A model generated the notes under the pieces. The model made no database searches. It saw only the letters and a list, made by a program, of their open reading frames with translations, and was not told the DNA's origin. The position numbers and the translations under genes were made by a program. Positions 1-64,000 of a DNA stretch of 64,000 nucleotides are shown here, one piece after another. Every line of letters starts with the position of its first letter. Positions within the stretch are counted from its first letter, which is position 1. Origin of the DNA: a virus (taxonomy: Duplodnaviria; Caudoviricetes); IMG/VR virus record IMGVR_UViG_3300014204_000185, positions 2,896-66,895 of that record; one strand, 5' to 3'.

Positions 1-52
1 CGACATTGAAATAAAAAACGTTTCAGAAATGTCGGTGAGGTGAAAGGATCTT

Positions 53-400
53 ATGGGGATTTGTTGGTGGTGTTACTGGGGATGGCCTAAGCCGGTAGCC
101 GAGATTTACAAAAAGGCACTTGACAGACTTGATGGATACGAGAGTCCCCTTCACTATGGCCCGTCTCATGTTGTTTGGGCGGATGAAAACTGGGATTTGA
201 CTCAGGAGTGTTTAGGTGACTTTGACAAACAGGCGGCGCGTCTCGATTATACGCCGGAAGAAATGCAAATAGTCAAGGAGTCCCTTGAAGAGTTGGCGGC
301 GTTACCGGAGAGTGCGTGGGACATAATTCCCGAAGACTACGATGGTGAACACCCGGCACTTTATCCCCCGGCGGACGGAATTGAAACGGTGTTTGTGTGA
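53..400 (+). CDS. hypothetical protein
   Basis: 115-aa ORF with GAAAGGA RBS upstream; GTGA overlap with next gene. Confidence 0.6.
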   Translation: MGICWWCYWGWPKPVAEIYKKALDRLDGYESPLHYGPSHVVWADENWDLTQECLGDFDKQAARLDYTPEEMQIVKESLEELAALPESAWDIIPEDYDGEHPALYPPADGIETVFV

Positions 401-596
401 AGAAAGGACTTCAATTAAAAATTGGGATAAATATCGTAAGGAGAAGTTAGAAAACGTTCCCGTCGAAGAACGCCTTGCCCTTATCTACGGATGGATGCGA
501 GATCCCGACAAAAACATTCCAAGAATCACGTTTAAGCAATTCAAGCACCTAACCAATTTGGCTTACGATATTACGGTAATCGGTGATGTAGAATGA
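397..596 (+). CDS. hypothetical protein, possibly frameshifted at an A5 run
   Basis: GTG at 397 overlaps upstream stop; one extra A near 417-421 would join it to the ...NWDKYRKEKLENV... frame ending ATGA at 593-596. Confidence 0.4.
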
Positions 597-1771
597 GAAA
601 ACTTGCATCAATTCAGAGAATAACGGCAATTAGACCCATCGACGGTGCGGATAAGATCGAATGCGTTTCCGTTCTTGGCTGGGAGTGCGTTGCAAGGAAG
701 GAAGAATTTCACATCGGCGATCTGGTGGTTTATATCGAAGTGGATTCAATAATGCCAGTAAGACCTGAATTTGAATTTCTACGGGAACGAAAATTCAGAG
801 TAAGAACCATCAAACTCCGCAAACAGATTTCTCAGGGGATTTGCTTCCCTTTGTCGATACTTCCTTCCGGCAAGCACAAAGAAGGCGATGATGTAACCGA
901 GATTGTTGGTGTCACTAAGTACGATCCGGAAGCCGTCAAAGAGGCATTAGAAGAGGCAAGACAAAACTCCATCAATAAAAACCGAGTTGACAAATTCCTT
1001 AAGAGATACAGGTGGTACAGGAGATATTTCACCAAGTCAGGAAAACGGGGGTGGCCGGAATTTATCAAGAAAACCGATGAGGAACGTATCCAGAATCTTC
1101 CGTGGATTTGCGATAAAGAACAAGGAACTGTCTTTACCGCAACAGAGAAATTGGACGGTCAATCGGGGACGTACGCATTGCTGAGATTACCGAAACGGTG
1201 GTGGCAGTTAAAGCACAGATACGAGTTCTTCGTTTGTAGTCGGAACGTACACCTACGGACAGAACACCCCTGCTCTTATTGGGAAATAGCAATAAAGCAC
1301 GATATCCGCAGAGTGTTGGAAAAACTGATTAGCGATCAGGAGTTTGTTGTATTTCAGGGAGAGATCATCGGGGAAGGAATCCAGGGAAACAAATATGGGA
1401 TTAAGGGGCGTGATTTTTATGCCTTTAATTTGGTTTATCCCTTTGGTAGGATGGAGCCAACCAGCGCGATGGTCGATCTATCATCTTGGGGGATCAAAAC
1501 GGTCCCCCGTCTTGAAGAATTAAAGTTACCCGGAACGGTAAAGGAATGTGTTGAAATTGGCAAGGGTAAATCAACGCTTGCAAACATACATAGGGAAGGG
1601 ATAGTGTTGAGGAATTACGAGAGGGGGCTTTCGTTCAAGATAATCAATCCGGACTTTCTTCTGAAGTACCAAGATGAAGACCAAGAATGGCAGGAAACTC
1701 ATTTCCCCCGCAACGAGAAAACCCCTTGTCGCAATTCCTCGACCATAAATACAGAAAAGGATATAGCATGA
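593..1771 (+). CDS. ATP-dependent RNA ligase, DRB0094/Rnl5-like family
   Basis: N-terminal MRKLASIQRI...GADKIE...GWECV...GDLVVYIEVDS domain; nucleotidyltransferase motifs EKLDG, FQGEIIG, FYAFN, EGIVLR, FKIIN. Confidence 0.88.
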   Translation: MRKLASIQRITAIRPIDGADKIECVSVLGWECVARKEEFHIGDLVVYIEVDSIMPVRPEFEFLRERKFRVRTIKLRKQISQGICFPLSILPSGKHKEGDDVTEIVGVTKYDPEAVKEALEEARQNSINKNRVDKFLKRYRWYRRYFTKSGKRGWPEFIKKTDEERIQNLPWICDKEQGTVFTATEKLDGQSGTYALLRLPKRWWQLKHRYEFFVCSRNVHLRTEHPCSYWEIAIKHDIRRVLEKLISDQEFVVFQGEIIGEGIQGNKYGIKGRDFYAFNLVYPFGRMEPTSAMVDLSSWGIKTVPRLEELKLPGTVKECVEIGKGKSTLANIHREGIVLRNYERGLSFKIINPDFLLKYQDEDQEWQETHFPRNEKTPCRNSSTINTEKDIA

Positions 1772-2055
1772 TTGACTGCATCTACAACGACAGGGAGAAG
1801 TGGTGTTTTAATCCGGACGTGACGAAGCCGTTGTTTCGTAAGAAGCGGTGTTGCATCTACCACGGGAAACTGTGCAAGAAGCAGGTGATGATTGAACGGC
1901 TATTTCCGTCCTCACCCCTCACAACACTTGCTGATTTATACGCAGAGATGGCGCGTGCAATCTGTGAAGCGTTCGCGGTTCCGCCGATGATGCTCAGATA
2001 TACATCAATTCTCTGGTGGTCCCCGCTGAACAATACGAAGAAGGGGTGGGGATGA
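1768..2055 (+). CDS. hypothetical Cys-rich protein
   Basis: ATGA-coupled ORF (MIDCIYNDREKWC...). Confidence 0.5.
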   Translation: MIDCIYNDREKWCFNPDVTKPLFRKKRCCIYHGKLCKKQVMIERLFPSSPLTTLADLYAEMARAICEAFAVPPMMLRYTSILWWSPLNNTKKGWG

Positions 2056-2243
2056 AAACCGGAAGCATCTATATAACCATCGAATTAGATACCATCCCAT
2101 ATCGAAAGAAGGTCTATCCGGCCCTTCGGAGTCTGATGAAATTGGCCTTGCGATGGAGGCGGTTCTTTTGCCTCGATTACTGGATGACGTGGCTTTACAC
2201 GGCAACGGTTCATATCGAAGCCCTAATAAGGCGCAAGAAATGA
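2052..2243 (+). CDS. hypothetical protein
   Basis: ATGA-coupled ORF. Confidence 0.4.
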   Translation: MKTGSIYITIELDTIPYRKKVYPALRSLMKLALRWRRFFCLDYWMTWLYTATVHIEALIRRKK

Positions 2244-2262
2244 AATCAAGAAAGGGAAAAGG

Positions 2263-2697
2263 ATGAATATCGAAGTAGGCAAGAAGGCTTTGGTCACAAC
2301 GGATAATTGGTTCTTTGCCCCGAATGGACAATCATATCGGGCCGTGTTTGGAACGGTGAAGGCAATCCATACCACGGAATCTATTTTCGGATTCACGCCG
2401 ACTGGTAAAAGCACGAATTGGTTTCTTGAAATAGGAAATATGCTCATTGCGGGATGCCAGATTCACTACGCACTGAGGACTGACGTGTGTAGTGACGCCC
2501 CCGCACCGACTTGGAGTTCCGATGCTTCTAATGGCCTCAAGGAATATAATGCACCGTGTCGGATTTACTTTGCTGACGCGGATGATATGGAGTTCATAAG
2601 CAACCGTCCCCTTCCGACCACGGAAGAATTAATTGCGAAGGGAATCATTTTGCCGCCGGTTGATTTTTCCCCCGCCAAGCCGCCGGAGGAAGAGTGA
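2263..2697 (+). CDS. hypothetical phage protein
   Basis: 144-aa ORF with GGGAAAAGGA RBS; part of co-oriented run. Confidence 0.65.
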   Translation: MNIEVGKKALVTTDNWFFAPNGQSYRAVFGTVKAIHTTESIFGFTPTGKSTNWFLEIGNMLIAGCQIHYALRTDVCSDAPAPTWSSDASNGLKEYNAPCRIYFADADDMEFISNRPLPTTEELIAKGIILPPVDFSPAKPPEEE

Positions 2698-2858
2698 TGA
2701 AAAACGTATTGATGATTTTATGGGGAGCGGCAACGTCGTCTGGATGGTGGGCTTGTGCGTGGTGGGGATTTGGTAATCCATTTATCGCCCTCGGAACGAT
2801 TGCGTCAACGCTGGGGATATTTGCCGCTATTGTTATTATTGCATTAGGGGGAGAGTAA
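2697..2858 (+). CDS. small membrane protein
   Basis: 53-aa hydrophobic ORF read by hand; stop/start overlaps at both ends. Confidence 0.4.
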   Translation: MKNVLMILWGAATSSGWWACAWWGFGNPFIALGTIASTLGIFAAIVIIALGGE

Positions 2859-3013
2859 TGACCGAAAGCGATCTTAACGATCTATTGATAGCGGCAAAAG
2901 AAGATGGTTGGTGCCAGGAATGCGGACTTGAACACATTGCTCCGATGCTGGCAAGACTATTAAAAGAATCTGGTAGAGAAATTCCCGCTTGGCTTACAAG
3001 GTGCGTAAGATGA
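2858..3013 (+). CDS. small hypothetical protein (CxxC)
   Basis: 51-aa ORF MTESDLND...WCQECG...; coupled at both ends. Confidence 0.45.
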   Translation: MTESDLNDLLIAAKEDGWCQECGLEHIAPMLARLLKESGREIPAWLTRCVR

Positions 3014-3198
3014 CCGATACCCTACTCGGTAAACCAATCATTTATACGGATGTCTTGAAAGATCCAGGTGAAATTACATTCGGGATTTATCCGGCAACTT
3101 ATAAAGCGACGAATAAAGTGACGGTGGAAGTAGTTTATGTGGAAGACGATTTTAACAATCTCATCCCCCTCTTGATTGAGGGATACAGGAGGAAATAA
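3010..3198 (+). CDS. hypothetical protein
   Basis: ATGA overlap start, TAATG overlap end. Confidence 0.5.
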   Translation: MTDTLLGKPIIYTDVLKDPGEITFGIYPATYKATNKVTVEVVYVEDDFNNLIPLLIEGYRRK

Positions 3199-3437
3199 TG
3201 ATTCTGTTGAAACGGTGTGATGGGTGTGGCGTAGAGGGAAATGAAGATGAAATCGCAACAGATTACAACGGAACGGATCGGTGTAGAAAATGTGCCATAA
3301 AACATGAACTATCATCCCTTGAGTCAGCACTTAAAGAGAAACTATATTATGTAAAAACTATCCAAGGCAAGGAAATCAGGGAAATAAGATTGAGAATTAG
3401 TGATTTAAGGAAAGAAATGGAGACGATCTTATTATGA
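3198..3437 (+). CDS. hypothetical Zn-binding/coiled-coil protein
   Basis: CDGC...CRKC motif; coupled ORF. Confidence 0.55.
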   Translation: MILLKRCDGCGVEGNEDEIATDYNGTDRCRKCAIKHELSSLESALKEKLYYVKTIQGKEIREIRLRISDLRKEMETILL

Positions 3438-3808
3438 GAGCATTCTTTATTGGCGGCAGCATGGACGGGAAGATAAGGACGTTGGATGACAGGGCAAGGT
3501 CGTTTGAACTTCCGGGACTGAGTGAATCATACTTTAACCATTACTCCATCGGATATGACTTTGACAAAACGGCAGTATTCGTTCTCGATGGATACGGAGT
3601 CCGGAGAGCACTATCCAACACGATCACCGTTACACCCCCGGCCACCCATTTCTGCAGGGACTGTAAGAATACTCCCGTACCCCTGAGTAAAAACCTATCG
3701 ATCTGCGACATGGGGGAACAGCATGATTATGTCAGGGGATTTGAACACCATTATTGCTCCAAGAAGAACCACGACGGTCTATGCAAGGACTTTGAGGCGA
3801 GGGGATGA
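3434..3808 (+). CDS. hypothetical protein
   Basis: FIGGSMDG start; C-terminal Cys cluster; coupled. Confidence 0.55.
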   Translation: MRAFFIGGSMDGKIRTLDDRARSFELPGLSESYFNHYSIGYDFDKTAVFVLDGYGVRRALSNTITVTPPATHFCRDCKNTPVPLSKNLSICDMGEQHDYVRGFEHHYCSKKNHDGLCKDFEARG

Positions 3809-4035
3809 GAAAAGGAATCGTTTATATATCGCGTGATCTATTGCTTCGTGGGTTGAAAATTCCAGACCATTGGCATGTTGAATGTATTCACATGAATGAG
3901 GGTTCCACATACGCCATAGCCATTATCAGCGGGAACGAATTTCCGGAGGTTCCCGTTGGTGAATCTCCAAAAGAATGCCGTATCAGAATAACGACCCACG
4001 AAGACACCTATGAGGTTTTGGAGGTAAGGGGATAA
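3805..4035 (+). CDS. hypothetical protein
   Basis: coupled ORF. Confidence 0.55.
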   Translation: MRKGIVYISRDLLLRGLKIPDHWHVECIHMNEGSTYAIAIISGNEFPEVPVGESPKECRIRITTHEDTYEVLEVRG

Positions 4036-4183
4036 TGCGAAAATTGCTTATTGGTTTCTTAGTGATGTTACCATGCTTTTTTATACCGACCATCTCCGGG
4101 AAATTTATAGGAGGTGATTTTTGGCCTCCGCTGTTTATGTTTTGGGGCGGGATGCTTTACGTTTGGATTACAAGGGAGGTAAA

Positions 4184-4396
4184 ATGAAACAATATGACGA
4201 GCTTATAATCAACGGCAAGCCGATCAAGCCGAACAAGTATTTCAATGGTGAATACGTTGACGCGAGGAACGCGCTGATACCGCAGGCCGAGAAGTTTGCG
4301 GACAAACACGTCCCGGTTGTAGAGACAGAGATGCAGAGAGATACCTGGAATCAGATGTTCCACGGGAAGATGGACGAACTGTCCTCTAATTTATGA
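4184..4396 (+). CDS. hypothetical protein
   Basis: GGGAGG RBS before ATG 4184. Confidence 0.55.
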   Translation: MKQYDELIINGKPIKPNKYFNGEYVDARNALIPQAEKFADKHVPVVETEMQRDTWNQMFHGKMDELSSNL

Positions 4397-4590
4397 AGCG
4401 CATTAACCAAAGCCCTATAGTCAAGTGCCTCTTCTGTGGTAACGAGATCATCGCGGAAGAAACTGAACGTAAGTGGCTATTTGACTGCGATTCATGCGGT
4501 AGTGTTTGGGAAAGCGAGGGTAAGACTATCCCGAAGATTAAGGTAATCACACGGACAGAGATCAGGGAAGAGCTGGACTTTGAGGACTAA
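4393..4590 (+). CDS. small zinc-ribbon protein
   Basis: CLFCG...CDSCG. Confidence 0.55.
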   Translation: MKRINQSPIVKCLFCGNEIIAEETERKWLFDCDSCGSVWESEGKTIPKIKVITRTEIREELDFED

Positions 4591-4591
4591 G

Positions 4592-4771
4592 ATGAAGGAA
4601 CTGCCGAATAGGCCGAAGTTGCGCGTCAAGGCCGTTGCAGAATTTTGGGATGTGAGTATATCTTGTGTGTATAACTGGATTGCAATGGGAATCGTGCCTG
4701 CCGAAAAGAAGGGCGGTTCTCTTAGGATAAAATACGAAGACGCAGAGAAGGGAAAGCCATCCATAGAATAA
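4592..4771 (+). CDS. excisionase-like helix-turn-helix DNA-binding protein
   Basis: LRVKAVAEFWDVSISCVYNWIAMG...GGSLRI pattern typical of HTH_17-like proteins. Confidence 0.75.
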   Translation: MKELPNRPKLRVKAVAEFWDVSISCVYNWIAMGIVPAEKKGGSLRIKYEDAEKGKPSIE

Positions 4772-4773
4772 AA

Positions 4774-4848
4774 TGCCGAGTAGCCAAGCGGTAAGGCGTG
4801 TGACTGTTAATCACATTATCGCTGGTTCGATTCCAGCTTCGGCAGCCA
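4774..4848 (+). tRNA. tRNA-Asn (GTT)
   Basis: acceptor TGCCGAG/TTCGGCA; D-arm GCC..GGC; anticodon arm TGTGA-CTGTTAA-TCACA; T-loop TTCGATT; encoded CCA. Confidence 0.93.
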
Positions 4849-4855
4849 AAACTAA

Positions 4856-4929
4856 TCAGGGATCATCTAATGGCAGGATGGTTGGTTTTGAGCCAACTCA
4901 TTAAGGTTCGACACCTTATCCCTGAGCCA
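4856..4929 (+). tRNA. tRNA-Gln (TTG)
   Basis: acceptor TCAGGGA/TCCCTGA; anticodon arm GTTGG-TTTTGAG-CCAAC; T-arm TAAGG-TTCGACA-CCTTA; encoded CCA. Confidence 0.9.
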
Positions 4930-4971
4930 ATCAAACAAACCATCCACCAACAAGCACTTCTTAAATAATCT

Positions 4972-5022
4972 TTCCAATCCTTCCAATCCTTGTTAGACAC
5001 CAAGCAAAATCTATGCCATTAT
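4972..5022 (+). promoter_or_regulatory. candidate late promoter with upstream tandem 9-bp repeat
   Basis: TTCCAATCC x2 (4972-4989), TAGACA (4994-4999), 17 bp, CATTAT (5017-5022), ahead of the head module. Confidence 0.4.
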
Positions 5023-5082
5023 ACCGACAAAAGAGCGCACCATCTCTTAAACTCGATCCTAAGGATTCGGTAAATGCGGTAG

Positions 5083-5316
5083 ATGGGACTCAACACGGTA
5101 ATTACCAGAATGGCTCAAAAGGTAGGCGTATATGCTGATACGCTGAAGTCCGCATTTTTGCGGGTTTCGAGTTCTATTGATTCTAAGCCGCTGTTTTTCA
5201 TGGGCGGTTTTCTTTTATTTGGGTGGGGGCTCTACGATTTCCTTCCGTGGCTGTCAAAAGTAATCTGCGGGTTCATCCTCATGGCTATCGGTTATTTGAT
5301 GGGGTCTAAACGATGA
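5083..5316 (+). CDS. small membrane protein preceding portal
   Basis: two hydrophobic segments; ATGA overlap with portal. Confidence 0.6.
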   Translation: MGLNTVITRMAQKVGVYADTLKSAFLRVSSSIDSKPLFFMGGFLLFGWGLYDFLPWLSKVICGFILMAIGYLMGSKR

Positions 5317-6560
5317 ACTTTCTCGATAGGCTTCCGAGGCCGAAAGCACTTAGTCCGACTGATGATAGTTGGTACTATCCCGGTGGTGCGTATTACGGAG
5401 GACTTCCCGACGCGATGGGTCTTCCGACAGGTCCAGAATCTGCCAGTAGGCTGATAACCGTCCAGAACTGCATAAGGGTCCGTGCCGCGACGATGGCGCA
5501 GATTCCGTGTCATATTTTTGAGGATCTTGGCGAGGACGATTTCAGGGAAGCAACGGAATATCCTCTATACACCCTCTTGAACGACAAGCCGAATTCTTGG
5601 ATGCAATCGCCTATATTTTGGGCGATGGTGGAGGCTTTCATTTGCACAAGGGGGAACTTCATTGGATACAAGGTTGGGCTCCCCGGACTTCCAACGCGAG
5701 AGATCATTCCAATAACCGACAAGGTTACGAAGGTAGAACAAGGCAAGGACTATTCACTCACATATCACGTCCAATATGGGGCGGGAGATATTCGGCCAAT
5801 TCCGCAGGATAAAGTAATCCATTTCAGGGGATTGCTTACATTTGATGGAATAATGGGCGTTAATCCCATTGAGTATTCCAGAGAAACAATAGGGCTTGGC
5901 AGGGCGCAGGTGGAATTTCTTTCTCGGTACTTCGGGAAAGGAATGCACCCCGGAGCCATTATCACCACACCGTTCACCCTCGGAACAAAAGACTACCTGA
6001 ATCAAAAAGAAGCCTTTAGTGAGAAGTACGCCGGACTCGGAAAGAGTAGCGACTTGATGCTTCTCGAAAAGGACATGAAGATTGATTTTCCAACCATAAA
6101 ACTTGTCGATGCTCAATATCTCGAATTGATGAAAATGACGGAATCGCAGATTTGTGGTTTGTATCGGGTTCCGCAGATTCTTGTTCAGGCTGGCGATAAA
6201 ACATCAACATGGCCCTCAAGTGCAGAACAGTTGATGATTAACTACTGCGTGATTGGCGTTTCCCCCGATTGTCGCAATTACGAGAAGACAATAGATTCAA
6301 GCCTCATTCCCGCCAAAGATCAAAAAAAATATTACTCGAAATTTGAAATGCGCGGACTGCTTCGTGGTTCGTTTAAGGAGCAGGTTGAAGGATTCGCTTC
6401 TCTGATCGACAAAGAGGTTATGAACCCTAACGAAGTCCGAAGAAGAATGGAAATGAGGCCATATAGGGGCGGCGAAATCTATAAAACCCGCACCTCGACC
6501 ACAAAGGACAAAGACTCAAATACACCGGCCACACCGGAGGAAGGAGGCGCACAGCAATGA
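5313..6560 (+). CDS. portal protein, HK97 family
   Basis: 415 aa; PNSWM, GNFIGY, VIHFRG...DGIMGVNPI, DAQYLE, YRVP, MNPNEVR motifs. Confidence 0.93.
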   Translation: MNFLDRLPRPKALSPTDDSWYYPGGAYYGGLPDAMGLPTGPESASRLITVQNCIRVRAATMAQIPCHIFEDLGEDDFREATEYPLYTLLNDKPNSWMQSPIFWAMVEAFICTRGNFIGYKVGLPGLPTREIIPITDKVTKVEQGKDYSLTYHVQYGAGDIRPIPQDKVIHFRGLLTFDGIMGVNPIEYSRETIGLGRAQVEFLSRYFGKGMHPGAIITTPFTLGTKDYLNQKEAFSEKYAGLGKSSDLMLLEKDMKIDFPTIKLVDAQYLELMKMTESQICGLYRVPQILVQAGDKTSTWPSSAEQLMINYCVIGVSPDCRNYEKTIDSSLIPAKDQKKYYSKFEMRGLLRGSFKEQVEGFASLIDKEVMNPNEVRRRMEMRPYRGGEIYKTRTSTTKDKDSNTPATPEEGGAQQ

Positions 6561-7456
6561 AGCTGTCATATCGAACTCAAGCCAACGCACAGGCTATCGC
6601 GGCAATCTACAATAAGCCGTTAGATAAGCCCGATTGGTTCAAGGTAATCGCGGCAAAAAATGACAATGAGGAATCGCAAATCCTCCTGTTTGATTACATT
6701 GGATGGCCCTACAACGATCCCCGCGATCTCATTCATGCGCTTTCCGAAATGGGGGACGTTCTTGTGCGCGTGAACTCTCCAGGCGGAGATGTCTTCGATG
6801 GGGCGGCTATTTTCAATGCACTCACATCTCACAAGGGGACGGTAACAACCCGCATTGAGGGATTAGCGGCGTCGATGGCATCGGTTATCGCAATGTCCGG
6901 AAAGAAAGTACAGGCTTACAGCAACACGATGCTCATGATTCATAACGCTTGGACCGTGGCGGCCGTAAATCAATATGAGGCTGCGGAACTATCAGAATTT
7001 CTTGCCAAAGTTGACAATGAAATCGTTATGGATGCCTACAAGAAGAAAACAAAGAAATCAAATAAGGAACTCTGCGAAATGATGAAAGTTACATCAAAAA
7101 TGACCGCAGAGGAGGCAAAGGGGCATGGCTTTGTCGATGAGATCGTCACGGGTAAATCAGTAAAGGCCAATCTTGATCTGCCGATCTTCGCAAATCTACC
7201 GAGCGAGTTTTTTATTGGCGATGATGCTGAACCAATAATCAGGAAATACGAAAAAGCCCTGCGTGATGTAGGGGCGTCAAAGTCTGAGGCAAAGTCTATT
7301 CTGGCGAGAGGCTTGAAGGCGGCGGCGGATGACGATGAGGCAAAGATAAAAGCGGATGAGGATACGCGGAAAGCAACAGAGGACAAAGAAAGGGAGTCTG
7401 TCGAACTTGTGGCAGAACTTAGGAAGGGATTTTCTGCCCTTAATGGGGCGGCATAA
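6557..7456 (+). CDS. ClpP-type prohead maturation protease
   Basis: VNSPGGDVFDG, GLAASMASVI, MLMIHN, AEEAKGHGFVDEI. Confidence 0.92.
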   Translation: MKLSYRTQANAQAIAAIYNKPLDKPDWFKVIAAKNDNEESQILLFDYIGWPYNDPRDLIHALSEMGDVLVRVNSPGGDVFDGAAIFNALTSHKGTVTTRIEGLAASMASVIAMSGKKVQAYSNTMLMIHNAWTVAAVNQYEAAELSEFLAKVDNEIVMDAYKKKTKKSNKELCEMMKVTSKMTAEEAKGHGFVDEIVTGKSVKANLDLPIFANLPSEFFIGDDAEPIIRKYEKALRDVGASKSEAKSILARGLKAAADDDEAKIKADEDTRKATEDKERESVELVAELRKGFSALNGAA

Positions 7457-7570
7457 CTAAAAATCAGGGTTCCTCTGGCGGGGCGGCCACTCCAAAAGAG
7501 GCGATAAAGAATGAAAGACGGACGGCAGTTAGGTGCCTAACCACCTCGCTACGTCCGTTTTTTATTGCCC
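7457..7570 (+). ncRNA. structured leader upstream of major capsid gene (copy A)
   Basis: two hairpins then T-tract; homologous to 20643-20758 with compensatory changes. Confidence 0.6.
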
Positions 7571-7589
7571 GATTCAAGGAGGAACGAAA

Positions 7590-8927
7590 ATGTCTGAAGA
7601 GATTAAGAAGGTTGTTGAAGATTTCAACAAGTCACTTGCGGACTTTGAAGCCCGTAACGAGATTCGACTGAAGGAGATTGATGCCAAGGGTCACGAAGAC
7701 CCTCTTCTGAAGGCAGAGGTTAAGCGGATTGCGGACGATGTGGCGGCGATGGCGACCATGAAGACTCAGATGGAAACCATCGAGACGGCTGTTGCGAAAA
7801 TGAAAGCTCCCGAAGGCGGGGATACCGGCAAGAAGAAAGCGGTTTATGCCAATATCGGTCAGCAGCTTTTGGACACCGCTGCGGCGGTCAACCCGAATCT
7901 TGGTTCCGCGAGACGCGCGGAGGCGATTGCAAGACTTGGACAGGTTCGGGCCGATGCAGCGTCGGGTGCAAATGAGCTTATTCCTTCCGAGGGCGGATTC
8001 CTGGTGGAGAAGGACAAAAGCTCCATGCTGGATAAGGGTGCTGTTGCAACGGGGCTTCTTTCCAAACGGTGTTTTGAGGTTCCGTGCTCCGGGGACAGTG
8101 ACGGCTTGGAATTGACCTTGCTGGACGAGACTTCTCGCGCCACCGGTTCCCGCTTTGGTGGGATTCAGGTCTACATGAAAGCCGAAGCCGATACCGTTAC
8201 CGCAAGCAAGCCCAAGTTCCGCGAAGGTAACTGGAAGCTCAAGGACTGCATGGGGATCATGTATGCCACGGGCGATCTCCTGAAGGACTCCAGTGGTAGC
8301 AAGCTCACCGCCCTGGTCAATAAGTGGTTCCCTGCCGAATTTGGTTTCAAGATCGACGACGAAATCGTGAACGGCGTCGGTGCCGGTCATGCCTCCGGAA
8401 TCATCCCTGCGGCGTGTACCGTTACTCAGGCTGTGGAAACCGGCCAGAATCGGTCCACTGCTGTCAATAAGATCCTCTATGAGAACATCGTGCGGATGTA
8501 TGCGCGGCTCCTTTCGTCCAGCGATTCCAATGCGGTGTGGTTCGTCAACCGTGCCCTCCTTCCCCACATCATGCTGATGACCATTACGGGCGGGACGGCT
8601 TCCACCCCGGTATTCCTGCCGCCCGGTGGGGCTACCGGATCTCCCTACATGACCCTTCTGGGCAAACCAATCATCCCGATTGAGCAGTGCCAGGCTCCGG
8701 CGACCCCTGGGGATATCATCCTCGCGGATCTCAACGAATACCTGTTGCTGACCAAGGGTGGAATTGACGCCCAGGCTTCGATCCATGTGCGGTTCCTGTA
8801 TGACGAGATGACCTTCCGCTGGATTTATCGGTTTGACGGCGCTCCGATCAGGAACAAGGTACTGACCCCCTATAAGGGCGGGGCGACTGCGACTCAAGGC
8901 CCGTTCGTAATTTTAGCGGCAAGTTAA
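7590..8927 (+). CDS. major capsid protein, HK97 fold with N-terminal delta domain
   Basis: GGAGG RBS; coiled-coil N-terminus; EGGFLV, EFGFKIDDEIVNGVG, LLGKPII, IILADL, RWIYRFDG. Confidence 0.93.
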   Translation: MSEEIKKVVEDFNKSLADFEARNEIRLKEIDAKGHEDPLLKAEVKRIADDVAAMATMKTQMETIETAVAKMKAPEGGDTGKKKAVYANIGQQLLDTAAAVNPNLGSARRAEAIARLGQVRADAASGANELIPSEGGFLVEKDKSSMLDKGAVATGLLSKRCFEVPCSGDSDGLELTLLDETSRATGSRFGGIQVYMKAEADTVTASKPKFREGNWKLKDCMGIMYATGDLLKDSSGSKLTALVNKWFPAEFGFKIDDEIVNGVGAGHASGIIPAACTVTQAVETGQNRSTAVNKILYENIVRMYARLLSSSDSNAVWFVNRALLPHIMLMTITGGTASTPVFLPPGGATGSPYMTLLGKPIIPIEQCQAPATPGDIILADLNEYLLLTKGGIDAQASIHVRFLYDEMTFRWIYRFDGAPIRNKVLTPYKGGATATQGPFVILAAS

Positions 8928-8943
8928 TGTAATTATTAACAAA

Positions 8944-8966
8944 ATGGGGAGGCAACCCCTCCCCAT
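8944..8966 (+). terminator. hairpin after capsid gene
   Basis: ATGGGGAGG / CCTCCCCAT stem, no long U-tract. Confidence 0.5.
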
Positions 8967-8989
8967 CAACGAAAACAGGAGGTAGAAAA

Positions 8990-9490
8990 ATGATTAGCGA
9001 GAAATATAAAGTCATCCCGGTGGCGAAGGCGATTGACCTTTCCAGCACCGTCTATACGGATTCCATTTACTGCAAGGATCTCGTGAATAAGGTTTGCTTC
9101 GTGTTCATGCTCAACACTCTCGGTGGGGCGTCGTCCGTTCTGACCGTTTGCTCCGGAACATCAGACGCAGCCTGCACAACGGCAATGCGGTTCAACTACG
9201 CATTTGCTGGTGCTGCAATGGGAACGGCAACCGCAGGATCGGCCACTTCCGCCGATGTCCTTGCGGCATGGACAAGCGCATCCACGCTTACCCTGACCTA
9301 CGGAACCTATTCCGATTTCATGTTGGTTGTCGAGGTCGATATTGCGGACATGAACTCAGCGAGCGACCATGACTGGCTGACCTGCAAATTCACCACGACT
9401 TCCAGCGTTACGGGAACCGTCAACGGTGTGGCGATTGCTGATTATCGCTACCCTGGGCAGGGGTCCAATACGGTGCTGGCGACTGCGTAA
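8990..9490 (+). CDS. putative capsid decoration protein
   Basis: follows MCP, strong RBS, Ala/Thr/Ser-rich beta-type sequence. Confidence 0.6.
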   Translation: MISEKYKVIPVAKAIDLSSTVYTDSIYCKDLVNKVCFVFMLNTLGGASSVLTVCSGTSDAACTTAMRFNYAFAGAAMGTATAGSATSADVLAAWTSASTLTLTYGTYSDFMLVVEVDIADMNSASDHDWLTCKFTTTSSVTGTVNGVAIADYRYPGQGSNTVLATA

Positions 9491-9498
9491 CCTAACTG

Positions 9499-9520
9499 GG
9501 GCGGGGTTTCGGCCCCGCCC
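9499..9520 (+). terminator. GC-rich hairpin
   Basis: GGGCGGGG / CCCCGCCC. Confidence 0.55.
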
Positions 9521-9571
9521 ATTGATAGGGGAACCGCTCCTATAGCTTCGGCACGGACAGAGGACAGAAAA

Positions 9572-10522
9572 ATGCCAGTAACAAAGATTGGATCAAGATG
9601 GGATTATAGCGGATACGAGGGGATGCTTGACTTTTACCGCAAAGACACGGGAGCTTCGATTGTAACGATTGCCGAAGGTGGTCTTGTTGGTTCTCAGAAC
9701 CCTTCCGGTGGTGGAGATTATTATGTAGATAACAACGCTGGCGTGGATGCGACGGGAGACGGCCTTTCGTGGGCGACCGCGTGGAAGACGCTCGCCACAG
9801 CAATTACCGCTGTTAATGCCCGCACAGGATCGAGCAATTACGCGGCTCGGTGCAGGATTTTCTACAAGGCAGACAGTGAAACTGTTAATCTTGCGGCTCT
9901 TCCCCAGAAGACGGATATTATCGGCGTTGGTTCTTGTGATGCCTACCCGATGGCGAGTATCAAAGGCAATCATGCGCCGCTTACTGAAAAGTTTGGGTGT
10001 AGGTTCTTTAATGTGCGCTTCATTCCGGCCACTGCGGCTATTCTATGGACCCTGATTGCAAATAACAACGGAGTGAAGTTTTATGGTTGCCAGTTCGTAG
10101 GTTCTCAGGATGCGGTTACGGCAACGAGTGCCATTAGTACAACGGCTACCGAATTACTGGATGTTATTGGCTGCGATTTTGACGGGGCTTTCTCTGCTGA
10201 TGTTATCGCTATTGGCGCGGGAAATGCGTCGGGATTGAAAATCATCGGAAATAATATCCGTGGCGCTGCAAATGACGGAATTGTGATTGATACTGGCGCT
10301 ACTTATACGAGTGTCAACAGTGTTCCGATCATCAAGAGTAACCTTATTTCCGTAGCAGGATGCACCATTAAGGACGTTCCCGATACGGCAATCTGTACGG
10401 ATAATGACCTGATTTCCGATGCGGCCACAGGAACAGCCTCCCTCGATATCAATATCAGGAAAGCGGCACGTAACTGGATAACCGATGCCACAAAGGGCGC
10501 GTTATATCCCGGCGAGCATTAA
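9572..10522 (+). CDS. putative virion protein with beta-helix (pectin-lyase-like) repeats
   Basis: DYYVDNNAG..GDGLSWATAWKTLATAI entry motif; repeated I.GC.F/GNNI patterns. Confidence 0.6.
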   Translation: MPVTKIGSRWDYSGYEGMLDFYRKDTGASIVTIAEGGLVGSQNPSGGGDYYVDNNAGVDATGDGLSWATAWKTLATAITAVNARTGSSNYAARCRIFYKADSETVNLAALPQKTDIIGVGSCDAYPMASIKGNHAPLTEKFGCRFFNVRFIPATAAILWTLIANNNGVKFYGCQFVGSQDAVTATSAISTTATELLDVIGCDFDGAFSADVIAIGAGNASGLKIIGNNIRGAANDGIVIDTGATYTSVNSVPIIKSNLISVAGCTIKDVPDTAICTDNDLISDAATGTASLDINIRKAARNWITDATKGALYPGEH

Positions 10523-10590
10523 CCCCTCCCGGCGGGGGAGTAGTTGGCCCCCGCCTTAACCCTTTATCCCGAAAAATGGAGGGATGAAAG

Positions 10591-11130
10591 ATGGCATTCA
10601 AAAGACTTACAGGAAATCGGTATCTGTGCAAATACTCAGATACGAAACTGACGACAGGAATTGAGAACGGGTCCACCTGCTACGAAGAGGACACCTGTTT
10701 CATGTTCATCTACAACGGCTATGCGTGGCTCCCGAAACCGTTCCTTCCGCTCACAACCGTCAACTACAAGCAGATCAGCCTTAATCAAGCCGCGAACACC
10801 TATGACGTGATGACGGCTACCGCGCAGGCGTTGTTTATTGACGCTATCGTTGTCCACGTACCTGACGACCTTCATTCAGTGGCGACGTTCACCGGGATCA
10901 CCGTCCAGACCGATGACGGAACTCCGATTGAGATTCTTTCCGCTGCGGCGGGGGCAAAGGCATTGCTAACTGGTAATTTCTATTCTGTCTATCGTGGCCC
11001 GAAGGTGACGGCGGCGACCAAGAAAGTCCAACTTACCATCGGTGGCGCGACAGCCGGTGTTGGTAAGGTAGCAGACATAACAGTCCTCTGGCGTCCCCTT
11101 GTGGCTGGCGGATACTACTTGAACGCATAA
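10591..11130 (+). CDS. putative structural protein
   Basis: 179-aa ORF with RBS in head module. Confidence 0.55.
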   Translation: MAFKRLTGNRYLCKYSDTKLTTGIENGSTCYEEDTCFMFIYNGYAWLPKPFLPLTTVNYKQISLNQAANTYDVMTATAQALFIDAIVVHVPDDLHSVATFTGITVQTDDGTPIEILSAAAGAKALLTGNFYSVYRGPKVTAATKKVQLTIGGATAGVGKVADITVLWRPLVAGGYYLNA

Positions 11131-11157
11131 TACATTTCCGCCAATACGCTGAGGAGG

Positions 11158-11415
11158 ATGGCAATGGGTAACGATGATTCAGCAACACAGGTACGATTCG
11201 ATCTTTATGGGGTATTGGCGTTTCTCGTTATCCTGGTCGGGATCGGGATGGGTTATTTGTTTACGGCTCAGGCGACCGCAAGGGAAGAGAGAACGATGGT
11301 GTGTGAGCGGGTTACGGTGCTTGAGACTCAGTACAGGTTTATCAGCGAGGGAATCGTTGAATTGAAGCAGGGCCAAAAGGAACTCACCGCCACCCTGAAG
11401 AAGAACGGTAAATAA
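11158..11415 (+). CDS. holin-like TM plus coiled-coil protein
   Basis: single TM followed by coiled coil, directly before lysozyme. Confidence 0.5.
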   Translation: MAMGNDDSATQVRFDLYGVLAFLVILVGIGMGYLFTAQATAREERTMVCERVTVLETQYRFISEGIVELKQGQKELTATLKKNGK

Positions 11416-11867
11416 TGAATCTCGACCCGCTAAAAAGCATGTTGACCCGTCACGAGGGGCGAAGGAAGAAGAAGTACAGATGCTCGCGTGGAAAGTGGAC
11501 CATCGGGGTTGGGTGGAACATGGACGCATGGCCGCTTCCGGCAGACATTGACTCCTATTTGCGTGTTCGCGGTGAGATCACTGAAGGAATGATTGACCGG
11601 CTCCTTGATATTTCGATCACCACGGCGACGAATAATTGCAGGGACATATATCCCGGATTTGACGGATTCAGCGAGACGCGGAGATTCGCACTGATTGACC
11701 TCTGTTTTAATCTTGGCGTTAATGGGTTGCTGAAATTCAAGAAGGCAATGGCTGCGATTAAAATTGGTGACTGGAACGAGGCGGCAAACCAGTTTTGTGA
11801 TTCAGATTGGTTTACGCAAGTGGGTGTGCGGGGTCCGGAGATTGTGGGGATGATTAGGAACGGATGA
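11415..11867 (+). CDS. endolysin, T4-lysozyme-like (GH24)
   Basis: HEG-x7-C-x5-TIGVG catalytic spacing (E-x8-C-x5-T); FNLGV; W..QVG.R. Confidence 0.85.
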   Translation: MNLDPLKSMLTRHEGRRKKKYRCSRGKWTIGVGWNMDAWPLPADIDSYLRVRGEITEGMIDRLLDISITTATNNCRDIYPGFDGFSETRRFALIDLCFNLGVNGLLKFKKAMAAIKIGDWNEAANQFCDSDWFTQVGVRGPEIVGMIRNG

Positions 11868-12047
11868 AATCCACCGGCGCAAAGTTACGCGAAGAAGCGA
11901 AGAAAGTTAAACGCCAGCGACGTAAGAAGGGTAAGAAGAAATGAAAAAACTCATGGTCGCATTTATTTCGGTAGTGTGGTTTTGCATAATGTTGGGACGG
12001 ATACAATTCAGTAACTTCCCATTTACGGCAAGATGAAAGGATTGAAA

Positions 12048-12428
12048 ATGAAAAAGATTTTTATCGGATTGGCGTTGATGTTCATGGTGGCCGGGTGTTC
12101 GGGGATAAACTCAAACGCGCTTGTGAATGCGACGACTGACACAGCCTTTATACTCGCTCTCCAGAATAACCCGTCTTACAAGGCCCCCGTTGTCCTCGCG
12201 TTGCAGCAGACAAAGGCGTTTCTTGCGGGGGATGTGACTTATGACGCGCTGATTCTTGAGATCACGAATAGGTTTGGCGGGAAGTACGCAGTCTTCGGAA
12301 ACCTACTTATCGGGATGCTGGCGGCTGACACGCCTGTTTTTGAGACGCACCTTACTCTGTTTGATGACTACAAGGCAACCATTGTGACTAAGATTGATCG
12401 GCTGATTATGCTGGCCGGGGCGGTGTGA
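12048..12428 (+). CDS. lipoprotein (possible spanin component)
   Basis: signal peptide with lipobox VAGC. Confidence 0.55.
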   Translation: MKKIFIGLALMFMVAGCSGINSNALVNATTDTAFILALQNNPSYKAPVVLALQQTKAFLAGDVTYDALILEITNRFGGKYAVFGNLLIGMLAADTPVFETHLTLFDDYKATIVTKIDRLIMLAGAV

Positions 12429-12429
12429 A

Positions 12430-12630
12430 ATGAAGGGCATAATGTTGGGACTATTGCTGTTGGTCTGTACCGGGTGTGCCGCACTAAATACGGCGTTATA
12501 CGTGGCAGATATTTTCACCGAACCGACTCCAATTATTCCGACGTGCGAAAAGGAAACCGTTGGTGTCTCATGGAAAGGCGATATTTGCTTGAAACATACT
12601 GATGGAACGTATCGGTGGGTGAAACAGTGA
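12430..12630 (+). CDS. small lipoprotein
   Basis: signal peptide with lipobox CTGC. Confidence 0.5.
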   Translation: MKGIMLGLLLLVCTGCAALNTALYVADIFTEPTPIIPTCEKETVGVSWKGDICLKHTDGTYRWVKQ

Positions 12631-13052
12631 TGGTTCAACGTGACAGGTGCCTATATTTCAGACGGGGATACAAATACGTTGTCAAGCGTGATTTCCATAT
12701 CAAGTTGGACATCATCCCCTACGCGCCTATCGACGTTGACCATATGCGGATGGACATGGACGGCAATGCCGTTATCCTTGCGGGATACCCGTGGAACGGA
12801 GCAAGTGGCCCCACGTTCGACACACTTAGCAGCATGATCGGTTCGCTGGTTCATGACTTCATTTATGAACTGATTCGGCTTGGCCTGATTGACCCGAAAT
12901 ACAGGGCCTATGCCGACCAAATGCTACACGACCTCTGCACTGAAGACGGGATGTTTTCATGGCGGGCAGACTATTGGCTGTGGGCGGTTAAGCAATTCGG
13001 ATCTGGTTCATGCCTTCCAAGCGCAGAACCAAAAGAAGAGGTGGCACCGTGA
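12630..13052 (+). CDS. DUF1353-like protein
   Basis: GYPWNGAS, SLVHDFIY, ADQML, AVKQFG. Confidence 0.65.
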   Translation: MVQRDRCLYFRRGYKYVVKRDFHIKLDIIPYAPIDVDHMRMDMDGNAVILAGYPWNGASGPTFDTLSSMIGSLVHDFIYELIRLGLIDPKYRAYADQMLHDLCTEDGMFSWRADYWLWAVKQFGSGSCLPSAEPKEEVAP

Positions 13053-13249
13053 AAAACTGGAAGACGACGGCAAGTGGTGTTTTATCGGCGGCGGGTGTTA
13101 TCTGCCAATACTTCGGGATACCCGCAGAGGTTGGAAACGCGATCAGCGTGGTTGGGCTTTTTCTGCTTGGACTGTTCTCTAAGGACAGCAACGTGACGGG
13201 CTGGACTGTTACCCAGAACGCAGTCGCTACGGGGCGAGGAAGAGGATAG
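13049..13249 (+). CDS. holin-like small membrane protein
   Basis: KNWKTT..G...LLGLFSKD pattern with two TM segments. Confidence 0.65.
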   Translation: MKNWKTTASGVLSAAGVICQYFGIPAEVGNAISVVGLFLLGLFSKDSNVTGWTVTQNAVATGRGRG

Positions 13250-13252
13250 ACC

Positions 13253-14221
13253 ATGAACGTCCAACTGTATTCGGCTCCGGCGATTGAACCAGTTACCAAG
13301 GCAGAGCTCGAAACCCATTTGAGGATCAGTTCCGGCACGATTGCTTCTGACATGACGCCCTACACCTGCATTACTTCTGGTAGCCATCCGGTAGTGACCG
13401 GATATACTCTGTACGGGGCATGGGTAGAAGTTTTGGGCCGCACCGCAGTAGTCTATCTAACTCCCGTCAATAACGGCGCTGGGGGCACCGTGGACGTGAA
13501 GATTCAGGAATGCGACACACAGGGAACGACGCTCATTACAGACCTCACAACGGCTTTCACGCAGGTCACAGAATCCAATGATACGGTGATTCAGGAACTC
13601 GCCTATACGGGATCGAAAAAATACATTCGCACGGCAGCGAAGACGCTTGTGAATGCCTGTGAATTTGGAACGTCTGTCATGGTGTGGGAGCCGAACGTAA
13701 GCGAAGACTCGACACTATTGGAATTGATTACCAATGGAACGAATCAGGTAGAGAACGATACCAACAAGAAGATCATTCAGCAGGTGTGGGATTACTTCCC
13801 TGCACATTGGCCCTGCGGTGATAGAATTAAGATTCCATTCGGGAATTTGAGAAACGATACAGGCAACGAGCCTGTCGTAAAATGGAAAGCGATTGACGGA
13901 ACCGAGACAACCCTCACAGTAACGACAGACTACATCGTAGAGACTTGCGGTACGCAGTGTGGGTCGATTGTTTTACCTCCATACGGAAGCTGGCCGAGTG
14001 GTGAACTTTATCCGTCAAAGCCGATTTCAATACGGTTCACTTGTGGATACGCAACCGCAGCGGAAGTCCCGGTAGCCTTCAAGCAGGCAATAAAACGCCA
14101 TTGCGCGGACAATTATACCGATAAGGGTGACAAGACAACGGGGCAAACTGTCGTAAAAAGTGACACCTACAATCGACAAGTTAATCTTTGTGGCCGTTTA
14201 CACGACATGGACTTCATCTAA
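13253..14221 (+). CDS. head-tail connector (gp6/phiE125 gp8-like) with internal inserted domain
   Basis: APAIEPVTKAELETHLRI N-terminus; QQVW..WP, IRFTCGY, VPVAFKQAI C-terminus; about 120 extra aa between. Confidence 0.75.
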   Translation: MNVQLYSAPAIEPVTKAELETHLRISSGTIASDMTPYTCITSGSHPVVTGYTLYGAWVEVLGRTAVVYLTPVNNGAGGTVDVKIQECDTQGTTLITDLTTAFTQVTESNDTVIQELAYTGSKKYIRTAAKTLVNACEFGTSVMVWEPNVSEDSTLLELITNGTNQVENDTNKKIIQQVWDYFPAHWPCGDRIKIPFGNLRNDTGNEPVVKWKAIDGTETTLTVTTDYIVETCGTQCGSIVLPPYGSWPSGELYPSKPISIRFTCGYATAAEVPVAFKQAIKRHCADNYTDKGDKTTGQTVVKSDTYNRQVNLCGRLHDMDFI

Positions 14222-14526
14222 TGAGATTAGGCGACCTAAATCGCACCATGATTTTTCAAGCCCCCTCCGGTTCCCCGGTGACGTGGACCACCGTGTTCTC
14301 CTGCAAGGGTGCGTACTGGGGGCTTAACTCAGCCGAGTCCGTAGCGGCGTTAGCAGCGGGGGGGATCATCACCGGAAAGGTGCGGATTCGCTTCCGTCCG
14401 ATTCAGATCAAGGGGACTTGGCGCATTTTAATCGGCTCCACCGTTTTGAACATCGTCGGTCCCGCTATCAACGTTGGCGGTAGAGGTGAATATCTGGAGA
14501 TGAAAGTCAAAGAGGTAACGGGGTAA
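14221..14526 (+). CDS. head closure / head-tail adaptor
   Basis: MRLGDLN, WTTVF, RIRFRP, YLEMKVKE; position. Confidence 0.75.
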   Translation: MRLGDLNRTMIFQAPSGSPVTWTTVFSCKGAYWGLNSAESVAALAAGGIITGKVRIRFRPIQIKGTWRILIGSTVLNIVGPAINVGGRGEYLEMKVKEVTG

Positions 14527-15593
14527 TGGCAACAGTCTGGTACGCTGTCAATTCAAGCGTCAATATCGACTCCGCGAATGAGTGGAATGACGCAGCGAAC
14601 GGCTCTGGGAATTTCCTAACGTGGGCGAATCTTGCCGCTGACGACACACTTCGGGCGAACGGAAAGACGGCCATTGCGATTAACGTAGATTTTACTGCGG
14701 CTCAGATTGACACACTAACGAACGGGGGAGGGTTCACAGTAGCCACTGCGCGGACGATCTCGGCAGATATACAGGCCGGGACATCTACCTGCATTACAAC
14801 ATCCGGCAGTGGATATACGTTGACTATCAACGGCGATGTGACGGGATCGGCCACGACAGATAGTGCGATGTGTATTAAAAATCAAGTAAACCCCGGAATT
14901 GATATAACTGTCAACGGGACTGTGCGTGGGGGAAGTGGAACTGGAACGTGGTCATATGGGTTGCTTAACAGTTACTCCTGCACAGTCACAGTCACAACTG
15001 CAATAGGTGGAAGTGCGGCAAACTCTTATGGAATATATCACAACGGAACAAGCGGAACGGTCAATGTTACAAATGTAACGGGTGGAAGTGCGGCAAACTC
15101 TTATGGGGTCTATAGCAATACAAATACGGTCAATGTCACAAATGTAACGGGTGGAAGTGCGGCAACGGCTTATGGGATCATTCTCGCAAGTGCTGGTTAT
15201 ATAAACATATCGGGATCAGTTACGGCAGGATCGGCTACGGGGTGCAACGCTGTTTATTCTTTACACGTCTCCAGTATTGTTACTGTCACTGGAGATATAA
15301 TTGACAACCAATACGCCGCCGCAATATGCGCAAAAGTCCTAATAATAAATCAAGGGACAACAAACTACTACCGCGTCTATACCGGCGCGACAACCCGCGA
15401 TATGTATTACGACCTTCCCGATGTTGGAAATGTCACCGAAGACGACACCGTGGCCGGAGCCACTGGAACCTACCACGAGGCGACTGAAGCGGAAGTTCAA
15501 AGCGGTGTTCATTTCGGTGCATCATCTGCGTTGACTGGATCGTATGCAGGCGGTGGCGGTGGCCGTCCTGAATTTCGAGGGGGTAACTTATAA
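14526..15593 (+). CDS. Gly/Ser/Thr-rich virion fibre protein with internal repeats
   Basis: VTNVTGGSAANSYG repeats; neck-region position. Confidence 0.6.
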   Translation: MATVWYAVNSSVNIDSANEWNDAANGSGNFLTWANLAADDTLRANGKTAIAINVDFTAAQIDTLTNGGGFTVATARTISADIQAGTSTCITTSGSGYTLTINGDVTGSATTDSAMCIKNQVNPGIDITVNGTVRGGSGTGTWSYGLLNSYSCTVTVTTAIGGSAANSYGIYHNGTSGTVNVTNVTGGSAANSYGVYSNTNTVNVTNVTGGSAATAYGIILASAGYINISGSVTAGSATGCNAVYSLHVSSIVTVTGDIIDNQYAAAICAKVLIINQGTTNYYRVYTGATTRDMYYDLPDVGNVTEDDTVAGATGTYHEATEAEVQSGVHFGASSALTGSYAGGGGGRPEFRGGNL

Positions 15594-17002
15594 TGTTCAA
15601 ATACGCTGAGATTGGCGACACGGTTTACTACTGGTTTGCGGCCAATACGACGACCGGAACGGCGGGTGACGGTGCTACCCCTCTTTACGATGTGAGACTT
15701 GCGGGTGCGGCGGCTGGAGCAGCCCCGGTTCAAAGTGGAACCCCTACCCTTCTGACTCACGCCGATTATACGGATGGACTTTTTGAGATTGCGGTTGCAA
15801 CTGGTGCATTGGCGGCTGGGGAATACGCTGTCTTTTGCACGTTGACTATCTCTACCGTGAACCCCGCTGGATTCTGTGGAAGTTTCAAGCTCAGGACGGC
15901 GGGGACGGCGGCGCTGAAGGTGGAACCCGTTGGGGCTATTACCTTGACCTCGCTTACGGTTACGAACGCCTTAACGACCGGCTCAATAGTAAATAATGGT
16001 GTCCTGACTCAAACAGGCGCAGTCACGTTATCAAGCACACTTGCAACGGGGGCTGTCACGCTCTCGGCGTTGACCTGTACCAATAATCTGCTTATCAGTG
16101 GAACGACAACCCTTACGGGCGCACTTACCGCTACTAACACTGCATGGAACACAGCTACGGGGTTCGCCGTGACCAAAGACGTGACCGATGCCGTGACTTC
16201 AATCGAGACTTACGGCGATACTAAATGGCTTACAGCGACCGGCTTTGCCGTGACTAAGGACGTTACCGATTCAACGTCGGCAATCGAAACCTATGGTGAC
16301 ACGAAATGGCTGACCGCTACGGGTTTCAGTAAGGCCGGGGACAAGATGGACTTGGTTGATTCGCCGAACTCCAAAGCGGTGACTATCATTCAAACAGGGC
16401 TGTCCACGTTTGACGCTGCTACTGACACGGTAACGGCTGGGAATATGGTTTCGCTCACCGGAATCGCAACAACCAAAGACGTAACGGATGCGGTGACGAG
16501 CATTGAGACATACGGGGATATTAATTGGCCTACCGCTAATGTGTCTGGCCTTGCTACCTCAAAAGACCTTGCAACCGTGGACGGGATTGTTGATGACATT
16601 AAGGCCGTGACGGTTAAGATCGATACGATGATGGTTCTGGACGGGGCGGTGTATCAGCTTACGGCAAATGCCCTTGAGCTTGCGCCAAGCGGAAGTGGCC
16701 TTGACGCTAAGGGTGTGAGGGATGCGATAGGGCTGGCGTCGGCAAATCTCGACACGCAGCTTGCAAGTATTATCAGCACAGGGACTGGCTCGAATACGGT
16801 TGTCTATACCCTCAGCACGGGCGACACAACGGATGTTACCGTAGAGGTTTACACCGACGCCACATATTCTACTCTGGTGGCAAAGGGCATCACAGACGCC
16901 TTTGGATCGGTCACGTTCCATTTGGATGACGGGACGTACTATCTCATTCGCAAGAAGGCTGGGGCGGACTTTGTGAATCCCGACATTAAGACGGTATCAT
17001 AA
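15593..17002 (+). CDS. Thr/Ala-rich virion protein with 27-aa repeats
   Basis: TATGFAVTKDVTD..TSIETYGDTKWL repeats. Confidence 0.6.
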   Translation: MFKYAEIGDTVYYWFAANTTTGTAGDGATPLYDVRLAGAAAGAAPVQSGTPTLLTHADYTDGLFEIAVATGALAAGEYAVFCTLTISTVNPAGFCGSFKLRTAGTAALKVEPVGAITLTSLTVTNALTTGSIVNNGVLTQTGAVTLSSTLATGAVTLSALTCTNNLLISGTTTLTGALTATNTAWNTATGFAVTKDVTDAVTSIETYGDTKWLTATGFAVTKDVTDSTSAIETYGDTKWLTATGFSKAGDKMDLVDSPNSKAVTIIQTGLSTFDAATDTVTAGNMVSLTGIATTKDVTDAVTSIETYGDINWPTANVSGLATSKDLATVDGIVDDIKAVTVKIDTMMVLDGAVYQLTANALELAPSGSGLDAKGVRDAIGLASANLDTQLASIISTGTGSNTVVYTLSTGDTTDVTVEVYTDATYSTLVAKGITDAFGSVTFHLDDGTYYLIRKKAGADFVNPDIKTVS

Positions 17003-17472
17003 TGACGACGAACTGGACAGGAACAGGCGGAACCCCTTCAACGGCAGTCGCTACGCAAGAGATAGCGAATTTGATCCAAGCTATCAAGGACAAGGTAGTG
17101 GGGTCTGCTTTCAATGAAGATTTGGGCGGTAGGTTCTATTTCGATCAGGCCGACGACAACGGGGCTCCATACTGCGTGTTCTCGATTATTTCATCCGTCC
17201 CCGACAAGACATTTTCCGAGACATGCAGGAACGTCCTGATTCAGTTCTCGATATTCGTTCCGAAGACTCAGGGGCTTGCGGTGATGACAACGGCCTATTC
17301 AGATATGCACGCTCTCTTTGATGAATGTAGTCTTTTAATCACAGGCTCTACTTTAGTTGTTATGCGGGAACAAAGCCTCAATACGTTCGTTGAAGAAGGC
17401 CAGATGACAGACGGATCAGACTCAATGATTCATTGGGCGGCTGATTACGAAGTAGTGATTGGGCTTAACTAA
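17002..17472 (+). CDS. tail terminator / tail completion protein
   Basis: GGRFYFDQA, APYCVFSIISSVPD, LIQFSIF, HWAADYEV. Confidence 0.7.
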   Translation: MTTNWTGTGGTPSTAVATQEIANLIQAIKDKVVGSAFNEDLGGRFYFDQADDNGAPYCVFSIISSVPDKTFSETCRNVLIQFSIFVPKTQGLAVMTTAYSDMHALFDECSLLITGSTLVVMREQSLNTFVEEGQMTDGSDSMIHWAADYEVVIGLN

Positions 17473-17483
17473 GAAAGGGAAAC

Positions 17484-17702
17484 ATGGAAACCACGGAAAA
17501 GAAGTTGTCTGAAATTTCAAGGAAGGACTGGATAGCATTCAGGTGGCAGGAAGCCCCGATGTCGATGGGTGATGACGAAAGGGTTTTCTTTCAGGCAGGA
17601 CGGCGGACACCTGAAGAGGCGTACCGGGCGATGGAAGAATGGGATATGACGGCGGACGAAAGGGAATGTGAACCGGAAGCGGAGAAAGGAAACGTGCAAT
17701 AA
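17484..17702 (+). CDS. hypothetical protein
   Basis: ORF with RBS, coupled to next gene. Confidence 0.55.
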   Translation: METTEKKLSEISRKDWIAFRWQEAPMSMGDDERVFFQAGRRTPEEAYRAMEEWDMTADERECEPEAEKGNVQ

Positions 17703-18397
17703 TGGGGACAGCGAAGATATTTTTTAAGGGTACGGAAATTCCGCAAATTGATTCATTCAAGATGAGTGGTTTCGGTGGAAAAGAGGCGTTTGACTTAGCA
17801 GAGATTACGGATTTCATCCTTGATTCCGGTTCAGACAATCTTCCGACATTCGGGGGTTCATATGAAGGTGGAATCCATCTTCAACAGTGTCCGGATGAAA
17901 TCGCACCATGCCTTGTGGAGCTTTTGAAGTCCAAAGACGAGATCAGGAACTACCTTGAAATCGGGTCGGCGGCTGGCGGGTCATGCTTCATCTTCAATCA
18001 CTTTTTCCCGCTGGAAAAGATCGTCCTGATTGATGACAACAAGCACTGGAAACATCAACTCCGCGCCGAAACCCTGAATGGCATAAACTATCGGGAATTG
18101 ATTGGCCGGTCGGATGATGAAGCGGTCGTGAAATCAGTTACGGACATGGACACGCTGTTTGATTTGATAGTCGTTGATGGAGATCATAGTTATCAGAGCG
18201 TCAAGGTCGATGTGAGCCTTTACCTTCCGTTATTGCGCCCCGGCGGGTTCTTGTTCCTGCATGATACGGTCTATGCCCCGAACGGTGACGGACGAGTGAT
18301 GCGCGAATTAGTGGCGCAGGGTGACATGGAACTTATTGCTGAATACGTTTCACCTGAAGGGCCAAAATGCGGAATTGGTTTGCTCAGAAAGAAATAA
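17702..18397 (+). CDS. class I SAM-dependent methyltransferase (Methyltransf_24-like)
   Basis: YLEIGSAAGGS; DLIVVDGDHSY; LRPGGFLFLHD. Confidence 0.85.
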   Translation: MGTAKIFFKGTEIPQIDSFKMSGFGGKEAFDLAEITDFILDSGSDNLPTFGGSYEGGIHLQQCPDEIAPCLVELLKSKDEIRNYLEIGSAAGGSCFIFNHFFPLEKIVLIDDNKHWKHQLRAETLNGINYRELIGRSDDEAVVKSVTDMDTLFDLIVVDGDHSYQSVKVDVSLYLPLLRPGGFLFLHDTVYAPNGDGRVMRELVAQGDMELIAEYVSPEGPKCGIGLLRKK

Positions 18398-18409
18398 GAA
18401 AGGAAAACC

Positions 18410-18613
18410 ATGGAAAGCTTAGGAACGGCATTGCCAAGAGAACAGGCACGAGTAAGGGAAATCTTGGGGCAATATAAGTCCATTGGCCCCGCCGGGGCAT
18501 TTGGAGCCACCATGATTGAAAGCGCCCTGCAATATACAGATAATGCAATCATTGGCGGAGACCCCGTGGCGATGTTGCGCGCCTATGAAGGGCTAAGGAA
18601 GATTACGGACTAA
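18410..18613 (+). CDS. hypothetical protein
   Basis: 67-aa ORF with RBS. Confidence 0.55.
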   Translation: MESLGTALPREQARVREILGQYKSIGPAGAFGATMIESALQYTDNAIIGGDPVAMLRAYEGLRKITD

Positions 18614-18626
18614 AGAAAGGAATCAA

Positions 18627-20645
18627 ATGAAGGTCGGAATCTGCGCGATAATCAAGGATTGCTACACACCATACTTATTTGAATGGTTGAAGTATCACCG
18701 TTCGATAGGGGTGGATTACTTTTTCATTTACGACAATGAAAGTGAAGTCCCTATTGCTGAGATCGTGAAAGACCTTCCCTTTGTGAAGGACATTCACGTT
18801 GAAATCATTACGGGCCAGATCAAACAAATCCCCGCCTATCACAAGTGCCTTGCGGACATCAAAAGTGGTGTCCTTCCCGCCTGTGACCGAGTAGCCTTCA
18901 TTGACGATGATGAATTTATCGTCTGCGAAAATGGGGACATCAAGGCGACATTGGAAGAGTTCAAAGAATTTTCTGGGCTCGGAATCAGTTGGAGAGTCTT
19001 TGGATCGTCGGGGCTTAAAGATAAGACCCCGGATGGCCAACTAACGAAGTTCACACAGCATACTACACCCGACTTCCCGCCGAACCGGCATATCAAGAGC
19101 ATCGTGAATCCGTTCTTGGCCGAGGGGACAGCCGGGAATCCGCATTCCTTCGTCTATTCTAAAGGCAACTGCGTCAACGTCAATAAGGAAGTGGTTGAAA
19201 ACGCCTTCACCGAGCCGATCTATAATAAGATTTGGCTGAATCATTACTTCACGAGAAGCCTTGAAGAATGGGAAGAGAAGACGGCACGGGGAAGATCTGA
19301 CTTGGCCGCTACCAGAAGCCTTTCGGAATTTTACGATGTTGACTTTAACTGTTCGGGAAAGGTGAACAAGATTCATTTGGTCATTCCTTTTTACCGCCAA
19401 GAGAATAGGGATAAGCTCATTGAGGCTTACCGGCCAATGAATGTGATCTTGCATCCGATTATGTTTGCGGATGAGGTTCAGGATTTTAGTCGGGGAGGTT
19501 ATCAGATAGAACCTATAATTATTGAAATGGAATCCTCCCAATGCGCAGCGGAAAGAATTGAATGCTACAAGCGGAACTTTTTCATTAAGTTCAGCAACAT
19601 TATTGACGATGATTACTATGTCACCGTTGACGATGACGATATGTACGAGCCGAACGTCTTTGATGAGATTCGGAAGATGAACGACGACATTGTAATTATC
19701 TCCATGAAGAGAGGCTATCAGATACCTAAAGGCATAGTCCCTGAGCGGATGTACCGAACATCAACCCTTATCGCACATCCGGACAATGTCGAGATAACCA
19801 AAATCTCCGGCCAGCAGTCTTTTGTGAAGGGGAAGATTTTCAAAGAACATACTTTCAATGAAAACTTTATGGCATGGGATGGTGAAATGGCGGTTCACCA
19901 CAAAGAATCGGGTGAACAAATCGCTTACAGACCCGACCTGTTCGCGCTGTTCAATTACCTTGAACCGGGAAGATGGGAGAAATCTAAGGTTGCCTTTGGG
20001 GTGATGGTAAATGATCCACAGAGACTCGATATGGTCTTCAGCAGATCTCATCTTGAAGGGCAGGCCTACTTAGTCAAGGAGCCCGAATCGGCTACTAAGG
20101 GACTCAATAAACTTCTCGATATGATGGAAGCGGACGGGGCAGAAGTGGGCGTCTTGTGTCACCAGGACATGTTTTTTCGCAGTGGGTGGGTGGATCAGCT
20201 TCAAAACCAGATTAAGTTGCTCCCGGAAAGTTGGGTGGTTTGTGGGCCGATTGGTAAGGACATGGAGGGTAGGGTTTGCGGGAAGTTTCACGACATGAGA
20301 ATCCCGGATGTCTTCAATACGTCCGACATTCACACCTTCCCGCATCCGGCGAGTTGCTTTGATGAATGCTGCATCATCGTCAATATGAAAAAGAAGTTCC
20401 GGTTTGACGAGGAAATGAAAAACTTCGACCTATACGGTACGCTTTGCGTCCTCCAGGCATGGGCGCAAGGGGGAACAGCGTGGATCATTGATGCTTTTTG
20501 TGAGCATTTTATCACGCGCAGCTTCCAATGGTTCCCCTCGGAAGAGTTCCAGAAAAACTACAAGTGGCTTTACGATAAATATCACCACTTAGGACGAGTT
20601 GATTCAACGGCAATAGGCACAGTTAAGGAGGACGAAGCGGCGTAA
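18627..20645 (+). CDS. multidomain glycosyltransferase (about three GT-A-like domains)
   Basis: ICAIIKD..YLFEW..YH...YDNES, FIDDDE, WRVFGSSG, KSIVNP, LNHYFTRS; second LVIPFYR/VDDDD; third LCHQD, FDECC, FDLYG. Confidence 0.82.
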   Translation: MKVGICAIIKDCYTPYLFEWLKYHRSIGVDYFFIYDNESEVPIAEIVKDLPFVKDIHVEIITGQIKQIPAYHKCLADIKSGVLPACDRVAFIDDDEFIVCENGDIKATLEEFKEFSGLGISWRVFGSSGLKDKTPDGQLTKFTQHTTPDFPPNRHIKSIVNPFLAEGTAGNPHSFVYSKGNCVNVNKEVVENAFTEPIYNKIWLNHYFTRSLEEWEEKTARGRSDLAATRSLSEFYDVDFNCSGKVNKIHLVIPFYRQENRDKLIEAYRPMNVILHPIMFADEVQDFSRGGYQIEPIIIEMESSQCAAERIECYKRNFFIKFSNIIDDDYYVTVDDDDMYEPNVFDEIRKMNDDIVIISMKRGYQIPKGIVPERMYRTSTLIAHPDNVEITKISGQQSFVKGKIFKEHTFNENFMAWDGEMAVHHKESGEQIAYRPDLFALFNYLEPGRWEKSKVAFGVMVNDPQRLDMVFSRSHLEGQAYLVKEPESATKGLNKLLDMMEADGAEVGVLCHQDMFFRSGWVDQLQNQIKLLPESWVVCGPIGKDMEGRVCGKFHDMRIPDVFNTSDIHTFPHPASCFDECCIIVNMKKKFRFDEEMKNFDLYGTLCVLQAWAQGGTAWIIDAFCEHFITRSFQWFPSEEFQKNYKWLYDKYHHLGRVDSTAIGTVKEDEAA

Positions 20646-20758
20646 TTAAAAATCGGGGTTCCCCGGCGGACTGATCATCCAATGGGGGCGTAAGAGTATT
20701 TAATGGCAGGCCGGATAGGGCTATCCCTCTATCTGCGCCTGCCATTTTTTATTGCCCC
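20643..20758 (+). ncRNA. structured leader upstream of tail-tube gene (copy B)
   Basis: homologous to 7457-7570 with compensatory stem changes. Confidence 0.6.
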
Positions 20759-20800
20759 GACCAAACAAACAACCATGTAGCTACATAGGAGGAAAGGGAA

Positions 20801-21229
20801 ATGAAGAAAACTGGCGTAGGCGGAAAGGTGATGTACGGCAGCATCGTGGTTGCCGAACAGGTGGCGTGGTCGATGAGCGGGTTTAGTCAACCGCTAACTT
20901 CGGCCCCTACTGCGTTTGGTGACACGGGGGTTAAGACTTACGAAATCGCGGAGCTTGGTGAAGGCGGGACTATTGAGTTCAACGGGACTTACGATCCTTC
21001 GGATGCAAGTGGGCAGTTGGCCCTCGATTCTTGCGCCGAAGTAGGACACCACCTGACGAATCTCTATTTCTACTTCGCTCCCGCTACCTACTGGGCGGTG
21101 GGTTCGGGCGGATACATCATCCTGACGAAAGCGAAGGCTCCGAACGTGACGAGAAGCGGCTATCCGACCATCGCATACTCTGGACAGGTTTCCACGGCGG
21201 CGATGGCTCAGACCGGAACCGGGTCTTAA
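20801..21229 (+). CDS. major tail (tube) protein
   Basis: GGAGG RBS; WSMSG...TAFGD...EGGTIEFNGTYDP; position before chaperone and tape measure. Confidence 0.8.
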   Translation: MKKTGVGGKVMYGSIVVAEQVAWSMSGFSQPLTSAPTAFGDTGVKTYEIAELGEGGTIEFNGTYDPSDASGQLALDSCAEVGHHLTNLYFYFAPATYWAVGSGGYIILTKAKAPNVTRSGYPTIAYSGQVSTAAMAQTGTGS

Positions 21230-21322
21230 TTGCACGAATTGAGTTAATTCCTGAAAACACGGCTCCTGTGCAATACCGCACGGGAGCCCTAACCGCCCTT
21301 GATTTGGCAGAAAGGTTTTAGA

Positions 21323-21829
21323 ATGAGCTTCGATATTGAAAAGATTGGTAGTGGGGAATGGTTTCCGTTTATGGATTCCAAGATCGGTGAAAATGGTGAA
21401 GTTGAATGGCTTCCAGTTGATCCAGAATGTGACGAAAAGGTCTGTTTCAGACAGTTGGGTCCGGATAGATACCGCGAGATCCACGACAAGTACAAGGGCA
21501 AAAAGACAAACATCCCAGTCCAAAACCCAACATCAAGAGGGATGGAGGTCGTTCCGCAATATGAGCAGACCCCGGCACAGGAAAAAGCGGAACGGATGGC
21601 ATTTTGGGATGAGCAGATTGTTGACTGGAACATCACGACCCCGGACGGGAAACCTATCCCCTGCACGGCTGAAACGAAATACAAACTCATTACCGGAGAA
21701 TCGAGATTCCTCCGTTATGCTAATAAGTGCATTCAGTTGATGTCCGGCACAAAGACAGACGAGGACAAAGAAAAAACAAAAAACTTATCGACTACGTCGA
21801 GTTTGTCGATGAATGCAAACCCGGCGTAG
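21323..21829 (+). CDS. tail assembly chaperone (gpG-like)
   Basis: position; IVDWNI motif; overlapped by -1 frame ORF. Confidence 0.75.
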   Translation: MSFDIEKIGSGEWFPFMDSKIGENGEVEWLPVDPECDEKVCFRQLGPDRYREIHDKYKGKKTNIPVQNPTSRGMEVVPQYEQTPAQEKAERMAFWDEQIVDWNITTPDGKPIPCTAETKYKLITGESRFLRYANKCIQLMSGTKTDEDKEKTKNLSTTSSLSMNANPA

Positions 21830-22179
21830 AGGGTGGAGCTTGCGACTTTTGCCAACGCAAGAGCGCAGAAAGGACACCTCCCGGAGAGCCGGTCGTCGTT
21901 AGGAACGCTAAGGGCGAACTGTGCGAATCCTGCCGGGTGGAACTGGTGGCAGAGAATAGAGATGCCAAGGACATATATTTCAGGGTCCGGCATCAAACAA
22001 TAGACGCGTTGCATATCGAATCAACAATGGGTGGATCGGTTGCGTACAGCAAGCCAAAAGACATCAACCATCTTGCGGTGTGGGCGATGATCGACGCTTA
22101 CGGGATCAAAGATAGGTTGGGTACGTTCGATAAGATCGTAAGAGTTTGGCACGAGATCAGGGCGAACGAAGAGGATTGA
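21778..22179 (+). CDS. tail chaperone -1 frameshift extension (gpGT-like)
   Basis: in-frame A AAA AAC slippery heptamer at 21778-21784 leading into ...KKLIDYVEF... frame. Confidence 0.7.
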   Translation, partial: KKLIDYVEFVDECKPGVEGGACDFCQRKSAERTPPGEPVVVRNAKGELCESCRVELVAENRDAKDIYFRVRHQTIDALHIESTMGGSVAYSKPKDINHLAVWAMIDAYGIKDRLGTFDKIVRVWHEIRANEED

Positions 22180-22182
22180 GCG

Positions 22183-22641
22183 GTGGCCGTTAAATTTGAA
22201 CTCGATTTGTCGAAATATGACGCTGAGTTTTTTAATGACGCTCTTGATCGGGTCGAATCCGCCGCTGATGTTATCCGGAATAGGGCGAAGGTGAAACTGA
22301 AGGCCAGCATTGCTGCTGCGGCTAAAGGTGGAAGTTCTCTTGCCGGTGAACGGTGGAAGGAACACGGGCCATACAAGACAGGCAACACGGCATCATGGAC
22401 GGCTCGGTATCACAAAGAAATGGTGAACACCATAAGGACCGTTCGATCACACAATCCGGCAGTAAAAAATATATGGGTGATGGCGGGTGCGGATGATCCG
22501 TGGTGGGCAATCCAGCTGGAATACGGACATGGCGGATGGAAGGGCGGAGCGAAACCGTTCTTCCGTCCAGCCATAAACGAGTCTCTTGGAGAAGTTGCCT
22601 CTATTTGTGAAAACGGCGGTGGGCCGAGAGGAGCTAAATAA
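22183..22641 (+). CDS. HK97 gp10-like tail component
   Basis: WWAIQLEYG, AKPFFRPAI. Confidence 0.75.
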   Translation: MAVKFELDLSKYDAEFFNDALDRVESAADVIRNRAKVKLKASIAAAAKGGSSLAGERWKEHGPYKTGNTASWTARYHKEMVNTIRTVRSHNPAVKNIWVMAGADDPWWAIQLEYGHGGWKGGAKPFFRPAINESLGEVASICENGGGPRGAK

Positions 22642-25600
22642 TGGCAGCGAAACCTGTCGGAAAAATGGTCGTGTCTCTTGATTTGGAGACTGCCGCTTAT
22701 ACCAAGGCTCAAAAAAAGATACTCTCCGAATCAAAGGAAGCCGCAAATACCATTAATGGTAACTTCCAGCGGCTGGGAGTTACTTCTGATGAAATATACA
22801 CCGCAATGGCAACGCGGGCAGAATTAGCTTTTCGCAAGATTGGCCTCTCCGCGAAAGCGTCACTTGCGGAAGTCGAAAGATCATACGCAGCGATGGTTGT
22901 TACGACTAACACCGCGAAACAGCAGATGGCCAATAACCCGCTTTTTACATCGTTGGGCATCCGTTCTATCGCTGCGATTGAAGCGCAGAAAGCAGCGGTA
23001 ATTGCTACATTTGAAGCTATAAAGACTATCGGTTTTAAAAACGATCAGGAACGTATTAATGCCACACGTGCTTACAATGCCAAGCTCAAAGAGTTGAACA
23101 AGGAAATGACCGGCGACCATGAGATGTCTATGGCGTCGATGACAAGGGCGGTGCTGAGGTTCTATGCGGCGTGGTACGTTGCGTCTGCTGGTGTGGGCGT
23201 TATTAAGAATTTATTCATGGGCGGCGTACAGTCCATAGACGACATGAAAACAAACGTTATTGCGGTAGCTGCTCAAATCACGTCGATGCAGGGGACGACG
23301 GGGAATGTAGCAGAGAACTATCGAAAGAACGTGGAGTATGCAAAAGCGTTAGTTCCTATATTGATGCAGGTCGATGCTGTTTCTTTCGCTAATTTCCAGC
23401 AAATCAGTTTGATGAATAGAGCCGCTGTTAATCATGGTGTCATACTCAATACCAACAACAAAAAGCAAATAGAGGGATTCACTGCCGTAACGAATGCGGT
23501 TACCCTTTTGACCACAGGACAGAACAAGGAAATCCAAGCGTCACAGGAAATCAACGCCCTTGTTACCGGAAGAATTAGATCGACCGACATGGTGGCAATG
23601 TCCATTGACGGAATTATTAAAAACGAAGGTAAATATAAGGGCGGACTTGAGGAAATTGTCAAACTTAGCAAGGAGCATAATGACCTATGGGAACGTCTTG
23701 CACCCTATATGGTTGGTATCACGGCTGCATCTGCCGATATTAGTACGACGTGGCAGGCCGTCAGTGCTTCAATGGAAACCACATGGGGGATTCTGCAACG
23801 CGGATTGTTTAAGAGTTTCTATAAAGAATTGACACAAGACGGGGCCGAAGCCAACAAGTGGCTCAAGAAGAACGCAGACGACATAGTTAAATCCGTTGAA
23901 ACCATAGCGAACGGAATCAAATACTCGCTTGAGATGGCCGCAGGTTTTGCTGCCGTAGTTGCGCTAACGGCGGCGTGGACCGCACTTTCGGCGGCGTGGG
24001 CGGCGGGAACCCTTATCTTAAAACTTAATTCAGCCGCATTGACGGCGTGGAATTATATCGTGGGTGGTCCGTCCGTTCTTGCCGTCAAGACATTAGGCGC
24101 GGCAATGAAAGCGGCTGCGGGCGTGGCGGTGGCTTTTTTTGCTGGTTGGGAAATAGGCACGCTTCTGAACAAGTTTGAATCCGTCCGTAAGTTCGGCGTG
24201 GATATGGTCTATGGAATAATGGACTACTGGGCCTTATTTGTTAAGGGGGTTAAGCAGGATTGGGAACTCATTGCCTATATCGCAAAAATGGCAAAGGCCA
24301 CATTCACGAAAGAAAAATATGCGGACGTTACGGCTGAGTTTACGGCGAGAGTTACAGCTATCCAAACTCAGTACGACAAGGAAAAGGCCGTTCGTGACCA
24401 GTATCACAAGGACCAGTTAAAGGATGTAACGGATCAGGCAATTAGAGAAGCTAAGGCAAAAGCAGATGCGACAAAAAATACCGCGCCTCCCCCACCTCCG
24501 GGCGGGAACCCACCGCCGGACGAGGTGAAGGATTCCGTCAAAGACCACATGGAAATCCTCCGCGCAAAAATGCAGGCGGATAAGGCTTATTACGATGAAG
24601 TCGTAAAGAGCGCAGAACAAGCCGCAAAGTTATCTCAACGCGCCGGACAGGACGAATATAAGACAATTCAGACGCTTTATGACGCCAAGAGATCTGCGTT
24701 GCTGAGATACCGTATTGTCGAGATCGAAAACGCAGAAGCACAGGTAAAGTTAGAATCAGATGCGGCTAAAATCTCAAAGGATGGAGTCGCCAAGCGATAT
24801 GATGAGGAGGCGGTTCTTTCTGCAAAGATACAAAAGATCAACGCGACAACCATCAAAGGAATTAACGAGAACGAAGGATCGCGCGCCATAGCCGTCGAGG
24901 ACGCAAATCAGAAGACTTTGGCGACAATGGCAAATCTCTATAAGACCATCGGTGATTACTCAAAAGCATCTCTCGACACCCAAATAGAACAAATCAAAGA
25001 AAAGTATAAAAACGATGGGCGGTACGCGAAAGCCACGGCAGAGCAACGTATCGTTCTTGAAAAGGCGATGGCTACGGAGATTTTCAATCTCCGCAATGAG
25101 GCCGAGCGAAAAGTTTACGACATGCAACTCTCCTACTTGCGGGACATGGGGCAGGAATACTCGGATACCTATCGGGAAATAGCCATCCTGAAGATTAAGA
25201 ACGAAGCTGACGCTCTGGAAAGAGAATTTCAAAATGCGGCGGGTGGTGGTGGGCAGACGCAGGCCCAGCAGGATCAGTTAAGGGCAGAACAGGACTTAAC
25301 CCTAAGCCTATTAACGGAATGGGAAGAACGGCTCATAGCTTATGCAAACTACCTATCCGCAATGGGAGATAAGGAAGGAAACAAAAAAGCAGCAGACGCC
25401 GCCACGGAAATGTCGCGCAAGAAGATTGAACTTCAGGATAGAGTTACGCAGCACGCGCTTGCGGCGCAACAGAAGATATTCGATAAAACAGAGTATATTA
25501 ACAAGAAAATATTAGACTCCGATACGAAGGCTTTTATAGAAAGAAACGAGAAGATTAGTACCGGAATTCAGTCTATGGAGACCGCCTTTACCGCCATTAG

Positions 25601-27896
25601 CAGCATGTATGCCGAGGGTTCGTCTGAACACGAGAAATGGACAGAAGCGGCGAAGGCGATGATGGTCGCACAGAAAGCAATCGCCGTAGTGAATGCGGTT
25701 GCGGCTGTTGCGGCAGCTTCGGCGGCTCCGTTCCCGGCTGGATTTGTTGCCGGTGCGGCGATGCTGGCTTCTATGGTGTCGCTGTTGGGCTCTATCGGTA
25801 CATCTATCGGCGGTGGTGGAGAATCTATTTCTGCATCCTCCGCGGCCTACGGTCAAAGCACGACCGTCCTTGGCGGTGCAAACGGTCAGGCATCCGAGTC
25901 GATCACGAAGTCATGGGAGTTGATGCAGGACACCTATGACATGGAATACCGGGAACTGTCGGGCATCTACGATCAGATGAAAAACTTGAACCAGAACATC
26001 ACGGGGCTGGTTAATTCGATTATCAGGACGGGCGGGGTAAGTGTCGCTGGTGTTACAGTCGGAGATAGTATCGGTTTTGCCGAAAAGAATGCCCGAAGCT
26101 ACATCAACGATGACTTGGGGATTTTATCCAAATTCGGTAACTTTGCTAACCAACCAGTGGTGGATATTGTCAATGCTATTTTCGGTGGAGGCTCAAAGTC
26201 GTGGGCATCAAATACGGGCATCAATACAGGGGCTACTTCAATATCGGATCTTATTTCCGGAAAAGGTGTTGGTGCACAGGCATACACTACGGTAACCACT
26301 GAACATGATGGCGGCTGGTTCTCTGATAATTGGACTTCGCGTGAAACTATTTACGGAAAACTCGACAGGAACGTCACCGAGATGATGGACAAGGTGTTCA
26401 CCAATATGGGGCAGACCATTGTTTCGTTGGCTGAGGGGTTGGGAACAGATATTAATGCGGCCCTGAGTTATACCTTTGCCACTGAATGGATTGACCTTCA
26501 AGGACTGGACGCCGACGGAATTAGCAAGAAACTTAATGAGGTATTTTCGGCCATCGGAGATAACGCCGTAGAGGCCCTCTTTGGTGAGGTACTTCGCGGC
26601 TATCAAGAGATCGGCGAAGGTCTCATGGAGACGGCTACCAGACTCCTGATTGACAAGGCCGTTGTCATTGACACGCTAACCATGACGGGTCAAGCGTTTG
26701 TGGGCACCATCCCCCAAGTCATTGCGTTTTCCGAAGCCCTGATCAAGATGGCTGGGGATCTTGAAACACTTAGAGGCTACGCCGAAACCTATTACGATAA
26801 GTTTTATTCAGACACCGAAAAACAGGCCGGGATTCAGAAACACCTTACCGATGTCATGGCGATGATGAACCTTGTTCTTCCTGAGACTCGCGCAGGATAC
26901 CGTGACCTCGTTGAAGCAATCGACATGACCAAAGAGTCCGGTCAAGAGGCTTATGTAACCCTTCTTCAGGCATCCGAGATGGCCGATGAATACTACACTG
27001 CCCTTGAAGAGGCTACCGGTGCGAATCAGGACTTCGTTGATTCGCTGAAGGACATCACTACGACCATCAAAGAATGGTTGGATAACTTAAGCCTGTCTAA
27101 TCTGGCCCCGGTTCAATCGGCGGCTGAGTGGAATCGGCAATACATGGCACAGAAAGCTACGGCTTCGGGTGCTAACGCGACCACTGAAAATGTATCCGAC
27201 TACTTGAACTTTGCTACCAAGTATCTTGAGTTTCAGAAGGCATACGGTACTACCCAGAGCTACCAAGCTATTTACGATGCGGTTGTGAGTGATGTTACCG
27301 GAGTGGGTGCGGGGAAGAATGCGGCTCTCGACATCGCCCAAAAGCAACTTGACGCTCTCAATGTCATTGCGGCGAACACGGCTGTATCGGATGCGTATGC
27401 GGCACAGATGGCCCCCTACAATGCGGCTATTAAGGCGAATCAGGTTGCCCTCACGACGATCTACAAGGACTTCTTGAAGGAGAATCCGGCAGACCAATGG
27501 GCAACGAGCGCTACCGGAAAGGCGGCATGGGCGGCGTACACTACGGCTAACTCTGCGGCGCAGTCACTACTAAACAGCATCTTCATCCTGCCTCCGGAGG
27601 TACACGATGTTGGTGGATTTACAAATGGTTTGGAAGTGGTCGGTGGAAAAGGCACAGAGTTGATTGTTCCGACCTACAACCCACAGAACAAATCCTTCCT
27701 GAAAACTGTTGGCGCTGATCCGGAAACTCTCGGTGCGGCGATAGGCAAGTACCTTCAGTCTTCAAACGGCGGGTCCGGCGAAGCGACTATCCACAACCAC
27801 ATCTACATTGACGGAAAAGAAATCAGGTACGTTGTGACAAGAGGATTTAAGACGGATGAAGATATGATTGCATCTGCACGTAAGGCGGTGAACTAA
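22641..27896 (+). CDS. tape measure protein
   Basis: 1751 aa, Ala-rich helical; VGKMVVSLDLET start; after chaperone genes. Confidence 0.92.
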   Translation: MAAKPVGKMVVSLDLETAAYTKAQKKILSESKEAANTINGNFQRLGVTSDEIYTAMATRAELAFRKIGLSAKASLAEVERSYAAMVVTTNTAKQQMANNPLFTSLGIRSIAAIEAQKAAVIATFEAIKTIGFKNDQERINATRAYNAKLKELNKEMTGDHEMSMASMTRAVLRFYAAWYVASAGVGVIKNLFMGGVQSIDDMKTNVIAVAAQITSMQGTTGNVAENYRKNVEYAKALVPILMQVDAVSFANFQQISLMNRAAVNHGVILNTNNKKQIEGFTAVTNAVTLLTTGQNKEIQASQEINALVTGRIRSTDMVAMSIDGIIKNEGKYKGGLEEIVKLSKEHNDLWERLAPYMVGITAASADISTTWQAVSASMETTWGILQRGLFKSFYKELTQDGAEANKWLKKNADDIVKSVETIANGIKYSLEMAAGFAAVVALTAAWTALSAAWAAGTLILKLNSAALTAWNYIVGGPSVLAVKTLGAAMKAAAGVAVAFFAGWEIGTLLNKFESVRKFGVDMVYGIMDYWALFVKGVKQDWELIAYIAKMAKATFTKEKYADVTAEFTARVTAIQTQYDKEKAVRDQYHKDQLKDVTDQAIREAKAKADATKNTAPPPPPGGNPPPDEVKDSVKDHMEILRAKMQADKAYYDEVVKSAEQAAKLSQRAGQDEYKTIQTLYDAKRSALLRYRIVEIENAEAQVKLESDAAKISKDGVAKRYDEEAVLSAKIQKINATTIKGINENEGSRAIAVEDANQKTLATMANLYKTIGDYSKASLDTQIEQIKEKYKNDGRYAKATAEQRIVLEKAMATEIFNLRNEAERKVYDMQLSYLRDMGQEYSDTYREIAILKIKNEADALEREFQNAAGGGGQTQAQQDQLRAEQDLTLSLLTEWEERLIAYANYLSAMGDKEGNKKAADAATEMSRKKIELQDRVTQHALAAQQKIFDKTEYINKKILDSDTKAFIERNEKISTGIQSMETAFTAISSMYAEGSSEHEKWTEAAKAMMVAQKAIAVVNAVAAVAAASAAPFPAGFVAGAAMLASMVSLLGSIGTSIGGGGESISASSAAYGQSTTVLGGANGQASESITKSWELMQDTYDMEYRELSGIYDQMKNLNQNITGLVNSIIRTGGVSVAGVTVGDSIGFAEKNARSYINDDLGILSKFGNFANQPVVDIVNAIFGGGSKSWASNTGINTGATSISDLISGKGVGAQAYTTVTTEHDGGWFSDNWTSRETIYGKLDRNVTEMMDKVFTNMGQTIVSLAEGLGTDINAALSYTFATEWIDLQGLDADGISKKLNEVFSAIGDNAVEALFGEVLRGYQEIGEGLMETATRLLIDKAVVIDTLTMTGQAFVGTIPQVIAFSEALIKMAGDLETLRGYAETYYDKFYSDTEKQAGIQKHLTDVMAMMNLVLPETRAGYRDLVEAIDMTKESGQEAYVTLLQASEMADEYYTALEEATGANQDFVDSLKDITTTIKEWLDNLSLSNLAPVQSAAEWNRQYMAQKATASGANATTENVSDYLNFATKYLEFQKAYGTTQSYQAIYDAVVSDVTGVGAGKNAALDIAQKQLDALNVIAANTAVSDAYAAQMAPYNAAIKANQVALTTIYKDFLKENPADQWATSATGKAAWAAYTTANSAAQSLLNSIFILPPEVHDVGGFTNGLEVVGGKGTELIVPTYNPQNKSFLKTVGADPETLGAAIGKYLQSSNGGSGEATIHNHIYIDGKEIRYVVTRGFKTDEDMIASARKAVN

Positions 27897-28300
27897 TGGC
27901 GTTTGAAATCTACGACTTCGTTGATGTTGTGACGGCGGATTATGACTACACCCTTACCATTAAAGCGCAAGGCAAGGTCAAGGAAAGCGGTGGTTCTAAT
28001 CAGGTTGTTAATCGGGCCGATAACAACAGCCGGGAAACCATCACACTATCGGACAAGTTGTTTTATATCGAATTTAATCTGAACCAAGTCACGGCCACAG
28101 AATCCGGAACGATGATGGATTTGTATTTCGATGAAGCTAAGGCCCATGAAAAAGCACGTTCGTTTAAGTGGGCGGCTCACGATGGACACACTTATGTTGT
28201 TTACTTCGATTGCACATTTACGCGGGATGGAAACGCTGTAACGAGGTGGGGGCATCCGGGGATTAGATTTGAAGTAAAGGGGAAGATCGCAGATGCTTAG
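27896..28300 (+). CDS. distal tail protein-like
   Basis: small ORF directly after TMP. Confidence 0.6.
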   Translation: MAFEIYDFVDVVTADYDYTLTIKAQGKVKESGGSNQVVNRADNNSRETITLSDKLFYIEFNLNQVTATESGTMMDLYFDEAKAHEKARSFKWAAHDGHTYVVYFDCTFTRDGNAVTRWGHPGIRFEVKGKIADA

Positions 28301-31300
28301 TAATCTCACAGCCGTCCAGCAAGCCCTTGTAGCCAGCGAAAGCAAGACCGTCAAGATGGCTTATACCATCAATGACAATCAAGGTCTCACATATTACTAC
28401 AACTGTGCGAATACGGTTTCTAACGGGTACTTCGATTCAGGTACGACCGGATGGGAGGCGACGAACTGCACCGTTGCATCCGTGGGTGGAGAGCTTGTTA
28501 TCACCCGCAACGGCGGTGCGTTTCAGGATGTGGCACAAACCGTTACCGGGAAACTAAGCACTTTTGTAGCGACGACATACAGGGTTTCCGTTAAGGTGAA
28601 ATCCGGAACTTCTGGAAATGAAGCGTTTACGGTTGTAGTTGATGACGGGGGTACTGGTGCGACAATTACCGGAACCTCCACAGCAACCAAAACGAGGCAT
28701 ACCGCGACGTTCGTTGCCGCGACTGCTGACTATACAATCACCGTTACTAAAAATTCAGCTACCGCCGGGACGATGAAGTTTGACGATATCGAAGTGACCC
28801 CCGTTGACAGTGTTGTGTTGACAGACCGTTCCGGGGTGACTCTCAGGAAGAACTCCGCGGAGTCCGGATTGATCGTACCATCGGATATCTCGTTTTCGAT
28901 TTCAAATAAGAATAACACCCTTGTTGCGTCTGATTTCCTTGGTCAGGGTGGCCTTGTCCTCGTTGAATGCTTCATGTCGAATGCTACGTATGGCGAAACT
29001 AAAATCTGCGGTTGGAAATTCAGGATAACGTCTGCAAGCCCAACCTACCAGAGCATTGCAATCGAAGCCGAAGATTTCATGCAAGCCTATCTGAAGGGTG
29101 ATTGTCCAAACAAGCTGATGCCCGAAGACATCTTTCCGTCGAGCCGGACGTATTCAAACACGGGAACCTGTATTCCTGTTACGTTCGGGACGGCTTTTAT
29201 TCCTCTGAGGGATGTTTACATTAATGGAGCGGTTTCCATCACATCTTCTGGGGTTGCCGCCGTCGCGTCGGTGAATGGGTCGCGGTGCAAATTCACGGAT
29301 ACCGGCAACGGTTTGGGCGTGATTGAACAAGGGCAACTCGTTACAGTCTCTGGACGGACCAACCCGGCCAATAATGGTGTGTTCACGGTCCTGTCTGTTG
29401 AAGCGGGACAGATCGAGATTGACGAAACGACTCTTGTAGATGAAGGAACGGGTGATTCTACTACCATCTCACACGGTAGTGCCTATGTGATGCTGGGATC
29501 TCCCGACAACACATACGTCATTACTGAGGTTCAGTCACCGCGCTCTTTGGGGGTGAAGTCTTCCTATCTTTCGAGTGCGTACACCTTCAATCAATATACC
29601 ATCGCCGATAAGGACGCCGTTGATTGGAGGATGTTCCAAGCGATCACTGCGGGGAATCCGGCGACGGCTCCGGGGTACTACTATAACGGGAATGTTACCC
29701 TTGACCCCCTTGTTAAGTTCAGTAGCTCAAACACGGCCATAGTAACTAATCCGGCGGATTGTCTCAATTTCACATTGCTTGATTACGGTCTTGAGTCTAA
29801 CCAAATCGACACGGCTGTTTCTTTTGCGGCGGCTCACATAACCTATGATGGCTGGGCGAGAGAAACCGAAACGGAGTTAATGCCGAATGTTGTCGATAGG
29901 GACTTTTCCGGGGCGTCAAATTGGAACAATTCCAGCATTAATTCCTACAACGAAACCGGTGACCTCTCAATCACGGCGAGCGTCAACGGGCAATATTGCT
30001 ACCTAACACAGAACAACGCCCCGACCGTTATCGGTCATACGTACAAGCTCACAACTTCCGTGGTCAACCTTGTCGGAACGTGGGTCATAATGGACTTCAC
30101 GGGAACGCAGACCTTGGCCACCATTATCACGGGTGGCGACGCGCAGGAGTTCATCTTTGTTGCGGACACCACGGGAGGTTTCAGAATCGTCGCCGGTGCC
30201 AGCAATTCAAGCGCGAATTTTGACGATTTCAGCCTGAAAGAAACCGGCCTTGCCTATAATGGTGGGTTTTGGAGCTACAAGACCCGCGAAAAGGCCCTTG
30301 CGGATCTACTCGTGCAATGCCATTCCTGTCTGGACATTGGTGAAACAATCGGCCTTAGAGTCCTGTCTAAGGCTTCACAGGCTACCTTTACGGGTGCAGA
30401 GGTTTTGCGTAAATCAGATCAGGGCAAGGGGACATTTACCTACACCCCGATAGTCAACACAGACTTGACGGACAGCGTGAACGTAGCTTGGCAGAAGTCT
30501 GGGGAACCGCAGGATTCGTTTCTTAAGGTAATCGTAGCTTGTGACGCAGCGGCGACGGTAAAATCAAAGGACGTTTTGGAATGCCAGTTCGTTCAGGACT
30601 CTAAGGCCGTTCAGAGAATTGGCAGGCTTTACGGGCAGCGTAAATACGGCAAAATCGCCACAATAGGGCTTACGTCGAAACTTACCCGTCTTGCTCTTCA
30701 GCCGGATGATGTTGTGACCATCGATGAACCGAATTACGGCGGGACGTACAATGTCGTGATCGACTCGATGACGATCACGGATACGGAGATAAAGTTTACC
30801 GCGACAAGATATTCATGGGCGTTTGATGATTGGGATGACATTGCCCCTTCAACCCTTACCATCCCAACCGATACCACGCCCTACGCTTGGCAACCGACTA
30901 TCTCCGGCCCGCAGACCGATCAGGACATCGGCAGAAGCGCCTTTGATGTTTGGGGCAAGGAATGGCTCACGGTCGGTCCTCTGGCTAATGGTGGCAAGTT
31001 TACCGACATCCAAAAAGCCCTTAATGCGGTCAAGCAGGCCGGTGGTGGGGCGATCTATCTTTTGAACGGTACTTATCAGCAGACGGCTCCGCTTTATGTT
31101 CCCGATGTCAATCTGGAGTTTGTGGGGCAGTCGCGGGGCGGGGTGGTTCTGAAGAATCTGGCAGATCAAAATTTGTTTGTTCTTCATAACACAACAAAGA
31201 TGTTCACGTTCTCGCAATTTTCCCTTGAAAGCCAGAACGTAAATACAAACTCAGTAATTATTTATGTTTATGGTGATTCCGCTTCCCAAAATACATCTAC

Positions 31301-32090
31301 GGTAAGCGTAGAAAATATTTCCGCAACGCTTTCAATAACTGGGGATATTTTGTGTGCTGTCATTTGTGGGGAAAGCGGGACCGTTTCATTATCGAAGAGC
31401 CGAATAACGAACGGACGGGCCTTTCTGTCACAACTATACAACGGAGCGATTAGGGTAATAAATAACGATATGTTTGATGGAAATTACTCAACAATCTTGG
31501 AAAATGCACAAACAGCGACCGTTTTTGGGAATAACTACGCTGATTGTGAAACACCAATATATATCAATGAGACATCACAGGGAACCACTATTTCGGAAAA
31601 TACCATTCAGGGCATTATGAGTTCCACGCCCATAGTGATAACATCAACGTCGGGTACTGGGACTGTCAAGGGAGCTATGGTTAGCGGAAACATAATCGAA
31701 GCAATCTTATCAAATTACAAGTCGGGAATAATTGCCGCATATTGCATAAGTCCTCAAATAAACAAAAATAGAATCAACATCCAATATGAAAGTGATTGCG
31801 CGGGGAGTGGCATTTATATAACAGACACGAATGGGGGCACGTGTTCCGGGAACGGGGTAATTGGAAATGCCGATGATGGGTTTGAGGGAATTAGCATTAA
31901 TGCATCGTCTTCTGGCAATGTTGTCTCTGGGAACAACATAGACTGCACCAACAATGGGGCAAATGACGTTGGGATTTACATTGCGTCGGGATGTAACAAC
32001 AATCAGGGCGGGGATAATATAACATCCAACGCAGGAACGGGAATATATAACAATGGCACCGGCAACAACGTCACCGGGAAGGACATCTAA
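28293..32090 (+). CDS. tail tip / receptor-binding protein with two CBM-like inserts and C-terminal beta-helix
   Basis: 1265 aa; NGYFDSG..GW...FDDIEV and DRDFSG..NW...FDDFSLKE modules; Asn/Gly-rich ISGN/GNNI repeats at C-terminus. Confidence 0.75.
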   Translation: MLSNLTAVQQALVASESKTVKMAYTINDNQGLTYYYNCANTVSNGYFDSGTTGWEATNCTVASVGGELVITRNGGAFQDVAQTVTGKLSTFVATTYRVSVKVKSGTSGNEAFTVVVDDGGTGATITGTSTATKTRHTATFVAATADYTITVTKNSATAGTMKFDDIEVTPVDSVVLTDRSGVTLRKNSAESGLIVPSDISFSISNKNNTLVASDFLGQGGLVLVECFMSNATYGETKICGWKFRITSASPTYQSIAIEAEDFMQAYLKGDCPNKLMPEDIFPSSRTYSNTGTCIPVTFGTAFIPLRDVYINGAVSITSSGVAAVASVNGSRCKFTDTGNGLGVIEQGQLVTVSGRTNPANNGVFTVLSVEAGQIEIDETTLVDEGTGDSTTISHGSAYVMLGSPDNTYVITEVQSPRSLGVKSSYLSSAYTFNQYTIADKDAVDWRMFQAITAGNPATAPGYYYNGNVTLDPLVKFSSSNTAIVTNPADCLNFTLLDYGLESNQIDTAVSFAAAHITYDGWARETETELMPNVVDRDFSGASNWNNSSINSYNETGDLSITASVNGQYCYLTQNNAPTVIGHTYKLTTSVVNLVGTWVIMDFTGTQTLATIITGGDAQEFIFVADTTGGFRIVAGASNSSANFDDFSLKETGLAYNGGFWSYKTREKALADLLVQCHSCLDIGETIGLRVLSKASQATFTGAEVLRKSDQGKGTFTYTPIVNTDLTDSVNVAWQKSGEPQDSFLKVIVACDAAATVKSKDVLECQFVQDSKAVQRIGRLYGQRKYGKIATIGLTSKLTRLALQPDDVVTIDEPNYGGTYNVVIDSMTITDTEIKFTATRYSWAFDDWDDIAPSTLTIPTDTTPYAWQPTISGPQTDQDIGRSAFDVWGKEWLTVGPLANGGKFTDIQKALNAVKQAGGGAIYLLNGTYQQTAPLYVPDVNLEFVGQSRGGVVLKNLADQNLFVLHNTTKMFTFSQFSLESQNVNTNSVIIYVYGDSASQNTSTVSVENISATLSITGDILCAVICGESGTVSLSKSRITNGRAFLSQLYNGAIRVINNDMFDGNYSTILENAQTATVFGNNYADCETPIYINETSQGTTISENTIQGIMSSTPIVITSTSGTGTVKGAMVSGNIIEAILSNYKSGIIAAYCISPQINKNRINIQYESDCAGSGIYITDTNGGTCSGNGVIGNADDGFEGISINASSSGNVVSGNNIDCTNNGANDVGIYIASGCNNNQGGDNITSNAGTGIYNNGTGNNVTGKDI

Positions 32091-32563
32091 TGGCACACTG
32101 CGCGATATACGTAAAAGGCTCAGACGAGATAAGATACTTCATTCGGGACTGTGTTCAAATCGGGAGAGACTTCAAGGGCTCCAACGGCTCCGTTACGGGT
32201 GTCAAAGAACGCCTCTTTGACGTTGTGTGGACTGACGACGATGTAAGTGTCGCCTTGGCAGAAGAAAAGGCCGTGGAGGGCAACGTCGATAGAAAAAGTC
32301 ACCAAAAGGAAATACTATTCACCCGTAAAGTATCCGAACTTACCCCAGCGAGGGTTTATCAGGGGAAAGTCGTCTCAAGTCGGGATGACGTGAACGCCGT
32401 TACGAGGAACTTGATCGCTAAGATCTACTCCCCGACCGACGAAATCAAGATCCTACGGGAGTTTATCGCCACCGGGAAAGACGACGAATTGAAAGCATAT
32501 CAATCTGCTGTTGAGGGACTCGTAAAGGCTGGCCGGGAGTTCAAGGAGAAGGAGTTCAGGTAG
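32090..32563 (+). CDS. hypothetical protein (possible fibre chaperone)
   Basis: last + strand gene of tail module. Confidence 0.55.
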   Translation: MAHCAIYVKGSDEIRYFIRDCVQIGRDFKGSNGSVTGVKERLFDVVWTDDDVSVALAEEKAVEGNVDRKSHQKEILFTRKVSELTPARVYQGKVVSSRDDVNAVTRNLIAKIYSPTDEIKILREFIATGKDDELKAYQSAVEGLVKAGREFKEKEFR

Positions 32564-32569
32564 AACAAC

Positions 32570-32650
32570 ACCCGCCACGCCTCTGACTAAGTGGGTCACA
32601 GTATCATCCCGGACGTTCCGGCCCCACAAAGCAAGCGCACCCCGGCGGGT
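32570..32650. other. multi-stem structured element at convergence of operons
   Basis: ACCCGCC/GGCGGGT closing stem with TGAC/GTCA and CCGGA/TCCGG hairpins. Confidence 0.5.
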
Positions 32651-32958
32651 TACTTTATAACCTCTATCCGCACCTTGACGACCCTCATTGGCAAATCCGG
32701 ATAATGGGATTTCGTTATCTTTACAGCCTCCCTGATTTTTCTCCGCGAGTCTGTCAATACCGGACCATTAAAGTCCCTAAGAAGCGTCCCGTCTTTGCAT
32801 TCTATTCCCCACGCTATTTCCATCATCACTCCTCCATGTTCAATTACATCCAGCAACGCCGACACGTCACGCATCTTGATCGCAGGCCACCCGTCTGGTG
32901 CGTGATCCTGTTCGAGTAGGCGGAGTCTGGATACTAACTCGCTAATGGATTCTTTCAT
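32650..32958 (-). CDS. hypothetical protein
   Basis: ORF in coupled - strand run. Confidence 0.55.
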   Translation of the reverse strand: MKESISELVSRLRLLEQDHAPDGWPAIKMRDVSALLDVIEHGGVMMEIAWGIECKDGTLLRDFNGPVLTDSRRKIREAVKITKSHYPDLPMRVVKVRIEVIK

Positions 32959-33263
32959 TCCTTACCTCTCCTCCACTCCACCACCAGCCGGATGAAGGTG
33001 TGCGGGTCGGTTAGCCATTCTGTAAACCAGCTTTCCGCATCACAGGAGCTTGGCATCTGAAGGGTGTCATCGTTCATCCAGACATCGTGGGCATATATAA
33101 TGAACTTATACCACTCTGCCCGCTTCACGATCTCGTTGCGGAGGGCAGCAGCGATAAGAGCTTGCCTTTCATCTTCGCTTAGTAGGACACGCTGAAATAA
33201 CATGGAAAATAGCAAGTCGTTCCCCATATATTTTTCAAGCATCTTCCGGTCGAATTCTGTCAT
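32955..33263 (-). CDS. hypothetical protein
   Basis: GGAGG RBS; coupled. Confidence 0.6.
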   Translation of the reverse strand: MTEFDRKMLEKYMGNDLLFSMLFQRVLLSEDERQALIAAALRNEIVKRAEWYKFIIYAHDVWMNDDTLQMPSSCDAESWFTEWLTDPHTFIRLVVEWRRGKE

Positions 33264-33419
33264 GGCGTTACCTCCATATAAGTAATGATACCATTCCGAA
33301 AACAGCCCCTATTGCCATTACAATATATTGCTGTCTGTAAAAGAAGTTCCTCTTTTCATCCAATATATGCCCAACCGCAACCCACGCCGTTAGCCAAAGT
33401 ATAAGCAAAGCAATCTCCT

Positions 33420-33737
33420 TCATCTCCCCTCCTGCGCGGCCTTGATTGCCGCTTTGATTATCTTGATTTCACATTTACAACTATCAAGAGATACGCTTCC
33501 GTTTTGATGCCACATTTCCGACGGAAGAACGCTAACGCACTCAAAGCGATGAGTCATTCTCGGGAGAGCTTTCTCTAATTCCTCCTGCAGCCCGTCCGCC
33601 CTCCCGTGGGCTTCCTTAAATTTACTATACATTCTATCGAAGTCTTTGTGCTGATTCTCAATCTTCTCGTTGGCGGCGGCGAGTTTCGCTTTGAAGTCTT
33701 CGATTTCATGCTCGTACATTTCTACTAATGCGTCCAT
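33420..33737 (-). CDS. coiled-coil hypothetical protein
   Basis: RBS; heptad pattern. Confidence 0.55.
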   Translation of the reverse strand: MDALVEMYEHEIEDFKAKLAAANEKIENQHKDFDRMYSKFKEAHGRADGLQEELEKALPRMTHRFECVSVLPSEMWHQNGSVSLDSCKCEIKIIKAAIKAAQEGR

Positions 33738-34167
33738 CACTCCCTCCTCAGCCATTTCAGCGCGGCCTTTGCGAGTGCGCCGGGTTCAAGTATATAGTCG
33801 TGTCTGATATAAAACATTTGACAGGTGCCCCTTCGTGAGCCCAAAATCCGATCCTTTTCGAGAACTCCGGCCAATCCTCCCTCCCCATCATCACCCTCAG
33901 CAACGCTACCGGGTCGGAGTGGTAGTCGGGGTTTGGATGCTTGGCCGGGCAATCCTCATTGTCGCAGTGGGCACAGTCAAGATCAAGCGACACAGTGCAT
34001 ATAACTTCCCTTGTCTCGTTCCACTTTCCGCCCGACCTCTCCACAATCTCCCGGTTGACCTCGCCGGGAGTCATCTGGTCGATGGACTTGTGGTTCAACT
34101 TTTGCTTCTGTTCATCCTCAGTATCGGCCAGTCCATACTGACAATCTCGTGGATCGATTTCTCTCAT
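33737..34167 (-). pseudogene. hypothetical gene with apparent 1-nt deletion
   Basis: ...PVKCF frame joins YIRHDYILEPGALAKAALKWL frame if the T4 run at 33811-33814 were T5. Confidence 0.4.
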
Positions 34168-34547
34168 ACTCCCTCCTGTTGGCACAAAGCCTTGAGAATG
34201 GCGAGGTGAGGTAAGCACCATTCTGTCGAAAATCCCGACAGCCGCCTGTCTGTCATCCCGAAGATATACCAATCACCATCATTAGGGGTATGTGTTGAGA
34301 ATAAATCCCAATCCACCATCCCCCACAGCCCTCTCTCCGGGTTGCGGTCGTCTATCGTGGCGGGGTAGCGGAGAGGAGTGCGTGATCCATTGATGCGCCC
34401 AATATTTATAAACTCAGCATCAATAACTATTCCAGGTTCACATCCATCATCAATTCCCCAGTCTCCATCCAACCATGCTTTCATCCTTTTCTCAAAGAAC
34501 GGCTGCAACCTCTTTAGTAAATCAAGTTCTTCATCGGTGATCTTCAC
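34164..34547 (-). CDS. hypothetical protein
   Basis: GTG start with AGGAGG RBS. Confidence 0.6.
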   Translation of the reverse strand: MKITDEELDLLKRLQPFFEKRMKAWLDGDWGIDDGCEPGIVIDAEFINIGRINGSRTPLRYPATIDDRNPERGLWGMVDWDLFSTHTPNDGDWYIFGMTDRRLSGFSTEWCLPHLAILKALCQQEGV

Positions 34548-34556
34548 GGCTTCCTC

Positions 34557-34724
34557 CTATCGGACACGATACCCGCTTGCGTTTGCCGCCTTATATGCTT
34601 GCAATTCCGAATCAAGAAATCCCCCTATCCGCTCCTTTGTATCATCCGCCAATGCTACCCAATACCCGGTCCTGTCCTTATACACACAAGCTGTTTTCGT
34701 TGCTGTTTTCGTTGTAGTGCTCAT
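34557..34724 (-). CDS. hypothetical protein
   Basis: coupled ORF, MSTTTK start. Confidence 0.5.
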   Translation of the reverse strand: MSTTTKTATKTACVYKDRTGYWVALADDTKERIGGFLDSELQAYKAANASGYRVR

Positions 34725-35104
34725 CCCTTCCCCTCCCTCCCTTCGAGCCAGATTTTCAGGTCGATGGCCGCGTCGGCTGGGTTGGTGCTGCGATAGCTTA
34801 TAGAGAACTGCGACATATCCCAATCGAAATAGCCGACGATCGTTTCTTGGTCATGCTTCTCGCATACAAGAGTTGTGCAAACGCCATGACTATCCGGCAA
34901 CTCCCTCCACACCTCAGCGAGAGACGGGGCGGGAATGCGGTGCAGGCATTTCATAACACCTGACTCATCTCTTGAGAGTATCCATCTTTCTCTCTCTTGG
35001 TTCATTTCAGGAATTAGATACCAATGTGCTTCCGTCTCCATCACAATCCCAGCCTTTTGCAGCCTCTCGGCGGCTGGACGGGTGCAGTAGTTAAGTTCGT
35101 TCAT
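34721..35104 (-). CDS. hypothetical phage protein
   Basis: GGAGG RBS; IPAPSLAEVWRELP...NPADAAIDL. Confidence 0.6.
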   Translation of the reverse strand: MNELNYCTRPAAERLQKAGIVMETEAHWYLIPEMNQERERWILSRDESGVMKCLHRIPAPSLAEVWRELPDSHGVCTTLVCEKHDQETIVGYFDWDMSQFSISYRSTNPADAAIDLKIWLEGREGKG

Positions 35105-35508
35105 GATGCCTCCTACATAAAACTCAGATGAACTATCATAAAAGTGCAACACACCATTCCAAGAGCGAGAATAGTGACAGTGATGAATGATAGCCTATAT
35201 AGAGCATCAACCAATTTCTGAATTGCCTCATGGTGTCTGTCGTAGAAATAGAATAGTGCGTTCATGCTCCCCACCTCCATACCACTGCCAAAACAATCAA
35301 GACCGCCACCGTAACCAGCCAGTAGATTAGCCCGTAGTACCATAGACGGGGACGGAAGATGACGAGTGATGCGTCATTCAGATCAACGGGCATCCAAGCG
35401 TGATCGTCCTCTGACCAGCGTAGCAATAAATCAATACCAGTGTTGAAGTGATGTACAGAGATAACCCCCGGAGCGTATTTCGCCCCCATCCCCCACGGTG
35501 CTTCTCGT

Positions 35509-35751
35509 TCATTCAGCGGCATCAGATTCCTCCCTGAAGTGGATCTCAGAAACGTCGAGAGCATTGACTGTCGCTATCAATTTTCCGTTTCTCGTAATCT
35601 CAATAAATGGTTCGGAGTTGTCAGCATAGAATCCGTAGGGCATTCCTATAAACGTCTCTCCGTCTTTGGGTTTGATATAGCCGTATCCTTCGCCACAACG
35701 GTCTATCGGTAGGTATTCGCTGATCTTCAATCTCTTATTTCCGTGTATCAT
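35509..35751 (-). CDS. hypothetical protein
   Basis: ORF in - run. Confidence 0.5.
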   Translation of the reverse strand: MIHGNKRLKISEYLPIDRCGEGYGYIKPKDGETFIGMPYGFYADNSEPFIEITRNGKLIATVNALDVSEIHFREESDAAE

Positions 35752-36301
35752 CTTCGGCCTCCCTCTCCCCGTATTCCTCAGTCATTGCAAGGATTCCATC
35801 TGGATCGCTATCGATCTCCTTCTTCCCGCTGAGTGCAGTTTCTTCCAGCCCTTTCAATGTCATTTTTCTTCTCTTTATCGCCTCGAAAAAGTCTGGATAC
35901 CGTTTAACGATGTCTCTCATATTAACCGACACCTTCTTATTGCTTATGAGTTCGGCTTGAATTGACAGCGCAGTTTGAATTGATACATACCCATTATGTA
36001 CTTCAATAGACTCGTCATGTCTTTTGAACCAATCTCGATAAGCAAGCAGTTCATCACCTAACATTTTACCGTTCAGGGTTAGTTGATTTATATCCTCAAG
36101 CAGCCTATCCCGCTCGGCGGTCAGCACGACAATCTGCTGATACAGTCCAAGCGCCGCCGCATTGTTCTCGATCTCGTTGGCCACTAAGATGGCGATTCTT
36201 TCGTCTTTCTCTCTATTAGCCTTCTCAAGGGCGGCGATCTTATTCCCCTTCTCTATTCCGTCGTCGTAAAGCAGGTTCGACTCCGCTACCAACCTCGCCA
36301 C
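35735..36301 (-). CDS. coiled-coil hypothetical protein (possibly the C-terminus of 36240-36557)
   Basis: 188-aa ORF; weak GTG start. Confidence 0.5.
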   Translation of the reverse strand: MARLVAESNLLYDDGIEKGNKIAALEKANREKDERIAILVANEIENNAAALGLYQQIVVLTAERDRLLEDINQLTLNGKMLGDELLAYRDWFKRHDESIEVHNGYVSIQTALSIQAELISNKKVSVNMRDIVKRYPDFFEAIKRRKMTLKGLEETALSGKKEIDSDPDGILAMTEEYGEREAEDDTRK

Positions 36302-36557
36302 CGCCTTCTATTAATTTTCTAAGATCCGCCATGAACGACCTTCCGCAAGTATCACAAACAGAAGGTTCCTTTTTCCTCTGATATTTACGATTACATTCTT
36401 TGCAGGCATAGTGTAGACCATCTTTTCTACTCTTGTCTCTATAAAACTCAGACAGAGGTTTTTTTGTTTTGCACATGGAGCATTCTTTCTCTGCTCCAGT
36501 AGGGACTATGGCATTTGGGGCAGACGTTGACTTTTGGCTTTCTTGCAATCCATTCAT
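36240..36557 (-). CDS. Zn-finger protein resembling the N-terminus of HNH/endonuclease VII proteins
   Basis: KECSMCKTKKPLSEFY.DKSRKDGLHYACKEC. Confidence 0.6.
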   Translation of the reverse strand: MNGLQESQKSTSAPNAIVPTGAEKECSMCKTKKPLSEFYRDKSRKDGLHYACKECNRKYQRKKEPSVCDTCGRSFMADLRKLIEGGGEVGSGVEPALRRRNREGE

Positions 36558-36769
36558 GAAGGCACCTCTTACAATGTAGTTTTGTTATCTTGATTTCCAT
36601 GCCTTCTCACTTACCATGATAATATGATTATGGTCAAGCCTTTTCTTTTTGAAAGCCGGACATCCGATCCTTCCTTATCGAGATCTCCACCATGCAACGC
36701 CGATCATTAAGGCCAACGCACATATTGACAGAAATGTTCTCCATTCGGAGCATGGCGTCCAGTCTATGG

Positions 36770-36919
36770 TCATTTCGCCCTCTCTAATTTAACGAGGTCG
36801 CACATCTCCAACAAAAGTCCATTTTGCAAATCATCGAAAATGATTTCCTTGTCTGTGTCCCAATACGCTTCCACCGTTTCGGGGTCTGTAATTTCAAGCA
36901 CGATGATGATCTTTTTCAT
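36770..36919 (-). CDS. small hypothetical protein
   Basis: MKKIIIVLEI start; ATGA overlap. Confidence 0.45.
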   Translation of the reverse strand: MKKIIIVLEITDPETVEAYWDTDKEIIFDDLQNGLLLEMCDLVKLERAK

Positions 36920-37590
36920 ACCTTCTCCAATTCGTATCTCCATACCCACTGATTCAAAGCGCAACTTCCGGGGTGGCGGGAGTTCCAATCATACCGAAAC
37001 TCGTCTTTTTCGTTTGCCAGCATTGTATCCCCGCACGGATTCCCGTTACGATAAATTTCATCTCGGCGCGTATTGTGTGGCTTGTTCCCGTCTTGATATA
37101 TAAGCCAAGAGCAATCGAACCCCATCAGCTTCGCCTCATCTTCCGTGATCTCCCTTACCCTCTTCGCCGTCACGGACACTCTGACCTTGAAGCGGCTGGC
37201 CCACTCCGGCATGGTGACGGCTCGATATTTCAACCAATCTCTTACGGGACGCCAGTGACAGGAAAGGTCGGGCATTTCGTCGAATACCCTGACAGCTTGG
37301 TCCGATTCGTACCTTATCCTTCCCCCATATTCACGGCCATGTGCGATAACCGAAAAATCTTCCCCGATGAACACGACCTCGCCGGGGCGGTAGGGAGCTT
37401 TGAACGTGCGCGGAGAATCCATCCGGTTATCAGGAAGCCAATATGCCCACTCTTCCTACTTATTGTATCTATCGCAATAGATACCGGGATCGTTTGAAAT
37501 CGGTTGATCCTTGCACCTCACCACATGCAGGCTCTTCCGTCCCGCGATGAAGGCGGCCATGTCTAAATCTGATAAAGGCAGGCGTTTCAT
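36916..37590 (-). pseudogene. ASCH/PUA-like phage protein interrupted by an in-frame TAG
   Basis: N-part AFIAGRKSLHVVRCKDQP and C-part APYRPGEVVFIGEDF...MPEWASR...WVWRYE are in one frame separated by TAG at 37456-37458. Confidence 0.55.
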
Positions 37591-37850
37591 GGGGTCACAA
37601 CTTTCCTTCTCACGGTTATTTTCGTTCCCTTGTCGATAGGGATACTGTATTGGGTTGTATTGCAATCAATGGCGATCTTCTCCAGCGCAAGCGCGGCGGC
37701 CATGCCCACGATTCCGTTGAATCCAACGCCGTCGTGCAACTTTGTCGCGAGATTGCGAACGCCACGCGCAATGGTTGCATCGCTCCATTCAAGGAACGTC
37801 GGCGCGGCCAGCTCTTCCGGTGTCAATGTCTTGTCGAAGTCATCTATCAT
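37587..37850 (-). CDS. hypothetical protein
   Basis: coupled ORF. Confidence 0.55.
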   Translation of the reverse strand: MIDDFDKTLTPEELAAPTFLEWSDATIARGVRNLATKLHDGVGFNGIVGMAAALALEKIAIDCNTTQYSIPIDKGTKITVRRKVVTP

Positions 37851-38098
37851 CTCCCCATCCTTTCAATCTCCCTCATAAGGGCAAGGTGAGCCTCATAGCA
37901 AACGCTGAAGATGGTAAGCATCTCCGGGGTCTGTTGGTCTGGCTGAATTACTTCCCGCCGTAAGCTACCGTCCGTCCTGTCCTGCACAATTACATATATT
38001 GGGGCGTTCGCCCATCCGGGGCCGCTGCATCGTTCGGGGTAGGCCGTTACGATGTAATCTGTCGCCTTCAGGTTCAGCTGGTTCTTGCGCGGCTTCAT
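37847..38098 (-). CDS. hypothetical protein
   Basis: coupled ORF. Confidence 0.55.
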   Translation of the reverse strand: MKPRKNQLNLKATDYIVTAYPERCSGPGWANAPIYVIVQDRTDGSLRREVIQPDQQTPEMLTIFSVCYEAHLALMREIERMGR

Positions 38099-38406
38099 GG
38101 GGTCTCCTTACTCGGATTTTCGGGTATTCCTTGAATGTGCAGAAATAACGAGCGATGTCCGTGTTCTCTCGCGTAGCGTTGCACCCACATCCAAAGTGAA
38201 TCAACATTGCCCTTTGTTTGCGCGGCTACGTTAGCCATTTTGATAGCAAGGCCGGTGTTCTCTTGCATATATGCGGTTCGTCCGGTTTCTCCCGGCTCCC
38301 ATTCCACGACAGCAAGAAATGATAGCCCGTGATCGTGGGCCTCTTTCGCAATCTCCCGCAGTTTTGGTGCAACATGTTTATCATACCAGCGTTCGCCGTC
38401 GTTCAT
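38095..38406 (-). CDS. hypothetical phage protein
   Basis: E.WYD..VAPKL...C/H G.SF pattern; coupled. Confidence 0.6.
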   Translation of the reverse strand: MNDGERWYDKHVAPKLREIAKEAHDHGLSFLAVVEWEPGETGRTAYMQENTGLAIKMANVAAQTKGNVDSLWMWVQRYAREHGHRSLFLHIQGIPENPSKETP

Positions 38407-38454
38407 ACTAACCTCGTGCCGGTTTTCTCAAGGCGGATTCCCGGCGTCCTGAGT

Positions 38455-38808
38455 TCATTGTTTTCGTCCTTCTGATTCCACAATCATTGATTCGATGATA
38501 TTTGCCCCAAAATAGTGCGTCCCGGCGTCAAGCATTCTGTCTTGAACGGCAAGGAACGGCAATCGCTGTTCAATGTATTCCTTTGATTTTCCAGACGCAC
38601 TCATCCCATTCGTAAATCCTCTTGCGTAGGCTATCGCTTCCGACTCGTTTATTTCGGGGAATTGATCGGAAATTAGTTTTCTACCCATCTTCATGTGATC
38701 GTTTCCGCATTCTCGTTTCAACTTGTCATACCAAAATTCTTTTGTTTGCTTCACAATCACTCCTTCCTTTTCTTCCCCCACGCGGGACACTCCTTCCTTT
38801 TCTCGCAC
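38455..38808 (-). CDS. hypothetical protein
   Basis: ORF in - run; start uncertain. Confidence 0.45.
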   Translation of the reverse strand: MREKEGVSRVGEEKEGVIVKQTKEFWYDKLKRECGNDHMKMGRKLISDQFPEINESEAIAYARGFTNGMSASGKSKEYIEQRLPFLAVQDRMLDAGTHYFGANIIESMIVESEGRKQ

Positions 38809-38884
38809 CTATCGCACACCCTCTTGAACATGAAGCATGGTGTTGACCTCAGAGGGCAGGGGTTCTTGCAGGTGCGCTCGTCTT

Positions 38885-39733
38885 TCATTTCCATGCCGGA
38901 CATTTTGTTCCGTCTATTTCTTTCTTTGTGCATTCGTCACATTCTTTAGATGGTATCAATGCTTCCTTTTCGGGGCAGGCGATAAGGTCATCCGGCGGGT
39001 TGTCATCTTTCTGCTTCATCCCAAACCGTCCCATAATCTCTTTTGCCTTTCGTTCATCTTTGAGCATCAATCCCTCGTGTTCGTTGATAACGGACACGGC
39101 ATTTGACATACGCTCAGTCTGCGGGAGCAACTTATAGAGAAGTTTCACGGCAGTCTTTTTGCACATTTCGTCTTCGTGCTCTTTCCATACCGTGTCATAT
39201 TGGCTCGACTTCCTTGCACGGTCAAGTTTTTCACGGTCAAGAACGATGAATTTCTTTATTCCGTGATGAAGTGTAGCCACTGCGTATGCGGCAATGATTT
39301 TACCCTTGTCTTTTGCCGTGTCTCCCATTTTAGGAACGTGACGAAGAACTGGATTCAACCCCATTTCGTAATAGAAGTCGTCTCCCTCAAAAACAGCCGA
39401 TGCGTCAATGTCATAAACCGAATCCGAATCAACGGCGATCTTGCATAGGCCGCGATAGGAAAAATCAAGACAACATTTTCCCTTACGCGGGACAAGGAAT
39501 GCCTGTTGAAGTGCCGGATTAAGAGTTGCCCCTGTCAATGCGATGTTGACAACTGCATTCTTGATGCTGTCGGGATTGCAATTTTGCAGCTTATCGTTGC
39601 CACGGATTGCCTGCAATGCAAAAACGATTTCCTTATTCCAGGTCTTTTCGTCGGCCACTTGGATGAAGGCGTCTTTCGCCTGCACAGCCATAATCTCAAA
39701 TCGTGGACGTTGTTCTTTCTTTTCTTCTGCCAT
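38885..39733 (-). CDS. recT: RecT-family single-strand annealing protein
   Basis: LNPALQQAFLVP, SYRGLCKIA, IIAAYAVA, W..H.DEMCKKTAVK.L.KLLP. Confidence 0.88.
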   Translation of the reverse strand: MAEEKKEQRPRFEIMAVQAKDAFIQVADEKTWNKEIVFALQAIRGNDKLQNCNPDSIKNAVVNIALTGATLNPALQQAFLVPRKGKCCLDFSYRGLCKIAVDSDSVYDIDASAVFEGDDFYYEMGLNPVLRHVPKMGDTAKDKGKIIAAYAVATLHHGIKKFIVLDREKLDRARKSSQYDTVWKEHEDEMCKKTAVKLLYKLLPQTERMSNAVSVINEHEGLMLKDERKAKEIMGRFGMKQKDDNPPDDLIACPEKEALIPSKECDECTKKEIDGTKCPAWK

Positions 39734-40542
39734 TATAGCTCTCCTCCGGCGTAGTTCGGGAGATACAATGTCCGCATCTCCTCATACTTGTAGTTCGGCC
39801 AAAAATTATTCTTCCGGCACTCGGCCTCAATCGCAATCAGCCTATGAAATTCCTTTTGTCCGTATTCGATAAACAAGTCCTCCATCGTGAATACCTCTAC
39901 CCGATACGGCGGGTCTTTCTCTTGACAGATGAAAACAAAGGCATCAACTTTCACGGAGGATACCGCATTGAACCCCTCGATATACATTCCGGCTTCTCTT
40001 GCGTATCCGTAAGACATACAGGCCGAAGTGAAGGCGTGAATTTCTGCACTCCGAACCGATTTCAAATCAAGAATAACGCCGTGATCGCCGTCCGGTATCC
40101 GATCCGGTCGGCACTTGCAAGGAAGGCCGGTTTCTTCATCCGTCCAGAATACGGACATTTCAGATCGACCTTCGATAAGCAATGATGATGCAATGGGGTG
40201 AACCAACAATGAACCATACATGGCTTCGATTGCATCCATGTCGGATTGATCTATGACCGTTTTCCCCGCTAATTCCTCACAAAACATGGCATAGGCGGCT
40301 TTTCCTTCTTTGGTGCGCTTGTCCATAGCCGGGGCAACGGCGAAGTCCCTACCGAAAGATTCTGATCCGTCAAGAACGAAAGAGTGATAAGCTCTTCCAA
40401 AAGTCAATGCCGCCGTTTCTCCCATCGGAACTTTTGCCGCTGCTGGACATTTATCAAGGCGTCCGAGATAGGAATTTGAAACGATCTCTGTCATGGCGTG
40501 ATATTCGGCGTGGGGGATATTGGGATAAATTCCTTTCTCCAT
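39733..40542 (-). CDS. RecE/exonuclease VIII-like PD-(D/E)XK nuclease (DUF3799-like)
   Basis: YHA....SNS.L, FGRAYH, E.S.FW.DEETG.PCKCRPD, DLKS. Confidence 0.85.
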   Translation of the reverse strand: MEKGIYPNIPHAEYHAMTEIVSNSYLGRLDKCPAAAKVPMGETAALTFGRAYHSFVLDGSESFGRDFAVAPAMDKRTKEGKAAYAMFCEELAGKTVIDQSDMDAIEAMYGSLLVHPIASSLLIEGRSEMSVFWTDEETGLPCKCRPDRIPDGDHGVILDLKSVRSAEIHAFTSACMSYGYAREAGMYIEGFNAVSSVKVDAFVFICQEKDPPYRVEVFTMEDLFIEYGQKEFHRLIAIEAECRKNNFWPNYKYEEMRTLYLPNYAGGEL

Positions 40543-41879
40543 TATTTTGCCTCTCCGTTCTCGACCACAAACACCCCGACTTCCGGCGGTGCCGTCGCTG
40601 GCCGCTCACCAACAATGGTTGCCAAAATCGTCTTGTCTTCCCGTTTCGCCTTTTCAACAAATTCAAGGATGTTCTTTCCGATAGCAAAACCGAGACTTTC
40701 AGCGCGGTCGATCAAGTCAAGTCCGAATCCGGCGGGATACAGGGCCGATAGCTCCTGAGACAATGACATGAGTTGTGAGGTTGACAGCATTGCGGCAGTG
40801 GTTCCATCATAAGTGAACGATCCGTCTTCGTTAAAGACCAGCCCCTTGATTCCACTTTTCTGACTTGTTTCTGCCAACAAGGAAACCTTTTTCTTTTTCA
40901 GGTCGCGTTGGGTAGCTTCGTTGGCCGTCAATTTTTCCTCTTTGAGCCTCTTTTCCAATGCCCGCTTCACGTTCTTTTCGTATTGTTCAACCCGCACTGC
41001 AACGGCGGCAGCTTCGGAAATTTGAGCATCGAGCACGGAGACATCCGGAGGGGATGGTCTGGATGCAATAGTCGCGGCGGGATTGTCATTAAGCCACTGA
41101 TTGATGTTGATTTTATCCAGAGAAAGCTCGTTCTTCTTGTCGTTCAGCCGTTTTGTTACTTCGGCAAGTTCGTCCTCGATTTGCCGGATTTCTTGTGTGA
41201 TTGTGTCCCTACGTTCTGTTTTTCTTTCTCGTAAATCATTCAGAGAGCGCAACGATTCGCTCCGCTTGTCAACTTCACTGACGGCGACGGTGTGTTCATC
41301 CAGGATACGCTCACGCTCCTTTTTCAGTTCCGTGACATCAACGGGATTTACCGGCGTAGTGTCAATCTCTCCGTAGGACTTAATCTCGATACGCAGCGTC
41401 TTTGCTTCTTCAGCCGACGCATTGATTTCTTTGTCGATTGCCGACGTATCGACTCCGAACAGTCCGACAAAATACGCCTTCCGTTCCGTTTCGCCCATCT
41501 TCTTTAGGAAGTCTGAGTCGAGAAGATAGGGATTGAGAAACTTCTTGATTTCGTTGTCGGGCTTCGATACTGGCTTTCCCGAACGAATAAAAGATACCGG
41601 GCGAACGGTAGTCACGCCCTCCCTGTTGATGTACCATGACCGGAAAATTGATCCGGGTCCGGATTCTTCCTGAAACTCGAATAGGACGGATGCCTCCGTC
41701 TCGCCATGCCTGATAATATCTGCCGGATAAGTTCCACCGAGACACCACTTGAAGGCGTTCAAAATGGTCGTCTTCCCCTGCATCAAATCCCCATAGAACA
41801 GGACCAGTGGCTTATCCAGATCAATCGCCATGTTTCCGATGATACCAATGTTGTTAATCGTCAACCGTATAGCTTTCAT
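40542..41879 (-). CDS. SMC/SbcC-like P-loop ATPase with coiled coil
   Basis: Walker A GDLMQGKTT; central coiled coil; LSTSQ signature-like; LIDRAESL Walker B. Confidence 0.8.
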   Translation of the reverse strand: MKAIRLTINNIGIIGNMAIDLDKPLVLFYGDLMQGKTTILNAFKWCLGGTYPADIIRHGETEASVLFEFQEESGPGSIFRSWYINREGVTTVRPVSFIRSGKPVSKPDNEIKKFLNPYLLDSDFLKKMGETERKAYFVGLFGVDTSAIDKEINASAEEAKTLRIEIKSYGEIDTTPVNPVDVTELKKERERILDEHTVAVSEVDKRSESLRSLNDLRERKTERRDTITQEIRQIEDELAEVTKRLNDKKNELSLDKININQWLNDNPAATIASRPSPPDVSVLDAQISEAAAVAVRVEQYEKNVKRALEKRLKEEKLTANEATQRDLKKKKVSLLAETSQKSGIKGLVFNEDGSFTYDGTTAAMLSTSQLMSLSQELSALYPAGFGLDLIDRAESLGFAIGKNILEFVEKAKREDKTILATIVGERPATAPPEVGVFVVENGEAK

Positions 41880-42079
41880 ACCGCCATCCTTTCTTCAACC
41901 ACATTCAATAGGTCGTCAACGTGGGGCTCAACTTCAATTCCGCTTCCGCATTTGGGGCAGTAGAACAGAAAGTCCCGCTCAACGCAGTCCATCAGATTCC
42001 CTTTCCACCCGCATTCCCCGTACTCGTTAAGGCATTTCATTTTGTGCGTCCTCCTTTCCCTTGTCGTATCCGGCATCAT
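41876..42079 (-). CDS. small zinc-ribbon protein
   Basis: C..ECGW...CPKCG. Confidence 0.5.
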   Translation of the reverse strand: MMPDTTRERRTHKMKCLNEYGECGWKGNLMDCVERDFLFYCPKCGSGIEVEPHVDDLLNVVEERMAV

Positions 42080-42267
42080 AGAAGTTATCGAGGCATTTCT
42101 CGCAGGGTTCTACGGAAAGGCTTCGTCCCTTTCCACGGAATAGTCTTGTGTGCTGCAATTATTGCACAGGGCCGCCCCACACTTGGAGCAATAGACATCA
42201 AAGACAACCTCTACGTTAAATTCCGGCATGATTTATCCCTCCGTTCTTGCAGAATGGCGTCCGCGCG

Positions 42268-42519
42268 CTAAAAAGGAATTTCCTTGTCTTTTGCATATTC
42301 AAGGGCAGTCTCAAGTAGCGATACGGTTCGTTCCTTTTCCATCGTTTTTTCCTTCACGAGACCCTCTTTGTTCTCGATGGCGGAAAGCATGTTTCTCAGT
42401 TCCGTATCCAGCCGAACCGCGCAATAAACGGGACTTTCTACTTCGGATATGGTGGCCGTGGCCGATATGTTATCGTAATTCGATCCGGATATTTTTCTCG
42501 TGATGGATGTAATAATCAT
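42268..42519 (-). CDS. hypothetical protein
   Basis: RBS; ITRKIS..NYDNISATA. Confidence 0.55.
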   Translation of the reverse strand: MIITSITRKISGSNYDNISATATISEVESPVYCAVRLDTELRNMLSAIENKEGLVKEKTMEKERTVSLLETALEYAKDKEIPF

Positions 42520-42679
42520 CTTATCCCCCTTTCGATTCTCTCGTCGTGAATAAAGTCCGCACGTTCAGCGTCGATTGCATCCCTATTCGCCGCATCCGAT
42601 ATGCGCTCGTCGTCCTCAGTATCGAGGTAATCCGGTGCGTCGTATCGGTGATGATCTGCAAAGTGCCGTGTGGTGTCGA

Positions 42680-42994
42680 TCAATGGTCATTGGCCTCAGC
42701 GTAAAGTCTTTTCCTTTCTTCTTCGGGAATTGGCTTTTCGTCTCCACACACTTCACATCTGTCTCTTGCGGCCCATCTCGGTGCCGTGATTGTTCGCTTG
42801 TAAATATGTTCGCCACCATTTAAGCAGTCGGCCCTTTCAGCGTCGTAATTGAATGATATAGAAGTTGTGAAGATGAATACTTTTCCGCAAGACGAACATT
42901 CCTGTTGGTATATTTCGCCTTCGGTATATCCATACCCATCATCGTGGCATATTTCCTGTTCCGCTTCGCAATAAGGACACTCAACGTCACTCAT
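42680..42994 (-). CDS. multi-CxxC hypothetical protein
   Basis: CPYC, CSSC, CEVC. Confidence 0.6.
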   Translation of the reverse strand: MSDVECPYCEAEQEICHDDGYGYTEGEIYQQECSSCGKVFIFTTSISFNYDAERADCLNGGEHIYKRTITAPRWAARDRCEVCGDEKPIPEEERKRLYAEANDH

Positions 42995-43598
42995 AATGCA
43001 CCCTCAAGGCAGGGAGCGGCCATGTATCGGGCGACCGCTCGTTTGGACTGGCCCTCAGTCCGGCGGGTCATTGCTCCGTTACGGCCTCTTTCGGCTTCTG
43101 GTTCGGGTCAAAGTGAAGATGCACAACCCCCTTCTCTATCCCATCCAGATACTCCCTGTGCTTGTTAATGAGCCGAGTTACCTCTTTGTGAAACGGCAGG
43201 ACTGACTTTTTGACGATGACACAATTGCGAACAGTAATTAAACAAACCACCAGCAACACTAAAATTGCGTATCCGAACATGGCTATTTCTCCAATCGCAT
43301 TGTTGTTATGATTAACAAAAGTTGTAACGAAACACCGATCCAGAAGTTGAACGTGGGAAACGGAGCCCCGGCAAAGGAAAGAAACACACCCCACAGCGCA
43401 CACACTAAAAGGTATAAAATATAACTGGTCATTCCTTCCCCTCCCCCCACACAACCGTACTATGGTTCACAATCCTTACCCTCTTACCGATGGACTTCTG
43501 ATACTCCGCGTTAGGTAACGCATTCTCAATGTTCGTATGCCGGGAATTGACTATAAAGCCCTCCGATTCTGCATCAAATATCTCTACACGGAATTTTT

Positions 43599-44666
43599 TC
43601 ATCCGATTTCCTTTCCGTGCTTGTCGCACTCATACAAAACTCGCCCCTCCCGGAAGGCGATTTTATGGGGATATTGCGGGTTGTCCCATTCGTATAGATC
43701 GACCACCCTGGTCTTGATCGCAACATATCTATCGCCCTTGTTCGATCTAAATTCATCGCAGAAATACGGGCGCGAACAGGCGTGAAACTTTCCCTCGCCA
43801 CACTCAGCGTTTCCCGGATTCCATGCCGGATGTGTGACTTTTGTTCCGATAGCCCACAGTGTTTCGTTTTTCGTTCCTTCTTGCGTTTTGAAATCGTGCG
43901 ATGTTTTTTTATAGAGGACGACGAATCCTTGCTTTTGCGGAACGCCTTCGCGCTCAAGGTATGGTTGTGGTTTTATGTTTTGGACATAGCAAGTTTTTTC
44001 TTTCTTGAATTTGAACTTCAGGTCGATGGGCTTGAAAAGAACAGAAAACCCGAATAGCGAAAGAGATTTGATGTCCGAGAATATCCTTACGGACACCGCC
44101 CCCCTCGCCTCGACAGAGGAATTTCCCCTCGCCTCGACAGAGGAATTTTCCATCGCCTCGACAGAGGAATTTCCCCACGCCACGACAGAGGAATTTTCCC
44201 TCGCCACGACAGAGGAATTTTCCCACGCCACGACAGATGAATTTTCCCACGCCACGACAGAGGAATTTTCCCACGCCACGACAGAGGAATTTTCCCACGC
44301 CACGACAGAGGAGTTTTCCCACGCCACGACAGAGGAGTTCCCCCTCGCCTCGACAGAGGAATTTCCCCTCGCCTCGACAGAGGAATTTTCCATCGCCTCG
44401 ACAGAGGAATTTCCCCACGCCACGACAGAGGAATTTCCCCTCGCCACGACAGAGGAATTTTCCCACGCCACGACAGAGGAATTTCCCCTCGCCACGACAG
44501 AGGAATTTTCCCACGCCTCGACAGAGGAATTTCCCCACGCCACGACGCGATACTTATAGCGCAACCTTACGGCTATTCCGATTCCACAGATTTTAATGAT
44601 TCCATCGAAATCTGCCTTGATTGCATCGATGTCGTTTTGTGTTTTTACGATTATTTCTTTCATCAA
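43599..44666 (-). CDS. octapeptide-repeat protein with conserved C-terminal domain
   Basis: about 18 units A[W/R/M][G/E]NSSV[V/E]; C-terminal CGEGKFHAC...KIAF. Confidence 0.8.
   Translation of the reverse strand: MMKEIIVKTQNDIDAIKADFDGIIKICGIGIAVRLRYKYRVVAWGNSSVEAWENSSVVARGNSSVVAWENSSVVARGNSSVVAWGNSSVEAMENSSVEARGNSSVEARGNSSVVAWENSSVVAWENSSVVAWENSSVVAWENSSVVAWENSSVVARENSSVVAWGNSSVEAMENSSVEARGNSSVEARGAVSVRIFSDIKSLSLFGFSVLFKPIDLKFKFKKEKTCYVQNIKPQPYLEREGVPQKQGFVVLYKKTSHDFKTQEGTKNETLWAIGTKVTHPAWNPGNAECGEGKFHACSRPYFCDEFRSNKGDRYVAIKTRVVDLYEWDNPQYPHKIAFREGRVLYECDKHGKEIG
44100..44547 (-). repeat. 24-bp tandem repeat, about 18 copies
   Basis: unit like GCCACGACAGAGGAATTTTCCCAC on + strand. Confidence 0.95.
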
Positions 44667-44939
44667 TCCCCTCCCGGTTCAACAAACTGTCTTTCGTGCC
44701 ACCTTGGAATAAACGCTTTGATAATTGCCAATGCCGCAGCAACAATTAAAATGATGTCCAGAATGATTCCCTCTGCGATGAGGATGCCTTGTATGATTTC
44801 GGTCATCCCAAAATCCCCCTCACCCACGCATTAAGCTCAACGAGGTAGTAAATCTCGAACGCAAGCGCGGCCAGAACCAGCCAGCATCCGACCGTCTTGA
44901 CCGTCTCCCACTTATCCGGCTCGATGTATGATGGTAGGT

Positions 44940-45158
44940 TCATGCTCGGATGCCTTCTTCGTATTTAATGGGATTACGAAAGCAGGGTGATCCACCGTTG
45001 GCAATCAGGTTCTTTGTCGCTTCAACCGTCCGGGGATTCTGTGTGAATCCGATCTCACAAAACGGTCCCTTGTTAGTTGTGGTGGGATTGGTTCTGAATT
45101 TACATTTCGTACAATTAAATGAGTGCATTGCGCGATTAAGTTCTTCGATGGTTTTCAT
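44940..45158 (-). CDS. small Cys-containing hypothetical protein
   Basis: AAAGGAGG RBS; CTKC. Confidence 0.55.
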   Translation of the reverse strand: MKTIEELNRAMHSFNCTKCKFRTNPTTTNKGPFCEIGFTQNPRTVEATKNLIANGGSPCFRNPIKYEEGIRA

Positions 45159-45315
45159 AACCCCTCCTTTAACATCGGGGGTGGCTACTACCACCCCCAT
45201 ACACAGACACTATTTCCGCCGCTCTTTACGGGAGCATGACCGTGACAATGTAATGTTCTTAACGATACCAAGGATAACTTCTCATTGCTTGCCGATGAAC
45301 CTCCTTTCGTTAGAT

Positions 45316-45657
45316 GTTGTCCGGCAGTTCAGGTCGCTCAGGTGCATGATCTCGCCCGACCCCGTTTAGGGGATTTATGGATTAGCAATCTGGCCTTCTC
45401 ATTCCCGATCTCGCCCATGCTACGCCTTAGTGACGCCTGCCCTCAATGCCGCCGGACAACTTTGGTGGCGGGGAATTGGATATTCAACGGTGATCCGAGG
45501 ATCGCGGATCTGCTTTGCTGACTTTCTCTAGTCGTCAGGTTTCCAAACCACCCGCCATTTTGAGTGGCATGGATACCGGGTTACGCAAATTCCCGGCGCG
45601 GTGTTTATCTCTGACAATACAGAGTTCTCTCTCCGAGGCGATTTCGTTTCCATGCCA
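45316..45657 (-). ncRNA. three consecutive stem-closed structured RNA domains (candidate small-RNA array)
   Basis: closing stems TGGCATGGA/TCCATGCCA, GGCGGG/CCCGCC followed by ACCA, GTTGTCCGGC/GCCGGACAAC; internal hairpins; no convincing ORF. Confidence 0.6.
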
Positions 45658-45661
45658 TTTA

Positions 45662-45755
45662 CGGTGCTGGTGCCGGGATTCGATACCCGGACGGCCGCCA
45701 GAGTCTGAATCACAAGCGCGGCCCCTCTGCGTCTTTACTCTTCCGCCACACCAGC
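45662..45755 (-). ncRNA. tRNA-like element with non-canonical anticodon region
   Basis: acceptor GCTGGTG/CACCAGC+A; D-arm GCG..CGC; T-arm CCGGG-TATCGAAT-CCCGG; no 7-nt anticodon loop; ends ACCG. Confidence 0.65.
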
Positions 45756-45776
45756 TTTTTTAAAGAACCATCTTAA

Positions 45777-45956
45777 CTAATACCGCATCCTGCACGGAAC
45801 CCCGTTCTCGTAACCGTCACCACCATACATATCAAAGGCGTCTTCGGGGCTAAGTGACTCCACGCTATACCCGCGACTTGATTTTACGTCTTCTGCCCTG
45901 TCCTCTGCAACACCCCTTCGATTATTTCTCTCCATCATCGTGCATACGTCAGTCAT
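45777..45956 (-). CDS. small hypothetical protein, first gene of left early operon
   Basis: 59-aa ORF with GGAGG RBS, read by hand. Confidence 0.45.
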   Translation of the reverse strand: MTDVCTMMERNNRRGVAEDRAEDVKSSRGYSVESLSPEDAFDMYGGDGYENGVPCRMRY

Positions 45957-45995
45957 GGTGGGCCTCCTGTTGTGTTGTGTTTCACTGTTGACTGC

Positions 45996-46024
45996 ATACT
46001 ACGCTCTTTTTAACTTCCTGTCAA
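45996..46024 (-). promoter_or_regulatory. sigma70-type leftward promoter
   Basis: TTGACA-17 bp-TAGTAT. Confidence 0.7.
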
Positions 46025-46079
46025 GAATTATTTTCAGCTCAGGAAAGAAAAGTTTTATAGGGAAGGTTGCATTATGTGC

Positions 46080-46108
46080 TTGACTTTTTTTCTCACTTGT
46101 GAAATACT
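46080..46108 (+). promoter_or_regulatory. candidate rightward promoter
   Basis: TTGACT-17 bp-AATACT. Confidence 0.4.
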
Positions 46109-46116
46109 CCGCAACC

Positions 46117-46314
46117 ATGAAGATAAACATAACGACCCTTGAAAATGACAGAGTGCGTAGGGGAATGAGCAGGGAGGACTATTCAAGAATGATGGGGCTC
46201 CACTTTACTGCCTACGGTAAGATGCTTAAATCGCAATCTACCACAATGAAAAGGATTGGTGCAATGGCGACCATACTCAGAATTAAGGAGAAGAGATTGG
46301 TGGTGTTTGAATGA
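46117..46314 (+). CDS. Cro/XRE-like HTH protein
   Basis: R.RRGMSREDYSRMMGL.FTAY.KM...TTMKRI..MA..L; first gene of divergent operon. Confidence 0.65.
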   Translation: MKINITTLENDRVRRGMSREDYSRMMGLHFTAYGKMLKSQSTTMKRIGAMATILRIKEKRLVVFE

Positions 46315-46760
46315 AGATACCGGATACATTCGCCGATGACGCAAGGGTAATGAGCATCCAACCCCTTGCCCAAAAGTACGACATTGGCTGTATGATGGCG
46401 GGAAGGTGGAGAAAGTCTTTGGGTATAAAACCGCCTGCCATTAATGCCATAAACTACATGCAACTGGACTCGCTGATACGTGACAAGAGGTCAACCCGCG
46501 ACATCATGAAGATCATGGGATGTTCACGATCCCCCATTAACGACCGGAAACGCGCACGGGGTCTGGCCCGGAAGTATAACAAGAAGTCGGACGAAGATGC
46601 CCATGTCGAGAAGCGGGAATGCATGGTAGATCCGAAAGACCGCCTTGAGCAATACATTGAGAAGCGGATGCGGCAGTTCCATATGACGCGGAAAGCGGTG
46701 AACAATTGGTTCAACACGCCAACCGGCCAGAACATACTGAGGGAGTACCCGATACGATGA
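46311..46760 (+). CDS. HTH-containing hypothetical protein
   Basis: STRDIMKIMGCSRSPI. Confidence 0.55.
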   Translation: MKIPDTFADDARVMSIQPLAQKYDIGCMMAGRWRKSLGIKPPAINAINYMQLDSLIRDKRSTRDIMKIMGCSRSPINDRKRARGLARKYNKKSDEDAHVEKRECMVDPKDRLEQYIEKRMRQFHMTRKAVNNWFNTPTGQNILREYPIR

Positions 46761-47218
46761 ATAAACGTGGATATTTTGGCGTAGGCATTTATCACGCCAA
46801 AACAGAGGCGAACATCGGGACGCTGTGGCGTTCTGCTCACAATTTCGGGGCGGCATTTATTTTTACCATCGGGAAACGATACAAAAAACAATCTTCCGAC
46901 ACCACGAAGGCATGGAAGACCGTTCCTCTATTCCACTACGCAACCTTCGGTGAGTTCTATGAAAACATTCCACACGATTGCCGCCTCATTGCGATTGAAC
47001 AAAGCGAGTCCTCTAAAAGCATTTCCTCTTTTCTGCATCCTGAACGGGCGATTTATTTACTTGGAGCCGAAGACCATGGCCTGCCAGGATCAATCCAAGA
47101 CGATTGTCACGCTATTATTCATATCGACACTCCGATGTGCCTAAATGTGGCAACGGCTGGATCAATTATTATGTACGACAGATCAATTAAACGCGGAAGG
47201 GAGTATCCAATACGATGA
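46757..47218 (+). CDS. SpoU/TrmH-family (SPOUT) RNA methyltransferase
   Basis: ANIGTLWRSA, LLGAEDHGL, CLNVATAGSIIMYDR. Confidence 0.88.
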   Translation: MNKRGYFGVGIYHAKTEANIGTLWRSAHNFGAAFIFTIGKRYKKQSSDTTKAWKTVPLFHYATFGEFYENIPHDCRLIAIEQSESSKSISSFLHPERAIYLLGAEDHGLPGSIQDDCHAIIHIDTPMCLNVATAGSIIMYDRSIKRGREYPIR

Positions 47219-47967
47219 CCATCCGATTATTTAATGGGGATTGCATGGAAGCGATGAAGGTCATGCCCGACAAGGCTTACGATCTGGCGATTGTCGATGT
47301 TCCTTATCAGATTGGGGCCGACAAAATAGGTCATAAGAAATTTGGCCTTGGTCGCGGAGCCCGACAGAAAAACGGCAGTATGATCTTTGTGGCAACAGTA
47401 AATTACCCGCCGAAAAAATGGGATGTCCGTCCCCCGAAAGAATATTTCGATCAACTGTTTCGTATCTCGAAAAATCAAATAATTTGGGGAGGAAACCATC
47501 TTGCGGATTTGATCTGCAGGCCGTCACCTTGTTGGGTTGTTTGGGATAAATGCAACGAGGGAACAGATCAAAGTGACGCAGAGTTGGCGTGGACCAGCTT
47601 TAAAACGGCAACCCGGATATTTCGTTTCATGTGGTCCGGGATGATGCAGGGATCGCTGCGGTGCGGATCAAGAGCCAATGGGAACAAGCGCCTAAATGAA
47701 AAGCGTATTCATCCCACCCAAAAGCCCGTCGCCCTCTATAAGTGGCTCCTGAAGAACTACGCCAAGCCGGGGGACAAGATACTGGACACCCACGGCGGGT
47801 CGGGCAGCATCCTGATTGCCTGCCACGACCTCGGATTCTCAATCGACTGGTACGAAATCGACACAGAGTATTTCAACGCGGCAAAGGAACGCCTTGAACG
47901 GCATCAACGGCAGGCGGTTATGACGTTTGACGCTCCGATATTACCAACACAGGAGGCGTTGCTATGA
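47215..47967 (+). CDS. DNA N4-cytosine/N6-adenine methyltransferase (beta class)
   Basis: AIVDVPY; HPTQKPVALY; ILDTHGGSGS. Confidence 0.88.
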   Translation: MTIRLFNGDCMEAMKVMPDKAYDLAIVDVPYQIGADKIGHKKFGLGRGARQKNGSMIFVATVNYPPKKWDVRPPKEYFDQLFRISKNQIIWGGNHLADLICRPSPCWVVWDKCNEGTDQSDAELAWTSFKTATRIFRFMWSGMMQGSLRCGSRANGNKRLNEKRIHPTQKPVALYKWLLKNYAKPGDKILDTHGGSGSILIACHDLGFSIDWYEIDTEYFNAAKERLERHQRQAVMTFDAPILPTQEALL

Positions 47968-48006
47968 CCCGCCTACTCGAATCCCTGATCGTTAAGGAGG
48001 TTTTAC

Positions 48007-48693
48007 ATGCCACTTAAGAAATCGGTTGGAAATATGTATCCGTTGGTTTCTCATACGCATTCGCATTTAGGCGGCGCGTGTCCCCATCAGTGCGTCTATT
48101 GCTACGTCAAAAGTTTTCCCTTCCGGCTGGAAAAATATCAAGGACCGTTGCGCCTGATTGAGAAAGAGTTATTTGTCAACTACGGATCTGGAAAAACCAT
48201 CTTTATTGAGAACTGCAACGACATGATGGCGAAGGACGTTCCTCAATCTTTCATAAATCAGATCATCGTCCACTGCTTGAAATTCCCCGGAAACACCTAC
48301 GTCTTCCAGACCAAGAACCCGGAAAGGTATCTGGCTATGGATTCTCTTTTCCCGGAAGGGTCTATACTTGGGACCACTATTGAATCAAACAGATGGTTCA
48401 CCGTGATGGGCAATGCTCCATCACCCATTGACCGAATGTTGGCCATGGAAAGACTTCCGGGGCGGAAATTCATTACCATCGAGCCGGTCATGGACTTCGA
48501 TGTTGATTGTCTCGCCTCATGGATCGACCGGATACGACCGGAATTTCTCAATTTGGGCGCGGACAGTAAAGGTCATAATCTTCCGGAGCCGAGTATTGAA
48601 AAGATCGTGGCCCTTACGGAAAAACTGAGGGAGTACGGGATTGAATTACGGGAGAAGCATAACCTTGCGAGATTGAAGCCATGCGATACCTAA
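48007..48693 (+). CDS. radical SAM protein (SPL/DUF5131-like)
   Basis: CPHQCVYC CxxxCxxC; FQTKNP, LGTTIE, ITIEP. Confidence 0.82.
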   Translation: MPLKKSVGNMYPLVSHTHSHLGGACPHQCVYCYVKSFPFRLEKYQGPLRLIEKELFVNYGSGKTIFIENCNDMMAKDVPQSFINQIIVHCLKFPGNTYVFQTKNPERYLAMDSLFPEGSILGTTIESNRWFTVMGNAPSPIDRMLAMERLPGRKFITIEPVMDFDVDCLASWIDRIRPEFLNLGADSKGHNLPEPSIEKIVALTEKLREYGIELREKHNLARLKPCDT

Positions 48694-48768
48694 TCGAAGC
48701 CCTGATCGTGATTATCGGATGGGCGATAGCAATCGCGCTGATCCGGTGGGATGGGTGGTGGATGTGAA

Positions 48769-49533
48769 ATGAGCTTAATTGAAAACGGCATATTCGGAAC
48801 GATTGACAAGGTGGCTGAAGCGATTCAGCGGATTAAGGATTTTGAACCGCCGGAAGGGTATTACGTTGCCTTTTCAGGCGGTAAGGATTCGGTTGTCATC
48901 CTCGATCTTGTTAAGCGTTCCAGGGTGAAGTTTGACGCTCATTACAATCTTACAACGGTTGATCCTCCCGAAGTTGTTTGGTTCATTCGGACATTCCCGG
49001 AAGTCCAGATTCATCATCCAGAAAAAACCATGTGGCAGCTTATCGTTGAAAACGGGATGCCACCGCTAAGACAAAGCCGATATTGTTGCCGAATCCTGAA
49101 AGAACAAGGCGGAAGAGATCGTCGCGTTTTAACGGGAATCCGTTGGGCGGAAAGCAATCGGCGTAAAAAAAGGGAACCCGAAGAGGATTGTTTTAAGGGG
49201 AAAGAGCATAAAACATACATACACCCTATTATTGGTTGGTCTAATGGCGAAGTATGGCAATATATACGAGAATACAAACTTTCTTATTGTTCACTTTATA
49301 ACGAAGGATGGAAGCGGCTTGGCTGTGTGTGCTGTCCAAATGCAGACCAAAAAAGACAGGCTAAACGGTGGCCGAAGATTGCGGACGCTTACCGCCGTGC
49401 CTGTATTCGAGCTTTCGATAAGGCAAAAAATGACGGTAAGCACAGAACATGGAAAAATGGCGATGAAATGTTTGAGTGGTGGATTTCGGGGCAAGGAAAT
49501 GGCGATCCCGACCAGACTATAATGTTTGAATAG
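48769..49533 (+). CDS. PAPS-reductase-family protein
   Basis: VAFSGGKDS, TTVDPPE, RYCC, TGIRWAES, HPIIGW, RLGCVCCP. Confidence 0.88.
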   Translation: MSLIENGIFGTIDKVAEAIQRIKDFEPPEGYYVAFSGGKDSVVILDLVKRSRVKFDAHYNLTTVDPPEVVWFIRTFPEVQIHHPEKTMWQLIVENGMPPLRQSRYCCRILKEQGGRDRRVLTGIRWAESNRRKKREPEEDCFKGKEHKTYIHPIIGWSNGEVWQYIREYKLSYCSLYNEGWKRLGCVCCPNADQKRQAKRWPKIADAYRRACIRAFDKAKNDGKHRTWKNGDEMFEWWISGQGNGDPDQTIMFE

Positions 49534-49689
49534 GAGTCCATTATGTTTCTAAAAGCAGTAGCTATTTATGGGGCGATAATCTCGATATTTTTCGGAATAA
49601 TGATGATCGTTACGAATGGGAGTTATTTCTCCATCTTTTGTTTCGCAATGGCACTATTTCAGATTTGGCTCTCAGTCAGTGATGTTTGA

Positions 49690-49929
49690 ATGATAACCCG
49701 AACAATCCAGTTCTGTATCGCCCTGTTCGCCTCGATGCTGATCGGGCTGGTCATCCTGATAAACTGCGTCATCCCGCCGCCGGTGAAGTGGTGGATGGAT
49801 GGAAGGCCGGTCGAGTCTCCGGAGTTTCACGGGGCGGCGAAGATCGAATATCATGTTGACGGCTCGGTGACGGCGCATAAGTGGCGGCATGGAATTTATA
49901 TCGAAATGTGGAAACGACGATGCGGATAA
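49690..49929 (+). CDS. hypothetical membrane-anchored protein
   Basis: N-terminal TM. Confidence 0.45.
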   Translation: MITRTIQFCIALFASMLIGLVILINCVIPPPVKWWMDGRPVESPEFHGAAKIEYHVDGSVTAHKWRHGIYIEMWKRRCG

Positions 49930-50149
49930 ATTGTTAATGGAAACGATAGTTAAAGCGTGAATGTGAGACCACGGAGATTGGAAAATGAAAAATGATGGAT
50001 GGACATGGAATGATTTAGCGGGTGAGTTGATGGCAAGGGGAATTGATCCAGATGAAGCATCAGACTTTTCATCGTATCTAAAACATCACACACCAGAGAT
50101 TGCGGCACATGAAATAGAAAAGTCGGTGGAGAGGGCGTGAGGCAAGTAT

Positions 50150-50470
50150 ATGCGCAACCAAGGGTTAGAAGTAAAAATTCAGGATGATGAAATCGTTATT
50201 CGGGTAGGAATTGATACCGTTAAATGGGCATTGGAACACCACGAGGAATCCCAGCCTTTCAATGAAGAGATTGACGACTATGAGCAGAAATGGATTGTCT
50301 CTGACCCGGTTGAGTTCGCCGAGGACGTTGTCCGCGCAATGGATGACGAAGCAGAGGACGGATCAACTCCTCTGTCGGATTTCCTCGACAAGATGTGCAT
50401 GGACGCTTTGGAAGACGGCAGTATCGGAACGGATGAAGCCCCGAAAGGAACAAGGGCGTTCGATGTATAA
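50150..50470 (+). CDS. acidic hypothetical phage protein
   Basis: L.V.I.DDEIVIRVGIDT...EDGST. Confidence 0.6.
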   Translation: MRNQGLEVKIQDDEIVIRVGIDTVKWALEHHEESQPFNEEIDDYEQKWIVSDPVEFAEDVVRAMDDEAEDGSTPLSDFLDKMCMDALEDGSIGTDEAPKGTRAFDV

Positions 50471-50512
50471 ATGGACACGCCTGGGCTATGAAATTTTATG
50501 GGAGCGGAGGGG

Positions 50513-51667
50513 ATGAAGATAATAAACGAGGGCGTGTTGGTTATAAAAAGTTGGTGCGAGAATCCCGAAGATGGGGCGGTTGAACAGGCAAAGAATCTCT
50601 CCCGGCTACCGTTCGCGTTCAGGCAGATTTGTCTTATGCCGGATACACATCAAGGATACGGAATGCCGATAGGTGGTGTTCTGGCGACGGACGGGGTTGT
50701 CGTTCCGAACGCGGTTGGGGTTGATATTGGGTGTGGAATGTGTGCCGTCAAAACATCGTTGACAGAAATATCCCTCGAAACTCTAAAGCGGATCATTGGA
50801 ACGATAAGAGTTGATGTTCCCGTTGGATTCAATAAACACGATAAGCCACAAGACGATGACCTAATGCCGAAGTCCCCGATGGGCGTAATCGCCAACAGGG
50901 AATACGAGAACGCCCGTAAATCGCTTGGAACTCTTGGCGGCGGGAATCACTTCATTGAGATCCAACGCGGGGATGACGGCCATATCTGGATCATGCTCCA
51001 CTCTGGAAGTCGCAATCTCGGTAAGCAAGTTGCTGATTACTACAACATGATCGCCATATCCTTAAACGAACAATACCTCAGTCGTGTTCCGAAAGAATGG
51101 GAGCTTGCGTTTCTTCCCATTTATGGCGAAGACGGTGAAGAATATTTAACGGAAATGCAATACTGTGTTGACTTTGCGTTCGTGAACAGACGCGCTATGA
51201 TAGACAAGATTCAGGCGGCTTTTATTGAGCACGTCGATCACGTCTCGTTTGAACCCATGATTAATATCGCCCATAACTACGCCAGAATAGAGCACCATTT
51301 TGGCAAGAACGTCATGATTCACAGGAAGGGGGCCACCTCGGCGCGTGACGGAGAGATTGGAATAATCCCCGGATCACAAGGAACGTCAAGCTATATCGTG
51401 CGCGGAAAGGGGAATCCGGAAAGTTTCATGTCGTGTTCTCACGGGGCGGGCAGGAAAATGGGGAGAAAACAGGCCGAAAGGACGCTTGATCTTGCCACGG
51501 AACAAAAACGACTTAATGATCGCGGCATCCTTCATTCCGTTCGAGGGATTCACGATCTTGACGAAGCATCTGGAGCATATAAAGACATTGGTGTGGTTAT
51601 GAAAGAACAGGAAGACCTTGTTGAAATCGTAACCAGACTTGAACCATTGGCGGTGATAAAGGGGTGA
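50513..51667 (+). CDS. rtcB: RtcB-family RNA ligase
   Basis: MPDTHQGYGMPIG, GVDIGCG, GTLGGGNHFIE, HSGSR, HNYA, HRKGAT, IPGSQG, SHGAGR, DEASGAYK. Confidence 0.95.
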   Translation: MKIINEGVLVIKSWCENPEDGAVEQAKNLSRLPFAFRQICLMPDTHQGYGMPIGGVLATDGVVVPNAVGVDIGCGMCAVKTSLTEISLETLKRIIGTIRVDVPVGFNKHDKPQDDDLMPKSPMGVIANREYENARKSLGTLGGGNHFIEIQRGDDGHIWIMLHSGSRNLGKQVADYYNMIAISLNEQYLSRVPKEWELAFLPIYGEDGEEYLTEMQYCVDFAFVNRRAMIDKIQAAFIEHVDHVSFEPMINIAHNYARIEHHFGKNVMIHRKGATSARDGEIGIIPGSQGTSSYIVRGKGNPESFMSCSHGAGRKMGRKQAERTLDLATEQKRLNDRGILHSVRGIHDLDEASGAYKDIGVVMKEQEDLVEIVTRLEPLAVIKG

Positions 51668-52068
51668 AGAAATCCAAGAAGCCAAAGTCCGAAAAAGACA
51701 AACTTGAAGAGGACTGCCTTGATCTGTGGTCATTGTGTGTCAAAACCCGTGACCGTAAATGTATGGTTTCTGGTAAGGACTATGACCTTCAAGGGCATCA
51801 TATCAGAAGCAGAACCCACAAGGTGACCTATCTTGACATTGAAAACGGGATGGCCCTTACAAGCGGAGTCCATTGCCTCCAGAAATTCAATCCAGAAAAA
51901 TTCCACGATCTGGTTATTGATGTGATCGGGGCCGAAGAATACGACCGGCTCAAAGAGAAATCGGGCAGAATTTGGAAGCCGACCGTTCCGTGGCTCAAAT
52001 TAATGAAAGAAGAACTCACCACAACACTTAAACGCTTGGAAGGCGAATACGGGAAGCTGGGGGGATAA
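51664..52068 (+). CDS. NinG/Rap-like His-Me nuclease
   Basis: WSLCVKTRD.KC..SG....QGHHI.SR....LDIENG..L. Confidence 0.7.
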   Translation: MKKSKKPKSEKDKLEEDCLDLWSLCVKTRDRKCMVSGKDYDLQGHHIRSRTHKVTYLDIENGMALTSGVHCLQKFNPEKFHDLVIDVIGAEEYDRLKEKSGRIWKPTVPWLKLMKEELTTTLKRLEGEYGKLGG

Positions 52069-52358
52069 TGGGAAAGAAGCAATATAAGCGAGGAATTCCG
52101 TTACTTGTTGATTGGATGGACGCAAACACCCCCCTTGATAGTGCGGGGTGGACTACAATGGACGAGGTAGAGAAACAAGACCCCAAATTCCACGTTCAAT
52201 CGATTGGATTTGTTGCCGGGATAAAGGGTGGATATCTGAAACTTGTGGGGGAGCAAAGCCAAAGCAAGAAATATGCCAAGGTGACATCAAGGACCATTAA
52301 CATACCAATATCGTGCATAATGTCTGCACGAACTCTGTTAATCAAGGAGGTAAAATGA
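52068..52358 (+). CDS. hypothetical phage protein
   Basis: LVDWMDA...GW...SIGF...IPISCI. Confidence 0.6.
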   Translation: MGKKQYKRGIPLLVDWMDANTPLDSAGWTTMDEVEKQDPKFHVQSIGFVAGIKGGYLKLVGEQSQSKKYAKVTSRTINIPISCIMSARTLLIKEVK

Positions 52359-52648
52359 CACCGACCGAATCGTTCAAGAAGAATCCGCTGAGGGAAGTAT
52401 TACAAATGGCCTACGCTCAGGCAATCGTCGGTAAGGGAAAGGAACGCCACGCTGAAGACAAACCCTTCGAAGATCAAGTTTGGGCTTCAATCACAAGGGC
52501 GGTTGGGATCGGCTTTCCTACCGGACAGGCGCTCAAAAAATGGAACGAGGCAAAGAGACTGTCGAAAGACTCCGCTATTCGTGAATTGCTTGGTGCCATA
52601 AACTACATCGCTATGGCGATCATCACGTTGATGAAGGAGGAAAAGTAA
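52355..52648 (+). CDS. hypothetical phage protein
   Basis: GKGKERHA, GQALKK, ELLGAINY. Confidence 0.65.
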   Translation: MTPTESFKKNPLREVLQMAYAQAIVGKGKERHAEDKPFEDQVWASITRAVGIGFPTGQALKKWNEAKRLSKDSAIRELLGAINYIAMAIITLMKEEK

Positions 52649-52848
52649 TGTTGACCGTCTATATCAAGAACGTGAAGACAATTAAGGACATCGCTGACTA
52701 CGAATACATCGTGATGGTCAATGCTGAGAAAATAGCTGAAGGGAAAATCGAGAAGCACGAACGGTCGGATGGATGGGCGCGACTTGTGAAGCGGATAGCG
52801 GAAAAATACATAGATTGTTCAATTTCAACAAACGCTGAAAAGGACTGA
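52648..52848 (+). CDS. hypothetical protein
   Basis: coupled ORF. Confidence 0.55.
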   Translation: MLTVYIKNVKTIKDIADYEYIVMVNAEKIAEGKIEKHERSDGWARLVKRIAEKYIDCSISTNAEKD

Positions 52849-52852
52849 TTGA

Positions 52853-53098
52853 ATGAAAGAAACCTTCAACGCCTTAGCGACCGAACTTTGTAGGAGGGTT
52901 GGCGCTCCATATCCGTCACCGAAGCCGATAAATCCGACCGACTACACATGGACTCAGTCCGAAGAAGACGACTACCGGGAATGGGCGATTAATCTCTTGC
53001 GATCAAAGGGGCCGTTGCGACGGATGGGGAAGAAATACGTCAGCGCGGTTATGGACACATTTTTAGCTAATTACGGGTGGATGGTGGAGGGGAAATGA
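52853..53098 (+). CDS. hypothetical protein
   Basis: coupled ORF. Confidence 0.55.
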   Translation: MKETFNALATELCRRVGAPYPSPKPINPTDYTWTQSEEDDYREWAINLLRSKGPLRRMGKKYVSAVMDTFLANYGWMVEGK

Positions 53099-53724
53099 TG
53101 GAAAATATGGTTGAGTTTGTTGGATTTCCGAAGATTGTAAGACTGTCCAGCGAGGTGATCGTTACGGAAAAAATCGACGGGACGAATGCACAGATTTACA
53201 TTCCCGGCCCGGAAGATATTTTCCCGCCATACGGTTTAACTCTCGATAAAACGACACACGGAATGTCCCTGCTTGTGGGTAGCAGAACCAGGTGGATAAC
53301 ACCCGAATGCGACAATCACGGATTCGCACGGTGGGCTTATGACCACGCCGAAGAATTGGTTACTTGCCTCGGTCCGGGTCGCCACTTTGGGGAGTGGTGG
53401 GGATCGGGGATTCAACGGGGTTACGGACTACCGAAAGGAGAGAAAAGATTCAGCCTGTTCAATACGCTACGGTGGGGAAGTGACCGAGATATGGAGAAAT
53501 ATCCGAATGATAAGCCGGATTGTTGCCATGTGGTTCCGGTTCTTTGGCGGGGTGTTTTTGACACCCAACAAATCGAAATGGAATTAGCTACATTGAAAAA
53601 TTGCGGAAGTGTCGCGGCTCCCGTCTTTATGAAACCGGAAGGGATTGTCGTCTATCACATCGCCGGAAACATAGCGTTTAAGAAAACAATCGGTGATGAC
53701 GGAAATAAGGGGGACAACCGATGA
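53095..53724 (+). CDS. compact Rnl2-like RNA ligase (adenylyltransferase domain)
   Basis: TEKIDGTNA, SRTRWI, FGEWWG.GIQ, FSLFN, VPVLWRG, EGIVV, FKK. Confidence 0.82.
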   Translation: MMENMVEFVGFPKIVRLSSEVIVTEKIDGTNAQIYIPGPEDIFPPYGLTLDKTTHGMSLLVGSRTRWITPECDNHGFARWAYDHAEELVTCLGPGRHFGEWWGSGIQRGYGLPKGEKRFSLFNTLRWGSDRDMEKYPNDKPDCCHVVPVLWRGVFDTQQIEMELATLKNCGSVAAPVFMKPEGIVVYHIAGNIAFKKTIGDDGNKGDNR

Positions 53725-53909
53725 CCACTTCCACCACACCGAGACTAATTTGCCCTGTTTGTAGTGGAAGCCATCTCGACTACCGACAGCCTGACGGCCT
53801 CTGTAAGTGCTTCACAAACATGAAGAAGATGAAGGCGGGGGATGATTGTGAAGTGGTTAATGACCTTATGGCGATGTTCGGGATGGGGAAGAAGGGTAAG
53901 GATGAATGA
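53721..53909 (+). CDS. small Cys-rich protein
   Basis: CPVC; stop overlaps both methyltransferase starts. Confidence 0.5.
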   Translation: MTTSTTPRLICPVCSGSHLDYRQPDGLCKCFTNMKKMKAGDDCEVVNDLMAMFGMGKKGKDE

Positions 53910-54666
53910 ACTGTCTCTCTTTTCAGGCGCCGGTGGCGGGTTACTCGGAACAATGCTTCTCGGTTTCCGACCCATCGGATACGTCGAATGGGACGACTAC
54001 TGCCAGCGAGTCATTGCCGCCAGAATCCGTGACGGAATCCTGCCCGATGCCCCTATCTTCGGCGACATCAAAACATTCATCAGTGAAGGGTACGCCGCAA
54101 GCTATACGGGATTGGTTGATGTCATTACAGCCGGATTTCCCTGTCAGCCGTTCAGTGTCGCTGGGGGACAACGAGGGGAAGATGATCCCCGCAATATGTG
54201 GCCACAAACGATTGAATGTATTCGCATCATACGACCCCGATTCGCATTCATGGAGAACGTCCCAGGCTTGCTTGCTAACCGATACATTAAGCGAATTTTC
54301 GGAGACTTGGCCGAAAGCGGGTACGATGCAAGATGGTGTTGCCTATCCGCTTCCCAAATCGGAGCACCGCATATCAGAGAAAGAGTCTGGCTACTTGCCT
54401 ACCCCGCAGAAAAGCGATGGAACGTTCAGGATGATTCGGCGCCCATTAAAACTACGCGGGAATGCTTACCGTATCAATTCAAATCAGGGTGTGGATGGAA
54501 ACGCGAAACTTGCGGACATAGCATGGAACGTGTGGGGTGGTCCTTTGAATCCGACATACGCGGAAGCGATGATGCTGTGGCCGCTGGAATGGACCGCCTT
54601 GCAGCCATTGGCAATGGACAAGTTCCAGCAGTGGTTGCAACAGCATGGAGGCTTTTAAGGGGTTGA
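53902..54666 (+). CDS. DNA C5-cytosine methyltransferase, alpha polypeptide
   Basis: motif I LFSGAGG, IV GFPCQPFS, VI ENV, VIII PHIRERVW, X AIGNGQVP; motif IX not seen. Confidence 0.88.
   Translation: MNELSLFSGAGGGLLGTMLLGFRPIGYVEWDDYCQRVIAARIRDGILPDAPIFGDIKTFISEGYAASYTGLVDVITAGFPCQPFSVAGGQRGEDDPRNMWPQTIECIRIIRPRFAFMENVPGLLANRYIKRIFGDLAESGYDARWCCLSASQIGAPHIRERVWLLAYPAEKRWNVQDDSAPIKTTRECLPYQFKSGCGWKRETCGHSMERVGWSFESDIRGSDDAVAAGMDRLAAIGNGQVPAVVATAWRLLRG
53906..54658 (+). CDS. overlapping-frame polypeptide, putative beta subunit of the C5 methyltransferase
   Basis: 250-aa stop-free alternate frame; ATGA-coupled to upstream stop; C-terminal LNPTYAEAMMLWPLEWT resembles motif IX. Confidence 0.65.
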   Translation: MNCLSFQAPVAGYSEQCFSVSDPSDTSNGTTTASESLPPESVTESCPMPLSSATSKHSSVKGTPQAIRDWLMSLQPDFPVSRSVSLGDNEGKMIPAICGHKRLNVFASYDPDSHSWRTSQACLLTDTLSEFSETWPKAGTMQDGVAYPLPKSEHRISEKESGYLPTPQKSDGTFRMIRRPLKLRGNAYRINSNQGVDGNAKLADIAWNVWGGPLNPTYAEAMMLWPLEWTALQPLAMDKFQQWLQQHGGF

Positions 54667-54989
54667 TGAAAAGTGACCAAATGGGTAGCTCCACTACCCA
54701 CCCGGTATCGAAACGTCAGCAAATGGCGCAATCTGCCGACGAATTTGTACCAATGTGTCGATGTTTGCTCAATTTATGGACACGTTCACCAGACGTGTAC
54801 ACGGCGCGGACATGAACACCGGCAGATGTGAATAAGTGAATGTATTTCTATCCAATTATCGGCAAAATTATAGTTTATGTGCCGATTATATGCGGTTAAG
54901 CCTATCTTGGGCGGGTGCATTGTATTGTTGGCATAATGGCTTGGTGGGGGATTTGGGGGAAATAGTGTGCAATAAAAGGGGAGGGATTA

Positions 54990-55439
54990 ATGAGGGAAAT
55001 TGAGTTTCGAGCTTGGGATAAGGTGAAACAGGAATGGGCTTTTGGTTATCCTGGTTGTGGAGGATTCCATCTTTTCGGAGAGCTACACTTGCTTGGCTAT
55101 CTACAAATAGAAAAATTAAATGATTATGTAGCGATGCAGTTCACCGGCCTGCGTGACAAGAACGGCGTCAAGATATTCGAGGGGGATATTGTTGAGTGTA
55201 CGCATTGGTTTTTTGATGGGAGTGAGATCGAGGAACATTTCCGCGCCCATGTTGGATTCCGCGATGGCTCATCCACGCTTGAGGGGATTAAAAGCAAATA
55301 TTACTCGGATTACACCGGAGAAAGTAATGGAGAGGGCATTTGCTGGATTGGTTCTATAAATTACAACGAAGAAGATTATGAAGTCACCAGCAACATCTAC
55401 AAGAATAATCTTGGTTTGACCGTTAACCCTAAAGTTTGA
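54990..55439 (+). CDS. YopX-family protein
   Basis: MREIEFRAWDK, MQFTGLRDKNGVKIFEGDIV, YEV..NIY. Confidence 0.88.
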   Translation: MREIEFRAWDKVKQEWAFGYPGCGGFHLFGELHLLGYLQIEKLNDYVAMQFTGLRDKNGVKIFEGDIVECTHWFFDGSEIEEHFRAHVGFRDGSSTLEGIKSKYYSDYTGESNGEGICWIGSINYNEEDYEVTSNIYKNNLGLTVNPKV

Positions 55440-55573
55440 AAATGTATCAGAAAGAGTAGTGGTGCTACCAATGTACAGACAAAGATAAACTTGGATTTGT
55501 CAGGAATGTTGGTGTGTTTTTCATCGGAGGAATATGCAGAAAAGAACCGCCCACCCCATACAAATGGCCTAAT

Positions 55574-55855
55574 ATGGGTAATGCAAAATACGAGAAGTGG
55601 CATAAGGAAGCGGGGCTTTGTGTGAAATGTCCTGAACCGGCTACGCATGGCGTTAGTTGTAGAAAACATTGGCTCGCCAAGAAGGTCCGAGATCGGAGGT
55701 CGCGGGAGAAAATGAGGGTTATTTTAATCGCACAAGGTTTGTGTGGACAATGCCGCGCACCTCTTGAACCAGAGGTCGATGAAGATACTAAGTGTTGCCA
55801 AAACTGCCGTGAACACGTGGGTCGCGTAAATGAAAGGAGAGGAAATTACAAATGA
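55574..55855 (+). CDS. Cys-rich Zn-finger protein
   Basis: GLCVKC, GLCGQC, CQNC. Confidence 0.55.
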   Translation: MGNAKYEKWHKEAGLCVKCPEPATHGVSCRKHWLAKKVRDRRSREKMRVILIAQGLCGQCRAPLEPEVDEDTKCCQNCREHVGRVNERRGNYK

Positions 55856-56727
55856 AACTATCAACAATATTGAACATGCCGAATGAGTTTGAATTAGTGC
55901 TATTTGGGGACAACCAAGAAGGTAACTGTGCCTCGGCTTCCGATAAATATCGGGAGTGTATTGATTATATCTGTTCAAAGCCGAATAGATATGGGGTTCA
56001 CATGGGAGACGCTTGCGACGCTTTTTGGTGTGACGACATTAAGCGATACGACCCCATGACGACAAAGATCACTCCAGCAGAGCAAAAGAAGCGATTTGTG
56101 AAAGACACTGCGCCATTAGCAAAGACAGGAAGACTACTCACCATCCTAAAGGGAAACCACGAAAAGGCTATTGAGAGAAAGTACGGTGACTTCGCGGCTG
56201 AGATTTGCGAAAATCTCCAAGAGTTCGGAAAAGGTGTCTTCCCTATCACTGGAACGTACACCAATAAGTTGGAATTTCGTGACAAGAAAAACTCATTAAT
56301 GTTCAAGGGATACTTCACACATGGACGAAAGTCTCTTTCATCTGTATCACCAGACCCGCACCGCCGGAAGGCTTATTTACAATTTAGATTAAAGCGCCTC
56401 CTTGAAAACATGGCCGGAGACTGCATTCTTATGGCGAGAGGCCATAGCCACATTGTTTTAGTCACACAACCCATTCCTACTGTCTATCTGACCTCTGAAA
56501 AAGGGAAGCTGAAACAGAATTACACGCAGGCTGGAAGTGGCAAGTCCGGATCATACATCCCCCCTGACCATAGATGGTACGGATGCACCGGATCTTTCTT
56601 GAAGTCTCAGGAGTTGGATGTTGAAACATACTCTGAACTTGCAGAATACGAACCGACGGAACTTGGTTATCTAATAGCGGTAATTAAAGATAGGACCGTT
56701 GTGGATCTGAAAGAAGTGAAAATTTAG
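55852..56727 (+). CDS. calcineurin-like metallophosphoesterase
   Basis: LFGDNQ, HMGD, KGNHE, FTHG, RGHSH. Confidence 0.82.
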   Translation: MKLSTILNMPNEFELVLFGDNQEGNCASASDKYRECIDYICSKPNRYGVHMGDACDAFWCDDIKRYDPMTTKITPAEQKKRFVKDTAPLAKTGRLLTILKGNHEKAIERKYGDFAAEICENLQEFGKGVFPITGTYTNKLEFRDKKNSLMFKGYFTHGRKSLSSVSPDPHRRKAYLQFRLKRLLENMAGDCILMARGHSHIVLVTQPIPTVYLTSEKGKLKQNYTQAGSGKSGSYIPPDHRWYGCTGSFLKSQELDVETYSELAEYEPTELGYLIAVIKDRTVVDLKEVKI

Positions 56728-56819
56728 CCAGTAGGTATCGCCACCCGATACTTCATGGAGATGTTTCATTCGCATGGGGTGACACTTTTCGTCACTTTCT
56801 GTAAACGAAAGGGATGTAG

Positions 56820-57602
56820 ATGGACTGGATAAAGGTTAAACCAAATCATATCCTTTATGAATATAATGATCTGTCTGACTCTGAGTTTAGGGCATGGATA
56901 AAAATTATGGCATTAACCGCCCAAATTGAACACGAACCAACAAGAGATCAGATGCTTCAAATTGTCCATTATAAGACCCTTGACAGCCTTCAACAAAAGA
57001 TCAACACAAGGTCAATAGACCTTCAATACATCGTCAATAAGGTCTTAATAGACGTTCAATACACCCTTAATCAAAAAAAGTATTGGCGTGACCAGAAGAA
57101 GCAAAAACGGGCATTTACCCAAAATGTCCCTATGGACATCCAAGGGAAGTCTCACAACAGATTAGATAAGATTAGATTAGATAAGAATATAAAGAAAGAA
57201 AAGAAAAAAAAAATTGAGATTGTTTTACCGTCATGGATACCAAAAGAACCGTGGGATGGTTTTGTTGAAATGCGAAAAGAGATAAAAAAACCACTCACCG
57301 GCAGGGCGATTAAATTAGCTATTACAAAACTCCAAGAGTTGAAAGAATTGGGTAACGACCCTGGAAAGGTTCTCGACCAATCCACGATGTCAAAGTGGCA
57401 AGGGCTGTTCGAGCTTCAAAAGACGAAAATTGTAAAAAGATTTGGAAATGAAAAACCCGGAACGACATACCAAAACACGGGGCGCGATATTAGAAACTAT
57501 AAACCAGAAGAACGTCCAGAAATGACCGAAGAGGAACGGCGGCGGAACATTGAAAGGGCTCAAGCATTAAGCCGCTCCATAGGTACGAGGGCCAGTCCGT
57601 GA
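56820..57602 (+). CDS. phage replication initiator (replisome-organiser-like)
   Basis: N-terminal WIKV wHTH; IRLDKIRLDK linker; C-terminal W..FVEMRK.IKKPLT.RA...DQS....WQGLF. Confidence 0.78.
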   Translation: MDWIKVKPNHILYEYNDLSDSEFRAWIKIMALTAQIEHEPTRDQMLQIVHYKTLDSLQQKINTRSIDLQYIVNKVLIDVQYTLNQKKYWRDQKKQKRAFTQNVPMDIQGKSHNRLDKIRLDKNIKKEKKKKIEIVLPSWIPKEPWDGFVEMRKEIKKPLTGRAIKLAITKLQELKELGNDPGKVLDQSTMSKWQGLFELQKTKIVKRFGNEKPGTTYQNTGRDIRNYKPEERPEMTEEERRRNIERAQALSRSIGTRASP

Positions 57603-57799
57603 CCAGAAGTGAAGCGTGGGAAGACATTGGATATCGAGTGGAGAAGATGGATAAGACGTATAAATTACACAAATCATCGGACGCTGAAAGAATTAAGATT
57701 GAATATATTAGGGGATTTGAGAAGGGGAAGGTTAGGTGGTTGAGGGTTGATATCGCTCAAGACCTAATCAGTAGGGGATACGCGAAAGAGGTTAAATAG
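57599..57799 (+). CDS. hypothetical protein
   Basis: GTGA-coupled ORF. Confidence 0.5.
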   Translation: MTRSEAWEDIGYRVEKMDKTYKLHKSSDAERIKIEYIRGFEKGKVRWLRVDIAQDLISRGYAKEVK

Positions 57800-57981
57800 A
57801 TCATGTGGCAAATTAGGGAATGGGTACTTGGTGTAATTGGCGGATTTAATCACGACGATGCCCATGGATTGATTTCCCCCCCCTTCACGCTGCTCCAACT
57901 ACCCCCAAACAGCCATGCGGCAATTTAGGGGCATTAAATGGGAGATTCAATGAATGCCACAAACCAACATTCAAGTCAACA

Positions 57982-58146
57982 CTACCGGAAATCGGGTAGT
58001 GACTGGTATGCCACTTTCGACGGTATGTCGATGCTGGTGGTATGCCCATCACGCGGTATGTCGTTTAGATATGCCTCAATATCCACCGTTTCCGGGTCGA
58101 TCCCCTTTTCCCTTAGTTCCGCATCAAGATTAGCCATCTTGCTCAT
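57982..58146 (-). CDS. small hypothetical protein
   Basis: 54-aa ORF read by hand, ATGA-coupled, RBS. Confidence 0.45.
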   Translation of the reverse strand: MSKMANLDAELREKGIDPETVDIEAYLNDIPRDGHTTSIDIPSKVAYQSLPDFR

Positions 58147-58310
58147 GGTAGCCCCCTTTCATTTAATAGGTCACAAAGCCGGTGCGCTTCTTCTTCCGAG
58201 TTCGCCCTAAACACGATCGCCCCATTAGTCACGTTCCACCACTCCCAAAAGGATTCATCGTTATGTCCGGTATCATTCCCATATTCAACCGGCCATTTAA
58301 TCTTTGACAT
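58143..58310 (-). CDS. hypothetical protein
   Basis: GGAGG RBS; YGNDTG..DESFWEWW. Confidence 0.55.
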   Translation of the reverse strand: MSKIKWPVEYGNDTGHNDESFWEWWNVTNGAIVFRANSEEEAHRLCDLLNERGLP

Positions 58311-58485
58311 GGTATGCCTCCCTTTCAAATATCTCCGACTTTATTACGAGCTTCCGTCTGGCCGCAGCTATCCACTGCCGGACGGGTTCCCTTGTTGTCC
58401 CCATGATCCGGGCGATCTCTTTCAGGGTATGGCCTCTTTGTCGCAGGTCAAAGGCTTTGCGCTGGTATGGGGTTAGGTCGGTCAT
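58297..58485 (-). CDS. sigma70 region-4/LuxR-like HTH protein
   Basis: LTPYQRKAFDLRQRGHTLKEIARIMGTTREPVRQ. Confidence 0.75.
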   Translation of the reverse strand: MTDLTPYQRKAFDLRQRGHTLKEIARIMGTTREPVRQWIAAARRKLVIKSEIFEREAYHVKD

Positions 58486-58705
58486 GGGTTTATTCTTCAA
58501 AATCGCCAGCAATATCTTGGCATAATTTAATCAACTTTTCCCTCGCTTTCGCTTCTTCGTTCGATAGCTCATCGTCAATATGTTCTACGCAATCTCGAAG
58601 GTCTTGGAGTGTATTTATAAACCTACAATAACTCATATTTCCCATGACGTTCCCCTTTCATCTCTCTGGAAGGTTTCAGCCTTCCGTCTGGTATGGCTTT
58701 AACGA

Positions 58706-58939
58706 CTATTTCGCCCTGTACCCCACCGCCACCAGTATGACCCTCCGGCAGTATGCCGCATCGGCGAACGGTGATGGTATGGCCCTCTTTGAGATATGAT
58801 CCCATTCGTCGTCATTAAAGGCTATCATAACCTTTCTTTTCCGATACTTGGTTGATGGCCTCGGCCCTCTTGGTGCGCCCCTGCCGCGTTTGGGCTTTTC
58901 AGTCGCCGGGACACTTTCGGTGTTCGTTGAAATATCCAC
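58706..58939 (-). CDS. ribbon-helix-helix-like protein
   Basis: KRGRGAP; VMIAFNDDEWDHI...AAYCRRVIL. Confidence 0.55.
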   Translation of the reverse strand: MDISTNTESVPATEKPKRGRGAPRGPRPSTKYRKRKVMIAFNDDEWDHISKRAIPSPFADAAYCRRVILVAVGYRAK

Positions 58940-58950
58940 AACACCCCCTT

Positions 58951-59211
58951 TTATTTCAGTATGACCGATCCAATTTTCCGGTTCTCGTTTGCCGTTCTGA
59001 TTGCCGTTTTATACGCGCCCCGGAGCCGTCCAAGCTCGACCCTGAGCCGCATATTGTCGTCGCATAGCGTGGCGTTTTCGGAAATCAACCCCTCGATCAT
59101 CGCCCCCTTTTCGTCCACGTTATCCCGCATTGCCGCGTTTGCCGATTTCGCGTCGGCCAGATCGCGGCATACTCGATCATATTTTTCCGTCCAGTCGTTT
59201 TCCATTTTCAT
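58951..59211 (-). CDS. coiled-coil hypothetical protein
   Basis: RBS; heptads. Confidence 0.55.
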   Translation of the reverse strand: MKMENDWTEKYDRVCRDLADAKSANAAMRDNVDEKGAMIEGLISENATLCDDNMRLRVELGRLRGAYKTAIRTANENRKIGSVILK

Positions 59212-59306
59212 TTTCTCCCTTCTGTGTTAAGGTTCAATTCCCCTGGGTCCATGCTGTAATAGGGCGGCTTTCCCTTCGCCGTAAAAGCCGGGGGACTGGT
59301 TATGTG

Positions 59307-59471
59307 CTATATGGAGATAACATCAATATCGTTTCCGTTTTCATCGGTTATCTCAATTGTACAACCGGGATTATATTCCCGCTCGCAGTCCTCTTGGTCG
59401 GGTATGTCCACCCATGTGTTGTCGTCATGCCAAACAGCCCCGCTCGCCTCGGTGATTTTTAGTTTATACAT
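59307..59471 (-). CDS. small acidic hypothetical protein
   Basis: AGAGGGGAG RBS. Confidence 0.5.
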   Translation of the reverse strand: MYKLKITEASGAVWHDDNTWVDIPDQEDCEREYNPGCTIEITDENGNDIDVISI

Positions 59472-59722
59472 AGCTCCCCTCTTTCTGGCCTTGTGGCCGG
59501 TATGGATCATTTTGTTACCGTCAACAACATGATCCGGTATGCACCATTTTGCTGACATCAACGGTATGGTTTAATCGGTATGCCCCTCGCCTTCATCCGG
59601 TTTAACCCGGAAATCTTTTATTCTCGGAATTTGATGGCGATAGCTCTTACACGCGGGACAGGCGACCGGCACTCTATCCCCCCTCGGCTCCCAGGTATGC
59701 CCACATCTCAGACATTTGTATT

Positions 59723-59950
59723 TCATGCGCTCACCTCCGCTTGTAATAGGTTAAATGTAATTCCCCTTTCGCATGGGTCTGTGTACCATTCCATGATACA
59801 CGGCTGATTATTGCCGCATTTATTACACTCTAACGGGTCCGGCCTGTAACCTCGCCCCCAATTCGTTCCGGTATGGAAGGTTTGAGCAAACATCTTGCCG
59901 CTTGCCCGATATGCCTTTATTCTTCCACGTTGATTCCGAAAACCAGCCAT
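59723..59950 (-). CDS. hypothetical protein (CxxC)
   Basis: RBS GGAAGGG; CNKCG. Confidence 0.5.
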   Translation of the reverse strand: MAGFRNQRGRIKAYRASGKMFAQTFHTGTNWGRGYRPDPLECNKCGNNQPCIMEWYTDPCERGITFNLLQAEVSA

Positions 59951-59985
59951 TTCCCTTCCTCCTCCCCGGCTTGGCCGGTATGTAG

Positions 59986-60294
59986 TTAAGCGGGTATGCC
60001 GCTATGATGAAATTCGCTTCCCTCTGACGGGTCCATTTCAGCCCGGTATGGAGACAGGGCTTCGTCAAGGTATGCGTCAAATTCCGGCGTTTCGCTTGCC
60101 CCTGGATATGCTACATGGCCCCCTTCGTGGGTGATACAATCCGGCTGGTATGTCTCTCTCGTGGCCGCAAGGGAATAACCGTCATCGTCCACTGATTCCC
60201 TTAGATTGTCGTGGTCAACCAGATAAATCTCGCAAGGTTCCGTTGTCGTAATTCCCGTAATACACCCACCGCTCACTTCAATCATGATCTTCAT
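59986..60294 (-). CDS. hypothetical protein
   Basis: AAAGGAG RBS; MKIMIEVSGG...YLVDHD. Confidence 0.6.
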   Translation of the reverse strand: MKIMIEVSGGCITGITTTEPCEIYLVDHDNLRESVDDDGYSLAATRETYQPDCITHEGGHVAYPGASETPEFDAYLDEALSPYRAEMDPSEGSEFHHSGIPA

Positions 60295-60357
60295 CGGTAT
60301 TTCTCCTTTCTGGTATGCCACTTATGGCAAGTTTCCGGCGTTATTGCTGGGATGTAG

Positions 60358-60588
60358 TTATGCCTTCAGCGCCGCCGCCATTTCAGCCATTGATGTCCTT
60401 TTTAACAGGCAGTGGTCAATCCAGAGCGGATCAACCCTATGGACGGTCTCAATAACCATCGCCGGTATGCCGTTGTCCTCAAAGCGGTCAAGGCAATCAA
60501 CCGCCCGCCCATAGTGTCGGTGGGTATGTCCGCAACAACCCTCTTCGGTCAGTGTGATAAATCTCGGCTTGCTATACGTTGTTCTCAT
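60358..60588 (-). CDS. hypothetical protein
   Basis: GAAAGGAG RBS; CCGHTH. Confidence 0.55.
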   Translation of the reverse strand: MRTTYSKPRFITLTEEGCCGHTHRHYGRAVDCLDRFEDNGIPAMVIETVHRVDPLWIDHCLLKRTSMAEMAAALKA

Positions 60589-60683
60589 GGCCAGATCTCC
60601 TTTCATTCCCTGTCGGGCATAATTGCCCCGGTATGCCTATTGACTCCGCGTTTATTCCTGAGCGGGTTATGTCAATTCGTGGT

Positions 60684-60762
60684 TTGGTTTTTTTAATACG
60701 GCTATTTAAAAAACCAATGAAATCATTAAAACGGTTTTTTAATCCCCCATATTAAAAAAACC
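60684..60762. repeat. two tandem AT-rich imperfect palindromes
   Basis: TTGGTTTTTTTAATA/TATTTAAAAAACCAA and GGTTTTTTAAT/ATTAAAAAAACC. Confidence 0.8.
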
Positions 60763-60769
60763 AATTCCC

Positions 60770-61036
60770 TTATAAGTTATATGCAGCTTCCCGAATGTCA
60801 TCAATCCTATTGTCGCGTCCCTCTTCGCAGCACCGGCCCCGGCAGTCGCCACGGTGTAGGCAATAGCGCCCAAATTCAAACATCGCATGGGCCAGCTTCA
60901 CCCTTTCGGGACTACTGTCACGTTCCATCCGATCAATGAAATCCGGGTATGTCTCTTCGGTTCCCTTGCCGATTGCGACGGCTGCTGATTCCAGCATATT
61001 CCAGACCTTCGCTTTTTTGATAGTTGCTTTTCTCAT
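60770..61036 (-). CDS. hypothetical protein
   Basis: GAAAGGAG RBS. Confidence 0.55.
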   Translation of the reverse strand: MRKATIKKAKVWNMLESAAVAIGKGTEETYPDFIDRMERDSSPERVKLAHAMFEFGRYCLHRGDCRGRCCEEGRDNRIDDIREAAYNL

Positions 61037-61064
61037 GGTCAAATCTCCTTTCAATTCAATGTGT

Positions 61065-61415
61065 TTATTCCCGTTCTGGTATGGCCTCCGCTTTGGCTAT
61101 GGCGGCGCAGGCCGTATCTATTTCCGGACCATGCGTGCGGTTGTCGGTTATCATGTCCAGTAATCCTCGACACGCCCCCAGCAGATCCGGCGCGGCGGCT
61201 ATTAAAAATCCATTCGCCCTTGCAGTTTCGGCTTGTTTTCCGCACCATTCCGCTTTGTCAAAATCCTTTCGCGGCTCGCTGGCCGCATACGCCTGGGAGT
61301 TTAGCCATCGGCAATACATTGTTTCCGCTACCGTTTCGCAAGCTCCCCTTATTCCGCAAGTAATCACTCCAAGTTCATCGACCTTCCACGGTCCCGGTGT
61401 TGCTTTCGTTTTCAT
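61065..61415 (-). CDS. conserved phage protein of the TPGPW...IAAAPDLL type
   Basis: TPGPWKV; ANGFLIAAAPDLL. Confidence 0.7.
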   Translation of the reverse strand: MKTKATPGPWKVDELGVITCGIRGACETVAETMYCRWLNSQAYAASEPRKDFDKAEWCGKQAETARANGFLIAAAPDLLGACRGLLDMITDNRTHGPEIDTACAAIAKAEAIPERE

Positions 61416-61604
61416 GGTATGTCCTTCTTTCCCCGCTGATGCGGTATGTTAGATTGTTTCAACGACTCCCTTGTAATGCTTCGCCATGCCTCGTGCAGAT
61501 TGTATTGTTGATGCGTAAAGAATGTTACCCCAAACCGACGACTGCACGATGACCCTGTATTTTGCCCATGTTTTCATGCTCTTTCCCCTTTCCCGTTTCC
61601 GGTG

Positions 61605-62060
61605 CTATGGTATGGCCTCGACACTCACGGCCTGCCTCATCACGTCCGGCCCGTCAACGTCGCCAAAGTTGACCCATTGCCCGACAAAATACTTTTGCGC
61701 GTCGGCAAGCGTAACGCCCGCCGCCATGCTTTTTGATTGTTTCGACCCGTCCGAGTATGTCACGCGGTATGAGGTAAGCGGTGCAAATTCCACTAAATCT
61801 GTTATGTCGATCATCTCGATAAACGCCGGATCGTTCACCATCCGCCCAAATTCGCCAGACTCCCAACCGTTGAAAATGTAATATCGGTCATTATAGACAT
61901 CTATATAGACATTTTCTGAATTTTTCGGGCTTGTCACTATCCCGGCTGCCGTGTATTTGTCATGATTATATTTCCGCTGGACGGGCATTAAGCCACTCTC
62001 CGCTATGATATTGGCGATTTCCCTTTTTCCGTATGTGTTTAGCTTAATTATTTTCCGCAT
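61605..62060 (-). CDS. hypothetical protein, C-terminus possibly DarA_C-like
   Basis: YRVTYSDG...AQKYFVGQWVNFGD...MRQAVSVE; family match recalled, not searched. Confidence 0.5.
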   Translation of the reverse strand: MRKIIKLNTYGKREIANIIAESGLMPVQRKYNHDKYTAAGIVTSPKNSENVYIDVYNDRYYIFNGWESGEFGRMVNDPAFIEMIDITDLVEFAPLTSYRVTYSDGSKQSKSMAAGVTLADAQKYFVGQWVNFGDVDGPDVMRQAVSVEAIP

Positions 62061-62307
62061 TTCTCAACCCTCCCGGCTTGCGCCTGTTAAAGTTTGATTC
62101 TCTTTTTTACGATCTTAACCGCATATTCGGGTTGATTTTCCCGGTATGCCTTCAGGTCCGCTTTCGCCTCTTTCCGGGTCTGGTATGCCGAGACCTCTTC
62201 CCATCCCTCCGCCGTATGCTGATGTATTTGATATTCGTCTATCATTTTGCGCTTATACATTTTTCAATCCTTTCCAGCGTATCCGTCGCGGCCCGGTATG
62301 GTATGGG

Positions 62308-62478
62308 TTAATAATCGTTTGCCCTTGCGATTGCCCCTTGTTCGCCGTTTAGCTCCATAATGCGGGTTGATGAGTGCTCCCTTGTATAGAGTCCATATTC
62401 CCGGATCAAGGCAAGCGCGCTTTCCGCTTTTTTGATTTCTATTCGGCCATCATCATATTTGAGTTTGAAATATTTCAT
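62308..62478 (-). CDS. small hypothetical protein
   Basis: GGGAGGGG RBS. Confidence 0.55.
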   Translation of the reverse strand: MKYFKLKYDDGRIEIKKAESALALIREYGLYTREHSSTRIMELNGEQGAIARANDY

Positions 62479-62569
62479 CTTCCCCTCCCTCTGGTATGTT
62501 GCCCCTCGCCACGGCGACATTGCCGCTGGGTGCCTATCCTGTTTGCCGGATACGCTCCGGCGGGCGGTA

Positions 62570-63184
62570 TTATGCAACTCCACTGATCCGGTCAATCTCC
62601 TTGCCGTCATACAACACAACGGTCACGCTGTCACGATCCCGCCAATAGACAGGTATGTGCTGCCGTGTCAACTGGTCGGCGGTCTCCCGGTATAGTATGC
62701 GGGTATATGCCCCGTCATCCTCGCGTCTCCAATAATCGTTGTCGCCGCCACGTTGTGCAAGGTTGCCCTTGCCGTCGTTGTTTGCCGTCCGGTATGTCGT
62801 GACCGTCTCAATCCGGGTTGTGATCCGGCGGGCAATCTCAAGCGGGATTATAACCTTGCCCGCAATAATCAGGCCGTCTGTACACTCGGCCCCGGTCCCG
62901 TTGCGCCCATCATGATATGAGGTATTAGCCACAGACATCAGCTTGCCGTACTGTACACCAGTAAGGTCAGCGTAGGCCGTCGGATACGCCGCCTTAATGT
63001 TGCGCTCCACATGCTCTACGGTTGCCGGTCCCTTGTGACCATTGTAATGCTGCATTGCCCTTGATCGCTTGTTGCCCTTTGGCCTTGCCGTGCCGATAGG
63101 ATTGTTGGCGCAATCCAAGCCGTAGTTTGCCAATGAGCATGTTGAGCAATCCCCCTGATTTTGCGTGCAATATCCCTTTTTCAT
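62570..63184 (-). CDS. hypothetical protein with N-terminal Cys cluster
   Basis: CTQNQGDCSTCSL...C; RBS. Confidence 0.6.
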   Translation of the reverse strand: MKKGYCTQNQGDCSTCSLANYGLDCANNPIGTARPKGNKRSRAMQHYNGHKGPATVEHVERNIKAAYPTAYADLTGVQYGKLMSVANTSYHDGRNGTGAECTDGLIIAGKVIIPLEIARRITTRIETVTTYRTANNDGKGNLAQRGGDNDYWRREDDGAYTRILYRETADQLTRQHIPVYWRDRDSVTVVLYDGKEIDRISGVA

Positions 63185-63261
63185 TTTCTCCCTCATTTCT
63201 TCCCGTCTCTCCGGGGTGTCTGTTGTTGCGGGTTAATCCCCTTAAGCCTGCCATCGATCCT

Positions 63262-63480
63262 CTATTGTCTGGTCGTGCCTGGCATAATCCTGATCATTTG
63301 CCCGATCAGGTCAACGCAGATTCTGAGCTCTTTTTCAGCCCTCGCCGCCGCCGCCAACGTGTTGTTGTCAAATTCTATGTACGCCGCCTGCGCATCGTAG
63401 GCGGCGTTACGAGCGGCGGTTAGAGATGCATCCATTTTAGTCAGGATGTTATCGATCTCCTGTTTGATCCTGTCTCTCAT
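63262..63480 (-). CDS. Ala-rich coiled-coil protein, first gene of right early operon
   Basis: AGGAGG RBS. Confidence 0.6.
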   Translation of the reverse strand: MRDRIKQEIDNILTKMDASLTAARNAAYDAQAAYIEFDNNTLAAAARAEKELRICVDLIGQMIRIMPGTTRQ

Positions 63481-63533
63481 TGCCCCATCCTCCTATTTTT
63501 TATTTGTGTTGCTGTTGCCTAATGTTTGATTGC

Positions 63534-63561
63534 ATCCTACCATATTATCATCATCTGTCAA
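63534..63561 (-). promoter_or_regulatory. sigma70-type leftward promoter
   Basis: TTGACA-16 bp-TAGGAT with extended TG. Confidence 0.6.
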
Positions 63562-63805
63562 GCATTATTTTAAATTATTTTTATCAGGCGCAAAGTCAGG
63601 CCAGTCCTGCGTTTGAGATGATGGCATGAAATAAGCATGAGAAAATAAATTATAAGCAGGCGCAAGAAAACCAGAAGCATCAAGAACGCTATGCAAGAAC
63701 AATACCAGAACCGTTTCAGGAATTATGTCAATTCACGAAAAGCAATCCACCAGACATTGGCACAGATCATGCAAGAGTAGAACGAACGTACTACAAAATA
63801 TTTCC

Positions 63806-63834
63806 TTGACTTTGGCAGAGAATGGCATTATAAT
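63806..63834 (+). promoter_or_regulatory. sigma70-type rightward promoter
   Basis: TTGACT-17 bp-TATAAT. Confidence 0.7.
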
Positions 63835-64000
63835 TGCAGACGTGATGGAAACCATAAGCAAGGATCAAGCCAAAAATGACAAGAAGAACAAACAAAAGCA
63901 TAATAAATTCACGATCAAGCGCAATCAAGAGGAATAATCAACAATAACAATGAGATGGTGGGGGGTAGGTCAAATCTCTATGAGTATCGCAAGGTTAACA

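Follow-up and report, generated by a model that had tools for sequence, protein, structure and literature searches.

The window analysed here, a stretch of 64,000 nucleotides, is best explained as the larger part of an uncultured siphovirus genome, which gained several stand-alone nucleic-acid enzymes at separate places. The whole record of this tailed phage, originally called a small phage, has 66,895 nt (~67 kb) and is estimated by CheckV to be 76% complete. The first genes of the contig encode an HNH protein, the small terminase and the large terminase. Three RNA-joining enzymes (an Rnl5-type ligase, RtcB and a small ligase) are encoded together with two tRNA genes, and a SPOUT methyltransferase and a phosphoesterase are also present (Table 1). 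All of these protein genes appear catalytically intact, judging from their sequences.

Table 1. Positions in the window of the genes discussed in the text.
Feature	Position	Strand	Evidence
Rnl5-family (NgrRnl/DraRnl-type) ATP-dependent nick-sealing RNA ligase, 392 aa	593..1771	+	PF21189, PF09414, phrog_968, 5cot
tRNA-Asn (anticodon GUU), CCA encoded	4774..4848	+	ARAGORN; Rfam RF00005 65.9 bits
tRNA-Gln (anticodon UUG), CCA encoded	4856..4929	+	ARAGORN; Rfam 47.1 bits
Minimal SPOUT/SpoU-type 2'-O-ribose RNA methyltransferase, 153 aa	46757..47218	+	PF00588 6.4e-20
RtcB 3'-phosphate/5'-hydroxyl RNA ligase	50513..51667	+	PF01139, phrog_1075, P. horikoshii RtcB alignment
Nucleotidyltransferase-only ATP-dependent ligase, Rnl2/Rnl5 type, 209 aa	53095..53724	+	PF09414, phrog_548, motifs, fold
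Small ORF, 113 aa, recurrent upstream partner of phosphoesterase	55514..55855	+	Neighbourhood
Divergent calcineurin-like metallophosphoesterase, 291 aa	55852..56727	+	phrog_7339, motifs, AF2 fold

Family matches and motifs bore out the claim that three RNA ligases, all different, reside in this phage. RtcB is the tRNA-splicing ligase of archaea and animals, and joins 2',3'-cyclic-phosphate or 3'-phosphate ends to 5'-OH ends. The phage protein matches PF01139 (2.4e-110) and phrog_1075 (4.4e-115) and aligns with P. horikoshii RtcB (2e-49), including the Asp/Cys/His metal ligands and the HGAGR histidine; all residues that bind metal or GMP in the P. horikoshii enzyme are aligned. Its likely start is the ATG at 50513, with GGAGG ahead, in an ORF that is open from 50498. 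The Rnl5-type ligase consists of an N-terminal OB module (PF21189, 2.7e-32) and a nucleotidyltransferase domain (PF09414, 5e-16), and matches phrog_968 (4.9e-65). It has this layout in common with NgrRnl from Naegleria gruberi and DraRnl from Deinococcus radiodurans, and its motif I Lys, motif III/IV Glu and motif V Lys align with those of NgrRnl (PDB 5COT; E 1.3e-46). Unlike in these enzymes, ~40 additional residues separate its two domains, and the C-terminus is extended by a tail of 30 residues. Its match to TIGR02306 (1e-40) scores 139.7 bits, under the 151-bit NCBIfam equivalog cut-off. The small ligase (PF09414, 6.7e-15; phrog_548, 1.3e-26) starts at an ATG preceded by GGAGG, and an OB domain and a C-terminal nucleic-acid-binding domain are absent from its 209 residues. 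Motifs I, Ia, III, IV and V (KxDG, SR, FGEW, EG and FKK) are invariant in 50 homologues. Its predicted fold (AF2, pLDDT 90) is closer to RNA than to DNA ligases, the best matches being NgrRnl (Z 11.3), T4 Rnl2 (Z 11.2) and REL1 (Z 10.5), with DNA ligases at Z≤9.3.

The other two enzymes were also as originally assigned. The SPOUT protein, recovered by its Pfam family, gave weak RlmB and TrmL matches in NCBIfam and resembles the TARBP1 methyltransferase domain (6e-5) and TrmL (2e-3) in the PDB; it has more than 3,300 homologues of ~150 aa. Its gene is set within a DNA-modification cluster, where its start overlaps the stop of the preceding ORF and a DNA N6/N4 methyltransferase gene comes next. 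The phosphoesterase has no Pfam match, yet its residues D20, D53, N102-H103, H157 and H198-x-H200 are invariant in 41 homologues, motif I being GDxQ and not GDxH, and it matches phrog_7339 ("DNA repair exonuclease", 2.8e-6). The AF2 model (pLDDT 92.8) has a calcineurin-like fold and is nearest to nuclease-type members, 3'-5' DNA exonucleases (PolD DP1 and Mre11/SbcD), with Z 19.4 over 228 residues for PolD DP1 and about 15 for Mre11 and LpxH. In 11 of 68 loci, the gene immediately preceding the phosphoesterase homologue is a homologue of the 113-aa ORF, for which no family match was found. Both tRNA genes were found by ARAGORN as well as by Rfam, and are continuous and well-scoring. A further tRNA-like element (45662-45755, minus strand) did not hold up: it was missed by default ARAGORN, emerged only at the 80% score threshold, had no Rfam match at E≤10 and gave a fold z-score of -1.2.

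The five enzyme genes are spread over three places. Rnl5 occupies an accessory island in the late region, between the large terminase and portal genes, together with tRNA-Asn and tRNA-Gln. RtcB lies 45 kb from these tRNAs and has no tRNA adjacent. As previously noted, no polynucleotide kinase is visible in the 66,895-nt, 76%-complete record, which likewise holds no PNK3P (Pnk-type HAD phosphatase), 2H esterase, Archease, RlaP or PrfH. Since the record is incomplete, its missing part may hold a kinase or other partners.

Comparison with related loci supports a putative tRNA-linked role for RtcB and, less strongly, Rnl5, and for these two only. Of 67 loci of RtcB relatives, 31 have tRNA genes at most 10 kb away, versus 13 of 80 small-ligase loci (Fisher p 1e-4). 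In seven independent lineages, where about 0.3 would be expected, tRNA-Pro(UGG) lies ≤130 nt from RtcB, and the RtcB proteins of these lineages are only 52-75% identical. tRNA-Gln(UUG) occurs in 15 RtcB loci, and the tRNA-Gln of this phage resembles, by alignment, the one accompanying RtcB in two related phage contigs (L128 and L132). An otherwise unrelated contig (G055) has only RtcB (67%) and Rnl5 (61%) in common with the phage; there they are 3.3 kb apart, with tRNA-Pro, tRNA-Leu and tRNA-Gln nearby. RtcB and Rnl5 are within 10 kb of each other in four further loci. In a structural relative (G051), tRNA-Pro, tRNA-Gln and RtcB are inserted between the terminase genes, which parallels the terminase-portal island described above. 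Weighing against such a role are the 45 kb between RtcB and the tRNAs in this phage and, starting from Rnl5, the presence of RtcB in only 2 of 36 records, both >200 kb. The RNA-repair set originally proposed stands in part: RtcB and Rnl5 are linked to tRNA genes by comparison, but a single set made up of all five genes is not supported, as they occupy three places and each family mostly occurs without the others.

We therefore lean, with some reserve, toward a reading in which scattered, separately acquired genes of kinds known in phages do not make up one coordinated pathway, and RtcB, Rnl5 and the two tRNAs serve as a loose kit that counters tRNA- or rRNA-cutting nucleases of the host. RtcB would join the ends left by metal-independent ribotoxins, and Rnl5 would seal 3'-OH/5'-phosphate nicks in base-paired RNA, ends that metal-dependent nucleases could make and for which no kinase would be needed. 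The two end chemistries predicted for this phage are indeed both represented, by RtcB (3'-phosphate or 2',3'-cyclic phosphate plus 5'-OH) and by the ATP-dependent ligases (3'-OH plus 5'-phosphate). The tRNA-Asn(GUU) and tRNA-Gln(UUG) may stand in for depleted host tRNAs. The small ligase, the SPOUT methyltransferase and the phosphoesterase, probably exonuclease-like (3'-5'), would remain outside the kit. We infer these substrates and the counter-defence role from the observed family membership, intact active sites, neighbourhoods and co-occurrence counts.

It is also conceivable, although rather unlikely, that the ATP-dependent ligases (the small one especially) and the phosphoesterase serve DNA, by sealing ribonucleotide nicks or processing ends in replication or RecET recombination, and that only RtcB and the tRNAs deal with RNA damage. 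By sequence, the small ligase is a member of a large phage family usual in replication/recombination modules: across 80 loci its kin typically lie among genes for DNA polymerase, helicases, RecA, ERF, YqaJ, endonuclease VII and dGTP diphosphohydrolase. RtcB is present in 0 of 50 records of these relatives. Some link to the kit does exist, in that the small ligase directly follows RtcB in loci L148 and L160. The phage itself encodes RecE, RecT and an SbcC-like ATPase, its phosphoesterase gene adjoins a replication-initiator gene, and no ATP- or NAD-dependent DNA ligase was found in the 76%-complete record. DNA ligases of family PF01068 were found in 2 of 50 records with the small ligase versus 12 of 50 with RtcB (p 0.008), but this contrast is gone in records ≥90% complete (2/26 versus 2/13, p 0.59). 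DraRnl and NgrRnl seal duplex nicks having an RNA 3'-OH strand (PMC5397189, PMC4408790), characterised Rnl5 enzymes favour such nicks over anticodon-loop breaks (PMC4408790), and loss of DraRnl leads to radiation sensitivity and not to a tRNA phenotype (PMC5397189). Against a function in DNA metabolism, the modelled small ligase is nearer to RNA ligases, and Rnl5 sits beside tRNA genes, outside the replication module. In addition, domain-deleted T4 Rnl2 is poor at sealing a 5'-phosphate nick. The same applies to domain-deleted DraRnl (PMC1807946).

A single integrated RNA-repair pathway, in which the phosphoesterase heals 2',3'-cyclic or 3'-phosphate ends for sealing by the ATP-dependent ligases, RtcB joins ends directly and a protective, Hen1-like 2'-O-methyl comes from the SPOUT enzyme, seems improbable. 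In its favour, each of the five enzyme types is present and looks active; SPOUT, RtcB, small ligase and phosphoesterase are co-oriented within one 10-kb stretch (46.7-56.7 kb); and 11 of 50 records bearing this phosphoesterase family also have PF09414 ligases. Moreover, in Microbacterium phage Caron (OQ190481.1, 47.7 kb) a metallophosphoesterase gene lies directly upstream of RtcB, in a genome with a small ligase and tRNA-Asn. However, the record holds no kinase to supply 5'-phosphate, relatives of the phosphoesterase accompany RtcB in 1 of 50 records and only 3 of their 68 loci place them ≤10 kb from RtcB or the small ligase, and the Caron enzyme belongs to a different, shorter subfamily, to which BLAST finds no similarity; the closest folds of the phage enzyme are those of DNA exonucleases. 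None of 8 loci and none of 5 records of SPOUT relatives contained a ligase, and those loci had no standard tRNA, so that the protective Hen1-like role once suggested for this enzyme is pure conjecture. Hen1 is a Rossmann-fold enzyme working on a broken 3' end, whereas the SPOUT enzymes known so far modify set sites in RNA that is intact and folded. The likeness to bacterial Pnkp-Hen1 is purely conceptual, in that one genome encodes a phosphoesterase, a ligase and a 2'-O-methyltransferase: the record has no kinase and no Hen1-type methyltransferase, its ligase is not Rnl4, and its genes neither form an operon nor co-occur. Very improbable, finally, is that the ligases act on RNAs of the phage itself instead of repairing damage caused by the host, for instance to join tRNAs that are split or contain introns, or to circularise transcripts. 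RtcB does splice tRNA in other organisms, and tRNA genes abut it in many relatives, but both phage tRNA genes are continuous with CCA encoded, the ARAGORN intron option returned no intron-bearing tRNA in the region tested, and no splicing endonuclease was seen.

Sets of genes for RNA repair and tRNA provisioning that resemble the proposed kit are known from large phages (Iyer et al., 2021; PMC7824862). RtcB, Rnl1 and Rnl2 are carried by Burkholderia phages BcepSaruman and BcepSauron, and Xanthomonas phage XacN1 has three Rnl2 paralogues (PMC7824862). As here, several non-redundant RtcB and ATP-dependent RNA ligases accompany phage tRNAs, a combination read as a counter to host tRNA-cutting nucleases (PMC7824862). 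Those genomes exceed 200 kb, however, and usually also encode polynucleotide kinase, phosphatases, RlaP or Ro, which this 67-kb record with its scattered genes lacks. T4 offers a similar idea, with Pnkp-Rnl1 (and Rnl2) restoring PrrC-cut tRNA-Lys, but it requires end-healing by Pnkp; no kinase/phosphatase homologue or Rnl1 is present in this record, and RtcB would make end-healing needless.

Three ligases are rare at this genome size, since two PF09414 ligases occur in 1 of 50 RtcB-bearing phage records, that of a 268-kb jumbo phage. The original impression of something unusual holds for a genome this small, but phages with several ligases have been described (PMC7824862), and the cultured Caron, at 47.7 kb, has a similar set. 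The 28 kb of Caron examined yielded no Rnl5-type ligase; in common with this phage, Caron encodes tRNA-Asn(GUU) and a protein homologous to the small ligase (47% identity), and has a terminal HNH gene. In Microbacterium phage Cece (OP068343.1, 186 kb), RtcB and an Rnl5-type ligase are embedded in a tRNA island. The hosts of both phages are Actinobacteria.

Every gene that the original prediction had joined into one RNA-repair set, i.e., three unrelated ligases, their partner enzymes and the tRNAs, is real according to family searches, motifs, and folds (coordinates in the table below). The Rnl5 ligase has an N-terminal PHA02142-type OB module (PF21189, residues 4-87, 2.7e-32) followed downstream by an RNA_ligase nucleotidyltransferase domain (PF09414, residues 181-350), and both domains align to Naegleria NgrRnl (5cot; E 1e-46). 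In this alignment EKLDG, QGEIIGE, REGIV, and SFK correspond to NgrRnl K170, E227, E312, and K326, which are the lysine nucleophile and positions of motifs III, IV, and V. From its OB plus nucleotidyltransferase architecture and catalytic motifs, the protein is predicted to belong to the Rnl5 (DraRnl/NgrRnl) nick-sealing RNA ligases. NgrRnl and DraRnl seal 3'-OH/5'-PO4 nicks in duplexes with RNA as the 3'-OH strand (PMC4408790, PMC1807946).

Features of the window phage and of related loci (window positions unless a locus is named)
Feature	Position	Strand	Remark
HNH endonuclease, small terminase, large terminase	2.9 kb ahead of the window		
Island of small ORFs (5 kb)	1-5316		after the large terminase, before the portal; holds the Rnl5 ligase, tRNA-Asn, and tRNA-Gln
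Rnl5 ligase	593-1771		
ORF with GxxxxGKST-like motif	2263-2697		near Rnl5
tRNA-Asn(GUU), tRNA-Gln(UUG)	4774-4929		
Portal-to-tail genes	up to about 32.5 kb		
Block with RecE, RecT, SbcC-like ATPase	between tail genes and about 45 kb	minus	
Recombination module	38885-41879	minus	
Long block of small early-type genes	from about 45 kb	plus	
tRNA-like element	45662-45755	minus	
Modification-type cluster	46099-49533		
SPOUT methyltransferase	46757-47218		
RtcB	50513-51667		
Small one-domain ligase	53095-53724		
113-aa ORF and phosphoesterase	55514-56727		
Calcineurin-like phosphoesterase	55852-56727		
tRNA-Pro(UGG)-RtcB lineages (IMG/VR loci)	L128:2457-3794; L143; L153/L179; L160; L172; L176; L193		
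tRNA-like call at a locus of a SPOUT relative	L277:1633-1713		

RtcB is full-length (PF01139, 2.4e-110), and GGAGG precedes its start, which is the better one and the one originally chosen. Its MPDTHQGYG, DIGCG, GNHF, HSGSR, AHN, and SHGAGR motifs align with P. horikoshii RtcB at residues that we take to be the metal-binding Asp, Cys, and His and the GMP-accepting histidine. Members of this family join 3'-phosphate or 2',3'-cyclic-phosphate ends directly to 5'-OH ends, with no end-healing. Archease and RF-1/PrfH, partner genes of RtcB in cellular systems, had no match in the record; cellular partner genes (RtcA, Archease, PrfH) are no requirement for RtcB membership.

The small ligase carries nucleotidyltransferase motifs I, Ia, III, IIIa, IV, and V, all invariant in 50 homologues. 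Sequence searches of the PDB returned no match for it or for the phosphoesterase, and therefore fold searches of structural models were used for both. Its model (pLDDT 90) is closest to NgrRnl, T4 Rnl2, and REL1 (Z 10.5-11.3), the first two being tied, NgrRnl at Z 11.3 and T4 Rnl2 at Z 11.2 (156 residues aligned at 25% identity). An ATP-dependent DNA ligase was considered and rejected: DNA ligases score about 2 Z units below the RNA ligases (Z ≤ 9.3), the protein has no OB domain, and PF01068 is absent from the whole record. Its earlier description as Rnl2-like holds, within a limit set by its architecture. The 209-aa chain stops about 15 residues past motif V, and the model contains the nucleotidyltransferase fold only, with no C-terminal domain. 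In Rnl2, that domain serves nick recognition and adenylate transfer. The small ligase is Rnl2/Rnl5-like and, lacking the Rnl2 architecture, lies outside the Rnl2 family proper.

What such a short enzyme could do is suggested by deletion work on its larger relatives. The catalytic domain of T4 Rnl2 is by itself weak on a 5'-phosphate nick, and that of DraRnl alone likewise seals it poorly (PMC1807946). By analogy, the one-domain ligase is therefore likely to require a partner or an unusual substrate. Neighbor clustering and Pfam tallies around the small ligase and RtcB yielded heterogeneous neighbors only and no conserved protein partner for either. The family is represented at no fewer than 242 viral loci, of which 80 (L007-L086) were kept for counting, and most members are 170-215 aa long. 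Immediate neighbors at these 80 loci are DNA polymerase A, helicases, DnaB, RecA, ERF, YqaJ, endonuclease VII, RNase T-type exonucleases, and dGTP diphosphohydrolase, a context that favors replication or recombination rather than RNA repair. A role as substitute for a DNA ligase was also rejected. ATP-dependent DNA ligases are rarer in small-ligase records (2/50) than in RtcB records (12/50), but the contrast is not significant among near-complete records. The record of the window phage itself gave no match to an ATP- or NAD-dependent DNA ligase.

The phosphoesterase was missed by the Pfam model. Family members are about 290 aa long, with invariant metal-binding motifs II-V (GD, GNH, H, and GHxH) and a motif I of the form GDxQ, in which Gln replaces the usual His of D-x-H. 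The best match of its model (pLDDT 92.8) is the PolD DP1 proofreading exonuclease (Z 19.4), followed by polymerase delta B subunits, LpxH, and Mre11/SbcD (Z about 15). These motifs and the modeled alpha/beta sandwich identify it as a predicted calcineurin-like metallophosphoesterase. Its recurrent partner is a small upstream ORF (113 aa), found at 11 of 68 related loci. This ORF carries a faint rubredoxin-like Cys motif.

The SPOUT gene has a clear SpoU_methylase domain (PF00588, 6.4e-20, residues 28-157 of the long ORF). Its subfamily scores, 4e-7 for RlmB and 5e-5 for TrmL, are both far under the cut-offs; in the PDB it matches TARBP1 (6e-5) and TrmL (2e-3), and the source names of its homologues vary between TrmL and TrmH. 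The gene lies in a tight modification-type cluster without a ligase. Its start overlaps the stop of the preceding ORF, and downstream follow an N6/N4 DNA methyltransferase (4-nt overlap), a DUF5131/radical-SAM-like gene, and a PAPS-reductase-like gene. Both tRNA-Asn(GUU) and tRNA-Gln(UUG) are sound. The tRNA-like element is not supported, with no Rfam match and an ARAGORN call at relaxed threshold only.

As originally noted, no polynucleotide kinase is visible: AAA_33 had no match in this roughly 76% complete record, and a hidden one was revealed neither by a six-frame P-loop scan nor by Pfam searches of ten unknown ORFs with a cut-off of E ≤ 1. The scan found Walker-A-like motifs only in the SbcC-like ATPase and in the ORF next to Rnl5. 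The latter was rejected as a kinase, having no kinase-family match and Atlas look-alikes that are small beta-barrel proteins. RlaP, 2H phosphoesterase, and PNK3P phosphatase had no match in the record either. Judged by sequence, both the kinase and a dedicated HAD- or 2H-type 3'-phosphatase or 2',3'-cyclic phosphodiesterase, as used in Pnkp/Hen1- or T4 Pnkp-type end-healing, appear to be missing from the record.

Whether the genes form one set was addressed by counting co-occurrence in IMG/VR loci fetched around relatives of each protein, from which the contexts of phosphoesterase homologues were also taken. RtcB-bearing records contain one PF09414 ligase in 14 of 50 cases and two only in a 268-kb record, and RtcB occurs in 2 of 36 Rnl5-bearing records, both larger than 200 kb. 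Neither RtcB nor Rnl5 lies within 10 kb of a small-ligase relative at any of the 80 loci, and RtcB is absent from all 50 whole small-ligase records, 26 of them at least 90% complete. For the phosphoesterase family, 1 of 50 records contains RtcB and 11 contain a PF09414 ligase, with RtcB or the small ligase within 10 kb at only 3 of 68 loci. The eight viral loci of SPOUT relatives contain no ligase and no standard tRNA, and their records neither RtcB nor PF09414 (0/5), which speaks against the ligase-linked, Hen1-like role suggested for this enzyme. The sole ARAGORN call at these eight loci, in L277, is an odd tRNA-like gene whose "anticodon" has 2 nt; it precedes the SPOUT gene by 30 nt.

Such low co-occurrence across loci and records means that the five genes are independently mobile and that the full combination is rare. 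Of the repair interpretation first proposed, the two end chemistries and a tRNA link of RtcB find support, but the single set does not. Partial combinations do recur. One IMG/VR contig, G055, shares with the window phage only RtcB (67%) and Rnl5 (61%), separated by 3.3 kb, with tRNA-Pro, Leu, and Gln about 9 kb away; RtcB is paired with Rnl5 at four further loci, and the small ligase directly follows RtcB at two RtcB loci. Among cultured Microbacterium phages, Cece carries an Rnl5-type ligase and RtcB within a large tRNA island, and Caron (47.7 kb) combines the small ligase with tRNA-Asn(GUU), a terminal HNH gene, and a metallophosphoesterase next to RtcB. In ordinary-sized Microbacterium phages, Jacobs-Sera et al. 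(PMC7302621) report RtcB as well as an RNA ligase with a kinase, and Iyer et al. (PMC7824862) list jumbo phages that carry three ligases and mention divergent ligases in actinophages. The particular trait of the window phage is that about 67 kb encode three types of ligase but no healing enzymes, a compact kinase-free case for studying possible ligase redundancy.

RtcB does show a link to tRNA genes. A tRNA lies within 10 kb at 31 of 67 loci of RtcB relatives (52-72% identity) compared to 13 of 80 small-ligase loci (p 1e-4), the commonest being tRNA-Gln(UUG) and tRNA-Pro(UGG) (15 loci each). tRNA-Pro(UGG) is found no more than 130 nt from RtcB in seven independent lineages, where about 0.3 would be expected. 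The gap is 4-31 nt in six of them and 127 nt in the remaining one (L128), and the tRNA is upstream of RtcB in some and downstream in others. Between these lineages RtcB identity is 52-75%, and the tRNA sequences differ widely. No mention of this linkage was found in the literature examined. The contig G051 (L198/L199), a structural relative of the window phage (large terminase 54%, portal 39%), has tRNA-Pro, tRNA-Gln, and RtcB (71%) between the small and large terminase genes. It thus mirrors the window-phage island, with a ligase and tRNAs amid packaging genes, at another junction and with another ligase. The relatedness of the tRNA-Gln genes is visible in an alignment.

How phages reverse or circumvent host attack on tRNAs through genes of their own is under active study in phage-bacterium conflict, and the repeated, tight attachment of RtcB to tRNA-Pro(UGG) across divergent phages is a hint at tRNAs cut by host nucleases. 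It has also been proposed that phage tRNAs are nuclease-resistant replacements (PMC10264068). The ATP-dependent ligases would act on breaks that are already 3'-OH and 5'-phosphate, such as those from metal-dependent nucleases, which would be the easiest explanation for the missing kinase. A broader scheme, which we regard as improbable, would be kinase-free RNA repair split by end chemistry, with RtcB taking 2',3'-cyclic-phosphate/5'-OH ends, the two ATP-dependent nick-sealing ligases taking 3'-OH/5'-phosphate ends from metal-dependent defense nucleases, and the one-domain family constituting a new minimal nick-sealing class, perhaps acting with a partner or on RNA-DNA junctions. Two leads stand out as most useful, more so than the phage itself: the linkage of RtcB to tRNA-Pro(UGG) and the one-domain ligases, a very common family present in hundreds of phages and never characterized. 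Bench work is required before either lead alters present understanding.

The IMG/VR record, of which the window covers bases 2896-66895, is 66,895 nt long, is classed as linear, has no terminal repeats between contig ends, and is 76% complete according to CheckV; roughly a quarter of the genome may lie outside it. When the 50-57 kb segment was compared by megablast with 50,697 phage records, no near-identical relative emerged, and in the portal relatives L002-L006 Rnl5 is absent from the sequence covered around the portal gene. GC content is 48.6%, with no compositional anomaly in any gene of interest. The recombination module consists of a RecT-like annealing protein, a RecE/exonuclease VIII-like nuclease, and the SbcC-like ATPase, a protein of 445 aa with an N-terminal Walker A motif.

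Follow-up and report, generated by a model that had tools for sequence, protein, structure and literature searches.

A putative cassette array of structured, partly tRNA-like RNAs in the leftward operon of a tailed phage

What is carried by 575 nt of DNA that lie inside a phage operon and hold no credible gene? The question was raised by a 64-kb stretch (hereafter the window) out of an IMG/VR virus record that spans 66.9 kb and has a completeness of 76%. The phage is tailed and has no close cultured relative, its portal protein being at best 33% identical to those of GenBank phages. A leftward set of genes starts at about 46.0 kb and a rightward set at about 46.1 kb, and the gap (45776-45201, minus strand) is located inside the leftward operon. 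A preliminary description of this DNA had proposed a tRNA-like unit followed by three structured domains, which are called D0 to D3 below. The stems, hairpins and repeats on which this proposal was built are all present on the minus strand, position by position. The features of the locus are as follows:

45996-46024, minus strand: sigma-70-like promoter TTGACA-17-TAGTAT, heading the leftward operon (10 of 12 consensus matches)
45777-45956, minus strand: 59-aa ORF with a good ribosome-binding site, adjoining the array on its upstream side (ORF list)
45662-45755, minus strand: D0, tRNA-derived module (fold and minihelix test)
45565-45657, minus strand: D1, conserved module (blastn and local alignment to contig L016)
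45463-45557, minus strand: D2, conserved module (local alignment to contig L016)
45316-45460, minus strand: D3, 145-nt lineage-specific module with a 10-bp closing helix (inverted and direct repeats, fold)
45177-45198, minus strand: G+C-rich 8-bp hairpin without U tract, just ahead of the next gene's ribosome-binding site (inverted repeat)
44940-45158, minus strand: 72-aa Cys-rich protein, first gene past the array (64% identical to a protein of contig L016)
46757-47218, plus strand: SpoU/TrmH-type SPOUT RNA methylase in the divergent operon, context (PF00588, E = 4.6e-20)
50498-51667, plus strand: RtcB RNA ligase, context (PF01139, E = 2.4e-110)
53077-53724, plus strand: RNA ligase of the Rnl-type adenylyltransferase class, context (PF09414, E = 6.7e-15)

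The coding potential of the gap was considered at the outset. The claim that it has no credible ORF was borne out: its frames of 61-82 aa have no PHROG match, and the longest one (82 aa) has no relative among 5.8 billion proteins and is not called even in its own record. The sole homologue of the array that we found, a 1366-nt metagenome contig (L016), differs from the window by indels of -10, +2 and -2 nt, so that no reading frame is kept. A protein-coding reading is ruled out by these frame-breaking indels together with the lack of protein relatives.

The gene neighbourhood was then described. The promoter that had been claimed is indeed found at 46024-45996 with a spacing of 17, and the array is located 240-680 nt behind it, ahead of the operon's genes; the site is a consensus match only, promoter-like sites being as numerous in the region as in its shuffles. 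The 59-aa ORF has no PHROG or Pfam match and no IMG/VR relative. On the other side of the array, the hairpin at 45177-45198 gave only a weak match in Rfam, to the AniS terminal hairpin (E = 0.96), and may act as a processing barrier or as a 5' stabiliser. It is followed by the 72-aa protein, for which no Pfam or PHROG family was found, and further on the leftward operon encodes an AAA_23 ATPase, a PDDEXK nuclease and RecT. The genes of RtcB, the RNA ligase and the SPOUT methylase are all less than 8 kb from the array. The divergent operon also encodes DNA methylases, a radical-SAM/DUF5131 protein and a PAPS-reductase-like protein; these last two and two DNA methylases are located between the SPOUT, RtcB and Rnl genes. 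The true tRNA genes of the phage lie 40 kb from the array, and a search for a CCA-adding enzyme in the phage found none.

The apparent modularity of the region was compared with chance. The minimum-free-energy fold of 481 nt consists of four tiled, end-closed domains. Whether such folding exceeds that of shuffled sequences, a point raised by the preliminary description, received a divided answer: the fold of the whole 481 nt reaches only z = -1.5, with the opposite strand about equal, whereas a four-domain chain with as many stem pairs as observed occurs in only 2 of 150 shuffled windows. When closing stems of at least 7 bp are the sole demand, 24 of 150 shuffled windows contain a four-domain chain, and with 6-bp closing stems, chains of at least four domains recur inside the coding DNA of the window. 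Folded singly, with boundaries chosen post hoc, the domains have z values of -1.5 (D0), -3.2 (D1), -3.3 (D2) and -2.5 (D3). Inverted repeats are equally present on both strands, and there is no direct repeat longer than 12 nt in the region. Taken alone, the tiling is within the reach of chance and rises above it only in part; the non-random signals are the minihelix of D0 and the conservation of D1 and D2.

D0 resembles the tRNA model of Rfam (RF00005) in several respects. Its acceptor stem is a perfect 7 bp (GCTGGTG/CACCAGC) with both strands present, not merely the 3' part of a tRNA, and it is accompanied by U8-G9, a 3-4-bp D stem, and a discriminator A followed by CC. The T arm, which abuts the 3' acceptor strand, has a 5-bp stem (CCGGG/CCCGG) and a loop TATCGAAT with a TCGAA core. 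The order of these elements is that of a normal tRNA, not a permuted one, and both ends of D0 lie in the acceptor stem. The differences from RF00005 are equally clear: the T loop has 8 nt instead of 7, the D loop lacks GG, and the position of a 5-bp/7-nt anticodon arm is taken by a 6-bp stem whose loop measures 19 nt, or by other, weak pairings. In a test for acceptor/T-arm minihelices, only tRNA-Gln and D0 pass in the window, for 0.017 expected per shuffled 64 kb. RF00005 itself gave no match to D0 even at E<=10 in 311 nt, nor did ARAGORN with default settings; ARAGORN detects D0 only when relaxed (-ps85 or -ps80), with a score at noise level, and 9 false matches then appear in the window as well. 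The tRNA-like unit proposed at 45755-45662 therefore holds for its acceptor/T-arm minihelix and fails for the Rfam model, default ARAGORN and the anticodon arm. Because the minihelix passes while the anticodon arm and the tRNA models fail, D0 is considered tRNA-derived and not a decoding tRNA. No homologue of D0 was found, contig L016 having only 101 nt ahead of its first module, and a search with an exact D0 25-mer gave no match.

Conservation could be assessed by comparison with L016. The gene adjoining the array has 65% nucleotide identity in the two phages (69%, 81% and 46% at the three codon positions) and 64% amino acid identity, which provides a scale for the modules. D1 aligns with L016:182-266 (blastn E = 2e-9; 86% identity over ungapped columns; local-alignment z = 25) and exceeds the second codon positions of the adjacent gene, while D1 and D2 are both far above its third positions. 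D2 aligns with L016:102-177 at 80% identity over ungapped columns (z = 5.5), and none of 500 shuffles reaches this score. For D0, D3 and the spacer, local alignments to L016 all have z < 1.3. D1 and D2 are mutually unrelated (z = 0.2); D1 precedes D2 in the window but follows it in L016. These comparisons support the view that at least D1 and D2 are separate cassettes under purifying selection.

The structure of D1 is organized around its ends. The stem given by the preliminary description is TGGCATGGA/TCCATGCCA, with hairpins CTCTG/CAGAG and CCGGG/CCCGG, and the closing helix has 9 bp, UGGCAUGGA/UCCAUGCCA. Three blocks are conserved between the phages: AAAUCGCCU, GGAGAGAAC and AAACACCGCGCCGGGAA. 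The hairpin CUCUG/CAGAG is variable and is swapped as a unit in L016. The 3'-proximal hairpin GCCGGG/CCCGGU, which adjoins the closing helix, shows a G.U to G-C change between the phages, a pair that is kept on the minus strand only. RNAalifold on the two D1 sequences found no double-sided change and only invariant pairs. A covariance model of D1 (R1) scores the two known copies at 118.6 and 102.7 bits.

D2 has a closing helix UGGCGGG/CCCGCCA, then an encoded ACCA, and contains hairpin 1 (CUGAC/GUCAG) and hairpin 2 (GAUCCG/CGGAUC). Its inner helix UUGGA/UCCAA is found in the window only, both strands being absent together from L016. In L016, hairpin 2 reads GAUGG/CCAUC, that is two double-sided changes between the conserved flanks GCAGAU and AUCACC, as aligned by hand; the automatic D2 consensus, for which MAFFT misaligns D2, also has no double-sided change. 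The proposed search for covariation in homologues thus yielded one homologue and two covarying pairs, judged by eye in a single D2 hairpin and absent from the automatic consensus. The ACCA behind D2 is probably fortuitous, because it reads AGAA in L016. The ends of the modules have common features: D1 and D2 in both phages, as well as a third domain of L016, begin with UGG after an A-rich linker and end with CCA or UCA. Encoded CCA, and a U1-A72 pair at the start after an A-rich leader, are features of the real tRNA-Asn and tRNA-Gln of the phage; D1 and D2 begin likewise.

D3 contains the repeat GGGCGAGATC (also given as GGGCGAGAUC) twice and has no significant similarity to L016 (z = 0.7). 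At its position L016 has a different domain of 182 nt (272-453), closed by an 11-bp helix with two G.U pairs, and a further end-closed domain is present at about 469-596. Hairpin 2 of D2 and the direct repeat of D3 contain a cluster of five GATC sites (45513-45489 and 45416-45348, minus strand); they are not kept in L016 and are probably by-products of the palindromic arms.

Further homologues were looked for by several routes. L016 was found by aligning relatives of the 72-aa protein, for which 11 metagenome loci and one MAG contig were retrieved. The array is present upstream of the 72-aa gene in L016 only; six other readable loci have protein genes there, and four more contigs begin within about 100 nt of the gene, so that their upstream region cannot be judged. 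The MAG contig has the 72-aa gene without the array. In two of the loci (L079:1148-1951 and L022:2568-2960) the 72-aa homologue is preceded by genes for pentapeptide-like repeat proteins, in which DNA repeats of 15-30 nt, nearly identical to one another, form long runs. The 72-aa protein itself occurs in about a dozen metagenome contigs, always close to the start of a gene string, and has four invariant Cys and an invariant NPRTV...NLIANGG block. It had no match in GenBank phages by tblastn, and the array had none in GenBank phages or E. coli genomes by blastn. IMG/VR was searched through five neighbouring proteins: relatives of the DUF7666 and SPOUT proteins were non-syntenic, the 59-aa, 72/86-aa and 149-aa proteins had no relatives there, and the whole records of five relatives contained no copy of the array. 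A pattern built from the D1 blocks gave 52 matches, which is the chance expectation, and none was confirmed by blastn; that of D2 gave two matches, both in coding DNA. Model R1 run on 27 loci, the MAG and 120 MAG relatives found the two known copies only, and blastn on 400 genomes of the MAG's phylum gave no further copy.

Correspondence with known RNA families was examined in parallel. Rfam scans of the window and of L016, at gathering thresholds and at E<=10, gave only noise, and ARAGORN found no tmRNA at default or relaxed thresholds. The preliminary description had matched the domains to no family, and these scans, in which GOLLD, ROOL, HEARO, YrlA and tmRNA were included, agree with it. 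A single large phage RNA of the GOLLD/ROOL/HEARO type was rejected for want of an Rfam match, and the swapped module order also argues against it. A ToxI-like array of Type III antitoxins was rejected as well, since there are no near-identical tandem units: D1 and D2 are unrelated and long direct repeats are missing. Resemblances to hammerhead, CsrA-sponge, SRP-like and 16S-3'-end-mimic elements, noted by eye, are not kept in L016 or have no Rfam support.

Functionally, the nearest counterparts would be stable small RNAs from the T4 tRNA cluster and the C4/CI RNAs released by RNase P. T4 species 1 and 2 (rnaC/rnaD) are non-decoding structured RNAs of about 120-140 nt whose function is still unknown; their ends pair in an acceptor-like stem, and they are co-transcribed polycistronically and cut by tRNA-processing enzymes. 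The present array is likewise phage-encoded and has acceptor-like end helices, here predicted from sequence. T4 species 1 and 2 sit among eight real tRNA genes, whereas here the true tRNA genes are distant and the array follows a small ORF heading an mRNA operon. The C4 RNA of P1/P7 and the CI RNA of P4 are antisense RNAs excised by RNase P from a longer early transcript at an acceptor-like helix, and the 7-10-bp helices and A-rich linkers of the predicted array would fit such processing. However, C4 and CI are single RNAs with known complementary targets, whereas no base-pairing target of the conserved D1 and D2 blocks was found inside the window and the Rfam C4 model is unmatched. The YrlA/YrlB Y RNAs of bacteria and phages, partners of Ro60 (Rsr), are tRNA-mimicking ncRNAs, often at least two per precursor and linked to RtcB; in M. 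smegmatis, YrlA has an acceptor stem of 7 bp, serves as an RNase P substrate and has CCA added (Chen et al. 2014, PMC4201824). Phage tRNAs that overcome tRNA-cleaving defences (PMC11555353; PMC10802454) are also tRNA-shaped and phage-borne, and the phage studied here has RtcB, an RNA ligase and a SPOUT methylase. Those tRNAs decode and have intact anticodon arms, unlike D0, which has none, and D1-D3, which are not cloverleaves.

Several other explanations of the gap were weighed. It could be a cis-acting structured leader that stays in the early mRNA, where it would shield 575 untranslated nt from Rho and nucleases, provide put or nut/boxA antitermination, or control downstream translation. 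Its position behind the early promoter and ahead of the operon genes fits this, as does the G+C-rich hairpin directly before the next ribosome-binding site. In both phages the first module is directly preceded, on its 5' side, by a candidate boxA-like string (GGUUCUUUAAAAA at 45769-45757, minus strand, and CGCUCUUUAUA at L016:91-101). These strings could mark NusB/E-type antitermination across the untranslated array, but they are short and AU-rich. A single leader with a fixed layout is hard to square with the swapped order of D1 and D2 and would have no use for the tRNA minihelix kept by D0, and model R1 found no D1-like copy behind the divergent promoter, unlike what is seen with put elements; we regard a cis leader as unlikely. 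A second possibility, which we hold to be improbable, is that the region is functionless wreckage of a former tRNA cluster, made of decaying tRNA pseudogenes and chance hairpins. Against it stand the helix-preserving changes and the identity of D1 (86%, for 81% at second codon positions), with D1 and D2 far above the 46% of third positions; moreover, phage genomes rarely retain 575 nt of dead DNA within an operon. Such decay would nevertheless account for a tRNA-derived D0 that fails all tRNA models, for the lack of conservation of D0 and D3, and for a tiling and an overall fold energy that chance can reach.

The link between YrlA and RtcB suggests another reading, in which a ring protein (Ro60, DUF2828-vWA or similar) would bind the modules as Y-RNA-like partners, with the UGGC/GCCA helix as a docking handle; its gene would belong to the host or to the 24% of the phage genome that the record lacks. 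The array layout, the tRNA mimicry and the presence of RtcB in the same phage recall rsr-yrlBA-rtcBA (PMC4201824), and a terminal UGGC...GCCA is common to D1 and D2 in both phages. Since the record is only 76% complete, a ring-protein gene could lie outside it; within its 66.9 kb, TROVE (PF05731) and DUF2828 have no match, so that the Ro60 gene expected of a Y-RNA locus, on the same strand and no more than about 4 kb away, is missing. The GNCGAAN0-1G motif (PMC4201824) is absent from 45776-45201 on the minus strand, neither an ACAGCAA nor a YACACGCA handle was found in the array, and the YrlA model (RF02553) has no match at E<=10. In addition, D0 has normal and not permuted topology, and RtcB is 4.7 kb off on the other strand. 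With no Ro60 or DUF2828 gene in the 66.9-kb record and no Y-RNA motifs in the array, the Y-RNA reading was set aside as quite improbable. Least probable of all, to the point of being very doubtful, is an element acting at the DNA level: inverted repeats serving as protein-binding sites, an origin, or an attP with a tRNA copy. The equal presence of the inverted repeats on both strands, the five GATC sites in D2 and D3, and the fact that the DUF7666 gene, about 1 kb downstream, is where several related contigs stop, are in line with it. On the other hand, the G.U pairs and the G.U to G-C change work on minus-strand RNA only, iterons are absent and the GATC sites are not kept in L016. The attP version was rejected, as the record has no tyrosine integrase, and D0 has both acceptor strands and not just the 3' part of a tRNA.

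The explanation that we favour, with somewhat better than even confidence, is that the gap is a co-transcribed cassette array of structured RNAs, probably with tRNA-like maturation, whose processing, expression and function we infer. Transcription from the early promoter would run through the 59-aa ORF into the four modules, in each of which the 5' and 3' ends would pair in an acceptor-like helix of 7-10 bp, with A-rich single-stranded linkers in between. D0 would descend from a tRNA whose acceptor/T-arm minihelix was retained while its anticodon arm ceased to be usable; D1 and D2 would represent two RNA families, unrelated to each other and under selection, that pass between phages as cassettes; and D3 would be an addition specific to the lineage. 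During early infection the modules may be freed by the host's tRNA-maturation enzymes, giving stable RNAs some 90-145 nt long. In this scheme RNase E would act in the A-rich linkers and RNase P at the acceptor-like helices, and the trimming of the ends would fall to 3' exonucleases. The proposal of several novel structured RNAs is thus upheld in so far as the region is non-coding and modular, has conserved D1 and D2 and matches no catalogued family; it is not upheld for D3 and the ACCA, which are unconserved.

More tentatively, RNAs released from this array might act in trans as protein-binding mimics or decoys in a conflict over tRNA damage and repair, to which the RtcB, RNA ligase and SPOUT methylase of the phage could also belong. 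A decoy or anti-defence function is purely conjectural. In its complete form, the idea would be that D0-D3 are host-matured tRNA mimics or decoys that work with RtcB, the ligase and SPOUT against tRNA-cleaving or RNA-sensing defences, and that D1 and D2 are new exchangeable anti-defence families; we consider this combination rather unlikely. Research on phage anti-defence has so far been concerned mainly with proteins and, lately, with whole decoding tRNAs. If the modules are released as stable RNAs, non-decoding, cassette-like relatives of tRNA would join the toolkit of phages that carry RNA repair, and D1 and D2 would represent two new RNA families with clear sequence signatures for metagenome-wide searches, starting from the two members currently known.

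Two minor observations concern the surroundings of the array. Four independent IMG/VR contigs (L002-L005), which match the window at 43599-44666, all stop some 90 nt into their DUF7666 gene homologue, and this shared end point lies roughly 1 kb downstream of the array; it points to a common assembly break or genome end. The second observation was made on an unrelated phage contig, L014, where a tRNA-like gene (1633-1713, plus strand) is located 30 nt upstream of a SPOUT methylase homologue (1744-2160). A tRNA-like gene beside the SPOUT homologue was seen in only one of the eight SPOUT loci. This gene has a good acceptor stem, a D arm, a canonical T arm and an aberrant anticodon arm with a short stem and a loop of about 18 nt, which is the same design as that of D0, itself about 1 kb from the SPOUT gene of the window.

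Follow-up and report, generated by a model that had tools for sequence, protein, structure and literature searches.

A strictly polar GGTATG array near the right end of a landfill phage genome: a possible Chi-like recognition field

What reads a six-base word that is repeated many times on one strand of a few kilobases of a phage genome, and why is it kept there? The question is raised by a landfill phage, analyzed here in a window of 64,000 nucleotides (positions 2,896 to 66,895 of record IMGVR_UViG_3300014204_000185), where the earlier note had counted by hand 38 copies of GGTATG in 4.8 kb, all on the + strand, and suggested a Chi-like or protein-loading array.

The array and its surroundings

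Computed counts confirm this observation. The + strand of the window contains 40 exact copies of GGTATG, 38 of them at 58005-62796 (the last one starts at 62791, its final base being 62796) and the remaining two at 34287 and 43958. CATACC, which had been reported as absent from the + strand of the field, is indeed absent there: it occurs 14 times on this strand of the window, and none of these copies falls into the field. The k-mer enrichment and strand-bias check over the whole 66.9 kb genome identifies GGTATG as the top hexamer for local enrichment: 38 of its 40 copies fall within 5 kb and polarity is strict, the number expected in a 5.6 kb block being 1.3 (order-1 Markov model) to 4.2 (order-2). 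The runner-up hexamers have 21 copies and come from a 24-bp coding tandem repeat. The features discussed below are as follows.

38885..41879, - strand: recombination module (RecT, PDDEXK exonuclease of the DUF3799 type, SbcC-like AAA_23 ATPase)
56820..57602, + strand: replication-organiser gene, lambda O-like, convergent with the operon
57982..63480, - strand: leftward operon; about 20 small genes, almost all of them orphans, preceded by good ribosome-binding sites
58005..62796, + strand: GGTATG array, 38 exact copies, 7.9 per kb, reverse copies 0
58005..58060, + strand: densest sub-cluster, four GGTATG copies 17, 17 and 16 bp apart
58297..58485, - strand: stand-alone HTH protein of the sigma-70 region-4 type, 62 aa (PF08281, E 1.8e-8; PF04545, E 2.7e-8)
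59571..59726, - strand: zinc-ribbon protein, 51 aa, four cysteines
62797..64000: motif-free terminal 1.2 kb, comprising two promoter-proximal genes and a divergent regulatory region of about 520 bp
63534..63561, - strand: predicted sigma-70-like promoter, TTGACA, 16 nt spacer, TG-n-TAGGAT (consensus scan only)
63806-63834, + strand: divergent promoter-like site (consensus scan only)

The core of the motif is exact, as any one-mismatch variant has at most five copies versus 38, while the flanks are weak, the extended consensus being M-Y-GGTATG-B-C (approximately 8-10 nt). Spacing of the copies is near-exponential (CV 0.97), that is, random, and neither helical phasing of the spacing nor a partner element accompanying the copies was found in the array. 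The combination of an exact core, random spacing and no partner is the signature of sites read singly by a scanning enzyme, rather than of a cooperative protein array. The densest sub-cluster, which follows the O-like replication gene by about 400 bp and marks the distal (3') part of the operon, consists of the hexamer alone, with no repeated unit of 17-20 bp.

The array is antisense to the leftward operon, whose GC and AT skews are negative. The first two genes of the operon (62994-63480) contain no GGTATG, and its first 740 nt are copy-free. Judging by its sequence, the promoter-like site at 63534-63561 would drive this operon, and no rightward promoter-like site was found by the consensus scan left of the array. 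The divergent regulatory region of about 520 bp probably contains cos. The record ends at window position 64000, and a Logan contig of the source run ends at 63999. At the other end, an HNH-terS-TerL cassette of the HK97 type begins 38 nt after the record start, so that the array occupies the last 2-9% of the terminase-left map. No integrase or repressor genes were seen in this phage.

Selection on the word within the array and against it elsewhere

Of the 38 copies, 11 are intergenic and 27 fall within genes, on their antisense strand. In frames 0, 1 and 2 there are 6, 12 and 9 coding copies, corresponding to His-Thr, Ser/Pro/Thr/Ala-Tyr-x and x-Ile-Pro, respectively, and at 58311 and 61416 CATACC directly abuts the ATG. 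This mapping agrees with the earlier description of copies in intergenic DNA, ahead of start codons and in all three frames. Peptide contexts capable of encoding the word use it in 27 of 36 cases (75%) in the array, compared to 4 of 95 (4%) elsewhere, and such permissive contexts are themselves four times more common in array genes. Shuffling of synonymous codons yields 4.5 +/- 1.9 copies versus 25 observed. Given the use of 27 of the 36 contexts and the low number of copies retained by the shuffles, selection on the array acts at the DNA level and is near saturation.

Outside the field the trend is opposite. In this phage, top-strand GGTATG was observed 0 times versus 11 expected, and in nine related phages 3 times versus 54 expected, while the reverse orientation has normal frequency. 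The earlier note had mentioned only scattered copies elsewhere; on the + strand, GGTATG is significantly depleted there. Its depletion rank is 14-24 among 4096 hexamers here, and in three relatives it is the second most depleted hexamer after GGATCC; its neighbors in the list of depleted hexamers are palindromes typical of restriction avoidance. At the level of transcripts, GGUAUG does not occur in the rightward (late and middle) mRNAs of this phage, while the leftward block B has 10 sense-strand copies versus 5.5 expected, and CAUACC in other mRNAs (3 observed versus 6.6 expected) shows no clear avoidance. As sense GGTATG is missing from rightward genes and present ten times in block B, the purge tracks the DNA strand and not the direction of transcription, which weakens two alternatives offered earlier, an element in early mRNA and a decoy.

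Recurrence in related phages and the Chi-like reading

Among relatives, which the earlier note had proposed to check for an equivalent polarized k-mer, two metagenomic phages carry GGTATG on the same strand. There are 14 top-strand copies in 0.9 kb in G213 (capsid protein 83% identical) and 25 copies in 2.4 kb in L323; in each phage the array is part of a leftward operon of small genes, is located 2.8-3.1 kb upstream of terS in the HNH-terS-TerL cassette and is cut off by the contig end. The word and the strand are identical in all three phages, the word running 5'->3' on the top strand relative to HNH-terS-TerL. The flanks agree as well, with Y at position -1 in 68 of 77 sites and no A at +6 in 76 of 77.

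The genes around the copies are much less similar. Array genes common to the phages are, weakly, only the zinc-ribbon protein and one 54-aa protein. Among the proteins encoded in the array region, the zinc-ribbon protein alone is represented in all three array phages (38-41% identity between ours and the other two, 91% between G213 and L323), and its weak homologues are also encoded in four array-free loci. TerS and TerL of this phage yielded no usable match in G213, and of the TerL relatives for which 3-10 kb of upstream DNA is available, L323 alone has an array. With the same word and flank preferences in arrays that have hardly any homologous genes, the simplest common reader would be a host factor that the phages share.

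We consider it possible, with a probability of about 0.45, that the array is a Chi-like polar field read by a host enzyme of the RecBCD/AddAB type that enters at the right end; which enzyme reads the word, where the physical end lies and how the phage benefits are what we infer. A host enzyme would enter linear phage DNA, or the concatemer end that terminase leaves behind, at the right and then track leftward, meeting the array as a cis-acting, orientation-dependent recognition field. The likeliest reader would be a RecBCD/AddAB-type helicase-nuclease, with YGGTATGB as the Chi-like sequence of the host. Every copy may be an independent, imperfectly recognized site, so that the high density would ensure that the enzyme, a few hundred bases at most after reaching the field, stops degrading and becomes recombinogenic or inactive. 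The switched enzyme would leave the remaining genome protected and would feed recombination-dependent concatemer formation. Chi is written 5'->3' on the strand that has its 3' end where the nuclease enters, which is the top strand of a terminase-left map; according to the sequence layout, the orientation of GGTATG would thus be the active one for an enzyme entering the presumed right end.

As in the case of Chi-type sequences, the word is short (within 5-8 nt), exact and asymmetric, and it is over-represented, with a concentration toward the right end (the last 2-9% of the record contains 38 of the 40 copies). Real Chi is also known to depend on its flanks (PMC5041463). Clusters of co-oriented Chi sites at a genome end have been described for cos phages without a Rec module, LLS and MD8 (Zheng, Casjens, Davidson, Amundsen, Smith, Genome Res 2025, PMC12315714). 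E. coli phage LLS has 20 of its 23 Chi sites oriented as in the array, in a right-end cluster; for P. aeruginosa phage MD8 the numbers are 32 top-strand and 0 bottom-strand sites (PMC12315714). Our own count for MD8 is also 32/0, its densest stretch (13 sites per 5 kb) being antisense in a leftward early operon; the final site lies 3.4 kb from the end, and top-strand Chi is also scattered over the genome. In all these phages the word is short, exact and asymmetric, and no other word of the same length is as frequent in the genome. The top strand of the terminase-left map contains all copies in MD8 and nearly all in LLS; they become denser toward the right end and also occur inside genes, irrespective of the direction of the gene. 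The resemblance to MD8 extends to the densest stretch being antisense in a leftward early operon and to the site-free terminal stretch (3.4 kb in MD8).

There are also differences. Here the word is a hexamer (perhaps the octamer YGGTATGB) unrelated to any known Chi, its copies are 3-10 times denser (7.9-16 versus at most 2.6 per kb), and the array is confined to 7% of the genome with the same-strand word purged elsewhere, unlike the scattered sites of LLS and MD8. Moreover, this phage has RecT, the DUF3799 nuclease and the AAA_23 ATPase, while LLS-class phages have neither a recombination module of their own nor a RecBCD inhibitor; published Chi-rich phages mostly lack such a module, and a minority have both (PMC12315714).

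The word does not correspond to any known Chi, nor is the genome enriched in known Chi words. The perfect E. coli Chi GCTGGTGG reported at 58033-58040 is present, on the + strand and overlapping one array copy, but with 1 top-strand and 2 bottom-strand copies in the genome GCTGGTGG is at the chance level. In the chromosome of its host, a Chi sequence would be over-represented and co-oriented with replication. An excess of GGTATG was found neither in four MAGs with capsid-gene relatives nor in 201 genomes of one candidate phylum (ratio to control 0.7-1.65), none of which is a confirmed host.

The geometry earlier proposed for Chi is consistent with the orientation, the terminase-side position, the precedent and the recurrence, as far as these can be read from sequence. 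Its further suggestion, that the array shields the entering end, does not literally fit the layout, because the array does not extend to the end of the record, the last 1.2 kb being free of copies. Evidence against the Chi-like reading includes the phage's own module of RecT, exonuclease and SbcC-like protein, and the same-strand purge here and in related phages, which Chi does not predict. The array is also co-extensive with most of one operon, which could indicate a transcription-linked role.

Other possible readers of the word

The purge is addressed directly by a second reading, less probable though a serious one, in which the word is not Chi but a new polar cis element recognized by a conserved host or virion factor during one-way passage along the whole genome (entry, packaging or rolling-circle replication). 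Such a word would benefit the phage only within a few kilobases of the end, and any other copy on the same strand would do harm.

It is unlikely that the copies are sites of a phage-encoded protein forming a stoperator-like polar roadblock or insulator, with the early operon coated late in infection or in an immune cell. The HTH protein encoded inside the array (58297-58485) is by its sequence a candidate reader, since proteins of this type bind a six-base -35 element as monomers, and the zinc-ribbon protein (59571-59726) is the one common to all three arrays, but the former was not found in the available parts of the G213 and L323 arrays, and homologues of the latter are present in the four loci without arrays. 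Stopping of elongation by monomeric repressors at many asymmetric sites is established: stoperators of cluster A mycobacteriophages are asymmetric 13-bp sites of a monomeric immunity repressor (PMC9283540). As here, they are numerous and asymmetric, follow a fixed orientation rule, have a small HTH protein encoded nearby and have the potential to block elongating RNA polymerase, and co-extension of the array with most of one operon would suit this role. However, stoperators number about 20-35 genome-wide, are mostly intergenic and oriented by transcription on both arms, and belong to temperate phages, whereas the array has a core of 6-8 nt, is limited to one operon, lies mostly inside codons and is linked to the DNA strand, in a phage with no integrase, repressor or other lysogeny genes seen. 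Regulator sites are usually few, degenerate and intergenic, in contrast to the exact core, random spacing and saturated codons observed here, and the purge follows the strand rather than transcription.

An RNA element is quite improbable, be it CAUACC in early mRNAs (bound by an RNase or RNA-binding protein timing early expression) or GGUAUG in a rightward antisense or late-leader transcript running across the early operon. The array does lie inside one transcription unit, copies cluster near ribosome-binding sites and starts (the two CATACC-ATG junctions; in L323, CATACC just upstream of a ribosome-binding site), and GGUAUG is missing from all rightward mRNAs. Against this, avoidance of CAUACC elsewhere is unclear, block B mRNAs do not avoid GGUAUG, the initial 740 nt of the operon have no copy, and no rightward promoter-like site precedes the array on its left.

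It also seems rather doubtful that the virion machinery itself reads the word during left-to-right packaging or right-end-first ejection, as a pre-cos brake or a T5-like first-step-transfer stop, though alone among the alternatives this predicts both the right-end position and the same-strand purge elsewhere. The array covers about 7% of the genome adjoining the end, a size similar to that of the first-step-transfer segment of T5. However, the word is identical in G213 despite the lack of a usable TerS/TerL match, TerL relatives other than L323 have no arrays in their 3-10 kb of upstream DNA, and a randomly spaced signal of 4.8 kb is unlike cos or pac elements; to our knowledge, no terminase or portal has been described that is slowed by a specific sequence.

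Very unlikely is an asymmetric host restriction site that requires convergent pairs (Type III or Type ISP), one orientation being purged and the array being a decoy or by-product. One-orientation purging is used by T7 against EcoP15I, all T7 sites having one orientation, a bias without enrichment. Depletion of an asymmetric short word mostly in one orientation, beside avoided palindromes, resembles such strand-biased Type III sites, but here one orientation is saturated in one block and the other persists elsewhere. With 40 top-strand and 14 bottom-strand copies coexisting, rather than all sites in one orientation, convergent pairs do exist, and there would be many more of them after circularization; nor can restriction account for positive selection to 75% saturation.

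Finally, iterons of the O-like initiator (an origin at 58005-58060, with the other copies titrating or handcuffing the initiator) are hardly credible, although the gene is followed, at a distance of about 400 bp, by the four direct copies spaced 16-17 bp apart. Replication iterons of such initiators are tandem direct repeats of about 17-22 bp in or next to the initiator gene and co-vary with it; in the cluster only the hexamer is repeated, contigs with O-like homologues (40-61% identity, including a 99%-complete 48 kb genome) have no such word field, and the G213 and L323 arrays lie beside HNH-terS with no O-like gene seen in the available sequence.

The recurrence of the array in two phages with almost no homologous array genes and the same-strand purge of GGTATG are new results, the latter going beyond what had been noted before. 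A polar cis element, if this is what the word represents, would account for the saturation of the array as well as for the loss of the same-strand word throughout the phage family.

The GGTATG array and the operon that carries it

Computed counts bear out the earlier note, which had reported 38 same-strand copies of GGTATG with no CATACC (the same word in reverse orientation) among them: the top strand of the window contains 40 copies of GGTATG, 38 of which start within 58005-62791, and 14 copies of CATACC, none of them in the array stretch. The expected number for the 5.6-kb block is between 1.3 (Markov model of order 1) and 4.2 (order 2). The k-mer enrichment check gives GGTATG the highest local count of all hexamers of the genome, with 38 of its 40 copies in 5 kb, while the next hexamers by local count, with 21 copies, are derived from a coding tandem repeat:

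44100-44545, 24-bp tandem repeat in 18 copies (CGACAGAGGAATTTCCC...)
43599-44666, minus strand, 355-aa ORF containing this repeat, with a weak match to DUF7666; the repeat would encode an 8-residue peptide repeat

The core of the word is exact, each one-mismatch variant being present in at most five copies, and the spacing of the copies is near exponential (CV 0.97), with no helical phasing found. Neither a longer repeat unit nor a paralogous gene family underlying GGTATG was found. Flanking preferences are weak, and no second conserved element is present within 45 nt of the copies, which makes a promoter of the -35/-10 or -24/-12 type unlikely. The phage shows no enrichment of the Chi words known from E. 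coli, Pseudomonas, Bacillus, Lactococcus, Staphylococcus and Haemophilus, and literature searches for the hexamer itself matched only primer noise.

The array is antisense to a leftward operon (57982-63480) in which about 20 small genes follow good ribosome-binding sites. The encoded proteins are almost all orphans, the exceptions being an HTH protein and a zinc ribbon. The features of this region are as follows:

63806-63834, predicted divergent promoter-like site
63561-63534, minus strand, predicted sigma-70-like promoter upstream of the leftward operon
61605-62060, minus strand, 151-aa protein with five metagenome homologues (51-65% identical)
59571-59726, minus strand, 51-aa zinc ribbon
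58297-58485, minus strand, 62-aa HTH protein of the sigma-region-4 type

GGTATG is absent from the operon's first 740 nt and from the last 1.2 kb of the record. Coding sequences contain 27 copies (6, 12 and 9 in frames 0, 1 and 2, respectively), and the other 11 are intergenic, despite the little intergenic DNA in the operon. Peptide contexts able to encode CATACC do so in 27 of 36 cases in the array genes, compared with 4 of 95 in the rest of the genome, and such permissive contexts are four times more common in the array proteins than elsewhere. Synonymous-codon shuffles of the array genes yield 4.5 +/- 1.9 copies versus 25 observed. Selection acts here on nucleotides and is close to saturation. 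In the five metagenome homologues of the 151-aa protein, both peptide contexts in which it carries the word (Ser/Ala-Tyr-Arg, and Ala-Ile-Pro at the C terminus) are retained; no homologues were found in IMG/VR, and a 116-aa array protein has weak matches to Pseudomonas phages only.

The sole sizeable gap within the operon is occupied by two adjacent AT-rich hairpins (60684-60765), the first formed by TTGGTTTTTTTAATA / TATTTAAAAAACCAA and the second being a near copy 47 nt later. These hairpins may act as a terminator in both directions, or as a structural element that divides the operon.

The end of the window is also the end of the record (the window covers bases 2896-66895 of 66,895 bp), and a contig of the source run from an independent assembly likewise ends at 63999. 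The record starts 38 nt upstream of an HNH-like gene, which overlaps terS (Terminase_4) and is the record's first ORF; terS is followed by the genes for TerL (PF03354/PF20441), portal, protease and HK97-fold capsid:

genome bases 39-344 (L213:39-344), adjoining the window on its left side, HNH-type endonuclease with the pattern CxxC...DH...CxxCH

The HNH ORF has no Pfam call at E 0.01 and aligns with the HNH protein of the related contig G213 (see below). HNH-terS-TerL is the cos cassette of the HK97 type, and the sole intergenic room for a putative cos site is the divergent region of about 520 bp spanning the record ends. The phage also encodes two DNA methyltransferases. It comes from a landfill metagenome, and contigs of a groundwater metagenome from a different study show no differences from window positions 46000-64000 in the pieces listed, so that one phage genotype occurs in both habitats.

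Strand-specific depletion outside the array

Top-strand GGTATG is absent from two blocks of rightward genes (47 kb), where Markov models of order 1-2 predict 10.5-11 copies. Synonymous-codon shuffles of these blocks give 11.1 +/- 2.8 copies, with zero reached in none of the 500 shuffles. By depletion, the word ranks 14-24 among 4096 hexamers, and the words more depleted are nearly all palindromes, or parts of palindromic sites with degenerate positions, of a kind associated with restriction avoidance. The reverse orientation is only mildly low (3 observed, 6.6 expected), and block B, a leftward gene block elsewhere in the genome, has ten sense-strand copies with 5.5 expected.

The depletion is shared by related phages found through the capsid protein. 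In G003, G004 and G005 (capsid 79-86% identical), taken together, there is one top-strand GGTATG versus 32.8 expected, making it the second most depleted hexamer, behind GGATCC, while the bottom strand has 15 copies versus 14.3 expected. Six further stretches comprising 56 kb (G212, G215, G217, G220, and also G213 and the TerL-derived locus L323 outside their arrays) contain two top-strand copies versus 21.0 expected (P about 2e-7), and 11 versus 10.1 on the bottom strand. More distant relatives (capsid 52-66% identical) show no depletion of GGTATG.

Palindromic hexamers are in general strongly avoided in the rightward blocks of this phage (window positions 1-32500 and 46000-57900). In particular, GGATCC, GCCGGC, CGATCG and CCCGGG are absent, with 19, 16, 15 and 14 copies expected, respectively, and CAATTG, TTCGAA and TGATCA are nearly absent. 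Avoidance of GGATCC is also seen in the relatives. This palindrome avoidance points to heavy restriction pressure.

Arrays in related phages

The earlier note had made its reading depend on an equivalent polarised word in relatives, and two of them carry same-strand GGTATG arrays. G213 (IMG/VR 3300032884_000122; capsid 83% identical) has 14 top-strand copies in 0.9 kb at the contig end, and L323 (IMG/VR 3300025326_000639), found through the G213-type TerL, has 25 copies in 2.4 kb, also at the contig end. Both arrays are antisense in leftward operons of small genes, 2.8-3.1 kb upstream of terS in the HNH-terS-TerL cassette. The array genes of G213 and L323 are not homologous to those of the phage studied here, with two exceptions, a zinc ribbon (38-41% identity) and a 54-aa protein, and TerS and TerL of this phage give no usable match to G213. 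The flanking preferences are alike in all three arrays: of the 77 sites, 68 have a pyrimidine at position -1, 76 have no A at +6, and about 62% have C at +7.

Two observations concern these contigs themselves. The last 16 bases of G213 (locus L219; the first 16 in the orientation used), beside the array, read GACGCTCTTCCGATCT; this resembles a remnant of an Illumina adapter in the public assembly. Within the L323 array, a 130-aa protein (L323:1002-1394, minus strand) matches the Thoeris inhibitor Tad4 only weakly and below the threshold (E 0.0018), a hint that early operons of this kind may carry anti-defence genes.

Among the TerL-based loci, the array is present in one of 160 (L323), and of 30 TerL-type relatives whose upstream DNA covers 2.2-10 kb, again only L323 has one. 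The available sequence of the capsid relatives G003-G007 contains no array; these contigs extend 0.3-1.8 kb upstream from the terminase cassette and do not reach the expected array start. A four-copy cluster in G006 is on the sense strand within a low-GC tail-fibre module. BLAST searches for near and distant matches to the array region in 50,697 phage records yielded none. Pattern scans of IMG/VR for three close copies were uninformative, the matches listed being mostly in-frame Gly-Met-Pro coding repeats.

An O-like replication gene lies directly left of the array. Its protein relatives, at 31 loci from metagenomes and 10 from IMG/VR (one of them a 99%-complete genome of 48 kb), have neither a GGTATG field nor any other dispersed polar word, and the apparent arrays among them are coding or iteron tandem repeats. 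On a contig with a distant homologue, L140:11023-11570 has three blocks with a total of about 15 tandem units of 11 bp (tatgTTGTATC); this array is of an iteron or centromere-like kind and has no relation to GGTATG.

Possible readers of the word

The exact core, random spacing, saturation, position with polarity, and recurrence of the same word in phages with differing local genes and terminases place first, with a probability of roughly 0.45, the tentative reading of the array as a Chi-like field for a RecBCD/AddAB-type enzyme of the host. These five features agree better with independent sites read by a host enzyme that scans the DNA than with cooperative binding of a protein array. In the E. 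coli phage LLS, 20 of 23 Chi sites are oriented to be active for RecBCD entering at the right end, and are clustered there (PMC12315714). Our recount for the P. aeruginosa phage MD8 gives 32 Chi sites on the top strand and none on the bottom one; the densest stretch, 13 sites in 5 kb, is antisense within a leftward early operon, and the final 3.4 kb before the right end contain no site. The layout of real Chi sites in LLS and MD8, published in 2025 (PMC12315714), is that of the array described here.

Several observations agree less well with the Chi-like reading. The extents of the array and of a single operon nearly coincide. The top-strand Chi sites of MD8 are scattered, whereas here the same-strand word is purged outside the array, and Chi gives no reason for such a purge. 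Chi-rich phages usually lack their own recombination module (PMC12315714), unlike the phage studied here, which encodes RecT, a PDDEXK exonuclease and an SbcC-like ATPase. In candidate genomes, none of them a confirmed host, GGTATG shows no excess (four MAGs and 201 genomes of one phylum). The lack of enrichment of known Chi words, noted above, also agrees less well with this reading.

A phage-encoded reader, either the HTH protein or the zinc ribbon, using the copies as a stoperator-like roadblock, is unlikely. An RNA element is less probable, the near-normal reverse orientation and the ten sense-strand copies in block B indicating that the rule follows the DNA strand and not the transcript. 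A signal for packaging or entry, read over the full length of the genome, has the same low probability; it would account for the purge but is without precedent and without a conserved terminase. Management of restriction-site orientation, to be read beside the palindrome avoidance, is more doubtful still, and initiator iterons, despite the neighbouring O-like gene, are the most improbable reading.

If the Chi-like reading is true, the recombination-hotspot and nuclease-control sequence of an uncultured anaerobic host lineage would be readable directly from its phages. Moreover, the recently described strategy of terminal Chi clusters would reach past lambdoid phages infecting enterics and pseudomonads and take in HK97-like phages from landfill and groundwater communities, here at much higher density and alongside a recombinase of the phage itself. 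The purge coupled to the array, seen on the same strand in about a dozen related phages, stands as a result of its own and would require a new explanation. For Chi, we know of no report of a depletion that ranks beside restriction palindromes. Either way, GGTATG provides a compact, testable handle, and could help to assign hosts to this phage group.
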